Assembly (NCBI GenBank): GCA_963751455.1
Contig: CAVVUN010000015.1
Location: forward strand, 1,376,001-1,440,000
DNA length: 64,000 nt
DNA from: Nitrospirota bacterium
GTDB taxonomy: Bacteria; Nitrospirota; UBA9217
Direction of reading: 5' to 3'
Numbering within the stretch: the stretch's first letter is position 1; the number at the start of each line of letters is the position of its first letter. Positions 1 through 64,000 of this stretch are shown here, one piece after another. The notes beneath the pieces were generated by a model, which saw nothing but the letters and a program-made list of their open reading frames with translations, was not told the origin of the DNA and made no database searches. A program made the translations under genes and the position numbers.

Positions 1-2393
1 GCGGTTTTGGAGGTGCTGACGGTTACCCCAACAGTTACACCCTCGACACCGCCCTCGCCCTGCAAGCCCTCAAGGCCGCCAATTATTCCGATACGACCGT
101 TATCGGTCAGTCATTGAACTATCTCACTAAAAATCAAAACTCAGACGGTGGGTGGGGATTCAGGTCCGCGACCGACGCTAGCCCTGCTGATGATAGCAAT
201 GCGTACGTAACTGCAATCGTTCTCCGTACGCTTGCATTATACGATTCAACATTCAAAATGACAGATTCAATATTAAGGGCATCGGAGTACCTCATTGCCA
301 AACAAAATGCTGACGGAGGTTTTGGATCTAGTCCTTCCAACATCTATGAAACTGCTCTCTCGATCTTGTCATTAATCGAAAGCGGAAAAGGAAGTAGTTC
401 GATCATTCAGAACGGGATTCAATATTTGACATCGACGCAAGCATCCGACGGTAGCTGGGGTCAGGACCCATATTATACTGCTCTTGCGCTTCAAGCGCTT
501 GCTGCTGCAAGGCCGAATCTTACTATTTCCTCAATTTCACTTTCGAATCCGATGCCGAAAGAGAATGTAGAAACAACCATTTCTGCTACGATAAAGAACG
601 CCGGGTATGATGACGCCTCTAACATTATCGTTCGATTCTTTCTTGGCGACCCGGCAAACGGCGGCATTCAAGTCGGGTCTGATCAAATTATTCCATCTCT
701 TACCCCGAACTCCTCAACTCCTGTCTCCGTAACTGCTTCATTCACCGGTATTGGCGGCAAGACGATATTCGTTGTCGTTGATCCGGACGGTGTTATCTCT
801 GAAACATCTGAATCAGACAACAAATCTTCCGCCCGTGTTTGGATTGCAACCGGACCTGATCTTGCTGTTTATTCCGAAGACCTGAAACCATCCACTTATG
901 TTCCTGTATCAGGAACCGCGTTTACTCTCGGATATAAAGTCCGAAACCTTGGTGAAAGTGCGACAGGAGCATTCACTGTCAGTCTCTACGAAGGCGATCC
1001 TTCGCAATCCGGAGTTCTTTTGCAGACCGTCAATATCTCGGGTCTTGCAGGAACGGAAGTACGCTCAGGATCAATAGGTGTTACCCTTACCGGGAACGGT
1101 TCTCACACGCTTTACCTGACAGCTGACCCCGGAACCCTGATCCCTGAATTATCTGAGACGAACAACACCGGCTCGGTCACTGTCCAGGTAGGAGGCACGC
1201 AGCAGTTTGCGGACCTTATGGTAGGGATGATACAGATTACCCCAGCCCGGCCGACTACTGGTGAGATGGTGCAGATAACCGCGCCGATCCGGAACAAAGG
1301 GTCTGAAGCGGCGTCGTTCTTTACTGTAGAGATATTCGACGGCCTCCCAGATGCCGGAGGCACGCTGATTAACGCGCAAACGATTTCACTTGCGTCTGGC
1401 GCTGAACAGATCATTACCGCGAATTGGGCAATCGCGTCAGGTATTCACGAGCTCTATCTGATCGTGGACCGCTCCAACCAGATCAGCGAGACAAACGAAA
1501 CGAACAATCAAACAACGCTGCGCGTCATGCCTGACATGGTCGACATTTCGATCTCCGCAACAGATTTGACATTTACTCCTGAGCATCCGGTGAACGGGGA
1601 TATTGTGCTTTTGTCAGCCGAACTGCATAATACCGGGATCAAGGACACTGGTGCATTCAACTTTGCACTCTATGACGGAGATCCGGCAGCAGGAGGCACA
1701 CTTTTACAGACCTTCTCCATCGCGAACCTTGCCGGCGACGCAAGCACGACCCTAACCTACAATTTTACCGCTGTTCCCTGGACCTACCGTTTCTATGCAA
1801 TAGCTGATACTGAAAACATTGTCACCGAACTCTACGAGGCAAATAACCAGGCAATCAGCTCGTTAAAGATTAAAGCGCCCGGCGAAATCCTTGGTCCTGA
1901 TAACGTCCCAACAGCGCCGGACCTTACAAGCATGCCCTTCAGCAGCCCGACTTTGACCATCTCCGGTAACGTGAAAACAGCATTCGAAAACACCGGCGAC
2001 ACAAAGATAGCCGATTCCTCCGGCATTATCATCTTCGAGGACAAAAACAACGACGGCAGGTACACGGCAGGAGTGGATACGCTCTTAGGAACAGGCACAT
2101 ATACAATCGCAAAATTCAATGACGATCCCATGTCCGAGTTCGTTCTGCTTATTACCCAGGTTTATTACCATGCACTATATATGAAAGGAAGCGTTTATTT
2201 GATCGAACACGACGGAAAAATAAAATGGGGACCGGTGTATCTGAACGATCTTGCGCCCTATGCCCTGTCCGCGTCATACGACAGTGAGACCATCAAGACC
2301 GGCCTCGATGAAGCCGGTGAGCCGATCATTAACATCCGCATAAACGACAAAGATGTAATTCTGGACAGAGACGGATATCTGAAAAATAAATAG
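1..2393 (+). CDS. Prenyltransferase/squalene-oxidase-repeat + CARDB domain protein, short form (5' partial, copy 1)
   Basis: Frame is open from position 3 (GFGGADGYPNSYTLDTALALQALKAANY...), so the gene starts upstream of the window. QNxDGGWG/QNxDGGFG repeats are followed by four CARDB-type units (PDL/PNL...VDPxxxIxExxExNN). Paralogous to 7872 and 19465. Confidence 0.85.
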   Translation, partial: GFGGADGYPNSYTLDTALALQALKAANYSDTTVIGQSLNYLTKNQNSDGGWGFRSATDASPADDSNAYVTAIVLRTLALYDSTFKMTDSILRASEYLIAKQNADGGFGSSPSNIYETALSILSLIESGKGSSSIIQNGIQYLTSTQASDGSWGQDPYYTALALQALAAARPNLTISSISLSNPMPKENVETTISATIKNAGYDDASNIIVRFFLGDPANGGIQVGSDQIIPSLTPNSSTPVSVTASFTGIGGKTIFVVVDPDGVISETSESDNKSSARVWIATGPDLAVYSEDLKPSTYVPVSGTAFTLGYKVRNLGESATGAFTVSLYEGDPSQSGVLLQTVNISGLAGTEVRSGSIGVTLTGNGSHTLYLTADPGTLIPELSETNNTGSVTVQVGGTQQFADLMVGMIQITPARPTTGEMVQITAPIRNKGSEAASFFTVEIFDGLPDAGGTLINAQTISLASGAEQIITANWAIASGIHELYLIVDRSNQISETNETNNQTTLRVMPDMVDISISATDLTFTPEHPVNGDIVLLSAELHNTGIKDTGAFNFALYDGDPAAGGTLLQTFSIANLAGDASTTLTYNFTAVPWTYRFYAIADTENIVTELYEANNQAISSLKIKAPGEILGPDNVPTAPDLTSMPFSSPTLTISGNVKTAFENTGDTKIADSSGIIIFEDKNNDGRYTAGVDTLLGTGTYTIAKFNDDPMSEFVLLITQVYYHALYMKGSVYLIEHDGKIKWGPVYLNDLAPYALSASYDSETIKTGLDEAGEPIINIRINDKDVILDRDGYLKNK

Positions 2394-2436
2394 AGCCAGA
2401 ATATATGGCATAAGAATAAATTGAGGGAAGAGGGTT

Positions 2437-2889
2437 ATGCCGGAAATCTATCTGCTGAACGCGGAACACCTGATCCAGGATTACCTGGACACCGCGCATG
2501 CTATCGGGCGAGAACCGAACTACACGCATTTTCATACCAGGCACCGCCATTGTCTGAAAGTCCTCGTTCGCGTGTTCGGCAAGCCCGGCTGGAGCAATCT
2601 CCAAAAAGCCGCAGCCGGAAAAAAGTGGAGAGCGGGCCTCCGCAAGCATGGACTGCGCACCGGCGCAGTGGCAGCAGGACCGAGGAGGACATTGAACCCG
2701 GTAAGAACAGAAGGAGAGATACTCGAAGAGATATGGGCGATCTACCGCGCACTTATAGCGGCAAATCAGGCCGGAAAAAAGAAAAAATCATCGAAAGAAC
2801 AGAGAAATGTATGGAAACTGAGTAACAGGCTCAACGACTTGTTCTATGAAACCGGACGCGTTATCTCACTGAAGGAAGCATTTAAATAG
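2437..2889 (+). CDS. Hypothetical basic protein (150 aa)
   Basis: ATG preceded by gagggaagagggtt; K/R-rich; no recognisable domain. Confidence 0.55.
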   Translation: MPEIYLLNAEHLIQDYLDTAHAIGREPNYTHFHTRHRHCLKVLVRVFGKPGWSNLQKAAAGKKWRAGLRKHGLRTGAVAAGPRRTLNPVRTEGEILEEIWAIYRALIAANQAGKKKKSSKEQRNVWKLSNRLNDLFYETGRVISLKEAFK

Positions 2890-2928
2890 AAAACTATCAA
2901 AAGAACCGGCGAGAACAAAATGGAAGGA

Positions 2929-3276
2929 TCATACTTTCTGAAATGTTTTGCTTAACAATTTCAGAGCTTGCTTGATGAGGCGCAAATCGGGCTTTGATAA
3001 TTTTGCTAACGGATTTTTCTCTTTAACAGAAATACGCTTGATTTGCGGCTTTGCCTTGGAAAAGAAGCTACCCAGCTGCACTCCCAGTGCAGAGGCAATT
3101 TTTACTATGGAATCGAGGCTCACATTGACCCGGCCGCGTTCCAGTTCGCCGATAAATTTATAATTCAAGGAGGCCTTTTCGCCAAGCTCTTCCTGCGTGA
3201 TCCCGGCGGCATTCCTGAGTTCCCGTATCCGCTCGCCGATTATTTTTCGCGTGGCCTTGATCTTACCGATCTTCAT
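2929..3276 (-). CDS. XRE/Cro-C1 family helix-turn-helix transcriptional regulator
   Basis: IGERIRELRNAAGITQEELGEKASLNYKFIGELERGRVNVSLDSIVKIASAL is a typical HTH_3. ATG at 3276 chosen; divergent from 3741. Confidence 0.9.
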   Translation of the reverse strand: MKIGKIKATRKIIGERIRELRNAAGITQEELGEKASLNYKFIGELERGRVNVSLDSIVKIASALGVQLGSFFSKAKPQIKRISVKEKNPLAKLSKPDLRLIKQALKLLSKTFQKV

Positions 3277-3496
3277 GAAGCTGATTATAGGCAATCCGTG
3301 AAAAACAATAAACCATGCATATAAGGTCAATATTGAATACGATATAGCCGTATATGTAGGGTATTAATCAAACTCTAGTTTGAAGCGGGAGCGCCGTTAT
3401 TAAGCATCATGGGTTTACGCATTAAACAAAAGAAAAGACAATAGTTTGATTTTATTACTATTTATATTTTTTCTGAGTTGCGCCGTTTAAATGTTA

Positions 3497-3545
3497 CTAA
3501 AGTTGTAATTTTACGTTGACACGAAAAAGACTTTTATGCTTAAAT
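3497..3545 (+). promoter_or_regulatory. Conserved upstream motif / putative promoter of transglutaminase-like carrier 1
   Basis: ctaaagttgtaattttacgttgaca...acttttat closely matches 12207-12254 upstream of carrier 2; contains TTGACA. Confidence 0.55.
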
Positions 3546-3740
3546 GAATATGTATTTCCATCCGCCTTTCAGCTTTATCTTTCTTCTTGCGCGTTTAGCT
3601 CGTAAAAAACTTAACCGTTCAACTTCAAAGGGTCGCAGTTAGATCAGTATCCTGTTCGTATTATTGCTGCAAACAAAGAAACGCGAACCAAAGTTCGCGG
3701 CTGCCTATAGGCTTTAAAACCTGAACACAGGAGAGCAATT

Positions 3741-6700
3741 ATGCGCGTCTATACTTTCGGCTTCCGAATTACGGTCTGGGCTGTACTCTCGCTATTTTTA
3801 TGGTGCTATGGGCCTTTGTTCCAGATACAAATGGCCTGGGCCGCTTCGCCGGAGCCGCGTAAGACGCCGCAAGCGCAGAACGAAAAGCCGAAACCGGCAT
3901 CGGCATCGGAACGATTTCAGGCCGCGCTTGAGGATATCCGCGAGTCAGCCGGTAAAGCAGGTGACAGGGTCGCGAAAAACGAGGACACCTCATCGGAACT
4001 CGAGACTATAAAGACAAAGCGGACGGAACTCGATTCTCTTCGGGCTGAACTCAAAAAAGAATTCGATAGTACAGGCAAACGTCTCAGGGACGGGAAGCTT
4101 CCAAGCGAAATCATATCCCGCCACGAAAAATTCGTCGAGAATTTTGAACGCAATTACAAGGAACTGCAGGATGCGCTCAGTGCAGTAGAGCAGGCGAAAA
4201 AGAAAGAAGAGAAGCAGCGAGCATACCAAAAAGCAAAAGCATTCCTGGAAAAGACCAGGCCGCAGCGGAAAAATATTCCTCTCGATCCGAGTCGCTTGCC
4301 GCATCGCGCTATCAAGGCAAAACCAAAAGCCCCGCGATTGACCGCCGAAGAGTATCAGCGCGATTTTCCGAAGCAAAAGTTGCGGAGCAAACAGAAGGTT
4401 GCGGAAACCCGCTTATTGCCAGATCTCTTGGCAAGCAAACAACAACCTAAACCGGTTCTCTTGGCTTTCAATGAAACCGCCAGCGATATTACTTTTTCAG
4501 TCGGCTCTGACGCAATCACCCTGCAGCCCGATCTTTCCGTCACTGCATTCGAACCGCTGCTGCTCGCGCAAGCCGCGTCTAACCTTCCGACGCCGGAGGA
4601 TCTCGCCTCCACCCCCGAGATAAATTCCGATTCGCCGCTCATTCGCGCCAAGGCAGAGGAACTGGGCTGTGCGCCTGCACGCCTGTACACTTGGACCAGG
4701 AACACCATAGAATTCGTACCCACCTACGGCTCAATTCAAGGGGCCGAGATGTGCCTTCAGACAAAGCAATGCAATTCCATCGATACAAATTCTTTATTGG
4801 CCGCGTTAATGCGTTCATGCAATATCCCCGCGCGCCTGAATATCGGAACAATCGAGGTCCCGATTGAGAAACTGATGAATTGGGCGGGTGGATTTAGTGA
4901 CCCGACCGCAGCTTTGAATTATCTTGCCAGCGGCGGAATACCCGTCACCGGGTTGCGGTCGGGCGGCAAAATATACGCGGCGAGACTCGAAACCGCATGG
5001 CTCCGCGTTTTCGTCGACTATATCCCGTCACGAGGGGCTGTACATAAAGAAGGCGACACTTTCATCCCCCTTGACGCCAGTTTTAAACAATATACCTACA
5101 AAACAGGTCTCGATGTTCAGCAAATAACAGGCTTTGACCCTTCCGCTTTTGCGAATTCCTTAATAAACAGCGGTGTCACCGACCCTGCCACTGGGTCGAT
5201 CACAGGAATAAACGCTACCTTCATTCAAACGCAGATTGACGCAGCCAAAACTTTACTCGAAACACATATAGAAACATTACAAGATCCTACCGTTGGCGAT
5301 ATCATAGGCGCCAAAAATATTATACAGGAAGATCTTGAGCTTCTTCCCGCGAGCCTTCCCTATAAGACCATTCTAACAGGCTCGGAATTCGCTGACATTC
5401 CCGATTCTCTTCGGTATAAAGTCGGGATATCGATATACGATCCACAGACAATGGCACAATCGATGAGTGTCACTTATTCAACCGCGTACTTGGCGGGCAA
5501 ACGGATAACTTTAGCGTACATGCCTGCCACACAGACAGATGCACAGACTTTAGAAACTTATGGATATTACAACACCAAGCCATATCTCGTAAATCTCAAG
5601 CCTGTTCTCAAGATAGATGGTATCACGGTCAACAGCGGTGGCAATACAGGCATGGGTATGATGCAGGACCTGACTGTTACGTTTATACCTCCCAATGGTT
5701 CAACGGATATGGTTACTCACAAGATACCTGCATCAACATACGCCTCGCTCGGGCTCGACTTGCAAAGAGTATCTAAAAGTCTTCTTGACAACAGGAATGC
5801 GCAGCTCAGCGCCGCTGTAAACCTGCTCGGACAGCAAGACGTTGCCGTGGATGATATCCTCGGTGAGACTCTTAATCTGCACAATCTTGGTTATTTTTCT
5901 CAGGTAGAGACCACAAACCGAATGCTCGCGACAGGCAAGGTAGCATACTCAAAACAACCTGCCGAGATGCTCACAACCTTGGCGCCGACCATTTCGTATC
6001 TCTACGGAGTCCCGTACAGCATCGGCTCTATCGGAACCAATATAGATGTTAAACGCTATCCCATGAATGTGATCTCGCTACAGGGTAACATGAATGACGA
6101 AATAGCTTTTATGACCGCGTCCGGAACAAGCGGGTCTGCATATGAACATACGATTATTGAAGAACTTCATCAAGATGCGCAGGGCGTCTCTGCGGTAAAG
6201 ATTATTAGCATCGCAAATCAACAGGGCATCCCAATATATACAATAGATTCCAGTAACAGCGCGACGGTACTGCCAAGACTGCGGATATCCTCGGAAACCA
6301 TGTCAAATATTCAGAATGCGATTGCCGCTGGAATGCGGGTCATTATTCCTGAACAATCAATTCAATATTTTGATTGGCACGGTGAGGGGTTCATTGTCAC
6401 TGATCCCTCCAGTGGTGCTGCTGCATATATGCTTTCAGGCGGATTGGCAGGGGGTGGAACTTCTTCACAGCTTGACCAATTGAGCAGTTTTTTTAGTGAC
6501 ATGCTGAAAAACTTTGCTTTCGATTTCACTAAAGCGCTAATCACTTTTCTTTTCAAGGCAGGCGCCGGAGTAGCTTCAAAGTTGGCAAGCATAGCCGGGT
6601 ATATTACTATGGGTCTTTCCGCAATTAAGACATATAATGATATGTTTGACGCTACAGGAGGAGATTCATTGAAGGCCAAATCTGCAGCTGTTCTTGATCT

Positions 6701-6920
6701 CGCTATGAGTGTGATGGCCTCGATATACATTGGGGCTATAATGTTTGCAGCAACAGGATTTGGGGCAGCTGTTGCTGGAATTCTCCTTGTCGCTATAATT
6801 GCAACCCTAATAGAAATGCTTTTCTTGGCATTGATCGAGTATGCAAGCGTCCCAAGTATATCTCGAAAAAAGTACTTTGCTATGATAACGTCACCGTGGA
6901 GGTATTGTTATGCTGCGTAA
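3741..6920 (+). CDS. Secreted transglutaminase-like-core polymorphic toxin candidate 1 (hydrophobic C-terminal tip)
   Basis: Signal peptide ending AWA-A; coiled-coil N-terminus; TGc-like segment (YGSIQGAEMCLQTKQCNSIDTNSLLAALMRSCNIPAR). Homologous to 12549 up to YMLSGGLAGG (6438-6455), then an unrelated hydrophobic tail. Confidence 0.8.
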   Translation: MRVYTFGFRITVWAVLSLFLWCYGPLFQIQMAWAASPEPRKTPQAQNEKPKPASASERFQAALEDIRESAGKAGDRVAKNEDTSSELETIKTKRTELDSLRAELKKEFDSTGKRLRDGKLPSEIISRHEKFVENFERNYKELQDALSAVEQAKKKEEKQRAYQKAKAFLEKTRPQRKNIPLDPSRLPHRAIKAKPKAPRLTAEEYQRDFPKQKLRSKQKVAETRLLPDLLASKQQPKPVLLAFNETASDITFSVGSDAITLQPDLSVTAFEPLLLAQAASNLPTPEDLASTPEINSDSPLIRAKAEELGCAPARLYTWTRNTIEFVPTYGSIQGAEMCLQTKQCNSIDTNSLLAALMRSCNIPARLNIGTIEVPIEKLMNWAGGFSDPTAALNYLASGGIPVTGLRSGGKIYAARLETAWLRVFVDYIPSRGAVHKEGDTFIPLDASFKQYTYKTGLDVQQITGFDPSAFANSLINSGVTDPATGSITGINATFIQTQIDAAKTLLETHIETLQDPTVGDIIGAKNIIQEDLELLPASLPYKTILTGSEFADIPDSLRYKVGISIYDPQTMAQSMSVTYSTAYLAGKRITLAYMPATQTDAQTLETYGYYNTKPYLVNLKPVLKIDGITVNSGGNTGMGMMQDLTVTFIPPNGSTDMVTHKIPASTYASLGLDLQRVSKSLLDNRNAQLSAAVNLLGQQDVAVDDILGETLNLHNLGYFSQVETTNRMLATGKVAYSKQPAEMLTTLAPTISYLYGVPYSIGSIGTNIDVKRYPMNVISLQGNMNDEIAFMTASGTSGSAYEHTIIEELHQDAQGVSAVKIISIANQQGIPIYTIDSSNSATVLPRLRISSETMSNIQNAIAAGMRVIIPEQSIQYFDWHGEGFIVTDPSSGAAAYMLSGGLAGGGTSSQLDQLSSFFSDMLKNFAFDFTKALITFLFKAGAGVASKLASIAGYITMGLSAIKTYNDMFDATGGDSLKAKSAAVLDLAMSVMASIYIGAIMFAATGFGAAVAGILLVAIIATLIEMLFLALIEYASVPSISRKKYFAMITSPWRYCYAA

Positions 6921-7803
6921 TAAAATTTACATTAGGCCTTCTTTTCTTGTAGCCTTATGGTATGTTTTGTTTTTTGTGTCGATAATGATAATGACATTGC
7001 CAATAACTTTTTTTAAGAATATCTATCGTTTTCATCGGCATCCTGGAACATATCTCATGGTAGACGCTGTCAGCTCGGTATTGATCCTCTTCATCGGTTG
7101 GATACTTTGGCGAAAGGCTACTTTTGCCAAAAAAGATCTTGTTGAACTAGCATATGACCTGGGGGTTCGTTTCATAAAAAAAAGAACGAAAATAAGTCTG
7201 CGTTATTATGGAAAATATCGTTTTGCCTATGGATGGTTAGATGACATCCATGTTACTGCACTTATCCTCTCGCCGTTCTTCTCGTATTTTCCAGGAGAAG
7301 GATCAACTGGTTTAGCTTTCTCAAAGCAGCAGGACTCGTCTGTTGCTTCGGAATCTGCGATCAGAAACCGAACAAGATGGGAAAAATTTCAGGCGTACAT
7401 GTTTAGCGGCCGAAAGGGTGGACCGAGCGGACAGGAAAGTCATGCGGAACTATTTGCCCTCATCAAGGGTCCATATAATATTGATGCTGTTATTGAGTTA
7501 GAGGAAGGTAAAGGCAAAATCCCTGCGACAGGCTGCCCGGAGATTGATGAAGCTCTCAAAAAGCATCTTTCGGGTGCGCCTTATTTTAATGCCAGACTGA
7601 TATTCAATAAGGACTGTTTGAGAATGGCTATTATTGGTGGATCATGGGAGGGAAAACGGTTCGGTGACAAGATTCAAAAGGGTTTTGAAATGTTCAAGCA
7701 GATGCACGATGCGCTCAAGACAAAATATCCTGCCGAGCCCTGGGATAAATATCAAGTCAAATGGAATAGATCGGAAGAAACTTTTTATTTGGCAGGTAAG
7801 TGA
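6910..7803 (+). CDS. Membrane protein, putative immunity protein for carrier 1
   Basis: Start overlaps the 3' end of 3741-6920; two N-terminal TM helices; no known domain. Confidence 0.6.
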   Translation: MLRNKIYIRPSFLVALWYVLFFVSIMIMTLPITFFKNIYRFHRHPGTYLMVDAVSSVLILFIGWILWRKATFAKKDLVELAYDLGVRFIKKRTKISLRYYGKYRFAYGWLDDIHVTALILSPFFSYFPGEGSTGLAFSKQQDSSVASESAIRNRTRWEKFQAYMFSGRKGGPSGQESHAELFALIKGPYNIDAVIELEEGKGKIPATGCPEIDEALKKHLSGAPYFNARLIFNKDCLRMAIIGGSWEGKRFGDKIQKGFEMFKQMHDALKTKYPAEPWDKYQVKWNRSEETFYLAGK

Positions 7804-7871
7804 TTGAGTAAATAATATTGCGTTGATTAGCTGGTGCATCTCAATAAAACAAGATTGCCGAGGTATAAGCC

Positions 7872-10646
7872 ATGAGACGAGCATTATTGATTGCTTTAAT
7901 ACTTTTCTGCTTTGTGACTGTGAATAAAGCAATTGCACAGAGTCAGACTGTAACAAATGGACTCAGCTACCTATCAGCAACGCAGAATCCTGACGGATCG
8001 TGGAGTGGCCCTGCTACCTCTGCTGTTTACAACACTTTTACATCACTTGAGGCTCTATTGGCTTTCAATAAAATTGATGCCAATTACGGTGTAGGCCTGC
8101 AATGGTGCCAATCGTATCCTGCCGTCAATGTCGATTATCTATCGAACAGAATCATGTTGCTGTCCAGAAGCAATCTCAGCTATACGGATGATTTAAATAC
8201 TTTGCTTTCCCTCTGCAACACGGACACCGGTGGATGGGGGTTGAAATCTTATTCAAACGACCTTCTCGATACTGCTCTTGCTCTCCAGGCGCTTAAGGCT
8301 GCAAACTATTCCGACTATTCGATACTGGCTCAAGCAATCAACTTTCTCACCTCGACTCAAAATTCAGATGGGGGTTGGGGCAGTACTGTTGGCGGTGAAA
8401 GTACTAATTATGTCACGGCACTGGTGCTGAAAGCATTGAGTGAATACAGCCGAGTCATTATCATGCAGGAAACAATCAGCAAGGCCTCTTCATATCTTCT
8501 CTCCAAACAAAATACTGATGGTGGATTTGGCAACTCGCCTTCCACCGTCTACGATACGGCATTATCTGTTATCTCTTTAATAGACAGTGGCAGCAACAGC
8601 ACGCAGTCAATTGTGAACGGGATAAATTATCTCGCATCATATCAGTCTCCGGACGGTAGCTGGGATCAGGACCCGTATTATACGGCGCTTGCTCTTCAGG
8701 CATTGGCTGCTGCGCGACCAAATCTTACTGTTAGCAATATCTCTCTCTCCCAACCCATGCCCAGGGAAGGGGAGGAGACGATAATTACGGCGACAATAAA
8801 GAATGCCGGTTTTGAAGACACTTCCAATGTAGTGGTGCGTTTCTATATTGGTGACCCTTCGGCGGGAGGGGTTCAGATCGGTGTTGATCAAATAATTCCG
8901 TCTTTATCTGTTAATTCAACAGCGCAGGTCTCAGTAAATTCATCTTTCTCAGGAACAGGCGGCAAGACAATATTCGTTGTTGTTGATCCGGACAACAGCA
9001 TCTCCGAAACATCTGAATCCGACAATAAATCCTCCGCCCGTATTTGGGTGGCGACGGGGCCTGATCTGGCGGTTTATTCCGAAGACCTGAAACCGTCCAC
9101 GTATGTCCCGGTATCGGGAACTCCGTTCACTCTTGGATATAAGATCAGAAATTTGGGTGAGTCGGGTACAGGTGCATTTTCTGTAGCGCTCTATGATGGT
9201 GCGCCGGATGCAGGCGGTACTCTTCTTCAAACCGTCAATATTTCCGGTCTTGCAGGGACGGAAGTACGAAGCGGGAGTGTCGGCGTTACATTGACCGGCA
9301 ACGGTTCACACACCCTATATCTTGTCGCAGATAAGGATAATGCGGTCACTGAAATATCCAAAACCAACAATACCGGCTCAGTTACCGTCCAGGTAGGAGG
9401 TACGCAGAAGTTTGCGGACCTTATGGTAGGGATGATACAGATTACCCCAGCCCGGCCGACTACTGGTGAGATGGTGCAGATAACCGCGCCGATCCGGAAC
9501 AAAGGGTCTGAAGCGGCGTCGTTCTTTACTGTAGAGATATTCGACGGCCTCCCAGATGCCGGAGGCACGCTGATTAACGCGCAAACGATTTCACTTGCGT
9601 CTGGCGCTGAACAGATCATTACCGCGAATTGGGCAATCGCGTCAGGTATTCACGATCTCTATCTGATCGTTGACCGCTCCAACCAGATCAACGAGACAAA
9701 CGAAACGAACAATCAAACAACGCTGCGCGTCATGCCTGACATGGTCGACCTTTTGATCTCTGCAACAGATTTGACATTCACGCCTGAGCATCCGGTGAAC
9801 GGGGATATTGTGCTTTTGTCAGCCGAACTGCATAATACCGGGATCAAGGACACTGGTGCATTCAACTTTGCACTCTATGACGGAGATCCGGCAGCAGGAG
9901 GCACACTTTTAAAGACCTTCTCCATCGCGAACATTGCCGGTGATGCAAGCACGACCGTAACCTACAATCTTACCGCTGTTCCCTGGACCTACCGGTTCTA
10001 TGCCATTGCCGACACGGAAAACGTCGTCACCGAACTTTACGAGGCAAACAACCTCGCAATCCGCTCCCTCAAGATAAAAGCCCCCGGGGAAATCCTCGGC
10101 CCGGACCTTGTCCCAATTGATATCGATCTTACAGAAGCAACCACCAACTCCCAGACCCTTGCACTATCCGGCAAAGCAAAGGTCACGTTCCAGAATAAAG
10201 GAAATGACAAAGTCATCATATTCGACGATAAAGACAACGATAATCGTTACACGGCAGAAACGGACACATTACTCGGCACGGGCGCTATTGCAATAAAGAA
10301 TCTCGATGATGATCAATATTCCGAGATCGTTCTCCTCATTACCCATGTACAATCCCAGCCTGTATATATGGAAGGAAGCGTCTATCTGCTGGAACACGAC
10401 GGCAACGTCAAATGGGGGCCGGTATATCTCAACAATCTTGCGCCCGATGCGCTGTCCGCGTCGTATAATGGTGCGAAGGTCAAGACCGACCTCGATGAAG
10501 CCGGTGAGCCGCTCATCATCATCAACATAAACGATAAAGACGTAATTCTGGACAGGGACGGATATTTGTGGCAGCGGTCCGAACAAAGAAGATCGCCGCT
10601 CAACCAGATAAACAAGTCAAACGTGACGAACAATACCTCACGATGA
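7872..10646 (+). CDS. Secreted prenyltransferase-repeat + CARDB protein, short form (copy 2, 924 aa)
   Basis: Signal peptide MRRALLIALILFCFVTVNKAIA; QNxDGSW/GGWG repeats; CARDB units; gaggt RBS. Confidence 0.85.
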   Translation: MRRALLIALILFCFVTVNKAIAQSQTVTNGLSYLSATQNPDGSWSGPATSAVYNTFTSLEALLAFNKIDANYGVGLQWCQSYPAVNVDYLSNRIMLLSRSNLSYTDDLNTLLSLCNTDTGGWGLKSYSNDLLDTALALQALKAANYSDYSILAQAINFLTSTQNSDGGWGSTVGGESTNYVTALVLKALSEYSRVIIMQETISKASSYLLSKQNTDGGFGNSPSTVYDTALSVISLIDSGSNSTQSIVNGINYLASYQSPDGSWDQDPYYTALALQALAAARPNLTVSNISLSQPMPREGEETIITATIKNAGFEDTSNVVVRFYIGDPSAGGVQIGVDQIIPSLSVNSTAQVSVNSSFSGTGGKTIFVVVDPDNSISETSESDNKSSARIWVATGPDLAVYSEDLKPSTYVPVSGTPFTLGYKIRNLGESGTGAFSVALYDGAPDAGGTLLQTVNISGLAGTEVRSGSVGVTLTGNGSHTLYLVADKDNAVTEISKTNNTGSVTVQVGGTQKFADLMVGMIQITPARPTTGEMVQITAPIRNKGSEAASFFTVEIFDGLPDAGGTLINAQTISLASGAEQIITANWAIASGIHDLYLIVDRSNQINETNETNNQTTLRVMPDMVDLLISATDLTFTPEHPVNGDIVLLSAELHNTGIKDTGAFNFALYDGDPAAGGTLLKTFSIANIAGDASTTVTYNLTAVPWTYRFYAIADTENVVTELYEANNLAIRSLKIKAPGEILGPDLVPIDIDLTEATTNSQTLALSGKAKVTFQNKGNDKVIIFDDKDNDNRYTAETDTLLGTGAIAIKNLDDDQYSEIVLLITHVQSQPVYMEGSVYLLEHDGNVKWGPVYLNNLAPDALSASYNGAKVKTDLDEAGEPLIIININDKDVILDRDGYLWQRSEQRRSPLNQINKSNVTNNTSR

Positions 10647-12130
10647 AAAAGAAAACAAAGCCATCACTAGCCAAAGCGAACAGGCCGCTCGCCCGAGAGT
10701 GGCACCCGACAAAAAACACGCCGCTCACGCCCAGGGACGTAACGCCGGGCTCCAGCAAGAAAGTATGGTGGCTGTGCAAAAAAGGCCATGAATGGGAAAC
10801 CTACGTAAAATGCCGAAGTAAAGGCTATGGATGTCCCTATTGTTCAGGACGATATCCAACAGACAGTAACAACCTTGAAGCTGTAAATCCCCAGCTTGCA
10901 AAGCAGTGGCACCCGATAAAAAACGCTCCACTGACACCAAGGGATGTAAAATCCTGTTCTAGAAAAAAGGTCTGGTGGAAATGCAGCAAAGGCCATGAGT
11001 GGGAGGCCGTTATCTCCGACAGAGGTCGGAACGGCTGTCCTTACTGTTCAGGGCGCCGGGTCTCTAAAGATAATTGCCTTCAGGTCGTCAAGCCACGGCT
11101 TGCCCGGGAATGGCATCCGGTAAAAAATGCTCCCCTAACGCCGAAGACCGTAACGACCAGTTATTTCAGGAAGGTCTGGTGGATATGCCGAAAAGGCCAT
11201 GAGTGGGAAATGACCATATACAACAGGAGTGAAGGCCAGGGCTGTCCTTATTGCTCAGGGCGTAGGGTATGTAAAGAGAATTGCCTTCAAACGATAAACC
11301 CGCTGCTCGCCCGCGAATGGCATCCGACCCGGAACATACCATTGACGCCAAGGGATGTAACACACGGGTCAGCAAAAAAAGTATGGTGGATGTGCGAGAA
11401 ACACCACGAATGGGAAGCAGAAATAGCGAGCAGAAACAGCGGAGTCGGCTGTCCTTATTGCTCAGGCCGAGCGGCGGCCGAAGACAACTGCCTTCAGACC
11501 ATAAATCCGAAACTTGCCTGCGAGTGGCATCCAACCAGGAACAGGCCGTTGACGCCAAAGAACGTAACCGCTTTTTCCAATCGACAAGTGTGGTGGAAGT
11601 GCCCTAAAGGTCATCAATGGGAGGCTGTGATAGGTGAGAGAAGTAGAAGCCGGGCCGAGTGTCCCTACTGTTCAAGGCAGCGGGCGAGCAAAGAATATTG
11701 TCTTCAGAGCATAAATCCCGGACTTGCGCGGGAATGGCATACAACGAAGAACGGTTTGTTAACTCCGAACGATGTAACTCCTTTCTCAGCCAAGAAAGTA
11801 TGGTGGAAGTGCAGAAGGGGTCATGAATGGAAAGCCGTTATTAACAATAGAAACCGGGAAAGCCTCGGATGCCCTTACTGCTCGGGGTACCGGGCTACGA
11901 AAGAAACCTGTTTACAGACGGTTAGCCCGCGGCTCGCCAAAGAGTGGCACCCAACAAAGAACGCCGCGTTGACTCCGAAAGAAATTGCTCCTTTTTCTTC
12001 GCGACTGGTGTGGTGGAAGTGCAGGAAGGGACACGAAGCGCAGGAACGAGTCATCGATAGATATAAACGAGGAGGCTGCCCTGTATGTACACTGAAGGCC
12101 AAAGTGCCCTGGTTGTTTGAGGCAACGTAG
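10643..12130 (+). CDS. Zinc-ribbon (treble-clef, DUF4379-like) repeat protein, 7 repeats
   Basis: Seven repeats of LAxEWHPxKN...KVWWxCxKGHEW...CPYCS; ATGA overlap with the upstream stop. Confidence 0.88.
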   Translation: MKKKTKPSLAKANRPLAREWHPTKNTPLTPRDVTPGSSKKVWWLCKKGHEWETYVKCRSKGYGCPYCSGRYPTDSNNLEAVNPQLAKQWHPIKNAPLTPRDVKSCSRKKVWWKCSKGHEWEAVISDRGRNGCPYCSGRRVSKDNCLQVVKPRLAREWHPVKNAPLTPKTVTTSYFRKVWWICRKGHEWEMTIYNRSEGQGCPYCSGRRVCKENCLQTINPLLAREWHPTRNIPLTPRDVTHGSAKKVWWMCEKHHEWEAEIASRNSGVGCPYCSGRAAAEDNCLQTINPKLACEWHPTRNRPLTPKNVTAFSNRQVWWKCPKGHQWEAVIGERSRSRAECPYCSRQRASKEYCLQSINPGLAREWHTTKNGLLTPNDVTPFSAKKVWWKCRRGHEWKAVINNRNRESLGCPYCSGYRATKETCLQTVSPRLAKEWHPTKNAALTPKEIAPFSSRLVWWKCRKGHEAQERVIDRYKRGGCPVCTLKAKVPWLFEAT

Positions 12131-12206
12131 GATTTGTCATGGTGACGGACCGGCTGGCTGGGAATTAGAGTCATAGCGAAATTGCAAAATGCTGCAAAAG
12201 ATGGCG

Positions 12207-12254
12207 CTAAAGTTCAAATTTTACGTTGACATTTAACACAACTTTTATAATAAT
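12207..12254 (+). promoter_or_regulatory. Conserved upstream motif / putative promoter of carrier 2
   Basis: ctaaagttcaaattttacgttgaca...acttttataataat; matches 3497-3545. Confidence 0.55.
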
Positions 12255-12548
12255 GCTTTTGCAACTAATGGTTGTGTATGGCTGATTGGAAGAGCCAAAG
12301 CTGCAAATTCATAAGACCTCAATTTTCGATTACATACCCCATGCGGGGTATTTGGGGTAGTCAAAGATTTCTCATTGACGACATGCGCCCTTTATGCTAC
12401 AAAAGTATTCATAAACAAAACCCTTCCTAAATTCACTCACTGGTCGAACGAATTGTTGTTTGGCCGGATAAATAGCATTTCTGTTTTTGCTTCAAAGTAA
12501 CCTCGCTTTCAGATACTGCTTTAAAACCTGAATAAACGGAGAGATGCC

Positions 12549-15500
12549 ATGTGTGTGAAGACGTTTTATCGGTTTTTGCGACCCATAACGTATTTCGTAT
12601 TATTCTTTTTTTGCTGGTCTTATATGGAATTGTTCATGATTCCTACCGCGATCGCCGCTCAACAGAAGACAGAGGCCGGAACACAGACAATAGAGGATAG
12701 CCGCAGACTTCAGTCTGTGGAAGGGCAAAAGCCGGAAGAACGGTTCGAGCGGCTGCTGGATGATATCCGCGAGACGGTCGGCAAAGCTGGGGATAAAGCC
12801 GCGAAAGGCGAAAATGCCTCCTTGGAACTTGAGATGATAAAAAGCAGAAAGGCAGAAATCGCAAATCTCCGGGATGAACTGAACAAAGAATTCGATGCTA
12901 CAGCCAAGCGTCTCAGGGACGGGAAGCTACCGAGCGTCATCATTTCCCGTCACGAAAAATTCGTGGAGAGTTTTGAGCGCAATTACAAGGAACTGCAGGA
13001 TGCGCTGAATTCAGTACAGCAGGCTAAAACAAAGAACGAGAAGCAGCAGGCTTACCAGAAGGCAAGGGCGTTCCTCGAATCGGTCAGGCCCAAAAGTCGC
13101 CATCAAAAGCTCGATCCTGAAAACATGCCGTTCAAGGCAAGGAAGGCCGCGAAGTGGCGCGAGCCGCGACTTAAAAAAGAAGAGTTCAAAGAATTTGGGA
13201 CGCAGAAAAATAAGAACACTCTGCGAACTGCTTTAATTGGCCACAAAGATGCACAAAAAGCACAAGAGGTTAGTGGTGGAGATATTTACTCTGAACTAAG
13301 CCTGTCCTCGAATGTTCCTGTCGGGGCAACTCTGAACTCTCGGCTGAAGGCCTCACCGATTTTACTTGCATACAACGACATTGCCAGCGACGCTCCGTTC
13401 ACACTCCCTCGACCCATCGTGGGAGAGGGTGGGGGTGAGGGGGCCATTCCGCAAATCGCCTTCTCCGACCCAATTTTGAATATTGAATCCGGCATGTTGA
13501 ATTTGGCGCAAGCCGTAGACGCGCCAGCTGCTGCCGATCTTGCCGAAAATGGAATAGACGTTCAGTTCGCAGACGCGATAAAAGTCAAGGCGCAAGAACT
13601 TGGGTACTCCCCGGTCAAAATTTATGAATGGGTCAGAAACAACATTGAATATATTCCCACCTACGGCTCAATCCAGGGCGCAGATATGTGTCTCCAGACG
13701 AAGCAGTGTAACGACTTCGATACCGCAAGTCTGCTTATTGCGCTTCTCAGAGTATCAGGAATACCGGCACGGTATGTATATGGCACTGTTGAAATATCGA
13801 TTGACAAAATCAAGAACTGGACAGGTGGATTTAGCGATTCCACGGCAGCATTGACGTTGATGGCTTCCGGCGGGATTCCCGTTGCCGCAGGCATGTCAGG
13901 AGGAGCAATTACCAAAGCCAGATTCGAGCATACATGGGTAGAAACGTACATACCCTACGGCAACTACCGGGGCAGCATGCGAGACGACAGTTTGAGAACC
14001 TGGATTCCCATGGACGGGAGTTACAAAGAATTCACATACACGAACGGTTTCGACGTCACGGGAGCTGTGCCGTTCAACCAAGACGAATATCTTAGCCAGG
14101 TACAGAGCCAGAATGCAGTCCATTACTATCAGAGCAAAATACAGGCATATCTCGACGTCAACATGCCGGACAAATCTATCATAGACGTCAAAGGCTACCG
14201 GGAGATCAAGCAGGAAAAGTATCCGTTCCTTCCTTCAACGTTGTCATACAAGGTCATGACACTGGGAGGTAAATTTTCGAGCATTCCGGCGAATATGCAG
14301 GCAACGGCAACATTCACTCTGTCTAATCCGTCCACCGGTTCAAATATTTCATACATGGCATCTTTGCCTGAACTCGCCGGGAAGAGAATAACCGTTTCGT
14401 ACATCCCCGCCACCCCCGATGACGAGGCCCTGATAGCGAAATACGGAGGTTTCCTCTACGATGTGCCTGCGTATATGCTGAACCTTAGAGCCATACTCCG
14501 CGTCGAGGGCGTCATCAAACTCACGAGTGACGTAACCACGCTCGGTTCTGAGCAGGGCCTGACCATGCAGTTCAGTCAGCCGAACGGGAACAGTGAAACC
14601 GTGAACAAGATGCTGATTGCCGGCGCATACTACGCTGTTGGACTGGATACTCAAGGAATAAATGAAAACGTGCTCGGCAAGCGGAATTATCAATTAAATA
14701 CAAACGTCCTGACACAAACCGCAGGAACACTAGGTAACGATGATCTTATCGGAGAATATCTCTATATTCGTGCGATAACATATTTTCTCGCGAACAACAA
14801 ACTATACAAAGGGGCAGCAAAGCTTTATAACACTGCAATGATGAGGGCGATTTCGGAAGGAATAACGTCAACGCCTCTCAAGGTTTCATACGTGTTTTCA
14901 ATTCCGAAAACTGCTACTCCTTCAGGAGTCGAGATAGACGTCGCCATGGACCGGATTGTCGCTGTTGCGAAAGACGGCAACGTTAACAAAGAAAAAGCAT
15001 TTATGAATATATCAGGTTTGGTTAGTTCCTACGACGAGCATGATGTATTTGAAAAATTAGACGAGTTTCCTTCGGTTTCTGCGGTACGGGCACTACAAAT
15101 CGCCGCGACAAATGGTATCTCGATTTATACAATAAACTCAGCGAATATTGCACAGGTTTTGCCAACAATCCAGGTCGATCAAGAAGTTAGAAAGGATATT
15201 CAAAATGCAGTAAATGCCGGCAAGGAAGTGACAATATCTCAAACGAATGTCCGGATCGGCGATTGGCTTGGTGTCGGATATATAGTAAAAGATCCAATAA
15301 GCGGCTCCGGAGCCTATCGAATAAGCGGCGGGCTGGGCGGAGCACTTAGCACAGCGGTTTTTGTCGGAGTTGCAATAGTGGCGTTATATAAAGGGCCGTA
15401 TGGGTGGATAAAAGACCAGCTTGATCCACAGACAAGACGCAATATTGTAACAGCAGCGGAGCTTGAGGTTGGAAATATGATTATAGGGATCACAGAACAA

Positions 15501-16022
15501 ATTGTCGATATGAGTTATGATACGGTAGATTGCTCACATTTAGTGAGAATTGCATATTGGGCGGCAGGTATTTGCTTAGATGACGGAGTAGGTAGCGATT
15601 GTACCAGAAATAACCTCGTAAGAAAACATCATGTTCCTGGAACAGGTGGAGCTTCATATTTTTTCAATTTGGCCGACCATATAAAATTTAATAATAGCAT
15701 TAGACAGTCCAATGACCCTTTAATTGGCGATATGGTTTTCTTTAGATATGGTACAAGAATAGGTCATGTAGGGATTGTGATTTCTGTCCCTAATGACAGA
15801 GGCACGATACAGATAATTGATTCGACTGGCAGTCGAGGCGTGGATTATAGAAAGATGAATATTAATCTCATTAATTGTGACGAAAACTGGCCACCATTAA
15901 CGAGAAGAACTTCAACTGACCCGCCTGCGCCAACTTGTTGTACATCCTGTACCGCTGGAAATCTATTTTCTGGATTTGGTACAGTCCGGGATGTTCCCTG
16001 TGATGATATCTCTCATCAGTGA
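12549..16022 (+). CDS. Secreted transglutaminase-like-core polymorphic toxin candidate 2 with C-terminal NlpC/P60-like domain
   Basis: Signal peptide ending AIA-A; TGc-like core (CNDFDTASLLIALLRVSGIPARYVYG, EHTWVE, WIPMD); hinge YRISGGLGG (15327-15341); tip with DCSHLV...GDMVFF...HVGIV. Confidence 0.82.
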   Translation: MCVKTFYRFLRPITYFVLFFFCWSYMELFMIPTAIAAQQKTEAGTQTIEDSRRLQSVEGQKPEERFERLLDDIRETVGKAGDKAAKGENASLELEMIKSRKAEIANLRDELNKEFDATAKRLRDGKLPSVIISRHEKFVESFERNYKELQDALNSVQQAKTKNEKQQAYQKARAFLESVRPKSRHQKLDPENMPFKARKAAKWREPRLKKEEFKEFGTQKNKNTLRTALIGHKDAQKAQEVSGGDIYSELSLSSNVPVGATLNSRLKASPILLAYNDIASDAPFTLPRPIVGEGGGEGAIPQIAFSDPILNIESGMLNLAQAVDAPAAADLAENGIDVQFADAIKVKAQELGYSPVKIYEWVRNNIEYIPTYGSIQGADMCLQTKQCNDFDTASLLIALLRVSGIPARYVYGTVEISIDKIKNWTGGFSDSTAALTLMASGGIPVAAGMSGGAITKARFEHTWVETYIPYGNYRGSMRDDSLRTWIPMDGSYKEFTYTNGFDVTGAVPFNQDEYLSQVQSQNAVHYYQSKIQAYLDVNMPDKSIIDVKGYREIKQEKYPFLPSTLSYKVMTLGGKFSSIPANMQATATFTLSNPSTGSNISYMASLPELAGKRITVSYIPATPDDEALIAKYGGFLYDVPAYMLNLRAILRVEGVIKLTSDVTTLGSEQGLTMQFSQPNGNSETVNKMLIAGAYYAVGLDTQGINENVLGKRNYQLNTNVLTQTAGTLGNDDLIGEYLYIRAITYFLANNKLYKGAAKLYNTAMMRAISEGITSTPLKVSYVFSIPKTATPSGVEIDVAMDRIVAVAKDGNVNKEKAFMNISGLVSSYDEHDVFEKLDEFPSVSAVRALQIAATNGISIYTINSANIAQVLPTIQVDQEVRKDIQNAVNAGKEVTISQTNVRIGDWLGVGYIVKDPISGSGAYRISGGLGGALSTAVFVGVAIVALYKGPYGWIKDQLDPQTRRNIVTAAELEVGNMIIGITEQIVDMSYDTVDCSHLVRIAYWAAGICLDDGVGSDCTRNNLVRKHHVPGTGGASYFFNLADHIKFNNSIRQSNDPLIGDMVFFRYGTRIGHVGIVISVPNDRGTIQIIDSTGSRGVDYRKMNINLINCDENWPPLTRRTSTDPPAPTCCTSCTAGNLFSGFGTVRDVPCDDISHQ

Positions 16023-16087
16023 TAATAATCTGCCAAACTGATGATGTTTCAGATAAAGAGATGTAGAGATGATTATTGGAGGAGACC

Positions 16088-17044
16088 ATGAAGAAATGTA
16101 ATGCAATTTGGATTCACCTATTAGTTATAGTTGTATTCGGAGTGCATACGTTTGCGAATGATGTAAATGCCGAAGCGAAAATTGTCATAAATGCCTCTAT
16201 CGGTGCATCTGATGGACAGTTTGGATATAAGGTATTCGAAGATGGTTCGTGGGTTGAACCATCCGCTATAGCAATAGATTCAAAAGGAAACATCTATGTT
16301 GCTGATCCTGTAAACAATCGTGTCCAGAAATTCAGCAAAGATGGCAAATTTATATTTAAGATTCAAATTAATGTTCCCGCTAAGCGCTATGCGGAAATTA
16401 TAAATGATATAACGGTTGATAAAGATGATAACTTGTATGTCTTAAGCCGACATGAGAAAGCAATATTCATATATGCTCAAAAGGGCAACCTTGTAAAGTC
16501 AATAAATTATGAAACGTCAATTGTAGTCGATAAAATTGCTTTTGTTGATGAAAATTATATTTATTTATATCATCACGTCAGCGAGAAGTTAATTAAACTA
16601 AACAAAATAGGGGGCTTGGATAATAAATGGGATGCAGTAACTGCATACTTTAACGTAGATGGGGATTTATATATCTCCGGCAATAAGGGTGATTGGAGAA
16701 AATATGATAAGAATGGAAAATTAATCGGCTTAACCTCTTGTGAAAAAGAAAATATCAAGGTGTATTTCCCGGTTTCAGAAGGTAGCGGATGTCAGTTTCC
16801 GCCACAATTTATAGATCGAGACGGGAAACGATATTATTTAAAAATTGAATTGCATCCCAAGAAGTTGACATCTGTTTTGATTTTTGATCGTGCAAGTAAA
16901 TTTATAAAAAAAATTACTTTGCCTTTTGCTGCTGAATTATATTCAAAATCTAATTTAGTTAAATTTGGTAATGATGGCAACTTTTATTCCGTGTATGGTC
17001 ATCCTCAAAGTGAATTTCAGCTCATGCGAATTGATTTAATTTAA
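16088..17044 (+). CDS. Secreted NHL-repeat beta-propeller protein, putative immunity protein
   Basis: ggagga RBS; signal peptide; PSAIAIDSKGNIYVADPVNNRVQKF and ITVDKDDNLYV NHL repeats; visibly AT-rich; directly follows the NlpC/P60 tip. Confidence 0.75.
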   Translation: MKKCNAIWIHLLVIVVFGVHTFANDVNAEAKIVINASIGASDGQFGYKVFEDGSWVEPSAIAIDSKGNIYVADPVNNRVQKFSKDGKFIFKIQINVPAKRYAEIINDITVDKDDNLYVLSRHEKAIFIYAQKGNLVKSINYETSIVVDKIAFVDENYIYLYHHVSEKLIKLNKIGGLDNKWDAVTAYFNVDGDLYISGNKGDWRKYDKNGKLIGLTSCEKENIKVYFPVSEGSGCQFPPQFIDRDGKRYYLKIELHPKKLTSVLIFDRASKFIKKITLPFAAELYSKSNLVKFGNDGNFYSVYGHPQSEFQLMRIDLI

Positions 17045-17060
17045 ATTAATGTCTTGGAGC

Positions 17061-18171
17061 TTAATCGCCGTTGCCAAAGACGGCGATGTAGGCAAAGAAA
17101 TACATGCAGCTAGCAGGACTTGTAAGTTCATACGATGAGCATGATATCTTTGAAAGGTTAGATGAATTTCCTTCGGTTTCAGCAGTAAGGGCATTGCAGG
17201 TTGCCGCGACGAACGGTATTCCAATCTATACAATAAATTCAACAAATATCTCGCAGCTATTACCAACGCTTCAGGTAGATACCGAAATAAAACAGGAAAT
17301 TTCTAACGCAGTAAATGCTGGAAAAGAAGTAATGATATCCAAGACAAATATTTCGATAGAGGACTTTGTCGGGGTAGGCTATATCATTAAAGACCCGATC
17401 ACTGGTTCTGGCGCTTATCTAATTAGCGGTGGCTTGGGCGGTGTGCTCAGTGCAGCTATCTTCGTTGGCGTAGCCATTGTTGCCTTATATAAAGGTCCCT
17501 ATGGCTGGATTAAAGACCGGCTCGATCCGCAAACGAGAAGGACTATTGCTACAGCTGCAATATTGGAATCATTCGAATATGCCCCAAACGAGGGTGAAAT
17601 TCAAAACGCAATTGCTGGCAGTATCACTTATTGCGCATCCTATTCGGGCATCGGTCAGTGTTCAGGACTGCTATATAAAGCTTACGCAGCAGCCGGAATA
17701 TATCTATTTGGGGCAGTATTGCAAAAAGAAGGTGGCAACTATAAAGATGGTTTAGATATTATATGGGGCATCCCGCAGTCAGGCAGATATCAAACTGAAA
17801 TTGCGTTTGACTTGGTAAATGCTCAGAAGGTCTATAAGGACGCCGGAGTAAGAACTACGAACGACCCGTTGAAGGGAGACATCATTTTCTTCAAAAATAC
17901 CTATACTCGTGACAAAACGAAAGACATTTCACAGCAGGGGATTACGCATGTAGGAATTGTTCTGGAAGGACCGGACTCTAATGGAAACATTACGTTTGCA
18001 CAAGCATCATCAAGTGCAGGGGTAGTGACAGATAGCATTCTCAATATTATAAACCCTTCCGCCAGCACTTTTATTAGATCGACACCGACGCCAGCTACTG
18101 CATCCCAACTTTTTGCCGGTTTTGGAACGGTCCGAAATGTTCTTCCTAATTTACTGGCAGCAGGGAACTAA
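17061..18171 (+). pseudogene. Orphan toxin C-terminal cassette (end of carrier core + alternative NlpC/P60 tip)
   Basis: Homology to the 12549 gene starts at ~17061 (LIAVAKDGDVGKE, frameshifted) and continues in ORF 17104-18171 through YLISGGLGG...DPQTRR. It then diverges: QCSGLL...GDIIFF...HVGIV. No signal peptide or TG core. Confidence 0.8.
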
Positions 18172-18230
18172 TGAAAGCGAAACGTCAAAATATTATATGA
18201 AGCTAACAGGAGCATCAAGATGCAAGAAAT

Positions 18231-18496
18231 ATGCGTCTGTTTACGATCTGTTTGCTAATCTTACTTGTGCCACTTGCAGGATGGACACAAGAGAAGGAAA
18301 AGAGAATTCGACTTAAAGAAGAAGTTGTCGTCAAAATTAAATATGGCAATAAGGACGGTGAATTCGGCCGTAAGGACCTGGAACAGGATGGCTCTATTAC
18401 GACAGAGGCATTTGCTTTGATACGGATAATAATATTTATATTGAAGATTCCGTTCATGAATCTCCAAGGGTCAAGGTGTTCAATTCCAGTTTTTGA
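18231..18496 (+). pseudogene. Frameshifted, truncated NHL-repeat immunity-like gene
   Basis: Signal peptide; GNKDGEFG resembles GASDGQFG of 16088. Restoring one base at ~18420 gives AFALDTDNNIYIEDSVHESPRVKVFNS (an NHL repeat), followed by a stop. Confidence 0.7.
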
Positions 18497-18620
18497 GAAA
18501 TATATTTTTTTTTAAATCCGAACGTCCGTATTCGTTTATAGTCATAGATATTGCAGTTAGGGATGGACTTTAATGGGCAAGCCCCTTAGGGCAATAAATT
18601 ATTATTAATCAGGAGGGACA

Positions 18621-19097
18621 ATGCGATTCAAGTCATTTTTTGTGACATCGTCGGTTGTAGCTTTTGTAATTGCTGCTCTATTATCTTTCCAGGCTAGCGG
18701 TGCTCCCAAATCGCGTATTGAAATACGTTGGAAGAAGGACATATCCCTTTCAGGGACTTATTTTTTATCCTCCCTAGTTAATCGCAAGGCTAGAACCTTC
18801 GGTTGGACCGAAGCAATCTGGGAGTCCCCCCCTGTTTTTGCAGGATTCGAGATTGTACGCCGAGGACCGAAATACTTTTTTGCTGGCGGAAATCTCCATG
18901 AAGAAGTTGTGTGGTTCCAAATTGTTGGAAATACACTGGAGGGAAATCCATGTGATCCACGCGGTAATTTCTGTATCTCTCGGATTCAGATAATCGATAA
19001 AGACACTTTTACCATTTGTATAAACGATAAAGAAGAAAATACATATTACAGAGTCGACGGAATGACTCAAATATATCCTAAAGAAGAGAAACCCTAA
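18621..19097 (+). CDS. Secreted hypothetical protein, possible orphan immunity protein
   Basis: aggaggg RBS; signal peptide; located in the orphan-cassette zone. Confidence 0.6.
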   Translation: MRFKSFFVTSSVVAFVIAALLSFQASGAPKSRIEIRWKKDISLSGTYFLSSLVNRKARTFGWTEAIWESPPVFAGFEIVRRGPKYFFAGGNLHEEVVWFQIVGNTLEGNPCDPRGNFCISRIQIIDKDTFTICINDKEENTYYRVDGMTQIYPKEEKP

Positions 19098-19464
19098 TGG
19101 TTCGCCCGGTGATGAAATCCATCTGATCGGGAAAAGATTAATGGAAGGCTGAGATAGTTCTAACCGTTCGGCTCGTTGCGCCAAGATAAATCCGAAACAG
19201 AGGGGAGGTAATCTAGGAAATCTGTTATTGTCTGCTGCCCACGCTGCGTTACTATGCTTGCTCTCTGGTTTCGCTCGTGTCATAAAATATTTAAAGCAAG
19301 AATCAGTTCTTTTGGGGACCGAACTTTATGGTGATGAAACAGGTGAATATTACCAGGTGGATAAGAACGGGAATATATATACGATCAATGGCGATTTAAT
19401 AAAAAAGCGCAGAGTATCCTTATCCGATAAGCCAATGCATAATCTCAGAAGAGGCGGTGCGATT

Positions 19465-22400
19465 ATGAGAAGAGCGTTAATTATTGCTGTTATCCTGGCG
19501 TGTTTATTACAGGCATTTCCTTGCAGGGCTCATAGCGCATCAATATCGAGCGGCGCCGAATGGTTAATGTCTACTCAAAACGCTGATGGCAGTTGGGGCT
19601 CGGAAGATTTTACTCTGATCAATACATCATTAACGCTAGATGCTCTCACAGCAACCGGGAATACCGGAACAAATTTTACCGAGGGACTAAACTGGCTGAC
19701 CCTACAAACTGATATACCGACGACAGATGAATTAGCTCGGAAAATAATCACTGCGGCTAAGGCTGTCATCGATGTCAGTGAATTGATAGATAATCTCGTT
19801 GGTTACAGAAATTCTGACGGGGGATGGGGCGCAAAGATCGGCTCATTCAGTGATCCTGAAACTACCGCCCTCGCCCTCAAAGCCCTTCATGCCGCAAATT
19901 ATTCCGATACGACAGTCATCGGGCAGTCTTTGAACTACCTCACCAAAAATCAAAATTCGGACGGCGGGTGGGGATTCAGGTCAGCGAGTGAAGGACTGCT
20001 GGCGGACGAAAGCAATGCATATGTAACCGCGTTAGTGCTTCGGGCTTTGTCTTCATACAATTCCGTATTCATTAATCAGGAAGCAATTAATAACGCTTCG
20101 GCATATCTTCTCATGAAACAGAACACTGATGACGGCTTCGGTAGCTCTCCCTCAACAATTTATGAAACCGCGTTGTCGGTTATGTCTTTGATCGAAAGTG
20201 GAAAGAGCAGTTCAGAAACGATTATCAACGGAATTAATTACCTTACATCCATGCAATCACCAAATGGCTCATGGAATGATGATCCATATTCTACCGCTCT
20301 TGCTCTTCAGGCGTTGGCTGCAGCGAGGCCGAATCTCACTGTCTCCTCGATTTCGCTTTCGAATCCAATGCCGCAGGAGAATGTAGAAACAGCTATTACT
20401 GCTACGATAAAAAATGCTGGATATGAAGATGCTTCTAACGTTGCCGTTCGTTTCTATCTTGGCGATCCTTCGATAAACTCAGGACAGGTCCCTTCGACAG
20501 GTGGTATTCAAGTCGGTGCTGATCAAATTATTCCGTCTCTTACTCCGAACTCCTCAACTCCCGTCTCTATAACTGCTTCATTCACCGGCACCGGCGGCAA
20601 GACTATCTTCGTTGTCGTTGATCCTGATAATACAATATCCGAAACATCCGAAACCGACAATAAATCCTCCACCCGCGTTTGGGTGGCAACGTGTCCTGAT
20701 TTGGCGGTTTATTCTGAGGACCTGAAACCTTCAACCTATGTCCCCGTTTCGGGAACTGCGTTTACCATGGAATATAAAATTCGTAATCTCGGTGAGAGTG
20801 CTACCGGCGCATTTACAGTCAGCCTCTACGACGGTGATCCTTCACAGGCTGGCGTCCTTTTGCAGAGTGTCAATATCTCCGGCCTTATGGGGACGGAGGT
20901 AAGAACGGGAACGGTGGGCGTTACATTAACCGGGAATGGTTCGCATACCCTTTATCTGGTCGCTGATAAAGATAGCGCGGTCACCGAATTATCCGAGACG
21001 AACAACACCGGCTCGGTTACTGTTCAGGTTGGAGGCACACAGAAGTTTGCGGATCTTGTGGCAGGAATGATACAGATTACGCCGGCACGGCCGAACGTGG
21101 ATGAGACGGTGCAGATAACAGTGCCGGTCAGAAACAAAGGATCAGAAGCGGCGTCGTTCTTTACGGTAGAGATATTCGACGGCCTCCCGGATGCCGGAGG
21201 CACGCTGATTCACTCACAAACGATTTCTCTTGCGTCTGGCGCTGAACAGATCATTTCAGCGAATTGGACAATCGCGTCAGGTATTCACGAGCTCTATCTG
21301 ATCGTGGACCGCTCCAACCAGATCAGCGAGACAAACGAAACGAACAATCAGGCGTCTGTCAAAATCATGCCCGATATGGTGGATATCTCTCTCTCCGCTA
21401 CTGATCTGACATTTATACCTGAGCACCCGGTTAATGGCGATACGGTTCTCCTTTCAGTTAAGGTGAACAACGCCGGGATCAAGGAGACCGGAGCATTCAA
21501 CTTTGCACTCTATGATGGAGATCCGGCGGCAGGAGGCACACTTTTGCAGACCTTCTCCATCGCGAACATTGCCGGTGACGCAAGCACGACTGTAACCTAC
21601 AATTTCACCGCTGTTCCCTGGACCTATCGGTTCTATGCTATTGCCGACACGGAGAACACCGTCACCGAACTCTACGAGGCAAATAATCTCGCCATCCGTT
21701 CACTAAAGATCAAAGCCCCCGGAGAAATTCTCGGTCCTGATCTTGTGCCCACCAAAATCGATCTTTTGTCCATGACCACCGACACCCAGACCCTGTCAAC
21801 AGGCGACAGCGCAAAAATCACGTTCCAGAACAAGGGCGATGACAAGATCGCCAGTTCCTTCAGCGTCTTGGTATTCGACGATATCGACATGAACGGGGCC
21901 TACACGCCCGGTATGGACAACATTCTCAGTACCGGCACCAGTACAATCCCAATCTGGCCTGAAGGCGTGGGCATGGTAAGCATGACGCTTTCCGGGTCAG
22001 TGAAGTTCCTGAATACGCCGCTTTATGCCATGATAGACGCGGACGACACGATCCACGAACAGGACGAGACGAACAATATCCTTTCCTCGTGCAAGGATTG
22101 CCAAGTTGTGCCAACGAACCCATTGCAGCCGACGGTGAAGTGGAAGTGGTGGGGCCCGTACGATGAGTATTTCTATACGCCACCCTCAATTATGAACCTG
22201 AGGGACACGAACAGCGATAGTAAAATTGATCAAAACGACACTCCGGATATTATCATAAACGCCGGCGCGCGGACTGGCAATAGCATTTATGGAACCATTC
22301 GGGCGTTTAAAGGCAATATGGGCGAAAATTACATGAACCTCAAGGATGCAAACAACCGGCCAAGCGCTTATTCTTATACTGCAGCCGGTGATATCGACAG

Positions 22401-25400
22401 CGACGGAAAACCAGATATCCTTAGCGCCCGCAGTAGTGCAAGCGGGTACAGTATCGTTGCATATAATAACGACGGGACTGTTAAGTGGAACAATATCGCC
22501 AACGTCAACGCCTGGAATGCCTCCCATCTCCCTGGGACTGTCTGGAACTATTTAGATATTCGTCCTGATGGGATTCTCGCTCTTGCGGACCTCGATGGCA
22601 ACGGGACAAAGCAAATCGTCATGGGCCCGAACATTATTAATGCGGATGGTTCCATCCGGTGCGCGAGGGACCATTTTGTGTACAGTGGTGAAGGTATGGC
22701 ATATAATTACGGGGGGTTCTATGCGGTCAGCATCGCTGATCTTGATCTGGATGGCAGGCAGGAAATCATCGGGGGAAACGCCGCATATGACGGCAATTGC
22801 AACCTTAAGTGGTGGAACAGTGTCTTGCCGGACGGCGCAACCGCAATAGCGAATTTTAATGATGATGTATATCCGGAGATTGTTTTGGTGACCAATTATC
22901 AGCATCGCTCCAGTGTTTACCTCCTCGATCGCAATGGAAGCGTTAAATGGGGACCGGTGTACATCTATCGGCTGAACGGCGAAGCAACTCCAACCGGATA
23001 TAATATAAGCCAGCCGGTTGTGTCGGATTTCGACGGCGACGGCACTACGGATATAGGAGTCATGTACGACGGCAAGATTTTTATTCTGAATAGAAGCGGT
23101 CAACTAGTGCATCGGTTCCCGATCCCGGGTAAATACAATGAAGTTGGTTGGGGAAATTACCCGACTGCGCCCACGGTTTTTGACCTCGACGGCGACGGAA
23201 GTCCAGAGATAATGTTCAACTCAGCCGGTTACTTCCGCATCATGAACGGCAAAAACGGCGTCACATTATTTCAAGAGGCTTTCGGATATGCTGACGCCAA
23301 TATTCAAAATACTGTGGTTGCTGACGTGGACGGCGATGGCCATGTTGAAGTAGTCGTTGTCGGTCCTGACGTCAATAACGGCATTATGACGGCCATACGC
23401 GTGTATGGTTCATCCGACCACAGTCAGCCCTGGGTCAATGGCCGCCGCATCTGGAACCAGCCCTCCTACCACGTCACGAACGTGAACGACGACGGCTCTA
23501 TCCCGCAGTATGAAACCCCGAGCTGGCTTATGAACAACACCTACCGTACGCAGGCGGCAATCGGCCCGAATCCGAATCCGTACCTGACGCCCAACCTGAC
23601 GGTTTCTTACTTCCGGCAACAGCAGGAAAACGCCGGCCTGAACGTCACGGTCCGCGTCGGGAACGGCGGGGCCACAGAAGCTTCGGCAGGCGCGGGCGTC
23701 TCGTTCCACAACGGAACCTCGCAGGGCGGAACCCTTCTTGGTACGATATACACAACCAAAACCCTGCAGCCCGGAGAGTACGAGGACGTTTCGTTCACCG
23801 TGGGCAGCGCTTATGCAGGCAGCGCGGCAATAACCGTGGTCGTGGACGAGGCGGCCCTGGTCTCCGAATGCCGTGAGGACGACAATACCGTCACTCTCTC
23901 GTTGAGCGCGATATCCGGCATGCCCGACCTCACCATAGGCGCTGAAGATATTACGCTTTCATCAGGTCCGTATTATGAAGGCGGTTTCGTATCGATAACG
24001 GCAAACGTCAGGAATGCAGGCTATTATCCTGCTGCAAATACGCAAATCCGGCTTTATGACGGAAATCCCGAACCCGACGGGATGCAGATAGGAACACAGA
24101 CGATTTCCTGGATCGATGCAGGCGGATCAGCAACAATCACGTTTACTTTCGACACCCTCGGCAAATCCGGAACCCACGTGCTGTACGCGGTCGCGGACCC
24201 TGAAAATGCAATCATTGAGACAAACGAACAAAACAACAGCGCAGGCGCAACACTTGATGTAGAGCAGCCGATTTTGCCGAACCTGACGGTCACGTCGAAT
24301 GACATTGCTCTATCGTCGTCATCGCTCAGGGAAGGGGAGCAGCTTACAGTAAACGCAACCGTCTTGAACCGGGGAACATCGGTTGGCGCAATTCCAGTCA
24401 GACTCTCGCTTACATCTGCCGGATCAGGAACAGAATCGATCTCTCAAACGATCTACCCGGTCCTCGGCCTCGGTCAGTCTGTAACGGTGCAGGCAACCTT
24501 TGAGACAGTCGGATTGTCCGGCACACAGACGGTCCTCATAGAAGTCGACCCTGACAATGCCATCGCGGAAGGCATAGAAACCGACAACACGGCCTCCGCA
24601 TTGGTTTCAATCCAGAGCGCGGGAATTGCATCGAGCCTGAGCATCGATAAAACTCAGTATGGCTCGCATGCAGATTCGAACATAATCGTGTCTATTCACA
24701 ACAATAATTCTTCCTCCTGGTCCGGCAGCGGCTCGATATTCATAGAAGATACAGCCGGAAATCGAATCGCCTCAGCAGCAACATTCACCGTGACCGAACT
24801 CGTACCCGCAGGTCCGGCAGGCAGGGCGTATCGGATACCCGCATCACTAACAGCAGACCGGACCATGAAAGACGCACTCGCGCAGACAAACATAGATTTT
24901 GCTTCAGCTCTTTCAATCCTGGGCATACCGGATAAGTCTGTTGATCAAAACTCGCTTCGCGTCCTGGAACTGGACGGCCAAGGGAACATCGTCAATGAAA
25001 AACAGGCAAAGGCCGAATTCCAGGCGGATGGTTCGGCAAATGTTACCTGGCTTGTCGACGGGATCACCCAGGCAGACTCAACCAGAAGCTTCGCAGTCTA
25101 CTTCGATACGAGCGACCACGGTCCCAAGACTCCGTCACAAAACACAAATCTTATCATGAACGGGCAACTTATCGCTTTCACGGACGATTCAGGCAAAATC
25201 TATACCATTGAAAGCAATGGCGATGGAACATTCACGACAGCCAACCTTATCGATGACATATCGACTTCGAACGACAATATCCGGGGCGTCGTGCTCGATG
25301 ACTTCAATAACGACGCTTTCACGGACGTGATCACCGGCCGAGGCACAACCGGAGAACTCTATTATTACCAGAACAAGGCAGACGGCACGAACACATTCCT

Positions 25401-28400
25401 TGCAAGAGTCAAGATCGGCGCAATTACCGCCTCCAGTTGGATCATGGATATGGCAACCGCCGATTTCAACAACGACGGCTTTGAGGACTTTGTCGTGAGC
25501 GGCAACAATAAAAACCTCTATCTGTTCCAGGGAAATGGAAACGGCGCCTTTACCCAGACCACACTGGCCTCTCCGGCGAGCGCAGTGGCATTGAGAGGCA
25601 AGACGGCAGCCGATGTTGACCGTGACGGAAAGGTCGATCTGTTCATCGGAAACTATAGTGACGGCGCACTCTACCTCTACAGAGGCAGCGGGAACGGTGC
25701 TTTTTCATCACCGGTTAAAATCGGCACAAGCGGCGCCGATCCGTACGGCGTTATTGCCCGCGATTTTGACGAGGACGGCAGGATAGATCTGATTGCAAGC
25801 ACCAGCGCCAGTGGAGGCGCCAATCTCTTCAAAGGCATTGGCGACGGCGCCTTCGCCTCTCCGGTTTCCGTGCCGTCCCTTATCACAGGCAGTGCAATCG
25901 GATTCGACGCTGGAGATTTCAACAATGACGGTCATATGGATATAATCGCCGCAAACTGCGGCAGTAAAAACATTGCATTCTACCCGGGCAGGGGAGACGG
26001 GAGTTTCGGTCAGAAAGTACAGCTCGCTTCCACGGCCTACTGCAGTCTCGGCATCAGCGCCTTGCCGGCCCCGCCCGAGATATCCGTTGTGACGGGACAG
26101 GCCGAGCCGGTTCCCTCGCAGACGTATTCCTTTACCTGGAACACGGGCGGAACATACGCAGGCGCCTATCAGGTACATGCAATATTGTCCGAACCCGGCA
26201 AGGCCGTGTCTGAAAACCGCGCTTCTTTCGACATTCTGCCGGATATGAACGCCCAGGCAGGCGTCACCACGGACAAGATTTCGTATAATCCGAACGAGAC
26301 AATAACGCTTTCTTCGACAGTTACGAGCCTGAGCGGGAATTATGCTTTTGAAAACCTGGCAGCCCGGGTAGAGATCAGTTCAAGCGGTTCAAACAGTTTA
26401 AACGGTCTGGTCTTCGTCGAAACGAAGACCATATCCACCCTCATGCCCGGGGCCGCGTACACGTTCAAGAGTTACTGGAACGTAGGGACGAATGCGCCGG
26501 GGACATATCCGGTAACTCTCGAGATAAAAGATGCGACAGGCACGGTCATTGCCGCGGGCACACAGAACGTTGTGATCGCGAATACGCTCAAACCTTCAGC
26601 CATGCTCAAGGGCCAGATTGCCGTAGACAAGCAGAGCCTGCTGTCCGGCGAGACAGTGACGATCTCGTATGGCGTAACGAACACGGGAAATACCGATCTC
26701 GAGAACATTGCGCTCTCGGTCCTGACCGTCCATGCAGTAAACGAGTCGATATACGACACGATCACTGATCAAGCTAGCGTTGCCATGGGTGCAACGTCCA
26801 GCAATTCCGCTTCAATCAACACCACAAACTACAGCGCCAGGGATTACCTGGTTATTCTGCGGGCAAATATCGCCGGGGTGGAAGAGACCCTTGCCGGGAC
26901 CTACTTCAGGGTCGAAGGGGCGCCGTCCGCGCCGTCGCTCGCCGGGCCCGGACAGGCTGCGGATGTCCTGACCTTCTTTCCTGAGCTTTCTGTGAATAAT
27001 GCGTCAGATCCGAACGACGACAAGCTCTTGTATGAGTTTGAGGTGTACAGCGACCCCGGCTTAGCGAATCTCATCACCAGTTCCTCCGGCACGGTCTCCG
27101 AACAGGCCGGAATCACAAAATGGATCGTAGCCGTGGCCCTTTCCGAAAACCAGACCTATTACTGGCGTACACGAGCATATGACGGGAAGTTGTACGGGCC
27201 ATGGATGTCCATCGACTCTGCTCAGGACAGGCCGGCATCTTTCAGGGTCAACACCGTGAATGATCCGCCGACTGCGCCTATTCCAACGAGCCCTGCAGAT
27301 GGCACAGATGTGTCCGTTCTTACTCCAATTCTGACTGTCACCAATGCGGCTGATCCGGACAGCGCCAGCCTCACGTATAATTTCGATGTGGCACAGGATC
27401 CTGATTTTGCCGGCATCGTGATATCTGCAAAAGGCGTATTGAGCGGCCAAGGCAATACTTCGTGGCAGCCGACCCTGAGCCTTGAGGAGAATGTTTGGTA
27501 TTACTGGAGAGCGCAGGCTGATGACTGGCTGGATGAAGGACCGTGGTCAGTCACTTCCCGGTTCTTCGTGAACACGTCTAATGACGCGCCTACTGCGCCT
27601 TCGATAACCATGCCGGCCGATAATTCTACGGTGTCTGCCCTTACTGCCGATATTATTGTCGCAAACAGCACTGACCCTGATTCTGCGGTTATTAACTACT
27701 TTATCGAGCTTGATACAGCCATGACCTTCGATTCCGGTAATGTGATCAGGTCGGGCGCTGTTATGGCAGGACAGGCCTCTTCGACAGGCTCAGGGCAGGA
27801 TACGACAATGTGGCACGTGGATGGGCTCCGGGACAATACCCGATACTATCTCCGAGCGAAGGCAAGCGACGGCGCTGCCGAAAGCGCCTGGTCGTCAGTG
27901 GTATCTTTCTTTGCTAATACTGCCAACGACGCCCCGACAGCGCCGCTGCCCGCAAATCCTTCCAACAATGCCGGCGTGAATGTTTTCATGCCGACATTGT
28001 CCGTGCACAACTCGGCGGACCTTGACGGAGACGCTCTCACTTACGAATTCGAGCTCTATAGTGATGCGGCTATGTTGAACCCGGTCCGGAATGCCTCAGG
28101 CCTTGCTGAAACAGCTCAAATTACCTCGTGGACTGTGCCGGTATCGCTTATTGAAAACCAGATTTATTACTGGCGCGCCCGGTCCTTTGACGGAATAGCT
28201 GTAAGCGCCTGGACTACCCTTTCCCAATTCACCGTAAATACTGCCAATGACTCACCGGGCGCGCCGGGCCTCTCATCGCCTGCTGAAGGGAGCAGCCTTT
28301 CAACAACGACGCCCACGCTCTCGATCACGAATGCAGTGGATCCGGACAGCGATAATCTTACTTATGATTTCGAGATCTACTCGGGCGGCGTGCTTGTAAA

Positions 28401-28899
28401 CGCGGCGTCTGGAGTCGGAAGCCAGGAGTCAGGAGTAACATCGTGGATTGTATTGACGACGCTGACGGACAATACGGCGTACGCATGGCGGGCGCGCGCC
28501 TTTGACGGCGACCAATATGGTTCATGGATGGGCATGGCCACATTCTCGATCCATATTCCGAAAACGAGCATCAATGCAACAATTGATTTTGATCCTGATA
28601 CTTTGAATAAAAAGAGCAAAGGCACCTGGGTCGTCGTGTATATCGAACTTCCCGTCGGGTACAAGCCGGCTGATGTCGACATCGCCTCGATTCGACTGGA
28701 AGGGACGGTACCTGCTGAGCTCTGGCCGTATGCAAGCGGAGATCATGATAAGGACGGCATCCCGGAGCTTATGGTCAAGTTCAAGCGGAGCGACGTGATA
28801 AGCGTGATCGGAAACGGAGATAATATCCCGGTACAGGTAAAAGGCAAGGTCGGAACCATGACATTTGAAGGAGCGGATGTTATCAGGGTGATACCGTAA
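19465..28899 (+). CDS. Giant secreted prenyltransferase-repeat/CARDB/FG-GAP/FN3-like protein (3144 aa, copy 3)
   Basis: Start moved to ATG 19465 (MRRALIIAV signal peptide, parallel to 7872). QW-type repeats, CARDB units, two sets of DxDxDG FG-GAP blades, five NDxPxAP...YYWRxRAxDG repeats, and a C-terminal domain with GDHDKDG. Confidence 0.88.
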   Translation: MRRALIIAVILACLLQAFPCRAHSASISSGAEWLMSTQNADGSWGSEDFTLINTSLTLDALTATGNTGTNFTEGLNWLTLQTDIPTTDELARKIITAAKAVIDVSELIDNLVGYRNSDGGWGAKIGSFSDPETTALALKALHAANYSDTTVIGQSLNYLTKNQNSDGGWGFRSASEGLLADESNAYVTALVLRALSSYNSVFINQEAINNASAYLLMKQNTDDGFGSSPSTIYETALSVMSLIESGKSSSETIINGINYLTSMQSPNGSWNDDPYSTALALQALAAARPNLTVSSISLSNPMPQENVETAITATIKNAGYEDASNVAVRFYLGDPSINSGQVPSTGGIQVGADQIIPSLTPNSSTPVSITASFTGTGGKTIFVVVDPDNTISETSETDNKSSTRVWVATCPDLAVYSEDLKPSTYVPVSGTAFTMEYKIRNLGESATGAFTVSLYDGDPSQAGVLLQSVNISGLMGTEVRTGTVGVTLTGNGSHTLYLVADKDSAVTELSETNNTGSVTVQVGGTQKFADLVAGMIQITPARPNVDETVQITVPVRNKGSEAASFFTVEIFDGLPDAGGTLIHSQTISLASGAEQIISANWTIASGIHELYLIVDRSNQISETNETNNQASVKIMPDMVDISLSATDLTFIPEHPVNGDTVLLSVKVNNAGIKETGAFNFALYDGDPAAGGTLLQTFSIANIAGDASTTVTYNFTAVPWTYRFYAIADTENTVTELYEANNLAIRSLKIKAPGEILGPDLVPTKIDLLSMTTDTQTLSTGDSAKITFQNKGDDKIASSFSVLVFDDIDMNGAYTPGMDNILSTGTSTIPIWPEGVGMVSMTLSGSVKFLNTPLYAMIDADDTIHEQDETNNILSSCKDCQVVPTNPLQPTVKWKWWGPYDEYFYTPPSIMNLRDTNSDSKIDQNDTPDIIINAGARTGNSIYGTIRAFKGNMGENYMNLKDANNRPSAYSYTAAGDIDSDGKPDILSARSSASGYSIVAYNNDGTVKWNNIANVNAWNASHLPGTVWNYLDIRPDGILALADLDGNGTKQIVMGPNIINADGSIRCARDHFVYSGEGMAYNYGGFYAVSIADLDLDGRQEIIGGNAAYDGNCNLKWWNSVLPDGATAIANFNDDVYPEIVLVTNYQHRSSVYLLDRNGSVKWGPVYIYRLNGEATPTGYNISQPVVSDFDGDGTTDIGVMYDGKIFILNRSGQLVHRFPIPGKYNEVGWGNYPTAPTVFDLDGDGSPEIMFNSAGYFRIMNGKNGVTLFQEAFGYADANIQNTVVADVDGDGHVEVVVVGPDVNNGIMTAIRVYGSSDHSQPWVNGRRIWNQPSYHVTNVNDDGSIPQYETPSWLMNNTYRTQAAIGPNPNPYLTPNLTVSYFRQQQENAGLNVTVRVGNGGATEASAGAGVSFHNGTSQGGTLLGTIYTTKTLQPGEYEDVSFTVGSAYAGSAAITVVVDEAALVSECREDDNTVTLSLSAISGMPDLTIGAEDITLSSGPYYEGGFVSITANVRNAGYYPAANTQIRLYDGNPEPDGMQIGTQTISWIDAGGSATITFTFDTLGKSGTHVLYAVADPENAIIETNEQNNSAGATLDVEQPILPNLTVTSNDIALSSSSLREGEQLTVNATVLNRGTSVGAIPVRLSLTSAGSGTESISQTIYPVLGLGQSVTVQATFETVGLSGTQTVLIEVDPDNAIAEGIETDNTASALVSIQSAGIASSLSIDKTQYGSHADSNIIVSIHNNNSSSWSGSGSIFIEDTAGNRIASAATFTVTELVPAGPAGRAYRIPASLTADRTMKDALAQTNIDFASALSILGIPDKSVDQNSLRVLELDGQGNIVNEKQAKAEFQADGSANVTWLVDGITQADSTRSFAVYFDTSDHGPKTPSQNTNLIMNGQLIAFTDDSGKIYTIESNGDGTFTTANLIDDISTSNDNIRGVVLDDFNNDAFTDVITGRGTTGELYYYQNKADGTNTFLARVKIGAITASSWIMDMATADFNNDGFEDFVVSGNNKNLYLFQGNGNGAFTQTTLASPASAVALRGKTAADVDRDGKVDLFIGNYSDGALYLYRGSGNGAFSSPVKIGTSGADPYGVIARDFDEDGRIDLIASTSASGGANLFKGIGDGAFASPVSVPSLITGSAIGFDAGDFNNDGHMDIIAANCGSKNIAFYPGRGDGSFGQKVQLASTAYCSLGISALPAPPEISVVTGQAEPVPSQTYSFTWNTGGTYAGAYQVHAILSEPGKAVSENRASFDILPDMNAQAGVTTDKISYNPNETITLSSTVTSLSGNYAFENLAARVEISSSGSNSLNGLVFVETKTISTLMPGAAYTFKSYWNVGTNAPGTYPVTLEIKDATGTVIAAGTQNVVIANTLKPSAMLKGQIAVDKQSLLSGETVTISYGVTNTGNTDLENIALSVLTVHAVNESIYDTITDQASVAMGATSSNSASINTTNYSARDYLVILRANIAGVEETLAGTYFRVEGAPSAPSLAGPGQAADVLTFFPELSVNNASDPNDDKLLYEFEVYSDPGLANLITSSSGTVSEQAGITKWIVAVALSENQTYYWRTRAYDGKLYGPWMSIDSAQDRPASFRVNTVNDPPTAPIPTSPADGTDVSVLTPILTVTNAADPDSASLTYNFDVAQDPDFAGIVISAKGVLSGQGNTSWQPTLSLEENVWYYWRAQADDWLDEGPWSVTSRFFVNTSNDAPTAPSITMPADNSTVSALTADIIVANSTDPDSAVINYFIELDTAMTFDSGNVIRSGAVMAGQASSTGSGQDTTMWHVDGLRDNTRYYLRAKASDGAAESAWSSVVSFFANTANDAPTAPLPANPSNNAGVNVFMPTLSVHNSADLDGDALTYEFELYSDAAMLNPVRNASGLAETAQITSWTVPVSLIENQIYYWRARSFDGIAVSAWTTLSQFTVNTANDSPGAPGLSSPAEGSSLSTTTPTLSITNAVDPDSDNLTYDFEIYSGGVLVNAASGVGSQESGVTSWIVLTTLTDNTAYAWRARAFDGDQYGSWMGMATFSIHIPKTSINATIDFDPDTLNKKSKGTWVVVYIELPVGYKPADVDIASIRLEGTVPAELWPYASGDHDKDGIPELMVKFKRSDVISVIGNGDNIPVQVKGKVGTMTFEGADVIRVIP
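20467..20497 (+). repeat. In-frame 24-bp CCTTCGA...CTCAGGACAGG repeat insertion
   Basis: GDPS[INSGQVPS]TGG against GDPSAGG in the paralog; CCTTCGA is duplicated 24 bp apart. Confidence 0.75.
27209..27233 (+). repeat. In-frame insertion of the same repeat family (SIDSAQDRP)
   Basis: ccatcgactctgctcaggacaggcc; 7 extra residues between the conserved W and F relative to the four sister repeats. Confidence 0.7.
27767..27799 (+). repeat. In-frame 24-bp insertion of the same repeat family (ASSTGSGQ)
   Basis: caggacagg-cctcttcgacaggct-cagggcagg; CAGGRCAGG is duplicated 24 bp apart. Confidence 0.7.
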
Positions 28900-28907
28900 G
28901 GCGGGAA

Positions 28908-28949
28908 AAATTGTAAATTGGAAATTGAAAATTGTAAAATGCAAAGTGT
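28908..28949. repeat. Heptamer tandem repeat (AAATTGN x6, degenerate)
   Basis: aaattgt aaattgg aaattga aaattgt aaaatgc aaagtgt. Confidence 0.85.
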
Positions 28950-28998
28950 ACCCTGCTCTTAGGAAGACGAGACATGTTTGGTGGTACAAGGAGGCCGT

Positions 28999-29304
28999 AT
29001 GAAAAAAGCTTATACCGGATGGATCGTTCCGCTCGTTTTATGCCTTGCGCTCTTCGCCTGCACCGATGACAAGAACCCGGCGCAGCAGTACGGCAACACG
29101 ATGGTTGAGTCTCTCAAAACCGCGAAGAAGGTTGAAAAGAAGGTGAATGTGCTGACAGTGCAGAAATCAATACAGGAATACTACGCAGCCAACGGCCGCT
29201 ATCCTGCTGATCTGAACGAGGTCGCGGCGTTCAACGGTATGACCTTAGAGGGCGGCAATTATGATTACAATCCTGCGACGGGAACGTTGACAGAGAAGCC
29301 GTGA
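28999..29304 (+). CDS. Small lipoprotein with pseudopilin-G-like C-terminal segment
   Basis: aggagg RBS; lipobox LFAC; VQKSIQEYYAANGRYPADL resembles the helix and GxYP motif of T2SS G/pilins. Confidence 0.7.
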   Translation: MKKAYTGWIVPLVLCLALFACTDDKNPAQQYGNTMVESLKTAKKVEKKVNVLTVQKSIQEYYAANGRYPADLNEVAAFNGMTLEGGNYDYNPATGTLTEKP

Positions 29305-29829
29305 ACTTAGCGCGATGTCTCCGCGGGTCCACAACAATAGACCAAGACGCATCGGAAACATCAACGCAAAGAACAATAACTGTTGACGTCGAAAAATTAC
29401 TTTAGCTCACCTCATTCTTGTTTAGCTTCGTGCCTTCGCGTGCGCCCACCTGTGCCCAGCATTTTCCTGACATGAAGCTGAAATGCTTGAGTATCCGGTT
29501 CTTGTATCTGAGCTGGCCGATTTCTCTGATAGCAAAGCGCCCGGCGAAAAGCGGAGAGATCATAGCTCTGACGTATCCTCTTACAAATCCTGTCGTCTAC
29601 TGTTCCAGCCCGTTCATTCCTGATTTTTCCATATAAATCTCGGTTTGTTACTTATATATACATATTAAAATAGCAAGAAAAGCCTAACGTTTTAGCAAGA
29701 AAAGCCGAGACAATAATTTTATTTTATGTAACAATCCGTAAAATTCCGTAGATCCCTGTAGGCCTTCCAGTATCTCAACCGTCATACGGATAAATTTCTG
29801 TAAATAGCGATTCCCAATCTATCAAGATT

Positions 29830-29944
29830 GTAAAAAGTCGTCTCCCCGGTGAAAACCGGGGTCCAGTGGTTATCGAACTTATTGAAAAGACTGGATACCG
29901 GCGTTCGCCGGTATGACGAAATTGGGTGTTTTCTGACTTCTTAC
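29830..29944. mobile_element. Small palindromic MITE/RPE-like element
   Basis: Terminal inverted repeats gtaaaaagtc / gacttcttac enclose hairpins ccccggtgaaaaccgggg and taccggcgttcgccggta. Confidence 0.65.
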
Positions 29945-29999
29945 GAATGCATCAAAGATTGGCATAACGATTATTCAATACTAAACGGAGGATTTAATC

Positions 30000-31109
30000 A
30001 TGCAGATGGACATGCACTACTACGGAACGTATGCACTGGCAAGAGCAGCCGGCATAAAGGCAGATTCAGCAAAGATTATCGCCACAGCCGCTCAATATGT
30101 CGATGATGCCGCAGAAACGACAACGTACAAATGCAAGGACAAAAGCTGTATCCACGCGCAAGCAACCGGCCATCACGCGAGCAACATACAAAATCTCCTC
30201 CCCATAGACCAGCGGCACGTCTGGGTCCCGTTCCACTTTCTTCCGGGAAACACAGGCAATAACTTTGAAGAGCGGCTGCAATGCGGAAAGGACAGCCAGG
30301 TTGCGAAGGATATGGTGAAAACTAATCTGGCACTCGCTCTTTCAGGCACGCCGTTCGCGCTCGAACTGCTCGGAATTACCGCACATGTGTATGCAGACAC
30401 CTTTTCTCACTTCGGGTTTTCAGGCATCGGTTCGGATCTTAACCGGGTAAAAAACGACACTATTAACGTTAAAGTTGTTGACCCTGAGATTGAAAAATAT
30501 ATTAAAGACAAGGCGAAGAGTTTTTTCAGCAAGAACGGGATCAAGGGAATAAAGGCGGTCTATCAAAAGGTGGTCAGTGTTTTTGGGGGAGGCGCCGCTG
30601 AGATGCTTTCCTCAGGCCTGGGACATGGCGCTGTCGCAACATATCCGGACCGGCCGTATTTAAGCTGGGATTTTCAATACGAGCAGGGAGGCAGATCCTC
30701 GGTCAGAGACAACCGGGAGAGCTTTCTTGAAGCCTGTGAAGCGCTTCATGCCTTATTTTCCGTATTTTCAAAAATTGCAAAGAAATATTCAGATTTCAAG
30801 AGCAGATGCGAGTTCAAGGAGATCAGGGACCAGGTTTCACAAATACTTAAAACGGAGGCTGACGAGGAGGGCCGGATAGCCGCGTGGCAGGAAGCATTAA
30901 AACAAGGAAAATTGTACGACGGGACAGAAGAGAGTATTCCTGTATACAGCGGCGATACCTGGGACAGCCAGCTTAAAGACTATGATGGACTGGCAACACC
31001 CTTGGACGCTACTCAACTTCCGGTCTACCGGTTCCATCAGGCGGCAAGTTATCACCGGCATACGATTTTGCACCATTTGCTTCCTTCGCAAAAGCTGTTG
31101 GTGGTTTAA
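30000..31109 (+). CDS. DUF6765-type protein (zinc-dependent phospholipase C-like motifs)
   Basis: MQxDxHYYGTYALARAAG start, QYVDD, VPFHFLPG, HVYADTFSH, GHG; ggagg RBS. Confidence 0.7.
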   Translation: MQMDMHYYGTYALARAAGIKADSAKIIATAAQYVDDAAETTTYKCKDKSCIHAQATGHHASNIQNLLPIDQRHVWVPFHFLPGNTGNNFEERLQCGKDSQVAKDMVKTNLALALSGTPFALELLGITAHVYADTFSHFGFSGIGSDLNRVKNDTINVKVVDPEIEKYIKDKAKSFFSKNGIKGIKAVYQKVVSVFGGGAAEMLSSGLGHGAVATYPDRPYLSWDFQYEQGGRSSVRDNRESFLEACEALHALFSVFSKIAKKYSDFKSRCEFKEIRDQVSQILKTEADEEGRIAAWQEALKQGKLYDGTEESIPVYSGDTWDSQLKDYDGLATPLDATQLPVYRFHQAASYHRHTILHHLLPSQKLLVV

Positions 31110-31173
31110 AGAAACGTCTCGGGGAGAATATACCAAAACGACAGAATCTCACTTTACGATACAAGGAGAGAAT

Positions 31174-33102
31174 ATGGCGAATACTGATGGGCCTAAAACC
31201 AAAAGCGGGCGAAAAGTGAACGTGAGACCGGACACATTCGATTTCCGTGACCGTATGTTCGAACCGACCCTTGCCGAAGTCCCGGAGTCAATCGACCTCG
31301 CAGGGTACCAAAAAATCAGAGTGCCGGTCCTTGATCAGGGATCGGAAGGGGCCTGTACAGGATTCGGTCTCGCTACGGTAGTAAATTATCTTCTCCGGAC
31401 CCGCAAGCACGATCCGGATAAAAAACAGGTAAGCCCGTGGATGCTCTACTACCTGGCCAAACGGTACGACGAATGGCAAGGCGAGAATTATGAAGGATCA
31501 AGCGCACGGGGCGCCATGAAGGGCTGGCAAAAACACGGAGCCTGCACTTCTGAACTCTTCAACAAGAGCGACGCAACGTTGAAGCCGGCGGCTGCAAAAG
31601 AAGCAACGAAGCGTCCGCTCGGCGGTTATTTTCGTGTCAATCATAAAGATCTCGTGGCCATGCATTGCGCAATCGCGGAAGTGGGCGTGCTGTATGCAAC
31701 CGCAAGCGTACACGACGGGTGGGACGAAGTGAAAGCTGACGGCATCATCAAGTACCGCGAGCGCAATCTCGGAGGCCATGCATTCGCCATCGTGGCCTAT
31801 GACGATGAGGGCTTCTGGATACAGAATTCCTGGGGCCCGAAGTGGGGAAAAAAAGGGTTTGCCCGGATCAATTACGACGACTGGCTCGCAAACGGCACCG
31901 ATGTCTGGGTAGCCCGTCTCGGGGTTCCGGTAAAACTGCAGACTGCGCGAGGCGTTGCGGCCCGGCATTCCGCAGTTGCAGTGACTTCGGATGCTTTTGC
32001 TAATTATGAATTGCGCCGCCATATCGTAAGCATCGGCAACGACGGTCTTCTGAGCCCGAAGGGAGCATACGGGACCGATGCGGACGACGTGAAGCATATC
32101 TTTGAGGATTACTTCCCGGAAACGACGGCCGAATGGAAGAAAAAGCGCATCCTGCTGTATGCGCACGGCGGACTCGTGGACGAAGAGTCCGCGGTCCAGC
32201 GTCTGGCGGACTACCGGCCGATCATGCTTGGGGCGGAAGTATATCCGGTTTTCTTCATCTGGCATACGGACCTCTGGTCCACGCTTGGCGATATATTACA
32301 GGATGCGGTCAAGCGCCGCAGGCCCGAAGGTTTCATGGAAGCAGCAAAAGACTTCCTGCTCGACCGCCTGGATGACAGGCTCGAACGACTTGCCCGCCTG
32401 CTCGGCGGAGCGCGCATCTGGAGCGAAATGAAAGAAAATGCCGGGAAGGCGTCGGCAGAAAAACACGGCGCGGCTATTACAGCCTCCTTCCTCAAGCAAC
32501 TGCTCGAAGAAAAACCCGGACCTCGAAGTCCATATCGCGGGACACAGCGCGGGAAGTATTTTTCATGCACATCTCGTTCATCTCCTGGCCGGGACCGGTA
32601 ACGTCAAGGTAAAAACCTGCACTCTCTGGGCGCCGGCATGCACGACCGGACTCTTTAAGCAAACATATCTGCCCGCCCTCGGCAGGAACATCGAACGTCT
32701 GGCCATGTTCACTCTTACCGACAAAGCCGAGCAGGACGACAATTGCGTAAATATCTACAACAAGTCCCTGCTCTATCTTGTTTCAAATGCCTTTGAGGAC
32801 AAGCAGCACATTCCGCTTATCAGCGACGGCGAGCCTTTGCTCGGATGGAAAAATTCATCAGTGCCGACAATCAACTGAAAGACCTTTTTACGAGCGGCGC
32901 CGCAGACTGGGTCCGCGCCCCCAATAATGAAACCGACCGGCTCAAGCACTCGACGGCGAGGCACCACCAGGATTTCGACGACGATGCGCCCACGATCCAG
33001 GCGACGCTTGCCAGGATCCTCGGCGACGGGGAGACGCGGGTTCCGCTCAAGTTCCACAAATCCGCATCAGCGTACAAAAGCCAGCGAAAAAGGCTGCAGT
33101 GA
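31174..33102 (+). pseudogene. C1 (papain-like) peptidase + alpha/beta-hydrolase fusion, split by two frameshifts (possibly sequencing errors)
   Basis: DQGSEGACTGF, GGHAF and QNSWG form the C1 triad; YAHGGL is present; GHSAG appears in the next frame after an extra A at ~32515; a second shift at ~32844 restores LLGMEKF. Confidence 0.8.
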
Positions 33103-33140
33103 TTGTATATAATTGAATTTCATTTCAAAGGAGGCATTTT

Positions 33141-33716
33141 ATGGCTGAAATCAATGATTTTTTAAACCCGAAGTCCATGATCACACCGGGCATTACCGTC
33201 ACTCTTACCGTCAGTATCTCGACAGCCCTCGCCAATGCCTTTAGTTTAAGATTCCCCTGGGTAGCCATTTTTGTGAGCTTTATGATCGCTGTGCTTGTTG
33301 TATTGCCGCGCGAGAAGGACCACATCAAGGGTAAAAGGCCGCATCTCGAGCGTCCAGTGTATTGTATTTTAAATACGCTCATCATTTTTTCAATGAGCCT
33401 CGGAACGGGAAAATCGATCGATGCCGCACCGAAGCCCCCGGAACCTTCTCCGGCGATACTGGATATTCTGAAAAAAATTGACGCAACGAAAGCCGGTGAA
33501 TCCGGATTCAATTTATTCGGAATCCAGGCGGCGTACGCCCAGGAAAACGGGAAGGGAAAGGGAACAACAGATAAGCCCGGGAAAAAGGATTCAAAGTCCA
33601 GGAAGCAGTCGAAAAAACTGAGTGACGCGGAGCAGCAGCAGTTACAGGAATACCTCAAAGAGCTGAAGGACTATGAGGAGAAAAAGGAGAAACATGATAA
33701 AAAATGGTCGTTCTGA
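33141..33716 (+). CDS. Membrane protein (about 3 TM) with charged C-terminal tail
   Basis: ggagg RBS; FLNPKSMITPG start; hydrophobic segments. Confidence 0.7.
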   Translation: MAEINDFLNPKSMITPGITVTLTVSISTALANAFSLRFPWVAIFVSFMIAVLVVLPREKDHIKGKRPHLERPVYCILNTLIIFSMSLGTGKSIDAAPKPPEPSPAILDILKKIDATKAGESGFNLFGIQAAYAQENGKGKGTTDKPGKKDSKSRKQSKKLSDAEQQQLQEYLKELKDYEEKKEKHDKKWSF

Positions 33717-33752
33717 TATGTCGATCACTTGACGGGATAAAGGGAGATCACT

Positions 33753-34352
33753 ATGGCGGAACCGTTAGGACTTCCGAAAACCGGAAAACCGCGGCTGTCT
33801 ACCGCTGACCTGGAGACGCTTCTAGCGCCTTTTGCGCTCGACAGGACTCGTCACCCTCTGATCGTGCTGGGGTATCGAGGCTATTACCGGAATACCATGG
33901 GCGCTCCGGGAGTCAACGACCGCGGCATATACGACGACGCGCTGTTTCTGCATTCACCGGGCGCTTTTGCCGCTTTCAACGGGAATACGGACCCGTCCAG
34001 ATATCGAAAAGGGACCGGCACAAATAAAAACAAGGGCATGGCTACGCTCAAGGCGGGCGCATGGTACGTGCATAAGTTCGACAAGCACAACGGGAAGTAT
34101 CTTGCGCTCTGCCAGCGGCTGGGCCCGGTCACGGTCCTTCGGGACGGAGACCCTCCGTACGACCATACCGGCGAGTTCGGGATCAACATTCACCGGGGAG
34201 GCTACACGACAACGTCGAGCGAAGGGTGCCAGACGATCCATCCCGAGCAATGGGAGAGTTTTATAACCCTCGCAGTCGATCAGGCCAGACGGTACCATGG
34301 GGAAAAATGGAATAAGAGTGTGATCCGTTACATCTTATTGGAAAATGTCTAG
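33753..34352 (+). CDS. Protein with YkuD/L,D-transpeptidase-like catalytic motif
   Basis: GINIHRGG...SEGCQ fits the H-x(n)-SxGC pattern. Confidence 0.6.
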   Translation: MAEPLGLPKTGKPRLSTADLETLLAPFALDRTRHPLIVLGYRGYYRNTMGAPGVNDRGIYDDALFLHSPGAFAAFNGNTDPSRYRKGTGTNKNKGMATLKAGAWYVHKFDKHNGKYLALCQRLGPVTVLRDGDPPYDHTGEFGINIHRGGYTTTSSEGCQTIHPEQWESFITLAVDQARRYHGEKWNKSVIRYILLENV

Positions 34353-34367
34353 GGGGGAAACGACGAA

Positions 34368-35300
34368 ATGGCAACGAGCAAGGCTAAGGTTCAAAAAGCA
34401 AAACGCAAGACAAAGGCCCAGGCAAAGAAGACAAGGGAAAAGCGGTTACTGAAAGTGACGATCCGTGAGACTGTTGCAGAAAGACAGGAAATTCTGGCAA
34501 AGCGGGTCGAGATGGATCGTGATGAACGCTTCAAGGAATATGTAAATAAAATCAGGAAACCCGGTCCTCGCCGGTTGGCACTGACGGCCAAAAGGCAGCG
34601 TACAATTCTGGCAGAAGGCGATTCCTGGTTTAAATACCCGCTTGAAAACGGGGGAATCATCTCGTTTCTGCAGAATCTGCTCGATATCGAGATTTGCCTG
34701 GCCCATCCTGGAGATGAAGTTCGGAACATGATGGGAGTTTCTCAACGAAAGGAATTGATCAAGAGATTGTCCGATACGCGGGTGCACTTCGATATCCTGC
34801 TCTTTTCAGGAGGGGGAAACGATCTCGTGGGGGACCAGTTCTGTATCTGGCTCAACGAGTATAAGGAAGGAAACATTGCCGTACAGATCATAGACCAGAA
34901 TCGCCTTGACGCGGTCCTCTCCCTCCTCGAAGCCGGGTACCGCGACCTGATTGCGATACGCGACGCGGTAAGTCCGGATACAAAACTGTTCTTTCACGGA
35001 TATGATTTCCCGGATCCGAACGGAGTGAAGGCGTGCTTCGTCGGCCCCTGGCTGAAGCCCTCGCTCGAGTTCAGGTGCGTACCGAAGGCACTTCGGTATG
35101 ATGTCGTGAAGATCATGCTGGAAAAATTTGGACAGATGCTTCAGAGGCTGTCTGCGGTGCATGCGAATGTTTTTTATATTCCGACGCAAAACAGCTTGCA
35201 GCCGACAGAGCAATGGTGGGCGAATGAAATTCATCCGTCACCGGAAGGGTTCCGAAGACTGGCTGAGGTATTCAAAAATGAGCTGGACCGGCACATGTAA
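34368..35300 (+). CDS. SGNH/GDSL hydrolase
   Basis: AEGDSW, SGGGND and NEIHP blocks. Confidence 0.85.
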   Translation: MATSKAKVQKAKRKTKAQAKKTREKRLLKVTIRETVAERQEILAKRVEMDRDERFKEYVNKIRKPGPRRLALTAKRQRTILAEGDSWFKYPLENGGIISFLQNLLDIEICLAHPGDEVRNMMGVSQRKELIKRLSDTRVHFDILLFSGGGNDLVGDQFCIWLNEYKEGNIAVQIIDQNRLDAVLSLLEAGYRDLIAIRDAVSPDTKLFFHGYDFPDPNGVKACFVGPWLKPSLEFRCVPKALRYDVVKIMLEKFGQMLQRLSAVHANVFYIPTQNSLQPTEQWWANEIHPSPEGFRRLAEVFKNELDRHM

Positions 35301-35378
35301 TAAATAAAGAAGGATCAAATCTTACAGGCATCGGGATAATTCGGGCGAATACAACTGCAAATACCAAAAGGGGATAAG

Positions 35379-36374
35379 ATGATAAAAAACATTGTTCTGT
35401 TCATCGCAGTATTGCTTTTGCCTGGTTTCTTGTGTACAGAAGTGCAAGCTGAAGCGCCGGCTCCTGCTCCTTTGACGGTCAAATCGCTCAGTCCCAAGGC
35501 AGGTATTGAAAACACGATATTGACTATCAACGGAACCGGTTTTGGAGATAAAAAAGAAGATGTATCCGTCAAATTTACATCGAACACCTCGGAATTCGAG
35601 GGTTTTGTTTTAACCTGCGCTGAGCAAAAAATTACAGTTCTCATACCGCCGCTCATGGAGAGTGATCTGGTCACCGTAACAGTTACGAGGAACAAAACAT
35701 CTACTGTCCCCGTTCCCTTTGCAATATACGCGAGCACTCTTGTAGATGAAGCTATAAGCCTTAAAAAAGCCGGGAAGTCGGACGAGTTCATTGCGGATTT
35801 ACTATATAATCAGAGAAAATTATCTTCAGAAAAGGGTGTCGAGCAGGACCAGGTTTTTGGTGTTTACCATTTCGCGGCTGGGGAACCGGAAAGACTCTCT
35901 CAGGCGGGTTTGAGTGACGATTTTATAAAAAAATTGCAGGGTCAGAACCAATATATTACCGTCGGCCTTGCCGGTGTCTGGCTGAACAGGACCTCGGAAT
36001 TCGTACCTGCCCCGCTGGTCCGCATTTTTTTGATACCCAGAAGCTATTATGACTGGGAAACGGAATATTTCCCGCACGTGAAGATTCCCGGGTTGACCTG
36101 GCTGCTATGGCCTGCCGGTCTTGGACAACTGAAGAGATGGGACCTCAATATCGGAGTTACCACTTCAACATCAACCACGGAGAATCCGGGCGATCCGGAC
36201 GGCAAGACAAATTATATCATGGTAGGTTTATCTCATGAAATCAACAGGGCCGCGCTTCTTAATGTGGGCGTAGGTGTGGCCACAGGAAGCACTGAAGGGA
36301 TAAAGAAACAGACGTATTTCGGAGTTACTGTTGATTCCAATCTCTTGAAGCTCCTGGGCATTATGAACCCGTAA
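35379..36374 (+). CDS. Secreted IPT/TIG-domain protein
   Basis: Signal peptide; SLSPKAG...LTINGTGFG IPT motif; beta-rich C-terminus. Confidence 0.7.
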   Translation: MIKNIVLFIAVLLLPGFLCTEVQAEAPAPAPLTVKSLSPKAGIENTILTINGTGFGDKKEDVSVKFTSNTSEFEGFVLTCAEQKITVLIPPLMESDLVTVTVTRNKTSTVPVPFAIYASTLVDEAISLKKAGKSDEFIADLLYNQRKLSSEKGVEQDQVFGVYHFAAGEPERLSQAGLSDDFIKKLQGQNQYITVGLAGVWLNRTSEFVPAPLVRIFLIPRSYYDWETEYFPHVKIPGLTWLLWPAGLGQLKRWDLNIGVTTSTSTTENPGDPDGKTNYIMVGLSHEINRAALLNVGVGVATGSTEGIKKQTYFGVTVDSNLLKLLGIMNP

Positions 36375-36603
36375 GCAGGGCGTCAGAAGCAGCCGAAATG
36401 CAGCGCAATTTCAACGAACGGATCTTGTCCCATGAGGTCATATTTGCATTGTTAAGCTGGACGGATTTCTCCAGGGTCTTGGATACATCCAAAAGAAGAG
36501 TTTGACAACCTGATGTTTCAGTGCGGCGCCAAAATCGGCAGATTGTGATGCGTACCATGAAAATCGAAAGTGACCTGTTCGAATTTCATGGCAGCGAAGC
36601 AGC

Positions 36604-36649
36604 TTGACAGCACTTGCGATCCTGAGTAAAATCACTCAACGTATTGAGT
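36604..36649 (+). promoter_or_regulatory. Sigma70-type promoter with adjacent palindromic operator
   Basis: TTGACA-17-TAAAAT (36604-36632) followed by actcaa-cgta-ttgagt. Confidence 0.65.
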
Positions 36650-36700
36650 AATTTGTAAATTGTATTTTCCCTATCGCTCAGGCAGGAGGCCCGTCCGAAG

Positions 36701-37894
36701 ATGTACCATCGCCCCATGTATCATACATTGCTGAAGAGACTGCGGGAACCGCGCAGATTCATTCAGGTCCTTGCGGGACCGAGGCAAACCGGGAAAACGA
36801 CCATGGTGCGGCAGGTGGCGGACGAGACCGGCATCCCGGTCCACTACGCCTCGGCGGACGAGCCCACGCTCCAGAGCCGGATATGGATCGAGCAACAGTG
36901 GGAAGCGGGAAGGCTTTTGGCAGCGGAAGCGGCTGCGGGCGGCACCGTCCTGGTCCTTGATGAGATCCAGAAGGTGACCGGCTGGTCCGAGGTGGTAAAG
37001 AAGCTTTGGGACGCGGACACCCGCAAGAAGACCGCCCTGAAGGTCGTTCTCCTTGGTTCCGCGCCGCTCCTCATACAGCGGGGACTGACCGAAAGCCTTG
37101 CCGGCCGGTTTGAGACCATCCCTGTTTCTCACTGGTCTTACGCCGAGATGCAGGAAGCCTTCGGATGGGAACTTGACCGCTACATCTACTTCGGCGGCTA
37201 TCCCGGAGCGGCCGACCTGATCGCCGACCGGCACCGCTGGTCGCGCTACATCATCGATTCGCTCATCGAGACCACGATTTCCCGGGATATCCTGCTCCTC
37301 ACGCGGGTCGACAAACCCGCGCTGCTCAGGCGGCTTTTCCAACTAGGCTGCTCGCATTCCGGCCAGATCCTTTCCTATCAAAAGATGACCGGGCAACTTC
37401 AGGACGCCGGCAACACGACGACCCTGGCCCATTACCTGGAATTGCTCGCCGGCGCGGGCATGCTGACCGGCCTGCATAAGTTCGCCGCAGGGCGGGTCCG
37501 CGAGCGGGCGTCGAGCCCCAAGTTGCAGGTATTGAACACCGCGCTCATCAGCGCGCAATCACCGTTGACCTTCGAGGAGGCCCTCAAAGACCGGGAGTTC
37601 TGGGGCAGGCTCGTAGAATCGGCGGTCGGCGCTCACCTGATAAACAGCGCGGTGGAAACGGGCGTCGAGGTTTTCTACTGGCGTGAACGAAATCGAGAAG
37701 TGGATTTTGTTCTTCGCTCCGGCAAAACCACGGTCGCCATCGAGGTAAAGAGCGGCTCGCACAAGGAGGGGCTCCCGGGCATGGACGCCTTTGAAAAGGC
37801 CTTCAAACCGAAGCGCAAAGTGCTGGTCGGCGAAGACGGCATTACTCTTGAAAAGTTCATGCGAACCCCGGCGGAGGAATGGGTTGCGCGTTGA
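36701..37894 (+). CDS. AAA_14 ATPase + DUF4143 (PD-(D/E)xK-like) protein
   Basis: GPRQTGKTT, LDEIQ, LLGS, GGYP, EVDFV...IEVK. Confidence 0.9.
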   Translation: MYHRPMYHTLLKRLREPRRFIQVLAGPRQTGKTTMVRQVADETGIPVHYASADEPTLQSRIWIEQQWEAGRLLAAEAAAGGTVLVLDEIQKVTGWSEVVKKLWDADTRKKTALKVVLLGSAPLLIQRGLTESLAGRFETIPVSHWSYAEMQEAFGWELDRYIYFGGYPGAADLIADRHRWSRYIIDSLIETTISRDILLLTRVDKPALLRRLFQLGCSHSGQILSYQKMTGQLQDAGNTTTLAHYLELLAGAGMLTGLHKFAAGRVRERASSPKLQVLNTALISAQSPLTFEEALKDREFWGRLVESAVGAHLINSAVETGVEVFYWRERNREVDFVLRSGKTTVAIEVKSGSHKEGLPGMDAFEKAFKPKRKVLVGEDGITLEKFMRTPAEEWVAR

Positions 37895-38189
37895 CCCGTC
37901 GAGCCGGGGGGTTACGCGATTCAAAATTTAGGCCCTGCAGTCTTTCTCCGCATCTCGGCGGTAAATAGAGGTTTTTTTGTGGTCGGGATTACCGGGGAAG
38001 TACCGGAGAAGTTCAAAGGCTCTGCGTGCTGACGGTTAGAGACGGCTAGAGTCAGAAAAACTTTAATTTTGTTACATAGTATGATATTCTGTCGCTGTCA
38101 ATAGCCTGATTGGTGCCCGCCTGGCTGTATATCCTTTATCTCTGCGGCCCGTGTCGTGATTTCTTTTTTGAAGGAGAAGTAACGGCCGC

Positions 38190-39200
38190 ATGACCCCTGG
38201 ACCTGAAGATATATCCCGTGAACAGATAGACCGCATGCCGGTGTCTGCAGGCTGGGCTGTTCAGGACGCGAAGGCGGTCAATCTTTACGCGAAACAGGGC
38301 GTGGCTATTCGTGAGTTCGAGCTTAAGTCCGGCTTCGGTACGGCTGATTATCTGCTCTACGTGGACGGTAAAGCAGCCGGTGTGATCGAAGCAAAAAAAG
38401 GCGGAGCGACGCTCACCGGCGTTGAGATCCAGTCAGCGAAATACAGCAAGGGCTTGCCTGATAGTCTTCCTGCATGGACGCGTCCGCTTCCGTTTTGCTA
38501 TCAATCAACAGTTACTTCATTTGTGATTGCAGATTTGAGATTGCCGATTTGGGCGTGGCCATCTGAGATCGATGATTTGCGATTGACGATGTAAAGACTA
38601 AATCTCAAAACGGCAATCTTAAATCCCAAAATTGGGGAGATATGCAAAAGAACAGCGATGAACTGAAGAAAAGGACAAAGAAATTTGCTCTGCAGGTCAT
38701 TGAGGCTGTGAAGCGATTTCCGAGAACGATGGAGGGAGAAATCATTGGGAAACAAGTCATGCCGTTGACGCGAAGATTATGAACGAAACTGAAGCTGCCC
38801 CGCTTCTTAAAGAGGCGGATGAATTGACGGCAATCTTTACTGCATCAAGAAAAACAGCGAGAAAGAATAAAGTTTGAGATTGACGCATTTGGCTGGTAGA
38901 TTCGGTAATCTCCAGATCTAAAATCGGAAATCATAAAATGAATTACATAAATCTCAGATCGCAGATCTGCAATCGTGAAATCTCTTTTGTGGAAGCCGAT
39001 TTTTACGTGGACAAGCGCGACCGCGAGACCCGGGCCGTGCGGTGGGAGCGGCTCGATGATGCGGCGGCTTTTCAATGCGGCTTGCGAGGTCTTTGGCTAC
39101 TCGCCATTCGCATAGCACGGAGGTCTTGGAAAACTGCACATGATATTCGGAAAGGACTACGCGAAGATACTCGATGAGTTGAGCGGCTCTCTTGGCATGA
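38190..39200 (+). pseudogene. hsdR: Collapsed type I restriction subunit remnant (N-terminus, mid fragment, C-terminus) interrupted by a four-helix-bundle element
   Basis: 38190-38510 matches the N-terminus of 40153 (ADYLLYV..GVIEAKK..FCYQST). 38989-39057 matches VEAGFYVDKRDRETRAVRWERLD. ~39090-39190 reads FGYSPFA*HGGLGKLHMIFGKDYAKILDEL, an EcoEI-R-like C-terminus. Confidence 0.8.
38642..38877 (+). pseudogene. Internally deleted four-helix-bundle (23S rRNA IVP / TIGR02436-like) gene
   Basis: MQKNSDELKKRTKKFALQVIEAVKRFPRTMEGEIIGKQV, then in another frame LLKEADELTAIFTASRKTARK*; flanked by inverted heptamer arrays (gattgcagatttgagatt / aatctcagatcgcagatctgcaatc). Confidence 0.75.
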
Positions 39201-39320
39201 GCGCGTGGACGAGGATCCGGCTTTGCATAAAACGAATTGGGTACTTTCCAATTAAATGGATAAGGAATTGGGTAAAGTCGAAGGGTTTCTTGTATACAAC
39301 AATATTGTTGTTGAATGATT

Positions 39321-39674
39321 ATGGATTTTATTGTAGAATTCTATGAGACGGAAACAGGCGCGTGTCCCGTGCGGGATTTTCTGGGCGAGCTGAAAAACTC
39401 CGATCCGGATGACTTCGCCGCCGTGATCGCCGGCCTGGCGAAACTGCGGAACCGTCAGTACCATCGGGAGCCGCTGTCCAAGGCGCTTGGAGCAGGGCTG
39501 TATGAACTGCGCCATGTGGGTAAACTCAACACTCGCGTTCTCTGGTTCTTCGTAAAGGACCGCAGAATCGTCGCCGTACACGGAATCCGGAACAAGGGCC
39601 GGGCCATTCCGGAGCGAGATATGGCAACCGCACGGGAACGGATGCGAGACTGGCTGAAGAGGGTAGAACGATGA
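39321..39674 (+). CDS. RelE/ParE (Gp49-like) toxin
   Basis: VEFYETETGACPVRDFL...GLYELR...RVLWFF...VHGIRNK; toxin-first (HigBA-type) order. Confidence 0.85.
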   Translation: MDFIVEFYETETGACPVRDFLGELKNSDPDDFAAVIAGLAKLRNRQYHREPLSKALGAGLYELRHVGKLNTRVLWFFVKDRRIVAVHGIRNKGRAIPERDMATARERMRDWLKRVER

Positions 39675-40042
39675 AAAAGACTAATTTTGATAAATATCTC
39701 GACGAGCAATTGAAGGACCCGGAGTTTGCAGCTCGCTTCGAGCGTGCCGGGGAGGCCTGGGACGTGGCTCTCCAGATCGCCGCGCTTCGCACGCAAGCCG
39801 GACTTTCCCAGAAGGACCTCGCGAAGCTTCTCAAAGTATCCCAGCAGCAGATCAGCAGACTTGAATCGCCGGGCTACGAAGGCCATTCCCTGAGCACCCT
39901 GAGGAGTGTGGCTAAGGCCCTGCACGCGCGTGTGCGCGTGACCTTCGAGCCGGAGAAGAAAAGGGCCGGGATGCGCGTCGCCGAACGCTGTGAGAAATAT
40001 GGGACGAGACGCGTAATGGGCGCTCGCACGAGAGCAAAATAA
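39671..40042 (+). CDS. XRE-HTH antitoxin (HigA-like)
   Basis: LKDPEFAARFE...GLSQKDLAKLLKVSQQQISRLE; ATGA overlap with the toxin. Confidence 0.85.
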   Translation: MKKTNFDKYLDEQLKDPEFAARFERAGEAWDVALQIAALRTQAGLSQKDLAKLLKVSQQQISRLESPGYEGHSLSTLRSVAKALHARVRVTFEPEKKRAGMRVAERCEKYGTRRVMGARTRAK

Positions 40043-40062
40043 GGAAGCAGTCCTTGATTTTC

Positions 40063-40091
40063 TTGACAAAAAGGTTCAACTCAACCATAAT
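40063..40091 (+). promoter_or_regulatory. Sigma70-type promoter upstream of hsdR
   Basis: TTGACA-17-CATAAT. Confidence 0.6.
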
Positions 40092-40152
40092 CAAATCCAA
40101 CCACGATAGTTTCCTTCCTGGATAAAAAAATCTTATTTAAGCCAGAAGGCAG

Positions 40153-41826
40153 ATGATGCCAGGATCCGAAGACATAGCCCGCGAACAGATTGACCGGATG
40201 CTGGAACAGGCAGGCTGGTCTGTTCAGGATGTGGGCAAGGCGAACATCCATGAAAAGAGGGGCGTCGCTCTTCGGGAGTTCCCGCTAAAAAACGGCTGCG
40301 GATTCGCGGATTACCTTCTCTATGTTAACGGCCAGGCAGCGGGTGTGATCGAGGCGAAGAAAGAAGGTTCAACCCTTACCGGTGTCGAGATCCAATCGGA
40401 CAAGTATAGTAAAGGCCTCCCTGATGGGCTTCCTGCCTGGTGCCGGCCGCTTCCTTTCTGCTACCAATCAACCGGAACCGAAACCAGATTCACGAACGGT
40501 TTCGATCCCGAGCCTTGTTCCAGAAACGTCTTCAGCTTTCACCGGCCTGAAACACTTTCCTCGTGGTTAATTGATGGTGTACCCGGACATGACCTCGCTG
40601 CTGAAGCTGCTGTCGTTTACGGCAAACAATCGACCCTCAACTCCCGCATCCGCCAGATGCCGCCGTTGATCGAAGACGGCCTCTGGCCGGCGCAGATAGT
40701 CGCGATCAAGAACCTCGAAAAGTCTCTTGCCGAGAACCGTCCCCGCGCCCTTATCCAGATGGCGACGGGAAGCGGCAAAACCTTCACCGCCATCACCTTC
40801 CTGTACCGGTTGATCAAGTTCGGCGGAGCCAAGCGGGTCCTGTTCCTCGTTGACCGGGGCAATCTCGGCAGGCAGGCCTTGAAGGAATTCCAGCAGTACC
40901 TCTCGCCCTACAACAACTTCAAGTTCACCGAAGAGTACATCGCCCAGCGCCTCACGTCCAATACGCTCGATACTACCGCCCGGGTCTGCATCTGCACGAT
41001 ACAGCGACTCTACTCCATGCTCAAAGGCGTGGATCTGCCCGAAGAAGGGGACGAGGAGTCCGCGCAGGGTCTGGAAACTGTTTATAAGGAAGTGCCGCCC
41101 CTGGAATACAACCCCGCCATTCCCATCGAAACCTTCGACATCATCGTGACCGACGAATGCCACCGCTCCATCTACAACCTCTGGCGCCAGGTGCTCGAAT
41201 ACTTCGACGCTTCGATCATTGGCCTTACCGCCACACCGAACAAACAGACCTTCGGGTTCTTCCATCAGAATCTCGTGATGGAGTACGGACACGAGCAGGC
41301 AGTTGCCGACGGCGTGAACGTGAACTACGACGTTTACCGCATCAAGACCGCGATCACCGAGGCTGGCGGAAGGGTCGAGGCCGGCTTTTATGTGGACAAG
41401 CGCGACCGCGAGACCCGGGCTGTGCGGTGGGAGCGGCTCGACGAGGACCTGGCCTACGATCCTGACCAGCTCGACCGGCAGGTTGTTACGCCTGACCAGA
41501 TACGCACCGTGGTCCGGACCTATAAGGATAAGGTGCTGACCGAGATCTTCCCGGGCAGGACCTGGGTGCCCAAAACGCTCATCTTTGCCAAGGACGATTC
41601 CCATGCCGAAGATATAGTAAAGATCGTGCGCGAAGAGTTCGCCAAAGGCAATGACTTCTGTCAGAAGATCACCTACAAGACCACGGGCAGAAAGCCTGAG
41701 GACCTGATCGCCGAGTTCCGCACCAGCCCCATGCCGCGTATCGCCGTTACGGTCGACATGATCGCGACCGGCACGGACATCAAGCCCCTATTTATCGAAA
41801 GGGAATACATATATGGCACAAATTAG
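40153..41826 (+). pseudogene. hsdR: Type I restriction subunit R (EcoAI/EcoEI-like), C-terminally truncated
   Basis: ADY..IEAK nuclease motif, MATGSGKT, DECHR, GLTATP. Ends just after DMIATGTDIKPL, lacking helicase motif VI and the C-terminal domain. Confidence 0.85.
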
Positions 41827-44284
41827 TCGCGAAAGAACTGGCGAATTTCTGAAGGAAACGTTGCGTGTTCTCAAGGAAAAGGGTGGAGAGTATCCGTCCG
41901 GCGAGTTGATAAAAGTGGCCGGCAAGCGACTATCACTTTCGCCATATGAAAAAAGCATTAACAACTCGGGACAATATCGCTGGATAACAAATCTCCGCTT
42001 CTATTCTATCGGCCTTGTTAAAGCCGGGTGGGTCGAAAAGAGTGGAAGAACATGGAAGTTGACAGATTCGGCAAGAGATTTTGAAACTCTGGCACCGATC
42101 GAAATCTTTAACTTCATTGTTGAGGCATATGACAAGTGGAATGCTAATCGAAGCGGCAAGGAGGTTCTTGGGGAAGTTGAGATAGAGGACGACCAGGAGC
42201 CAGAAGTACTGATGGAGGTAAAGCCAGACGACATCACATTTCAGAATTTAATAGTCGGCATCACTAATCGCAAAATACAAATTCCTCCATTTCAGCGCTC
42301 TTTTGTGTGGCAACCTTCAGATATTCGATATTTGTTAGATAGTATTTACCGCGGATATCCGGTTGGCAGTTTTATCTTTTGGAAAACGAATCGTAAACTA
42401 CCGCGCACGAGAAATATCGGCAACCTCTCGCTGGATAGCAAGGATATATCTCAAGGAACTGAAATATCATATGTACTTGACGGACAGCAAAGAATTACCT
42501 CTCTCTATGCTGCAGTAAAAGAATCAACTATAGACGATGAGAAATACCGTTTTTTATTTGATTTACGCGGGAAGAAATTCATTGTTGGCAAGTCAGACGA
42601 CGAGGGTAATGGGAACTTATTAGCAAAGGATAAAGACAATCTTCAGATCTCAATCGGAACCATATTTAGCGAAAGTCGTTCATCCTATCGTCAGATAATC
42701 CGTCAATATCCTGACGAATACGAGGCAATCCTCGACAACCTCTACGACCGTTTCGTAAGTTACCGGTTTTCTGTTATTCAGGTCATAGATCAAAACCCCT
42801 CAACCGATGAAAAACAAACTGAGGGTGTGCGTCAGGTTGTTCGTATGTTTTCAAGGATAAACGAGACGGGACGTAAGCTGACCGTAGTTGCTAAAATGGT
42901 TGCACGATGTTGGGGGGAAGGGTTTGACCTTCGCGAATCATTAGACGCATTCTTTTCACGAGAAAAGGAGCTCGAGGTAATCAGAGAAGAAACGCTGTTG
43001 CAAGCAGCCTCCGTTATTCTAAATTTCAAGAAAGCTCGGTCACGAGATATTTTGGATAAAACGAATATCCGCAAATTAGAAGCTGAATGGGACAATATTA
43101 TTTCAGCCTTTTTGCTGGCAGTTGAATTCGTTAAGTCGAAAGTGAAAATAAGGACGCTGGATTACTTGCCGTTTGACATTCTCTTAGTGCCCCTGGCCTA
43201 TATTTTCTATAAGAAGCCAGCGTTAGACCACAAACAGACGCAGATAGTAGAAAATTGGTTCTGGCGCGCGTGTCTATCCAATAGATACGATGCGACGGTC
43301 GAAGCCAAAATTGAAGAAGACTGTGATACGTTCGACGAACTGCTTGAAGGTAAAAAGCCAACATTTGATTACCTCATCGATTGGGAGACCCTTAAGAGTC
43401 GCCTTGTTGCTCAAAGATATAATTTACGCAATGCATTTGTGAAGACAATTCTCGCGCTGTACTCGTATGTAGAGCCAAAGAATCTTGCTGATGGAAGAGC
43501 CGTTTCTTTTGAGAAAGTTTTTTCTGGTTACTATAAACATAACTTGCATCATATATTTCCACAAGCCTACCTTCGAAAACATGAGCCTGGAAAAAAGGAT
43601 ATGTTCGATAGCGTCATGAATATAATGTTTATACCGGCAATTACCAACATTGAAATTAGAGACGCTGCACCCGGTAAGTATTTTACTGATCTTCAAATTG
43701 CGAATGAAGAATTCGACGAGATCCTGCAGTCACACTATATTCCTAAATATCAGAAATCAGGACTGCCGGAAAATAAATTTTTAGAGTTTCTGGATTATAG
43801 GGCTAACCAACTTTTCAAAGCGTTTCGAGTCAGGACTGGTATCGCCTCGCCTACAGAGGAGTATTTCGATAAGAATCCGTCAAAGCCGATCGATATTCTT
43901 GAGAATCGAATGCGAAATATTATTCATGAGACATTACGGCAACAAGTTGAAGGGTCATATTGGGGTGACTACATTCCAACAGATATTCAAACTGCTGTGG
44001 ATAAAAAAATCCAAGAAGATCTCAAGCGACATCCATATAAACTCGAAGAATATATGCGCGACGATGTGCGAATCACATTTCTTGATATTATGGACTATTC
44101 AAAGATCATCCTGCTTAATTGGTCTGTATTTGGCCAGATATTTTCCAGCAAAGGTGAAATTGAACCACGTTTTCTTGCGCTGAAAAATTACAGAAATCCA
44201 GTTAAGCATGGCAGAGAATTAAGTGAAGTAGATAAGCAAAAAGGCGAGGCGGCTGTGCTGTGGTTAGAAAAGATACTTCAATAA
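41813..44284 (+). CDS. GmrSD-like type IV restriction protein: Mrr-N-like wHTH + DUF262 + HNH-like (DUF1524) + Swt1-like HEPN
   Basis: IPPFQRSFVW, LDGQQR, FSRINETG (DUF262); LHHIFP...N; C-terminal RNPVKH. Confidence 0.82.
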   Translation: MAQISRERTGEFLKETLRVLKEKGGEYPSGELIKVAGKRLSLSPYEKSINNSGQYRWITNLRFYSIGLVKAGWVEKSGRTWKLTDSARDFETLAPIEIFNFIVEAYDKWNANRSGKEVLGEVEIEDDQEPEVLMEVKPDDITFQNLIVGITNRKIQIPPFQRSFVWQPSDIRYLLDSIYRGYPVGSFIFWKTNRKLPRTRNIGNLSLDSKDISQGTEISYVLDGQQRITSLYAAVKESTIDDEKYRFLFDLRGKKFIVGKSDDEGNGNLLAKDKDNLQISIGTIFSESRSSYRQIIRQYPDEYEAILDNLYDRFVSYRFSVIQVIDQNPSTDEKQTEGVRQVVRMFSRINETGRKLTVVAKMVARCWGEGFDLRESLDAFFSREKELEVIREETLLQAASVILNFKKARSRDILDKTNIRKLEAEWDNIISAFLLAVEFVKSKVKIRTLDYLPFDILLVPLAYIFYKKPALDHKQTQIVENWFWRACLSNRYDATVEAKIEEDCDTFDELLEGKKPTFDYLIDWETLKSRLVAQRYNLRNAFVKTILALYSYVEPKNLADGRAVSFEKVFSGYYKHNLHHIFPQAYLRKHEPGKKDMFDSVMNIMFIPAITNIEIRDAAPGKYFTDLQIANEEFDEILQSHYIPKYQKSGLPENKFLEFLDYRANQLFKAFRVRTGIASPTEEYFDKNPSKPIDILENRMRNIIHETLRQQVEGSYWGDYIPTDIQTAVDKKIQEDLKRHPYKLEEYMRDDVRITFLDIMDYSKIILLNWSVFGQIFSSKGEIEPRFLALKNYRNPVKHGRELSEVDKQKGEAAVLWLEKILQ

Positions 44285-44329
44285 AAAAATCAATAGCGTA
44301 TTACACTATAAAAGCGATGGGAGGTTTGA

Positions 44330-45760
44330 ATGGGCACGCTACATAGGCAGTTGCAATATATCAATCCTCAGGATATAGCGTTTGATAAGGATAACCCACG
44401 TGGCTGGACGGAAGATCAAATTGTGAATGATCCTAATTTTAAGAAATTGAAATCTTCTATCGAAGAATATGGAATTCTAGAGCCAGTCATAATAAAGAAA
44501 GATGAATCTAACGAAGCTGCTTATGTTTTAATTGACGGTGAGCGACGATTGCGCGCTGCCTTAGCGGCTGATCAAAAAGAAGTCCCTAGTTTAATCGCAA
44601 AGGACGATACTGATGGAAGAATATTGGCATATCAAGTCCACATGCTCCGCAATAATTGGGACAAGGCTGCCGAAACTAAAGCTATTAAGAAATTGATTGG
44701 AGATCTTAGGAATGAGAATCCGTCAATTACTGAAGATGCGATAAAAGCTAAATTAATTAAGATCACCGCGCATAAAGATCATGAATTGAACGATATTCTC
44801 GAATTAATAAAATATGACGATCACATTATCGAATCAGTAATAAGTAAACAATTGAACATGAGTTATTTAGTTCAGATTGAACGCAGTTTTATAAATCCGT
44901 TAAAAAGGCATTATGATGGGATTGTTACCGCATATGGCGAGGATAATATTCGTCGCATACTAATTCAAAAAGCTATTGGCGGCAATCTAGTAAATACCAG
45001 ATTCTTAATGGATAAGTTTAAAGTTGTTTTTGCAGATGAAATGGGGCGGAAGGATAAAATATCAAAAATACTGACCAGTTTTTTGGGAGCTAAGAATAAA
45101 TCGATTCAAAAATCGCTTGATGAATATTCTAATTTAGATAAGCATCGAGAACAGAAAGCCGTAAAGACACCGAAGAAAGCGGTAACAAGTAAAACCGCAT
45201 TGGCAAAAAAGGAGTCGCAAGTAGAGATCTTTAGCTACAAGAAGATCCGAGTCACGAAGAAACAATTAACTTCGATCGAAGACATTCGAGCTAATTATGA
45301 AAAGATCGGTACAAGTTATAGTGAAGAGGAGAATGAATATATTGCAGAAGCCCTTTTCTGCCTAGAGAAGCACTGCTTCAAGGCTGCAACCTTAATGATC
45401 TGGTCTTCCAGTATCAGCCGGATACTAAATTATATTGGTAGTAATTTGGCAGATTTTAATAAAGCAACTACCAATATGATCGCGAATCCAAAAAATGTTT
45501 ACAAATATATTGCAAAGAATTTTATGAAGGGTGCTGGTTCGGTTGATGATATTCGCCTAAATAGTAACGATAGACATGCAATAAGTTTTATATATTACAA
45601 AAACTTTATTACCGAAACTCAATGTAAAAAATTGTTTAGTGATTACTCAACAAGATGCGACTGTGCGCATCCAACGGATATTAAGATATCTCCTAATCAG
45701 GCAATATCCATATTTGAAAATATTTACGATTTGATTCTAAATAACCCGAAAATAAAATGA
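44330..45760 (+). CDS. ParB/Srx N-terminal domain protein with C-terminal HEPN-like domain
   Basis: LKSSIEEYGILEPV...LIDGERRLRA; C-terminal EALFCL..HCFKAATLMIW...RCDCAHP (Rx4H). Confidence 0.72.
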   Translation: MGTLHRQLQYINPQDIAFDKDNPRGWTEDQIVNDPNFKKLKSSIEEYGILEPVIIKKDESNEAAYVLIDGERRLRAALAADQKEVPSLIAKDDTDGRILAYQVHMLRNNWDKAAETKAIKKLIGDLRNENPSITEDAIKAKLIKITAHKDHELNDILELIKYDDHIIESVISKQLNMSYLVQIERSFINPLKRHYDGIVTAYGEDNIRRILIQKAIGGNLVNTRFLMDKFKVVFADEMGRKDKISKILTSFLGAKNKSIQKSLDEYSNLDKHREQKAVKTPKKAVTSKTALAKKESQVEIFSYKKIRVTKKQLTSIEDIRANYEKIGTSYSEEENEYIAEALFCLEKHCFKAATLMIWSSSISRILNYIGSNLADFNKATTNMIANPKNVYKYIAKNFMKGAGSVDDIRLNSNDRHAISFIYYKNFITETQCKKLFSDYSTRCDCAHPTDIKISPNQAISIFENIYDLILNNPKIK

Positions 45761-46857
45761 ACATACTATTAGTCGAGCCTGAATATCCGATTCCGGCAAA
45801 AAGCAAAAACCACTGCAATTTTCTCCCCATTGGTCTTCTAAAGATAGCCGCCTATCATAGATCGATAGGCGATAAAATTTCATTGCACAGAGGTAATTAT
45901 CACGGCAGAAAACAACCTGATGAGATTAAGATAACCTCGCTTTTTACCTATTGGTCTAAGCAAGTATGGGATAGCGTATCGTTTTACAAGAATGCATACC
46001 CTAGTGCCAGTATACAAGTGGGTGGAATCTACGCATCCTTAATGCCTGAGCATGCTAAACAATCAGGCTGTGATAATGTTCAAGTTGGTTTATATCAAAA
46101 GGGGTTGGCTGAGAAGTGTAACCCAGCTTACGATTTGGTTGATGTTGATTACCAAATTGTTCATGCATCGCGTGGTTGTTTCCGAAAATGTAATTTTTGC
46201 GGCACATGGAAAATCGAACCGGACGTCACATATAAGAAGGGCATTAGGAGCGAGATTAAGAAAAAGAGACTTGTTTTCTATGACAATAACTTAATTGCCA
46301 ATCCGCATATAAAGGATATCCTGACAGAACTTGAAGAATATAGATTCCGTGATAGAAGCTGTGTAAGTTGCGAAAGTCAGAGTGGGTTGGATGGGAGGTT
46401 GTTGACAAAAGATCCTGAGATTGCAACTTTGCTAAAGAAAGCACATTTCAAATTTCCGAGGATAGCTTGGGATGGCCCATATAATCACTGGCCCAAGATA
46501 AAGGACCAAATCCAAATTCTAAAGGAAGCTGGATTTCCAGATATGGATATATTTGTATTTATGATATTTAATCACCATCTCTCATATGAGGAAATGAGAA
46601 GCAAGCTCGACGCTTGCCGTCGATGGGGCGTTCGGGTAATAGATTGTAGATATAGACCGCTTATCAGCACGCATGATGGATACAATTCGCGAGTGAAAAG
46701 CCAAACGGAAGAGGAATATTTTATACATGATGGTTGGACAGATAAACAAGTAAGGTTTTTTCGACGCGCGGTGAGAAGACAGAATATCGCCATAATGTTA
46801 GAGTTGCCGAATGGGCGATATATTGAAGGTGTCGAAAGGAAATATATTTACTTCTAG
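45757..46857 (+). CDS. Cobalamin-binding-type radical SAM protein
   Basis: NILLVEP, PIGLLKIA, GGIYASL, SRGCFRKCNFC (CxxxCxxC), FYDNN; ATGA overlap with the ParB gene. Confidence 0.82.
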   Translation: MNILLVEPEYPIPAKSKNHCNFLPIGLLKIAAYHRSIGDKISLHRGNYHGRKQPDEIKITSLFTYWSKQVWDSVSFYKNAYPSASIQVGGIYASLMPEHAKQSGCDNVQVGLYQKGLAEKCNPAYDLVDVDYQIVHASRGCFRKCNFCGTWKIEPDVTYKKGIRSEIKKKRLVFYDNNLIANPHIKDILTELEEYRFRDRSCVSCESQSGLDGRLLTKDPEIATLLKKAHFKFPRIAWDGPYNHWPKIKDQIQILKEAGFPDMDIFVFMIFNHHLSYEEMRSKLDACRRWGVRVIDCRYRPLISTHDGYNSRVKSQTEEEYFIHDGWTDKQVRFFRRAVRRQNIAIMLELPNGRYIEGVERKYIYF

Positions 46858-46883
46858 CGTCTTAAAAGGAACCAATAAAATTT

Positions 46884-48206
46884 ATGCCTGCGTGCGTGGG
46901 TGATAAAGAGTTAAGGCGTATTATAAGCACAGAGGGCGTGAGTAAAAAGTGCGCAATTTGTTCAGCGCGTCGAAAGTGTATTACGTTGGGGGAGTTAGCA
47001 TCCCTCGTGGATGGAGTCTATAGGGAATTCTATAGGCCTGGCCGGGAGGAACCGATCTTTGACGACGAGGGTGATGGTGTGCGCTATGAACAGGAAGGCG
47101 ATTCCCCAGAAGACATAATCGCAGAAATTACAGGTACAGACACTGATATTGGAGTCGCTATCAGAGACATTCTGGCAGAACAAAATGTTCGGGACATTCG
47201 GGATGGCGATGACCCCTACTATGATTCCGGATTTCGCTATGAACCAATCAGCCTTTACCCTTATCATCTTCATGAAACATGGCTGGCCTTTTGTGAGAGG
47301 ATAAAGCACGTTAGAAGATTTTATGATGAAGACAGTAAGACCATGTTGTCAACTCTGTTAGGACAAATCAAGGATATACCATCTACAAGTTCTATATCGA
47401 CGTTAGTGCGGACATTTAAGCCAGGAGTAAGTGAATTTCATTTATACCGGGCTCGCCGAGCTAAGAACGCCGATGAACTCAAGCAAATAATGACAAATCC
47501 GGAAATGGAACTTGGTCCGCCATCTGGTAAATTTGGTTATAGTGGCCGAATGAATCCTCACGGTATTTCGGTTTTTTATGGAGGGCTGAAAAAAGACATC
47601 TGCATTTCAGAAGTAAGGCCATTTGTCGGTGAATATGTAGTAGTGGGAGAATTTCAAGTTCTGAAAGAATTGCAAATGCTAGATTTGAGTTATTTTGACA
47701 AGCCTCCAATTTCCGGGAGCATGTTTGAGCAAGGTTATCGAGAAAGAGCTGAACTCCGGATGTTTATGCGATCTTTCCAAAATATTATTTCGCGCCCAAT
47801 TCAACCGCACGAAGAAAACATTGAATACATTCCGACGCAAGCAGTCGCGGAATATCTTGCAAATGTCTTGAAATTTGATGGTCTGATCTATTTGTCAGCA
47901 CAAACGGGACAGACTAGCCCTGATAATGTCGTGATGTTCAGCCATGCTGCCCATGTTGCTGCTGAGAGTAAACCTAAAAAATCAACATCGATAAAGCGTA
48001 AAAGCAGATCTCGCTTATCAAAATTCGCGCTGGATTCCACATTGGAAAACTGGAGCATAATACCGGAGCCAGCACTTCAATATGTTAAAGGCAGTGCTGA
48101 AATTTATAGGATAACAAGCAATAATTATAATCATGAACAGCTCCCAGAGGTTGTATCATCTCTTGATGATGCGGGGTTGCAGAGATTCTTGGGGGCAGAA
48201 GACTAA
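46884..48206 (+). CDS. RES domain protein with Cys-containing N-terminal domain
   Basis: YRAR, GRMNPHGISVFY, EVRP, YIPTQAVAEYL, GLIYLSAQ. Confidence 0.82.
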   Translation: MPACVGDKELRRIISTEGVSKKCAICSARRKCITLGELASLVDGVYREFYRPGREEPIFDDEGDGVRYEQEGDSPEDIIAEITGTDTDIGVAIRDILAEQNVRDIRDGDDPYYDSGFRYEPISLYPYHLHETWLAFCERIKHVRRFYDEDSKTMLSTLLGQIKDIPSTSSISTLVRTFKPGVSEFHLYRARRAKNADELKQIMTNPEMELGPPSGKFGYSGRMNPHGISVFYGGLKKDICISEVRPFVGEYVVVGEFQVLKELQMLDLSYFDKPPISGSMFEQGYRERAELRMFMRSFQNIISRPIQPHEENIEYIPTQAVAEYLANVLKFDGLIYLSAQTGQTSPDNVVMFSHAAHVAAESKPKKSTSIKRKSRSRLSKFALDSTLENWSIIPEPALQYVKGSAEIYRITSNNYNHEQLPEVVSSLDDAGLQRFLGAED

Positions 48207-48282
48207 TATTTTGAATAACCGAGAATCTTCCACGAGTCCCAAAACAAGTTCCAAGGGACTGATTGGGGTCTGACTTAAGTCT

Positions 48283-48321
48283 GTAATTATTTATAGCCCT
48301 GCTGCAATCGTATCGAAACTC
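48283..48321 (+). pseudogene. hsdM: Tiny hsdM 5' stub
   Basis: cctgctgcaatcgtatcgaaactc encodes PAAIVSKL, as at 50871 and 54069; ends at the GAACCTATAGGGTCA repeat. Confidence 0.6.
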
Positions 48322-48322
48322 G

Positions 48323-48357
48323 GAACCTATAGGGTCAGGTCTTTCTTCTTGATATTG
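48323..48357 (+). repeat. GAACCTATAGGGTCA-type dispersed repeat (also 51079, 57988; variants 56607, 56650)
   Basis: The exact 15-mer occurs three times, each followed by a similar (a/g/c)gtctt...ttg tail. Confidence 0.75.
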
Positions 48358-48501
48358 CTTCTTTTTGACGTTGTGTGCGGGATAAATCATTAGGGTTGCC
48401 TCTTGCAGTGGGCAATTTATGAGACACTTTTCTTGCATAATAGATTGTGCGATGTTGGATTGTGATGCATAACCACGCTGTAACCGTTTGGAGAAGCTGA
48501 T

Positions 48502-49407
48502 ATGAGCGACAAGGACAAATTCCTTTTCTACACTGCGGAAGACGGCTCGGTAAAGGTTGAGGTTCTGTATAAGGAAGAAACTGTCTGGCTGACTCAGAAG
48601 GCGCTGGCCGAGCTTTTCGGTGTTCGTGTCCCGGCCGTTAATAAACATTTGAAAAATATATTCGAAACCCACGAATTAGTGGAAGATTCAGTTGTTTCCA
48701 TTTTGGAAACAACTGCGGCTGACGGTAAAAGTTACAAAACCAGGTACTACAACCTCGATGCCATCATTGCCGTCGGGTGCCGGGTCAACAGCTATCAGGC
48801 GACGCAATTCCGCATCTGGGCGACCAAGACGCTGAAGGAATTCATCATCAAGGGCTTTGTGCTGGATGACGAACGGCTCAAACAGGGGAAGACGGTCTTC
48901 GGCAAGGATTATTTCGATGAACTGCTGGAACGCATTCGGGAAATACGCGCAAGCGAGCGGCGATTCTATGAGAAAATAACGGATATCTACGCGCTGTCGG
49001 CGGATTACGACAGGGAATCACCTCTGACCAAGGAATTCTTCTCCACCGTTCAGAACAAATTACACTGGGCCATCTCCGGCAAAACCGCAGCTGAAATCAT
49101 TTATCCCTCGGCTGATGCGACCAGGATTTACATGGGACTCACGAATTGGAAGCACGCGCCCGGCGGCAAAATATTGAAGTCCGATGTGGTCGTGGTCAAG
49201 AACTATCTCAGTGAAAAGCATATCAAAGAATTGAACCGCATCGTTTCCGCATACCTGGACCTCGCTGAGAACCGTGCAGAGCGGCAGATCCTCATGAAAA
49301 TGGAAGACTGGATCGGATTTCTTCATGGTTTTCTGGATCTGTCCAATTATCCTATCCTGAAAGACAGCGGCAAGGTTAACCAATGGGTAAAGGAAACGGT
49401 AGCTTAA
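48502..49407 (+). CDS. rhuM: RhuM family protein (probably missing its last helix)
   Basis: ETVWLTQKALAELF, YNLDAIIAVG, ATQFRIWAT, DYFDELLERIREIRASE, QNKLHWA. Confidence 0.88.
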   Translation: MSDKDKFLFYTAEDGSVKVEVLYKEETVWLTQKALAELFGVRVPAVNKHLKNIFETHELVEDSVVSILETTAADGKSYKTRYYNLDAIIAVGCRVNSYQATQFRIWATKTLKEFIIKGFVLDDERLKQGKTVFGKDYFDELLERIREIRASERRFYEKITDIYALSADYDRESPLTKEFFSTVQNKLHWAISGKTAAEIIYPSADATRIYMGLTNWKHAPGGKILKSDVVVVKNYLSEKHIKELNRIVSAYLDLAENRAERQILMKMEDWIGFLHGFLDLSNYPILKDSGKVNQWVKETVA

Positions 49408-49484
49408 AGTACATTGTGCGTGCGGTTATTCACTGATTTGCTGAACTACTACGCTAATAATATACTGTGGAATAGGAACGATTC

Positions 49485-50183
49485 ATGATGACTGAGTTTT
49501 GTGAGATGAATATCTATTGTGACGAGAGCAGGCATACTTCTAACCCCGAAGATGCCTATATGGTCATCGGTGCGTTGTCGTGTCCGCGCGATCAGAAAAC
49601 GATGCTCACGCAAAAGATAAATCTTATAAAGAAAGAACATGGTATCGGTGGTGAATTCGGCTGGAAAAAGCTATCTCCTAATCACAAGAAATTTTATTGG
49701 GCCTTGCTTGAGCTCTTTAAAAAAGAGAATGCCCTTGCTTTCCGTTGTCTTGTTGTTGATCGTAATCTTCTCGATCACGGTCAATATAATCTAGGTGATG
49801 AAGAACTAGGATTTTATAAGCTCTACTATCAGATGCTGGGTAATTGGCTGAGGCCTCGTTGTTCGTATCATATATACCTCGACTGGCAGCGAAACAAGAC
49901 TCAGAAGCGATTTGTTGATCTTCGGGAGTTACTGAGGCGAAAGCTGATCGGCAAGGCGAAGATTGCCTGCCTAGAACCGGTAAGCTCCCATAATCTGCCA
50001 CTGCTTCAGTTGTCCGATTTGTTTATAGGCGCGGTTGGATATGCTTGGAATGAAAGAACTGGTAGCGCAACTAAGATCGAATTTTGTAATGACTTGGCTG
50101 CAGCTGTTGGATTTGCACAGTTGAAAGTGTCAACGTTCCCGAGTGCTGAAAAATTCAATATATTTCACTTCACGGGGCGCTGA
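49485..50183 (+). CDS. DUF3800 domain protein (RNase H-like fold)
   Basis: IYCDES near the N-terminus, IYLD centrally, LQLSDLFIG near the C-terminus; start may be 49506. Confidence 0.85.
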   Translation: MMTEFCEMNIYCDESRHTSNPEDAYMVIGALSCPRDQKTMLTQKINLIKKEHGIGGEFGWKKLSPNHKKFYWALLELFKKENALAFRCLVVDRNLLDHGQYNLGDEELGFYKLYYQMLGNWLRPRCSYHIYLDWQRNKTQKRFVDLRELLRRKLIGKAKIACLEPVSSHNLPLLQLSDLFIGAVGYAWNERTGSATKIEFCNDLAAAVGFAQLKVSTFPSAEKFNIFHFTGR

Positions 50184-50184
50184 G

Positions 50185-50697
50185 ATGGCTGATCATCTTT
50201 GGCCACTCCTGGAATTGGAAACAAATTCCGCGGAAGAGCTTCGAGAGGCATATCGAAAGATTTTTATTGAGACATATGTCCAGACGGCAGAAGGTGAGCC
50301 GATTGAGATATGTGATTGGAACGGCATACGCGTTCATTTCAATCCTAAGAACTTCGAGCATGCTTTTTCTGAAAGCACTGATTATCGGTTCGGCTTAGGT
50401 GAGCACGATATTCCCGTATCAATCAAACGGGTCTGCCGTATATTGTGGATTAAAGAAGTCTTAGCTGCGTCTAAGGGAACAATTGAACGATGGAATCAAA
50501 TGAGAAAAGATAGTCGTAATAGAATGAAAAAGCGGAGAGTTCTTTTGGTCGTCGAAGAACGGTATTTAGTCGTTTTGGAAGAGACAGCTAAAACCGGTCA
50601 ATTGGAATTTGTTTCAGCGTTTCCGGCTAGCAGCGTTTATCTCGAAAAAATCAAAAAAGAGAGCGTCTGGATAGAAACAAAAAAGCCCCAGTCTTAA
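50185..50697 (+). CDS. Hypothetical protein, PBECR/barnase-EndoU-colicin-RelE-like nuclease candidate
   Basis: VHFNPKNFEHAF, RILWIKEVL, YLVVL...FVSAF pattern; starts 1 nt after the DUF3800 stop. Confidence 0.55.
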   Translation: MADHLWPLLELETNSAEELREAYRKIFIETYVQTAEGEPIEICDWNGIRVHFNPKNFEHAFSESTDYRFGLGEHDIPVSIKRVCRILWIKEVLAASKGTIERWNQMRKDSRNRMKKRRVLLVVEERYLVVLEETAKTGQLEFVSAFPASSVYLEKIKKESVWIETKKPQS

Positions 50698-50760
50698 CGG
50701 CGACTGAGGCGCTGCCACGGTCCTAAACCATAGGTAAAGGGCCACAAGCCTTGCGGCTTG
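50679..50760 (-). ncRNA. Putative ~80-nt structured antisense RNA, copy 1 (DUF3800-associated)
   Basis: Minus strand: CAAGCC-GCAA-GGCTTG GNRA hairpin, a central stem, and a terminator GCCTCAGTC-8-GACTGGGGC-TTTTTT. Own promoter immediately upstream; second copy at 53932. Confidence 0.7.
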
Positions 50761-50765
50761 GTAAT

Positions 50766-50816
50766 AATATACAATTGTATATTAAATTTGTCAAAAGAAA
50801 ATTTGACAATTGTCAA
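50766..50816 (-). promoter_or_regulatory. Sigma70 promoter for the small RNA, with palindromes
   Basis: Minus-strand TTGACA (50794-50789)-17-TATATT (50771-50766); perfect palindromes aatatacaattgtatatt (50766-50783) and ttgacaattgtcaa (50803-50816). Confidence 0.65.
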
Positions 50817-50870
50817 TAAAAAAATTGACAATCCACAGTAAAGCTATTGTAAATAAAAGGAAATTATTAA

Positions 50871-51078
50871 ATGACCCCTGCGGCAATCGTATCAAAACTC
50901 TGGAACTACTGTAACGTCCTCCGGGACGATGGGATGAGCTACGGCGATTACCCTTCGACTTCGCTCAGGACAGGCTCAGAGCAGCTCACGTATCTGCTGT
51001 TCCTCAAGATGGCCGACGAGCGCACGAAGCCGCCGTACAACCAGCCGAGTGCCGTGCCGGCGAAGTACAATTGGCCCA
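50871..51078 (+). pseudogene. hsdM: hsdM 5' fragment (~69 codons)
   Basis: Nearly identical to 54069-54276, including the PSTSLRTGS insert; cut at the GAACCTATAGGGTCA repeat. Confidence 0.88.
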
Positions 51079-51380
51079 GAACCTATAGGGTCAAGTCTTG
51101 CCTCTTGCATTAGACAATTTATGAGACGTTATTCTTGCCTGATAAGTTGTTCGATGTTGGGTTGTGATGCAGATTCAGTTATTTCCATTTTGGAAACAAC
51201 TGCCGTGGACGGGAAAGCTTATGGAATGAAATGCGACACAAGGAGCTTTGGGAAAGACATTATCAATGGTAAAAAGGCTGCTTGGCATGAGGAAAAGCGG
51301 CTACTCGGCTCGATGCTGTTTACAGTACCGAAGATCCATCAACCGCAACAATCGCGCGAAAGGATCGGGAGAACGAAAAT

Positions 51381-52430
51381 ATGAGATCGATCGAACACGG
51401 CTATTATCTGGATACGCCCCTTTCTCACCGGCTGCTTATGACGATGCGCTCCCTCGGAGAATTCAGGGGCCGGCAGCATCTCTACGCGGATCAGTTTCCC
51501 GAGGTGCTGGCTACACTGCGGCGCGTCGCAATCGTGCAAAGCACGGAATCGTCCAACAGGATCGAGGGTATTACCGTCGCGCCCGATAGAATAGACGCAC
51601 TCGTCCTCAAGAAGATCAAACCGCGAGACCGCTCGGAACAGGAGGTCGCGGGCTACCGAGACGTGCTCTCGTCCATCCATGCCAACCATGAAAATATTCG
51701 ATTATCGACAGGCCAGATCCTGGAATGGCACCGCGCCCTCTACCGCTTCACCGAAGAACGCGGAGGCGAATGGAAGGCAAAGGACAATGCAATCCTTGAG
51801 GTCCGGCCTGACGGTCGTCAGGTTGTCCGGTTTCAACCGGTGTCGGCGCTTGCAACGCCGGAATTCATGGATAAACTCTTATCGTTGTTCGACCGGGCGA
51901 TGGACAAGGCGGAAACCGACCCGCTTTTGTTGATCGCCACGTTTGTTTTCGATTTCGAATGCATTCATCCCTTCCGCGACGGCAACGGTCGCATCGGCCG
52001 TCTGCTCACGCTTCTGCTGCTCTACCAGGCAGGATATGAAGTGGGTCGCTATATCAGTCTTGAGCGCATCGTTGAAGAGAGCAAGGAAACCTATTACGAT
52101 GCCCTGTACAAGAGTTCCCAGGGCTGGCACGAGGCAAAACACGACCTCCGTCCCTGGTGGGATTATTTTCTCGGCACGCTGATTGCCGCTTATAAGGAAT
52201 TCGAGCAGCGAGTGGGAACTATCACGTCTGCGCGGGGCGCGAAGCGCGAGATGGTCAGAAGCGCCATCGAGCGAATGCCCGGGCTGTTTACTATCGGCGA
52301 TTTGAAACGGGTCTGTCCGGGGGTGAGCTATCCAACGCTCCAACGAGCGCTCACGGACCTGAAAAAAGAAGGAAAGGTAAAGTGTCTCGGGCGCGGCCCC
52401 GATGCCCGATGGCAGCGTATCGAGGGTTGA
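51381..52430 (+). CDS. Fic family protein with C-terminal HTH
   Basis: HPFRDGNGRIGR motif; N-terminal SNRIEG autoinhibitory motif. Confidence 0.92.
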   Translation: MRSIEHGYYLDTPLSHRLLMTMRSLGEFRGRQHLYADQFPEVLATLRRVAIVQSTESSNRIEGITVAPDRIDALVLKKIKPRDRSEQEVAGYRDVLSSIHANHENIRLSTGQILEWHRALYRFTEERGGEWKAKDNAILEVRPDGRQVVRFQPVSALATPEFMDKLLSLFDRAMDKAETDPLLLIATFVFDFECIHPFRDGNGRIGRLLTLLLLYQAGYEVGRYISLERIVEESKETYYDALYKSSQGWHEAKHDLRPWWDYFLGTLIAAYKEFEQRVGTITSARGAKREMVRSAIERMPGLFTIGDLKRVCPGVSYPTLQRALTDLKKEGKVKCLGRGPDARWQRIEG

Positions 52431-52479
52431 TAAGATAATCTTATCACGAAGTCATTTGGTGATAAGATTAGTCGCGAAC

Positions 52480-52683
52480 CTAGTGAGCGATGTCTGATTC
52501 TATTTCATCAGGAGTGTATTGCGAAGAACGGGCGTGGATTTTGCGAAGCACTGCATCGAACCGCTTCTGCCATTCGTCATGGGAGAGGATTTTCAGTTCG
52601 ACCTGTTCATGTTCTTTGAGGTCTATTTTCTGAAGCGGCTTGAGAACGCCGTTCTCGAAAATTGCATTGACTACTTTGGACAT
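52480..52683 (-). CDS. AF2212/DUF104-like antitoxin
   Basis: VNAIFENGVLKPLQKIDLKEHEQVELKI; aggagg RBS. Confidence 0.8.
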   Translation of the reverse strand: MSKVVNAIFENGVLKPLQKIDLKEHEQVELKILSHDEWQKRFDAVLRKIHARSSQYTPDEIESDIAH

Positions 52684-52838
52684 GCGGACCTCCTTTTCGA
52701 CGGTTTCCTGGCTTTTATGCCGGGCAGTTTTACCCCTTCAATCGCAGAAGAGGTCACAACGGAGGTATAGAGCATGGCCTTCCGCTGGGCAGGGTTTTTG
52801 AGGTATGGGTTGGTTTTGCTTAACGATTTTTTCTGCAT
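52671..52838 (-). CDS. 55-aa small protein with Fic-antitoxin-like SxxxEG motif
   Basis: Hand translation: MQKKSLSKTNPYLKNPAQRKAMLYTSVVTSSAIEGVKLPGIKARKPSKRRSACPK*; overlaps the start of the AF2212-like gene. Confidence 0.55.
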   Translation of the reverse strand: MQKKSLSKTNPYLKNPAQRKAMLYTSVVTSSAIEGVKLPGIKARKPSKRRSACPK

Positions 52839-53093
52839 ACGAATATTACGATTATCATTTACCGTCTAATGACATTATAATTGATATCCGTATCAAGTCA
52901 ATCGATTCTTGGACCGACTCGGGGACGTTGATGCATTTGATGCATTCAATTTTAGTTGTTAGGTTGTGATGCAAATTCAGTTATTTCCATTTTGGAACAT
53001 ACTGGCTAATACGGTGAACATTGAGTAATATCAGCTTTCTGCGCTAGACCGTTTCACTCGGAATTGTTATCATACATTCAAGAGGACCATTTG

Positions 53094-53690
53094 ATGTCTG
53101 AAAAGAATCCGCATGTCATTGTCATAGCCGGACCAAACGGGGCCGGGAAATCAACGACAGCGCCGCTGCTTCTCAAGGGGACGCTGGGAGTGACGGAGTT
53201 CGTAAATGCCGACGTCATTGCCCAGGGACTCTCGGCGTTCCAGCCGGAGAGCGCGGCGTTTCATGCAGGCCGGGTCATGCTGGAGCGGCTGCATTATCTT
53301 GCGAAGGAGCGAGTTGATTTCGCCTTTGAGACGACCTTGGCGAGCAGAACTTTTGCGCCCTGGATTGCAAAACTGAAGCAAAGCGGGTATACTTTCCACC
53401 TGGTGTTCCTATGGCTTCCGAGCGCGGATTTTGCCGTTGCCCGCGTTGCCGAGCGGGTCCGCATGGGCGGGCATGATGTGCCTGAGGAAACCATTCGGAG
53501 GCGGTATAATAAGGGTATCGAGAACTTCTTCCGGCTATATAGGCCGCTGTCTGACACCTTGCGGATATACAATAATTCGGTCCGTACGGGGCCACGGATT
53601 GTGGCAGATGGCGGGACAGGGAGAAGAGAAGCAATTTACGATTCGGCAACATGGAGCATGATCAGAGGTGGACACAATGAGCGTAGCTGA
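53094..53690 (+). CDS. Zeta-toxin-like / AAA_33 P-loop kinase
   Basis: IAGPNGAGKST, FVNAD, FAFETTL, RVRMGGHDVPEETIRRRY. Confidence 0.88.
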   Translation: MSEKNPHVIVIAGPNGAGKSTTAPLLLKGTLGVTEFVNADVIAQGLSAFQPESAAFHAGRVMLERLHYLAKERVDFAFETTLASRTFAPWIAKLKQSGYTFHLVFLWLPSADFAVARVAERVRMGGHDVPEETIRRRYNKGIENFFRLYRPLSDTLRIYNNSVRTGPRIVADGGTGRREAIYDSATWSMIRGGHNERS

Positions 53691-53871
53691 AAAGAAAACA
53701 ATTGATGAACTCTTTCGCGATGGAAAAGAAATCGATACCGCCTTACGGAATGCAGTCCAGCAGGCCCTCTTGCAGCACAAAAAGGCCGGAAACCCTGTGG
53801 CCGAGTGGCGTGATGGCAAGGTCGTCTTGATTAAACCGGAAGATATTGTTGTTGAAGAGAAGCAAAAGTAA
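53677..53871 (+). CDS. Small partner protein of the zeta-like kinase
   Basis: AVQQALLQHKKAGNPVAEWRDGKVV; overlaps the upstream stop. Confidence 0.75.
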   Translation: MSVAEKKTIDELFRDGKEIDTALRNAVQQALLQHKKAGNPVAEWRDGKVVLIKPEDIVVEEKQK

Positions 53872-53931
53872 AAACCCTCTCCGGATTCCTTCCCCCTCAC
53901 ACAGCCCTCTCCCCTCGGGGAAAGAATCAAT

Positions 53932-54043
53932 AAAAAAGCCCCAGTCTCAACGGCGACTGAGGCGCTGCCACGGCCCTGAACCATAGGTAATGGACCACCA
54001 GCCTTGCGGCTTAGCAATATACGCAGTGAATAATAGAGTTCAA
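53932..54043 (-). ncRNA. Putative structured antisense RNA, copy 2, with promoter
   Basis: Same architecture as 50679 (AGCC-GCAA-GGCT; GGTCC...GGGCC; terminator + U-tract). Minus-strand TTGAAC-16-TATATT at 54043-54016. Confidence 0.65.
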
Positions 54044-54068
54044 GTTAAAAGAAAGGCATCATCGGTTT

Positions 54069-55592
54069 ATGACACCAGCAGCAATCGTTTCAAAACTCTG
54101 GAACTACTGTAACGTCCTCCGGGACGATGGGATGAGCTACGGCGATTACCCTTCGACTTCGCTCAGGACAGGCTCAGAGCAGCTCACGTACCTGCTGTTC
54201 CTCAAGATGGCCGACGAGCGCACGAAGCCGCCGTACAACCAGCCGAGTGCAGTGCCTGCAAAGTACAACTGGCCCACGCTCTTAAAGAAAGACGGCGACG
54301 ATCTGTTCGACCACTATCGCCACATGCTTGAAAGCCTGGGCAATGAAAAAGGTCTGCTCGGCCTGATCTTCAATAAATCCCAGAACAAGTTCCAGGACCC
54401 TTCTAAACTGCGACGGCTTGTTGTTGACCTGATCGATAAGGAAAACTGGTCGGTGATGAGCGCTGATGTGAAAGGGGACGCATACGAAGGCCTCCTGGAG
54501 AAGAACGCACAGGACACCAAGTCCGGCGCTGGCCAGTACTTCACTCCCCGTCCTCTGATCCAGGCCATGGTTGACGTGATCCAGCCGAAGCCGAAAGAGA
54601 CCCTCTGCGATCCTGCGTGCGGCACCGGCGGGTTTCTCCTTGCCGCGCACGATTATGTGGTCAAGCACAATCCGAACATGAGCGCCGACGAGAAACGCAA
54701 GCTCAAAGGCTCAACCTTCAAGGGCTGGGAGCTGGTCCAGAGCACGGCCAGGCTCTGTGCCATGAATTTGATGCTCCACAGCATCGGGACCGACAAGGAC
54801 CTTCCTATCATCGTTTCGGACTCTCTTGCCGCCGACCCGGGTGACCGGTTCGATATCGTACTGACCAATCCTCCCTTCGGCAAGAAGAGCAGCACCACGA
54901 TTGTTGCCGAAAACGGCAAGGTATCACGAGAAACCGATATCATCGAGCGCGAGGACTTCTGGGCCACGACGTCCAACAAACAGCTCAACTTCATCCAGCA
55001 TGTAAAGACCCTTTTAAAGCAGAATGGCCGCGCGGCAGTTGTCGTGCCGGATAACGTCCTGTTCGAAGGCGGGGCAGGGGAGACGGTCAGGCGAAAGCTC
55101 CTGCACGAGTGCGACGTGCACACGCTCCTGCGCCTGCCCACGGGCCTGTTCTATGCCCAGGGCGTGAAAGCGAACGTCCTGTTCTTCGACAAAAAGCCCG
55201 CATCCGAAACGCCCTGGACCAAGAAGCTCTGGATCTACGATCTCCGCACGAACATGCACTTCACGCTCAAGACGAGCTCCCTCCAGCGCTCTGACCTCGA
55301 CGAGTTTGTGAAAAACTATAATCCCGAGAACCGCCATCAGCGCAAGGCCACGTGGACCGAGAAAAAACAAGACGGTCGCTGGCGCTCGTATAACTATGAC
55401 GAACTCGTAAGTCGCGATAAGGCGAGCCTCGACATATTCTGGCTCAAAGACGAATCCCTCGAAGCCTCCGACAACCTCCCCGATCCTGATGTCATCGCGC
55501 AGGAGATCGTGGAAGATCTGGAAGCGGCGCTGGAGCAGTTTCGGGAGATCGCGGGGGATTTGGGTAATGGGAAATCACCATGCGTATCTTAG
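54069..55592 (+). CDS. hsdM: Type I R-M methyltransferase subunit M
   Basis: GAGQYFTPR, DPACGTGGFL, TNPPFG; carries an in-frame repeat-derived insert PSTSLRTGS at 54150-54176. Confidence 0.93.
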   Translation: MTPAAIVSKLWNYCNVLRDDGMSYGDYPSTSLRTGSEQLTYLLFLKMADERTKPPYNQPSAVPAKYNWPTLLKKDGDDLFDHYRHMLESLGNEKGLLGLIFNKSQNKFQDPSKLRRLVVDLIDKENWSVMSADVKGDAYEGLLEKNAQDTKSGAGQYFTPRPLIQAMVDVIQPKPKETLCDPACGTGGFLLAAHDYVVKHNPNMSADEKRKLKGSTFKGWELVQSTARLCAMNLMLHSIGTDKDLPIIVSDSLAADPGDRFDIVLTNPPFGKKSSTTIVAENGKVSRETDIIEREDFWATTSNKQLNFIQHVKTLLKQNGRAAVVVPDNVLFEGGAGETVRRKLLHECDVHTLLRLPTGLFYAQGVKANVLFFDKKPASETPWTKKLWIYDLRTNMHFTLKTSSLQRSDLDEFVKNYNPENRHQRKATWTEKKQDGRWRSYNYDELVSRDKASLDIFWLKDESLEASDNLPDPDVIAQEIVEDLEAALEQFREIAGDLGNGKSPCVS

Positions 55593-55784
55593 TATCATTA
55601 CATAACCGGAATCACCAACACATAATGAGGAACGAAACGACGCCTGAGTCTGCCTGCCTCCGCAGGGAGCAATATTTTCCGCGCCGGAGGTTGCTACCAC
55701 AACAAAAGATCTTATCCGATTGTTTTCTATCGCTCTAAGTTATATTTCAGAGACTTGTGATGCTCTGATCAAAGGAGGCGAAAC

Positions 55785-56594
55785 ATGAACATCAATCTTG
55801 ACGCCTGGGGGATAGTGCGAAAGCTGACTCTGCAGGATGTCCTGCTCGTTCTGGCCGTGCTGGTTTCGGCCTGGCTGCTGGTCTTCGTCGTTCGGTGGGC
55901 CCTCAGGCATGCGGCGGAAAAGGCGCATCCGCGCATGCGCCTGGCCATCCTTCGCGTGCCGCCCATTGCGCGCGTCCTTATTGATGTTGTCGCTGTTCTG
56001 ATCATCGTGCATATCCTGGTCGAGCCGACGTTTCAGAATATCATCGCCCTCCTGGCAGCCATCGGCCTGACCCTGGCCTTCGCGCTCAAGGACTATGGGA
56101 GCAGTCTCGTCGCGGGCGTGGTGACGGTCCTGGAAAACACCTACCAGCCCGGGGACTGGATCGAAGTGGATGGCGTGTACGGGGAAGTGAGGTTCGTCGG
56201 GGTCCGGGCCGTGCGCCTCGTGACGCCCGATGACACCGAGGTAGTCATCCCGCACTCCCGCCTCTGGTCCACGAGCGTTTTCAACGCCAGCAGCGGCAAC
56301 CGCAGCCTCCTGTGCGTGACGGATTTCTACATTCACCCCGACCACGACGCAGCAGCGGTCAGGAAGCGGTTGACGCAGGTGGCGGAAGCAAGCTCGTACC
56401 GTAAGCCCGAAACGCCGGTAACAGTGATCGTCCTGGAAAAACCCTGGGGCACCCACTACCGGGTAAAGGCCTACGTGAAGGAAAGCCGTGAGCAGTTTCT
56501 GTTCATCACGGATCTGACGGTCCGGGGCAAGGAGGAACTGCGGGGCATGAATATTCGGTTTGCGCAGGCGCCTTACGCTGCAACCGGCAAGTGA
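55785..56594 (+). CDS. Small-conductance mechanosensitive channel family protein
   Basis: Three TM helices, then YQPGDWIEVDGVYGEV...VVIPHS (MscS beta domain). Confidence 0.88.
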   Translation: MNINLDAWGIVRKLTLQDVLLVLAVLVSAWLLVFVVRWALRHAAEKAHPRMRLAILRVPPIARVLIDVVAVLIIVHILVEPTFQNIIALLAAIGLTLAFALKDYGSSLVAGVVTVLENTYQPGDWIEVDGVYGEVRFVGVRAVRLVTPDDTEVVIPHSRLWSTSVFNASSGNRSLLCVTDFYIHPDHDAAAVRKRLTQVAEASSYRKPETPVTVIVLEKPWGTHYRVKAYVKESREQFLFITDLTVRGKEELRGMNIRFAQAPYAATGK

Positions 56595-56722
56595 TCACAG
56601 GGGAGGCTATAGGGTCTATATTCTTGATGTTGTCTTTTTTGGAAATCTTTAGGGTCAGGTCTTGCCTCTTGACATTTGATATTGTTGATCGCGTCACACC
56701 GTTTCTTAGCTCTCTATAACTC

Positions 56723-57979
56723 ATGATATCCAATTTCGACAGCATCATCCGACAATATAAAACAGACAGCGAATCAGTGTACAACACCTGGTTCATCAAC
56801 AATGAAGAGCGGCTGAAGGCTTTTCGATCGATCCGGCGTGGCGTGATGCAGGTCATAGCCGACATCAAAGCAAAGAAATTCGGCAATGACTTCAAGGGCA
56901 GCTCTCTTGAAGTAGTTCTGAACTCCATTACCGAACAGAAGCAGGTTTTCGAGGGCGCTGCGCATCCATTCTACTGGAAGCCGAAGCTGCGCATACCCGA
57001 CATTTACGAGAACGAGCAGAACAAGACGGCATTCGGCCAGTTTCTGGAGAACGTGCTGAAAGCAACTACAGAAGAACAGATCATTAGGGAAATCATTCAT
57101 CTGGACAGCCTCAAGATAAAAGGTCTCGGTCCGGCAGTCGCGAGCATTGTTTATTTTCTTCATCCTACCATTATCCCGCCCTTCAATACCGCGATTCTGA
57201 ACGGCTTCAATTATCTTTTCAAAGATAAGAAGAAACTTGGTTCCTGGAACGAATATCTCAAAATCAGGGAAGTGTTTGTCGAATTCAATAATAAGTACAA
57301 AGCCGACCTGTCCTCGGACTTTGGCGCTATTGCGGGACTGCTGTTCGAAGTCGGCAATCAAAGGCTGGTGCTCGGCACGGACGAGTATCTTTCAGAGACG
57401 GAGCGGGCGAAAATCGAGGGCCTGATCGACAAACGCCACAAGGAAGTTAAAGCTGAAAAAGATGAAGAGAACCTGCATACGGAGATGCAGTTCCATCTGC
57501 TGAAAATAGGCAAAGCGCTGGGGTACGACGTCATGTGCGCGGTGAACGACAGGTCGCGGTCGTTCAATGGTAACAATTTCTCATTCTTATGCCTGCCTGA
57601 TTTTCCTCAAATGATTGGTGACAAAGATGCATTGAATACCGTGAAACTCATCGACGTGCTCTGGTTCAAAAAGGGCACCGGCAACATCATCGGCGCATTC
57701 GAGATCGAGAAGAGCACCAGCATTTACTCCGGCATATTGCGCCTGACCGACCTGGCGCTCTCCATAGCGGACGGGGACGAAGTATTTTACATCATCATCC
57801 CGGACAAGAGGGAAAAGGACCTCAGGCTTCAGCTTTCCCGGCCGTCGTTCAAGGGCAGCAAGGTGCTGATCAATTACATCCTGTTCTCGGACCTCCGGCA
57901 GCATTGTGAGGCTTTGTGTAAGTTCGGCGACAGCCATGAGATCCTGAAGAAGATAGCAAAGACGGTAGACGCGGTCTAG
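56723..57979 (+). CDS. Hypothetical protein with C-terminal PD-(D/E)xK restriction-endonuclease-like domain
   Basis: HTEMQFHL...IDVLWF...AFEIEKSTSIYSGILRL. Confidence 0.7.
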   Translation: MISNFDSIIRQYKTDSESVYNTWFINNEERLKAFRSIRRGVMQVIADIKAKKFGNDFKGSSLEVVLNSITEQKQVFEGAAHPFYWKPKLRIPDIYENEQNKTAFGQFLENVLKATTEEQIIREIIHLDSLKIKGLGPAVASIVYFLHPTIIPPFNTAILNGFNYLFKDKKKLGSWNEYLKIREVFVEFNNKYKADLSSDFGAIAGLLFEVGNQRLVLGTDEYLSETERAKIEGLIDKRHKEVKAEKDEENLHTEMQFHLLKIGKALGYDVMCAVNDRSRSFNGNNFSFLCLPDFPQMIGDKDALNTVKLIDVLWFKKGTGNIIGAFEIEKSTSIYSGILRLTDLALSIADGDEVFYIIIPDKREKDLRLQLSRPSFKGSKVLINYILFSDLRQHCEALCKFGDSHEILKKIAKTVDAV

Positions 57980-58197
57980 GGATCACGGAACCTATAGGGT
58001 CACGTCTTTTAATTTGACATTCTCCTTAGCATTATTCCACGATCAGCAATATTTTGTTGCCAATTTTATTGAGACGACATGAAAGCGGACGCTAACCTAA
58101 TGGGCTACGATGGAGTGTCAGTCATTAAGAAAGTTGAAATTCGACTTTTTTTGGCCTTTTTGTCTATGACTGCTGCGAATTCCAACGGGAGGTGCAG

Positions 58198-59966
58198 ATG
58201 ATACCGGTTGGTACGAACCTGGAGCGAAAGAAACTGCCCGTGGCCGTGCTTGGGCTGATCCTGATCAATTGCGCAGTGTTCATCCTGGAGCTGATGATGC
58301 CGAAGGAGTCCCTGCTCTGGACGTTTCAGCATCTCGGGTTCGGTCCGGCTACTCGAAATCCTTTTTCTCCCATAACCTCTCTCTTTCTGCACGGAGATAT
58401 TTACCACATTGCATTCAACATGCTTTTCCTCTGGATTTTCGGAGGACCAGTTGAAGAACGCGTGGGCACGAAGAATTTTATCAAGTTTTACTTCGGCGCT
58501 GGACTCGCAGCCGGTGTGTTGAGCGTAGTCATGGAGGTCATCGCGCGGCCCAACTCAACCACGCCCGGAATCGGTGCCTCAGGGGCCATTTCCGGGATTA
58601 TGGCTCTTTTCCTCTACCGGTGTTTTTATGCAAAGTTGAAAATGGTTATCTCGCCGATCCTGCTGCCGACGAAGGTGAGCATTCCGGTCATCCCGCTGGT
58701 GCTGTTATGGTTTTTCCAGGAACTGGTCATGGGCATTTTTTCGCTCTCTGTTCCCACGGGCATCGGCCACTGGGCACACTTGGGCGGGTTTGCGTTCGGG
58801 ATCGGCATCGCCAGGATCAAGCGGTACGGCCACGAGGGGCAGGTGGAGAAGCTCAGGGCCAAGGTTCTGAAAACGCTTTCCGACGGCGGAGGGTGGAAGG
58901 CAGCGGAGAAAGACCTTCTGGAATTGCTGGCTAAGGCGCCGCACGACCCGGAAGTTCACCACGATCTCGCTCGCCTCTATGCCGAGCAAGGGCAAACGGG
59001 TCCCGCAGAGCGCCATTATGTTGCCGCTGTCCAGCGATACTTTACGACCGAGCCGATGACAGCTGCCTACGTTGCGATTGAGCACGCAACTGTCCTGTCA
59101 AAACCCATTGCCCCCCAGTACCTGCTCAAGGCAGCGGAAACGCTGATCAGGCAGTATGAGTACGAGGACGCGCATCGACTGCTTATGCCCGTTCCCGAAC
59201 AGTCGCTCCTTTCCGGCCAGCTCGTTGAAAAAAGCATAGTGCTCTTTATCCAGCTCTCTCTGCACTTGAACCATAAAGAGGAAGCGCAGGACGTCATGCG
59301 GCTGTTTACCGAACGCTTTCCCCGGAGCAAATACGAGGCGCAGCTCAAGCAGGCTATGGCGAAAAAGCCCGGCGAAGTTTTCCCCCGGCACCCGTCACAC
59401 CTGCGGGGACAACCGCAACGGGAGCGCGTTCGGCCGAGGCTAAGGAGGCTGATCGCCTGGGACTTATCGATATATTCGAGCGTTTCTTTGCCGATCCGGT
59501 TTTCTGGCTTCTTCTGCTCGCGCTGAACATATTCACGCCTTTTCTCTTTCCACGTATCTATTTCAGTCAGGCTTCGCCGATCTATCTTTTCATCGGCGCG
59601 TTCGTTATGACGATTCTTCACCGTGCAGGGTCGATCGGAGATCTCTGGTCGGCGATGAACGGGCCGTCGGAAAAGAAAGCCAGGGAGGAGTGCGCGCGCC
59701 AAAGGCTGTTCGACGATGCGGTGATGTCCGAGAAAAAAGAGCTCTATCCCGCGGCCGCGACGCTTTATGAAAAATTTCTGACCCAGGAACCTGGGAACTT
59801 TCAGGCACGTTTCAATCTCGCCCGCATCTATCATAGGAGGTTGCAAAACGTGGTCAGCGCCAGGCGTCATTATCGCTTCCTTCTTGAACATGCGCCCAAA
59901 GAACACCCTTTTTTCAATGAAGCAGAAAACGGCTTGAAAGACCTGAGACCGGCCAGCCAGGCGTGA
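58198..59966 (+). CDS. Rhomboid intramembrane protease with TPR-like and extra TM C-terminus (one frameshift in a C-run at ~59383)
   Basis: FLHG..HIAFNM, GASGAI, HWAHLGG. Adding one C in ccccc joins the frame continuously to ORF 59607-59966. Confidence 0.82.
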
Positions 59967-60018
59967 TAAACACCCGAAGGGGACGTTGTTGTACCCGTTG
60001 CGTGCTGCTCCATAATCT

Positions 60019-60116
60019 ATGATATCCAACCTCGATAGTATTATCCGGCAATATAAAACCGATAGCGAATCAGCGTACAACACCTGGTTCATCAACAATG
60101 AAGAGCGGCTGAAGGC
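60019..60116 (+). pseudogene. 5' stub duplicate of the 56723 gene
   Basis: MISNLDSIIRQYKTDSESAYNTWFINNEERLKA against MISNFDSIIRQYKTDSESVYNTWFINNEERLKA. Confidence 0.85.
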
Positions 60117-60164
60117 ATCATCGTGAGTGAACAGCTATTAATTTCTTTCCGGAGGTAGGAAACC

Positions 60165-60947
60165 GTGAACTATAAGGACCTTCAAAAGAACATCACTGCC
60201 GCATATCTCTCTCTTCGCGTTGGGATCGCCGGAATGGCAATTGCGTTACCCTTCGTGCTGTGGATAGGAGGTCATATCGTCTCACATCAGCCGCTTCAGG
60301 GATCCATGAGCGCGTATTATCACTGCGGCGCAGGAGCGATGAGAGATATATTTGTCGGCTTCCTCTTTGCTATCGGCGCCTTCCTTTATCTCTATAAGGG
60401 TTATACCGAGCTCGAAAACTATGCGCTGAATTTTGCCGGGGTCTTTGTGATCGGGGTAGCGCTGGTTCCCATGGAGTGGGACTGCGGAAGTGCATGCAAC
60501 AAGTTTACACTTCACGGTACCTTAGCGGTTCTCTTCTTTTTATCCATCGCATACGTTTGTATCTTCAGGGCATCAGACACCCTGAGTTTAATACCCGATA
60601 AGAAATCAAAGACCCGATACAGAAAAATCTATAAACTTCTTGGCGTGGCGATGATCGTTCTTCCCACCATTGCCGTAGCGCTGAGCTCGATCCTTGAGCA
60701 TGATTCCAAGCGGCCGAAAGGGACCTTCTTTGTTGAAGCAGCCGGTGTTCTCGTTTTTGCGTCGTACTGGATCGTTAAAAGCTTCGAGATTGCGCGTACT
60801 GATGCCGAGCAGTTTGCGCTCAAAGGCAAGCTGAAGGCTCGTCCGTACCGGGCTGTAGACGCATTTAAAGAAATACCTGTGGAAATAGTTCAACCGCAAC
60901 TCGAGCAGCAGCAGGATCTTGGCAGATCTTCGTCGAACAAGAATTAA
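60165..60947 (+). CDS. Multi-pass membrane protein
   Basis: ggagg RBS with GTG start; about 6 TM; SMSAYYH...RDIFVG. Confidence 0.75.
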   Translation: MNYKDLQKNITAAYLSLRVGIAGMAIALPFVLWIGGHIVSHQPLQGSMSAYYHCGAGAMRDIFVGFLFAIGAFLYLYKGYTELENYALNFAGVFVIGVALVPMEWDCGSACNKFTLHGTLAVLFFLSIAYVCIFRASDTLSLIPDKKSKTRYRKIYKLLGVAMIVLPTIAVALSSILEHDSKRPKGTFFVEAAGVLVFASYWIVKSFEIARTDAEQFALKGKLKARPYRAVDAFKEIPVEIVQPQLEQQQDLGRSSSNKN

Positions 60948-61058
60948 GTCGTCTCGGAGGTGGAAAATCCAACTTTTAAACCATATCCGAGGGTCTTGTG
61001 GAAAAGGACTGGATATGATTACAAGCCGGAAATCTCCAGGGCGACCAAAAAGGCGACT

Positions 61059-61253
61059 ATGAATGGAACAAAACGTGCCGACATCAGGCCAGGAATGCGT
61101 GTTAAAATCGTGTTGAAGCAGGACCAGCGGACGGGAAACATGACAGAGGGAATCGTCGCCGAGATCCTGACGAAATCTTCCACTCATCCCCACGGGATCA
61201 AAGTGCGCCTCGAAAGCGGGGCAGTAGGGCGTGTACAATTGATTTTCTCATAA
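61059..61253 (+). CDS. YwbE family protein
   Basis: IVLKQDQRTG..TEG.V..ILTKS..HPHGIKVRLESG.VGRV. Confidence 0.88.
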   Translation: MNGTKRADIRPGMRVKIVLKQDQRTGNMTEGIVAEILTKSSTHPHGIKVRLESGAVGRVQLIFS

Positions 61254-61462
61254 AGCATGCGGAATACTTTACTGAACCTGCAAAGGTATTAGCTATTTTG
61301 AAGCGAAACATTTTTATGAACAGGCTGCGGATCTTGGAAAGCCTCCTGCCACAGCAAACCCGATGACCTGTTGCCGCTATTTGATAGGACGTCTCTTTCG
61401 TGAATAATGGAAACGACAAGCAGCAGAGACTTATTGCGGCACTTCTTTCAATGAAAATAACA

Positions 61463-61487
61463 AAGGCCCGGGAATCTCCCGGGCCTT
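61463..61487 (-). terminator. Rho-independent terminator hairpin
   Basis: aaggcccggga-atc-tcccgggcctt downstream of the cytochrome gene. Confidence 0.7.
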
Positions 61488-61536
61488 CTTATTTACTACT
61501 ACGCTTACTTACTTCGTTCCGCCGGCTACCGGCCCC

Positions 61537-62538
61537 TTAAAGGCCGAGAAATGCCTTCGTGGTTCTATATTCGTGGCATGCAACACAGCTCTTTTTGGCC
61601 TGCTCATCAGATATTTTCCAGACATGGGGCTTGTGGCACTCCTTGCACTTCATGCCGCCATCCTGAATATGGGTCTTGTGTTTGCCGATTGTCATGATAT
61701 TTTTATGACACGAGAGGCAGTTGCCCCAGTCAGGCCGTGAGGCTTTGTGCGGCTTGTGGCATTCATAGCAGTTGAACTGCATGGGTCCGTTTTCCGGCCG
61801 GTCTATCTTGATCGCCCGCTGGATCGTTTTCTCGCTGGGCTGGAAATGGGTGACGTCGAGTGTCGCGTCAGCCAGGAGTTCTTTCCGGTATTTTTCAGCG
61901 CCATGGCAATAGAGGCACTTCTTCACCCCCGGCTTGAGGTCCTTTGTCCTGTCCGTATGGCAGTTGAGGCACGCAAGCTTCTCCATCCCTGTTCCGTGGA
62001 CCTCCCGGTCCTTGTGGCACGTCAGGCAATACCGTTCCTCGAGGCTGAACTGATGGGTCCGGTAGCCGTGGCATTTCGTGCATTCGATCTTTTCCATAAA
62101 GACATGCTTTGCGTGGTACCGCGAATTGGCGATGCTCGGCGCGTTCGGCTCTTTTTCGTTCTTATCCCAATGGCAGCCAAAGCATGTCTTCCAGGGCACG
62201 ATCACTTCACCGTGCCGGGGTGAAACCTTGTTGTGCCCGAGCACGGCAAAAGCGAAGACCTGTTTCACCTGGTCGCGCTTGGTGGAATGATGGCACTCAT
62301 GGCAGTTGATTCCATGATGTACGCTGGTAGACCATGCCTTGTTTGCGTCATCATGGACATGACAGGTAGAGCATGCATTGGGATTGTTCTCGAAATAATC
62401 ATTGATCTTATACGCGGTAAAAAGAGACCCGATTAAAAAAAGGACCAGGACTGCGATGATGATGATTCTGGCTTTGCGTGAAATGCCTGTGCTGAACCAC
62501 TCGCTTATTCTTGTTAGAATTGAAAACGGATTAAACAT
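61537..62538 (-). CDS. Membrane-anchored multihaem cytochrome c (11 CxxCH)
   Basis: N-terminal TM; CSTCH, CHECH, CFGCH, CTKCH, CLTCH, CLNCH, CLYCH, CYECH, CLSCH, CKECH, CVACH; ggagg RBS. Confidence 0.92.
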   Translation of the reverse strand: MFNPFSILTRISEWFSTGISRKARIIIIAVLVLFLIGSLFTAYKINDYFENNPNACSTCHVHDDANKAWSTSVHHGINCHECHHSTKRDQVKQVFAFAVLGHNKVSPRHGEVIVPWKTCFGCHWDKNEKEPNAPSIANSRYHAKHVFMEKIECTKCHGYRTHQFSLEERYCLTCHKDREVHGTGMEKLACLNCHTDRTKDLKPGVKKCLYCHGAEKYRKELLADATLDVTHFQPSEKTIQRAIKIDRPENGPMQFNCYECHKPHKASRPDWGNCLSCHKNIMTIGKHKTHIQDGGMKCKECHKPHVWKISDEQAKKSCVACHEYRTTKAFLGL

Positions 62539-62926
62539 GCTTTAAACCTCCCCCTTAAAAGCGCTCTATTTTTTTGTCGCTGCGTGAGGCGTTCGAATTG
62601 AGCTTTTAGTCCGGATCTGGAGATGACCGCGAAAAATTTTTTTGTGCACTAATTAATATACTACTCTGCAACAAAATGCAATAAAAAAGCATCTTGAAAC
62701 ATCCTGGATTACGTCTATAAAGTTTAGAGCGGGCGTGGAAGGGGTTCGACTGGGAGACGATGAAGACCTCTAAGCGTCCGGTCTTTCTCCTTGAAATTAT
62801 CCTCAAAGCCTGCTATCGTCGCGACAATACGGCTCTCGACTGCCGAGAACAGCTGCAGATCTTGACGTCATCCCGCCAGATTAAACCCCGATGATCTTTG
62901 CTGCTATTTGATAGGAGGTCTCTTTC

Positions 62927-64000
62927 ATGAATAATGGAAACGACAAGCAGCACAGGACCATTTTACGGCGGATCGCCCACAGGAGCATGCTTGAACGCGG
63001 ACTGTTGCCGGACTTTTCCCGTCAGGCGCTTGCCGAACTCATAGCGATCCAGGGGATTGCCACGGAGACGGAAGTACAATCGCGCGACCTGCGGCACCTG
63101 CTCTGGTGTTCCATTGACAACGATGACTCTCTCGACCTCGACCAGCTTACCGTGGCCGAAGCTCTGCCTGACAATGCTGCCAAGATTTTTGTCGCGATCG
63201 CCGATGTGGACTCGCTGGTCAAGAAGAACTCGGCCATCGACGGCCACGCGCGCCAGAACACTACGTCGGTCTATACCGAGGCCAGGATCTTTCCGATGCT
63301 GCCCGAGAAGCTATCAAACGACCTGACCTCGCTCAATTTAGCGACAGAGCGGTATGCCATTGTGGTGGAAATGGTCATTGCAGGGGATGGGTCGCTGCAG
63401 CGATCGGACGTCTCCGGTGCATTGGTGAAGAACAGGGCAAAGCTCTGCTACAACAGCGTTGCCGACTGGCTGGACGGGACGGGGCCGATGCCGAAGGAGA
63501 TGGCTGAGGTCGAGGGTCTTGCCGAAAACCTCCGGCTCCAAGACCGGGTCGCGCAGGAGATGAAGAAATTCCGGCACGATCACGGAGCACTGACGCTCGA
63601 AACGATCGAAGCGAAGATGGTGTTCGAAGCGGACCAGCTCAAGGACGTGGAGGCCGACAAAGGAGGCCGTGCCCATGACATCATCGAGAACTTCATGGTC
63701 GGCGCGAACGGTGTCACGTCCCGCTTCCTGGCATCTAAAAAGCTTCCCTCCATCCGGCGCGTGGTGCGCTCGCCCAAGAGGTGGGACCGGATCGTCGAGC
63801 TTGCTGCCGAGAAAGGCTTCACCTTGCCCTCTGTGCCGGATTCAAAGGCGCTCGAACATTTTTTGACCCAACAGCGTGCCGCTGATCCGCTCAGGTTCCC
63901 TGATCTGTCCCTGTCCGTTATCAAGCTGATGGGGCCCGGTGAATATGCGGTCCGACGTCCTGATGCAAAAGCCGACAGCAGCAACGGTCACTTCGGCCTG
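62927..64000 (+). CDS. RNB-domain exoribonuclease (RNase II/R family), 3' partial
   Basis: aggagg RBS; hand translation gives WCSIDNDDSLDLDQ, VAIADV, TTSVY, IIENFM; open to the window end. Confidence 0.9.
   Translation, partial: MNNGNDKQHRTILRRIAHRSMLERGLLPDFSRQALAELIAIQGIATETEVQSRDLRHLLWCSIDNDDSLDLDQLTVAEALPDNAAKIFVAIADVDSLVKKNSAIDGHARQNTTSVYTEARIFPMLPEKLSNDLTSLNLATERYAIVVEMVIAGDGSLQRSDVSGALVKNRAKLCYNSVADWLDGTGPMPKEMAEVEGLAENLRLQDRVAQEMKKFRHDHGALTLETIEAKMVFEADQLKDVEADKGGRAHDIIENFMVGANGVTSRFLASKKLPSIRRVVRSPKRWDRIVELAAEKGFTLPSVPDSKALEHFLTQQRAADPLRFPDLSLSVIKLMGPGEYAVRRPDAKADSSNGHFGL

What the first reader, a model, noticed from the sequence alone, without database searches (positions are those of the whole stretch)
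1..29304. Candidate new polymorphic toxin system: transglutaminase-like carrier + immunity + prenyltransferase-repeat/CARDB partner
Seen: two Sec-signal proteins (3741, 12549) are homologous for about 900-950 aa up to G(A/S)(A/G)AYxxSGGLxG and then carry unrelated tips. Each is followed by a small gene, then by a secreted (alpha/alpha)-barrel-repeat + CARDB protein. The unit recurs: a partner at 1-2393, unit 1 at 3741-10646, unit 2 at 12549-28899. An orphan tip cassette and orphan immunity-like genes lie behind unit 2. Established: a constant N-terminus, variable C-terminus, adjacent immunity gene and orphan cassettes define polymorphic toxins (Rhs, CdiA, MafB). Inference: the carrier here is none of those, and the CARDB/FG-GAP partner may be the display or targeting subunit of a Sec-dependent two-part toxin. 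I know of no characterised system with this architecture.
Basis: partly seen in the sequence, partly recalled or inferred. Interest (0 to 1): 0.9.

Follow-up and report, generated by a model that had tools for sequence, protein, structure and literature searches.

The report
Stalk-and-carrier polymorphic toxin system
This bacterial DNA encodes secreted carrier proteins with interchangeable tips predicted to cut cell walls or pierce membranes, each beside a gene that likely protects the producer and near a giant adhesin-like partner that likely holds the carrier out towards neighbouring cells, which makes it a widespread and apparently undescribed bacterial weapon.

Summary
Confirmed, and wider than reported. 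The window holds part of a three-unit array: carrier, small gene, barrel/CARDB partner. Carriers share a signal peptide, a helical domain and a ~610-aa transglutaminase-fold core ending in SGGLxG. The core is a large family (3,705 clusters at E<=1e-30). Its tips include NlpC/P60, SLT, M23, M15, lipases, hydrophobic helices, Tox-REase-5, HINT+AHH and RHS. The predicted location of the next gene's product follows tip type: exported 24/28, membrane 23/29, cytoplasmic 18/21. Carrier and barrel co-occur in three phyla: 32 of 34, 26 of 26 and 12 of 13 barrel-positive genomes. They are sometimes fused, and some Firmicutes-type partners end in SLH anchors.

Corrections: the window's two internal partners are deleted forms, the orphan tip is NlpC/P60 like carrier 2's, and the gene after it is frameshifted. 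Zhang 2012 noted the domain, but only as an inactive transglutaminase before RHS repeats. Verdict: a new two-part delivery class of polymorphic toxins. Toxicity, immunity and binding are inferred.

The parts
1..2393 (+). Partner 0, 3' part (gene starts 358 nt upstream of the window; 916 aa): signal peptide, alpha/alpha barrel, four CARDB domains, internally deleted C-terminus. Follows carrier 0 and its small gene, both outside the window.
3741..6920 (+). Carrier 1 (1059 aa): Sec-type signal, helical N-domain, transglutaminase-fold core (triad C-T-D, His lost), SGGLAG junction, 155-aa hydrophobic helical tip (6453-6920), predicted membrane-acting toxin
6910..7803 (+). Predicted immunity protein of carrier 1 (297 aa, two N-terminal TM segments). 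The same pair recurs in L082: tip 68%, small gene 71% identical.
7872..10646 (+). Partner 1 (924 aa): signal, barrel, four CARDB domains, same internal deletion as partner 0
12549..16022 (+). Carrier 2 (1157 aa): signal, helical N-domain, transglutaminase-fold core with intact C387-H461-D489, SGGLGG junction, NlpC/P60 tip (15342-16022) with DCS and HVG motifs; predicted peptidoglycan endopeptidase toxin
16088..17044 (+). Predicted periplasmic immunity protein of carrier 2: signal peptide plus NHL beta-propeller. Homologues lie behind NlpC-tip carriers in L083, L084 and, weakly, L008.
17065..18171 (+). Orphan tip cassette (ORF 17104-18171): last 113 aa of the core plus a second NlpC/P60 tip, 66-69% identical to tips of full-length carriers P0007, P0008 and P0013; no signal peptide
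18231..18515 (+). Frameshifted beta-propeller gene, likely the orphan's decayed immunity gene
   Evidence: three-frame reading by eye; weak match to the carrier 2 small gene, E 2e-4
18621..19097 (+). Small secreted protein (158 aa), possible orphan immunity gene; no homologue found in the fetched loci
19315..19398 (+). Relic of the 3' end of another beta-propeller immunity-like gene (50% to L083 over 28 aa)
19465..28899 (+). Full-length partner 2 (3144 aa): signal, alpha/alpha barrel (19534-20322; no DxDD, no CxEQ), seven CARDB domains, two FG-GAP regions, Fn3/Ig-like repeats, unnamed C-terminal domain (28540-28896) also found in 65 of 120 partner homologues; predicted display stalk

Best explanation
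The locus encodes Sec-signal carrier proteins with a constant transglutaminase-fold core and a variable tip that is likely an antibacterial toxin, a tip-matched neighbouring gene that likely gives immunity, and a giant Ig-repeat partner whose N-terminal alpha/alpha barrel likely binds the carrier and presents it on the cell surface. Inferred steps: (1) Both proteins cross the inner membrane by Sec; in diderms they would leave through a secretin (type II) channel. (2) The barrel docks the carrier, probably at its helical N-domain. The transglutaminase fold is structural rather than catalytic. (3) The stalk (CARDB, FG-GAP, VWA, Fn3) reaches and sticks to a neighbouring cell; in Firmicutes it is tethered by SLH domains or a membrane tail. 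(4) The tip acts at its site: NlpC/P60 on peptidoglycan, hydrophobic helices in the membrane, TM-plus-nuclease tips in the cytoplasm. (5) The immunity protein sits in that same compartment of the producer. (6) New carrier-immunity cassettes insert into the array and leave truncated partners and orphan tips, so in this genome one full stalk would serve three carriers. How a tip crosses a Gram-negative target's outer membrane is not explained.
For: Shown: constant core with variable tips; 17 of 50 pairs with cores >=80% identical have tips without BLAST similarity. Recognised toxin-type tip families in 14 of 37 picked homologues, including Tox-REase-5, PT-HINT+AHH/HNH, M23, M15, SLT, lipase-like and phosphodiesterase, plus PLA2 and NucA/NucB. 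Carrier 2's tip folds as NlpC/P60 (Z 12.6, rmsd 2.2, 115 residues) and keeps Cys and His motifs. Three-way location match over 95 units: soluble tip then signal-only gene 24/28; TM-only tip then gene with >=2 TM 23/29; TM-plus-soluble tip then 0-TM gene 18/21. The carrier 1 pair travels together (L082). Orphan cassettes with their own small genes in L085, L086, L088 and L184-L187, plus a short orphan in L013. Co-occurrence: own phylum 39 carrier, 34 barrel, 32 both of 301; order of G301 31, 26, 26 of 151; class of G302 15, 13, 12 of 350. 31 of 39 barrels in the order of G301 lie within 20 kb of a carrier on the same strand. Barrel found in 40 of 80 metagenome loci, many of the rest short. Barrel gene directly before a carrier-RHS gene on Spartinivicinus ruber plasmid NZ_CP048879.1. 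Carrier-barrel fusions in both orders (P0394/P0400/P0402/P0403, one lineage; P0486) and archaeal carrier-CARDB stalk fusions without a barrel (P0445 Methanohalophilus). SLH domains in 2 of 5 Firmicutes-type partners scanned. Four carriers with no adjacent barrel lack the helical N-domain. Catalytic Cys replaced by Gly in 205 of 379 homologues. Five secretins in the own genome.
Against: No toxicity or rescue data exist here. The window's partner has no recognised anchor domain, so surface display rests on the Firmicutes forms. Some carriers have no barrel in the DNA fetched (L081, L094, L096, L097, L023, L035), and 7 of 39 and 5 of 31 carrier-positive genomes gave no barrel match. Partners between two carriers are truncated in 5 of 6 cases, and one is cut inside the barrel (L011, 124 aa), so many copies are debris. 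Carrier and barrel co-diverge only modestly (Mantel r 0.33 among 23 short-tip units), and shared ancestry can give that. No NlpC-to-TM switch appeared among the top 25 class-switch pairs, so tip class partly follows core clade. The triad is intact in carrier 2 and in 118 of 379 homologues, so catalysis is not excluded. The location table rests on a hydropathy heuristic and on related sequences. The fusions carry a signal-like segment between the parts, which shows co-production, not contact.
Confidence: 0.66

Rival explanations
1. Released binary toxin: carrier and partner form a diffusible complex, and the partner is a receptor-binding subunit rather than a tethered stalk, at least in diderms.
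For: No known anchor in the window's partner. Partners vary in adhesive domains: FG-GAP, VWA, discoidin, PKD. Both genes carry Sec-type signals.
Against: SLH domains and a C-terminal membrane tail in Firmicutes-type partners. Partners of 2,000-7,000 aa made of Ig repeats look like stalks.
Confidence: 0.17
2. The polymorphic toxin is real, but the barrel is only a folding or secretion chaperone, or the partner is an independent adhesin inherited on the same island.
For: Barrel-only genes of 244-337 aa occur (L088, L095, L196). Several carriers lack a nearby barrel.
Against: Barrels of this family almost never occur without a carrier (2 of 34, 0 of 26, 1 of 13 genomes). Gene order differs between phyla (partner downstream or upstream) while adjacency persists, and fusions exist.
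Confidence: 0.11
3. Not a weapon: secreted envelope-remodelling or cross-linking enzymes with regulatory neighbours.
For: NlpC/P60, SLT and M23 domains are common in housekeeping autolysins (established knowledge). Carrier 2 keeps a C-H-D triad.
Against: The same core carries nucleases, HINT and RHS. Distribution is patchy (39 of 301 genomes). Orphan cassettes and location-matched small genes are present.
Confidence: 0.05

Closest known systems
Polymorphic toxins with an N-terminal inactive transglutaminase (Zhang et al. 2012, PMC3482391; section 19 read in full, other passages read)
   Same: Signal peptide, transglutaminase fold, variable C-terminal toxin, Sec/T2SS class. The same core occurs before RHS repeats in this genome (G000:C15:1230182-1236205) and in most of 120 long homologues.
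   Different: The window's carriers have no RHS repeats; the tip follows a ~610-aa core directly. The triad is intact in carrier 2. The held text mentions neither CARDB nor prenyltransferase (0 occurrences), so no barrel partner is described there.
Rhs/WapA, CdiA/CdiB and MafB systems (features recalled, not from a call)
   Same: Constant carrier, variable tip, adjacent immunity gene, orphan cassettes.
   Different: No RHS, TPS/haemagglutinin or MafB-N domain in the window's carriers. The partner is a secreted Ig-repeat protein, not an outer-membrane transporter. Tips are dominated by envelope-acting types.
S8-PTS of Gram-positive bacteria (Li, Tan, Zhang 2022, PMC9424270; abstract and outline only)
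   Same: Three components: Sec-signal polymorphic toxin, immunity protein and a linked accessory gene.
   Different: There the accessory is an S8 peptidase, the carrier is BetaH and the tips are mostly nucleases. Here the accessory is a barrel-tipped stalk and the carrier a transglutaminase-fold core.
Alpha-2-macroglobulin/TEP thioester domain and archaeal VARTIG modules (PMC8416519; passages read)
   Same: Alpha/alpha barrel combined with CARDB/MG2-like Ig domains in a secreted protein, in conflict-type loci.
   Different: No CxEQ thioester motif in 30 barrels. VARTIG has no transglutaminase carrier (0 occurrences).

Membership tests
Polymorphic toxin system | Conserved N-terminal trafficking region with variable C-terminus | tested here: met
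Polymorphic toxin system | C-terminal domains of recognised toxin families | tested here: met
   NlpC/P60 in the window; Tox-REase-5, AHH, HINT, M23, M15, SLT and others in 14 of 37 picked homologues
Polymorphic toxin system | Adjacent small gene that co-varies with the tip | tested here: met
Polymorphic toxin system | Standalone tip cassettes | tested here: met
   window 17065-18171; L013, L085, L086, L088, L184-L187
Polymorphic toxin system | Tip kills bacteria and the adjacent gene neutralises it | not testable with these tools
   needs expression tests
Inactive-transglutaminase RHS toxins (Zhang 2012) | Transglutaminase domain in the N-terminal region after a signal peptide | tested here: met
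   a helical domain and linker lie between signal and core
Inactive-transglutaminase RHS toxins (Zhang 2012) | Catalytic triad lost | tested here: inconclusive
   His lost in carriers 0 and 1, triad intact in carrier 2; C-H-D in 118 of 379 and G-H-D in 205 of 379 homologues
Inactive-transglutaminase RHS toxins (Zhang 2012) | RHS repeat array after the transglutaminase domain | tested here: not met
   no RHS family hit in either window carrier; tips are 155 and 226 aa
CdiA / MafB | TPS-haemagglutinin or MafB N-terminal domain | tested here: not met
   no such Pfam or NCBIfam hit
Thioester proteins (A2M/TEP), for the partner barrel | CxEQ thioester motif | tested here: not met
   0 of 30 barrels
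Squalene-hopene / class II terpene cyclases, for the partner barrel | DxDD catalytic motif (motif recalled) | tested here: not met
   0 of 30 barrels; NCBIfam cyclase scores far below cut-off

The most novel reading that the evidence does not exclude
A pan-prokaryotic contact-killing chassis not yet described. A prenyltransferase-like alpha/alpha barrel at the tip of a surface stalk acts as a socket for interchangeable transglutaminase-fold warhead carriers. The carrier's C-terminal half delivers short tips, Ig-borne lipases or whole RHS cages across the target envelope, and the design runs from Nitrospirota and Geobacter relatives to Gammaproteobacteria, Firmicutes and, as a single fused chain, methanogenic archaea.
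Probability: 0.5. Interest if true: 0.9.

Novelty: new variant of a known kind. Interest (0 to 1): 0.8.

Why it matters
It would add a delivery route to the short list used by polymorphic toxins. It would also give a role to a very large family now labelled 'transglutaminase-like' (3,705 clusters at 50% identity, E<=1e-30) and to giant CARDB/prenyltransferase-repeat proteins of unknown function. It may explain how Sec-exported RHS toxins with no PAAR or VgrG reach a target. The tips are a library of candidate antibacterial envelope enzymes and pore-formers with predicted immunity partners. Homologues are named in cultured organisms: partners in Geotalea daltonii, Geotalea uraniireducens and Trichlorobacter lovleyi, a carrier in Ruminiclostridium hungatei, and both genes in Spartinivicinus ruber. 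The model can therefore be tested directly.

Tried and rejected

[quoted passage not shown] Foldseek had none at E<=0.001 and VIA-align's best Z was 7.2, a background level; this does not show that the fold is new. The 840-aa model matched only by its transglutaminase and NlpC parts. The PDB sequence search gave one weak hit, 3isr. The ESM Atlas gave only unnamed clusters.

Other blanks: no match in viral contigs or phages. No PADLOC hit for 10 window proteins. No sequencing run was listed, so no RNA holder was listed. No VipB (type VI sheath) match in the own genome. The promoter scan (40 sites against 28.2 +/- 5.1 in shuffles) and terminator scan were uninformative. Earlier scan findings returned nothing.

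Rejected: an enzymatic cyclase or thioester role for the barrel; the 28978-29304 gene as part of the system (no homologue in the loci); the orphan as a ready recombination cassette (71% DNA identity, neighbour gene broken).

Rows dropped before a count: 27 of 40 matching genomes had only half-length barrel matches, read as squalene-cyclase-like. G703 was not scored.

Literature: searches returned no paper; searches returned no listing that describes this pairing. Subscription journals are not covered. Zhang 2012's held supplement was one 1,214-character file without hits; its alignment files and the last 57,000 characters of text were not seen and could mention these neighbours. Makarova 2019 on archaeal systems was not read.
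Full report
Observation. Carriers 1 and 2 are 39% identical over about 900 aa up to SGGLxG, and their tips do not align. Pfam finds Transglut_core in both, NlpC/P60 in the tips of carrier 2 and the orphan, an NHL propeller in 16076-17044, and CARDB plus cyclase/prenyltransferase/TED repeats in the three partners. The own genome adds a third full unit just upstream. It also has a separate locus on contig C4, with carriers ending in a phosphodiesterase domain, their small genes and a 7,038-aa barrel/CARDB partner, and a carrier core fused to RHS with no barrel nearby. The closest named relatives are Nitrospirota genomes.

Corrections inside the window. Partners 0 and 1 (916 and 924 aa) share one internal deletion relative to partner 2 (3144 aa). 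They differ most in the barrel (33-57% identity) and are 92-98% identical in part of the CARDB region. In other arrays, partners lying between two carriers are short in 5 of 6 cases, against 15 of 24 over 2,000 aa at array ends. I read these as scars of cassette insertion. The orphan is a 5'-truncated carrier, 71% identical in DNA to carrier 2 and followed by a frameshifted propeller gene. Its tip is 66-69% identical to tips of full-length carriers elsewhere, so it looks like a displaced older tip.

The carrier family. A profile of the core matches 3,705 clusters at E<=1e-30. Of 259 homologues, 254 reach the junction and 248 have tips of 50 aa or more; these fall into 99 clusters (hydrophobic tips are over-split by BLAST). 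By class: 63 in the NlpC/P60 cluster, 107 short hydrophobic, 78 other. Of 37 picked homologues, 14 had a named tip family: Tox-REase-5, HINT with AHH or HNH, M23, M15, SLT, lipase-like, phosphodiesterase, a weak PLA2, and RHS. Among 50 pairs with cores at least 80% identical, 17 have unrelated tips, all hydrophobic against hydrophobic. No NlpC-to-hydrophobic switch was among the top 25 class-switch pairs. The model of core plus tip is confident (pLDDT 89.6, pTM 0.92). The tip matches NlpC/P60 endopeptidases (Z 12.6, rmsd 2.2, 115 residues) and the first domain matches a transglutaminase-like protease (Z 11.4, rmsd 3.4, 138 residues). The triad is C-H-D in 118 and G-H-D in 205 of 379 homologues; carrier 2 keeps it, carriers 0 and 1 lack the His. 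Catalysis is therefore probably dispensable (inference).

Immunity. Over 95 de-duplicated units, the next gene's predicted location follows the tip's likely site of action. Soluble enzyme-like tips precede signal-only proteins in 24 of 28, hydrophobic-only tips precede proteins with two or more TM segments in 23 of 29, and TM-plus-soluble tips precede proteins with no TM in 18 of 21. Long tips (6 of 10 signal-only) and 7 unclassed units are less clear. This rests on a hydropathy window and on related sequences. The carrier 1 tip and its small gene recur together in L082 at 68% and 71% identity. That immunity proteins sit where their toxin acts is established knowledge of effector-immunity pairs; neutralisation itself is inferred.

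The partner. The constant element is the ~256-aa barrel. In the own phylum, 39 of 301 genomes have a carrier, 34 a barrel and 32 both. In the order of G301 the counts are 31, 26 and 26 of 151, and 31 of 39 barrels lie within 20 kb of a carrier on the same strand. In the class of G302 they are 15, 13 and 12 of 350, counting full-length barrel matches only. Kin are not independent, but the link holds across phyla and across gene order: the partner is mostly downstream in the first two groups and upstream in the Gammaproteobacteria and Firmicutes-type loci. A barrel was found in 40 of 80 metagenome loci, many of the rest being short and several being near-duplicates. Two of five Firmicutes-type partners scanned end in SLH domains, and one more ends in a hydrophobic tail seen by eye. 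Spartinivicinus ruber has a barrel gene directly before a carrier-RHS gene. The Burkholderia and Paraglaciecola plasmid carriers have no barrel gene annotated nearby and lack the helical N-domain. Five long homologues fuse carrier and barrel, in both orders, with a signal-like segment between. Methanohalophilus and Thermococcus proteins fuse the core to CARDB or MG2-type stalks with no barrel, as expected if the barrel replaces a covalent link (inference). The barrel has neither DxDD nor CxEQ in 30 sequences. Against: six loci show a carrier with no barrel in the DNA fetched, and co-divergence is modest (Mantel r 0.54 for 28 units, 0.33 for 23 short-tip units).

Mechanism. Shown: architecture, tip variability, tip families, location matching, linkage, fusions, anchors in some monoderm partners. 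Inferred: toxicity, immunity, barrel-carrier binding through the helical N-domain, surface display, and exit through a secretin (five in this genome; a partner remnant on C1 lies beside one). Unexplained: how a tip crosses a diderm target's outer membrane. I put the polymorphic-toxin reading near 0.9 and the full stalk-and-carrier model at 0.66.

Known versus new. Zhang et al. 2012 (PMC3482391; section 19 in full; passages) describe inactive transglutaminase domains in Sec-class polymorphic toxins, always followed by RHS repeats, and suggest they anchor the toxin by binding peptides. The window's carriers share that domain but fail the RHS criterion, and the held text has no CARDB or prenyltransferase. 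S8-PTS (PMC9424270; abstract and outline) is the nearest three-component analogue. VARTIG and archaeal macroglobulins (PMC8416519; passages) resemble the partner's domain mix but rely on CxEQ. Searches listed no paper on the carrier-barrel pairing; the library omits most subscription journals. Features of Rhs, CdiA and MafB and the DxDD motif are recalled, not from a call.

Verdict. A real polymorphic toxin array by every test computable here, built on a two-protein chassis I could not find described. New variant of a known kind; interest 0.8.

Noticed in passing
window 10643-12130 (+), 2437-2889 (+), 2929-3330 (-): A DUF4379 zinc-finger repeat gene, an HNH_repeat-like gene and an XRE gene follow the truncated partners. 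DUF4379 genes also sit at broken partner or carrier genes on contigs C1 and C4 and in L080, and XRE homologues in L080. A 77% copy of the CARDB ETNETNN-coding repeat lies at 10608. Possibly a mobile cassette tied to the truncations.
   Followed up: partly
window 28540-28896: Unnamed ~115-aa C-terminal domain of the partner, found in 65 of 120 partner homologues (61 at the very end) and at two other sites in the genome; candidate sorting or anchoring signal.
   Followed up: partly
L004:2500-3600 (G000:C4:51500): The 7,038-aa partner has an N-terminal HELLH (HExxH) metallopeptidase-like domain ahead of the barrel; a similar motif is in 9 of 120 partner homologues.
   Followed up: partly
L007 (G000:C1:696973-711171): A decayed unit: 5' carrier fragment, partner split by an insertion sequence, next to a secretin and pseudopilin-like gene cluster.
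   Followed up: partly
L006:6182-12205 (G000:C15:1230182): Papain-like Peptidase_C1 fused ahead of a carrier core and RHS repeats, without the helical N-domain.
   Followed up: partly
window 28978-29304: Small lipoprotein-like ORF with a pseudopilin-like C-terminal half (weak ComP_DUS hit); no homologue in the fetched loci.
   Followed up: partly
window 30000-36374: DUF6765 gene, a papain-family protease whose frame appears broken near 32500, a GDSL-like and a TIG-domain gene; possibly a separate conflict cluster.
   Followed up: no
window 38190-55592: Defence-island-like stretch: type I restriction fragments, GmrSD with Mrr_N, ParB-N, RES/HEPN, RhuM, DUF3800, Fic, zeta-toxin-like and HsdM genes.
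   Followed up: no
L020, L188, L195 and the P0129/P0139 cluster: Tips with a hydrophobic segment followed by an RHYT-motif domain with no Pfam hit; by eye reminiscent of ADP-ribosyltransferase toxins (recalled, untested).
   Followed up: no
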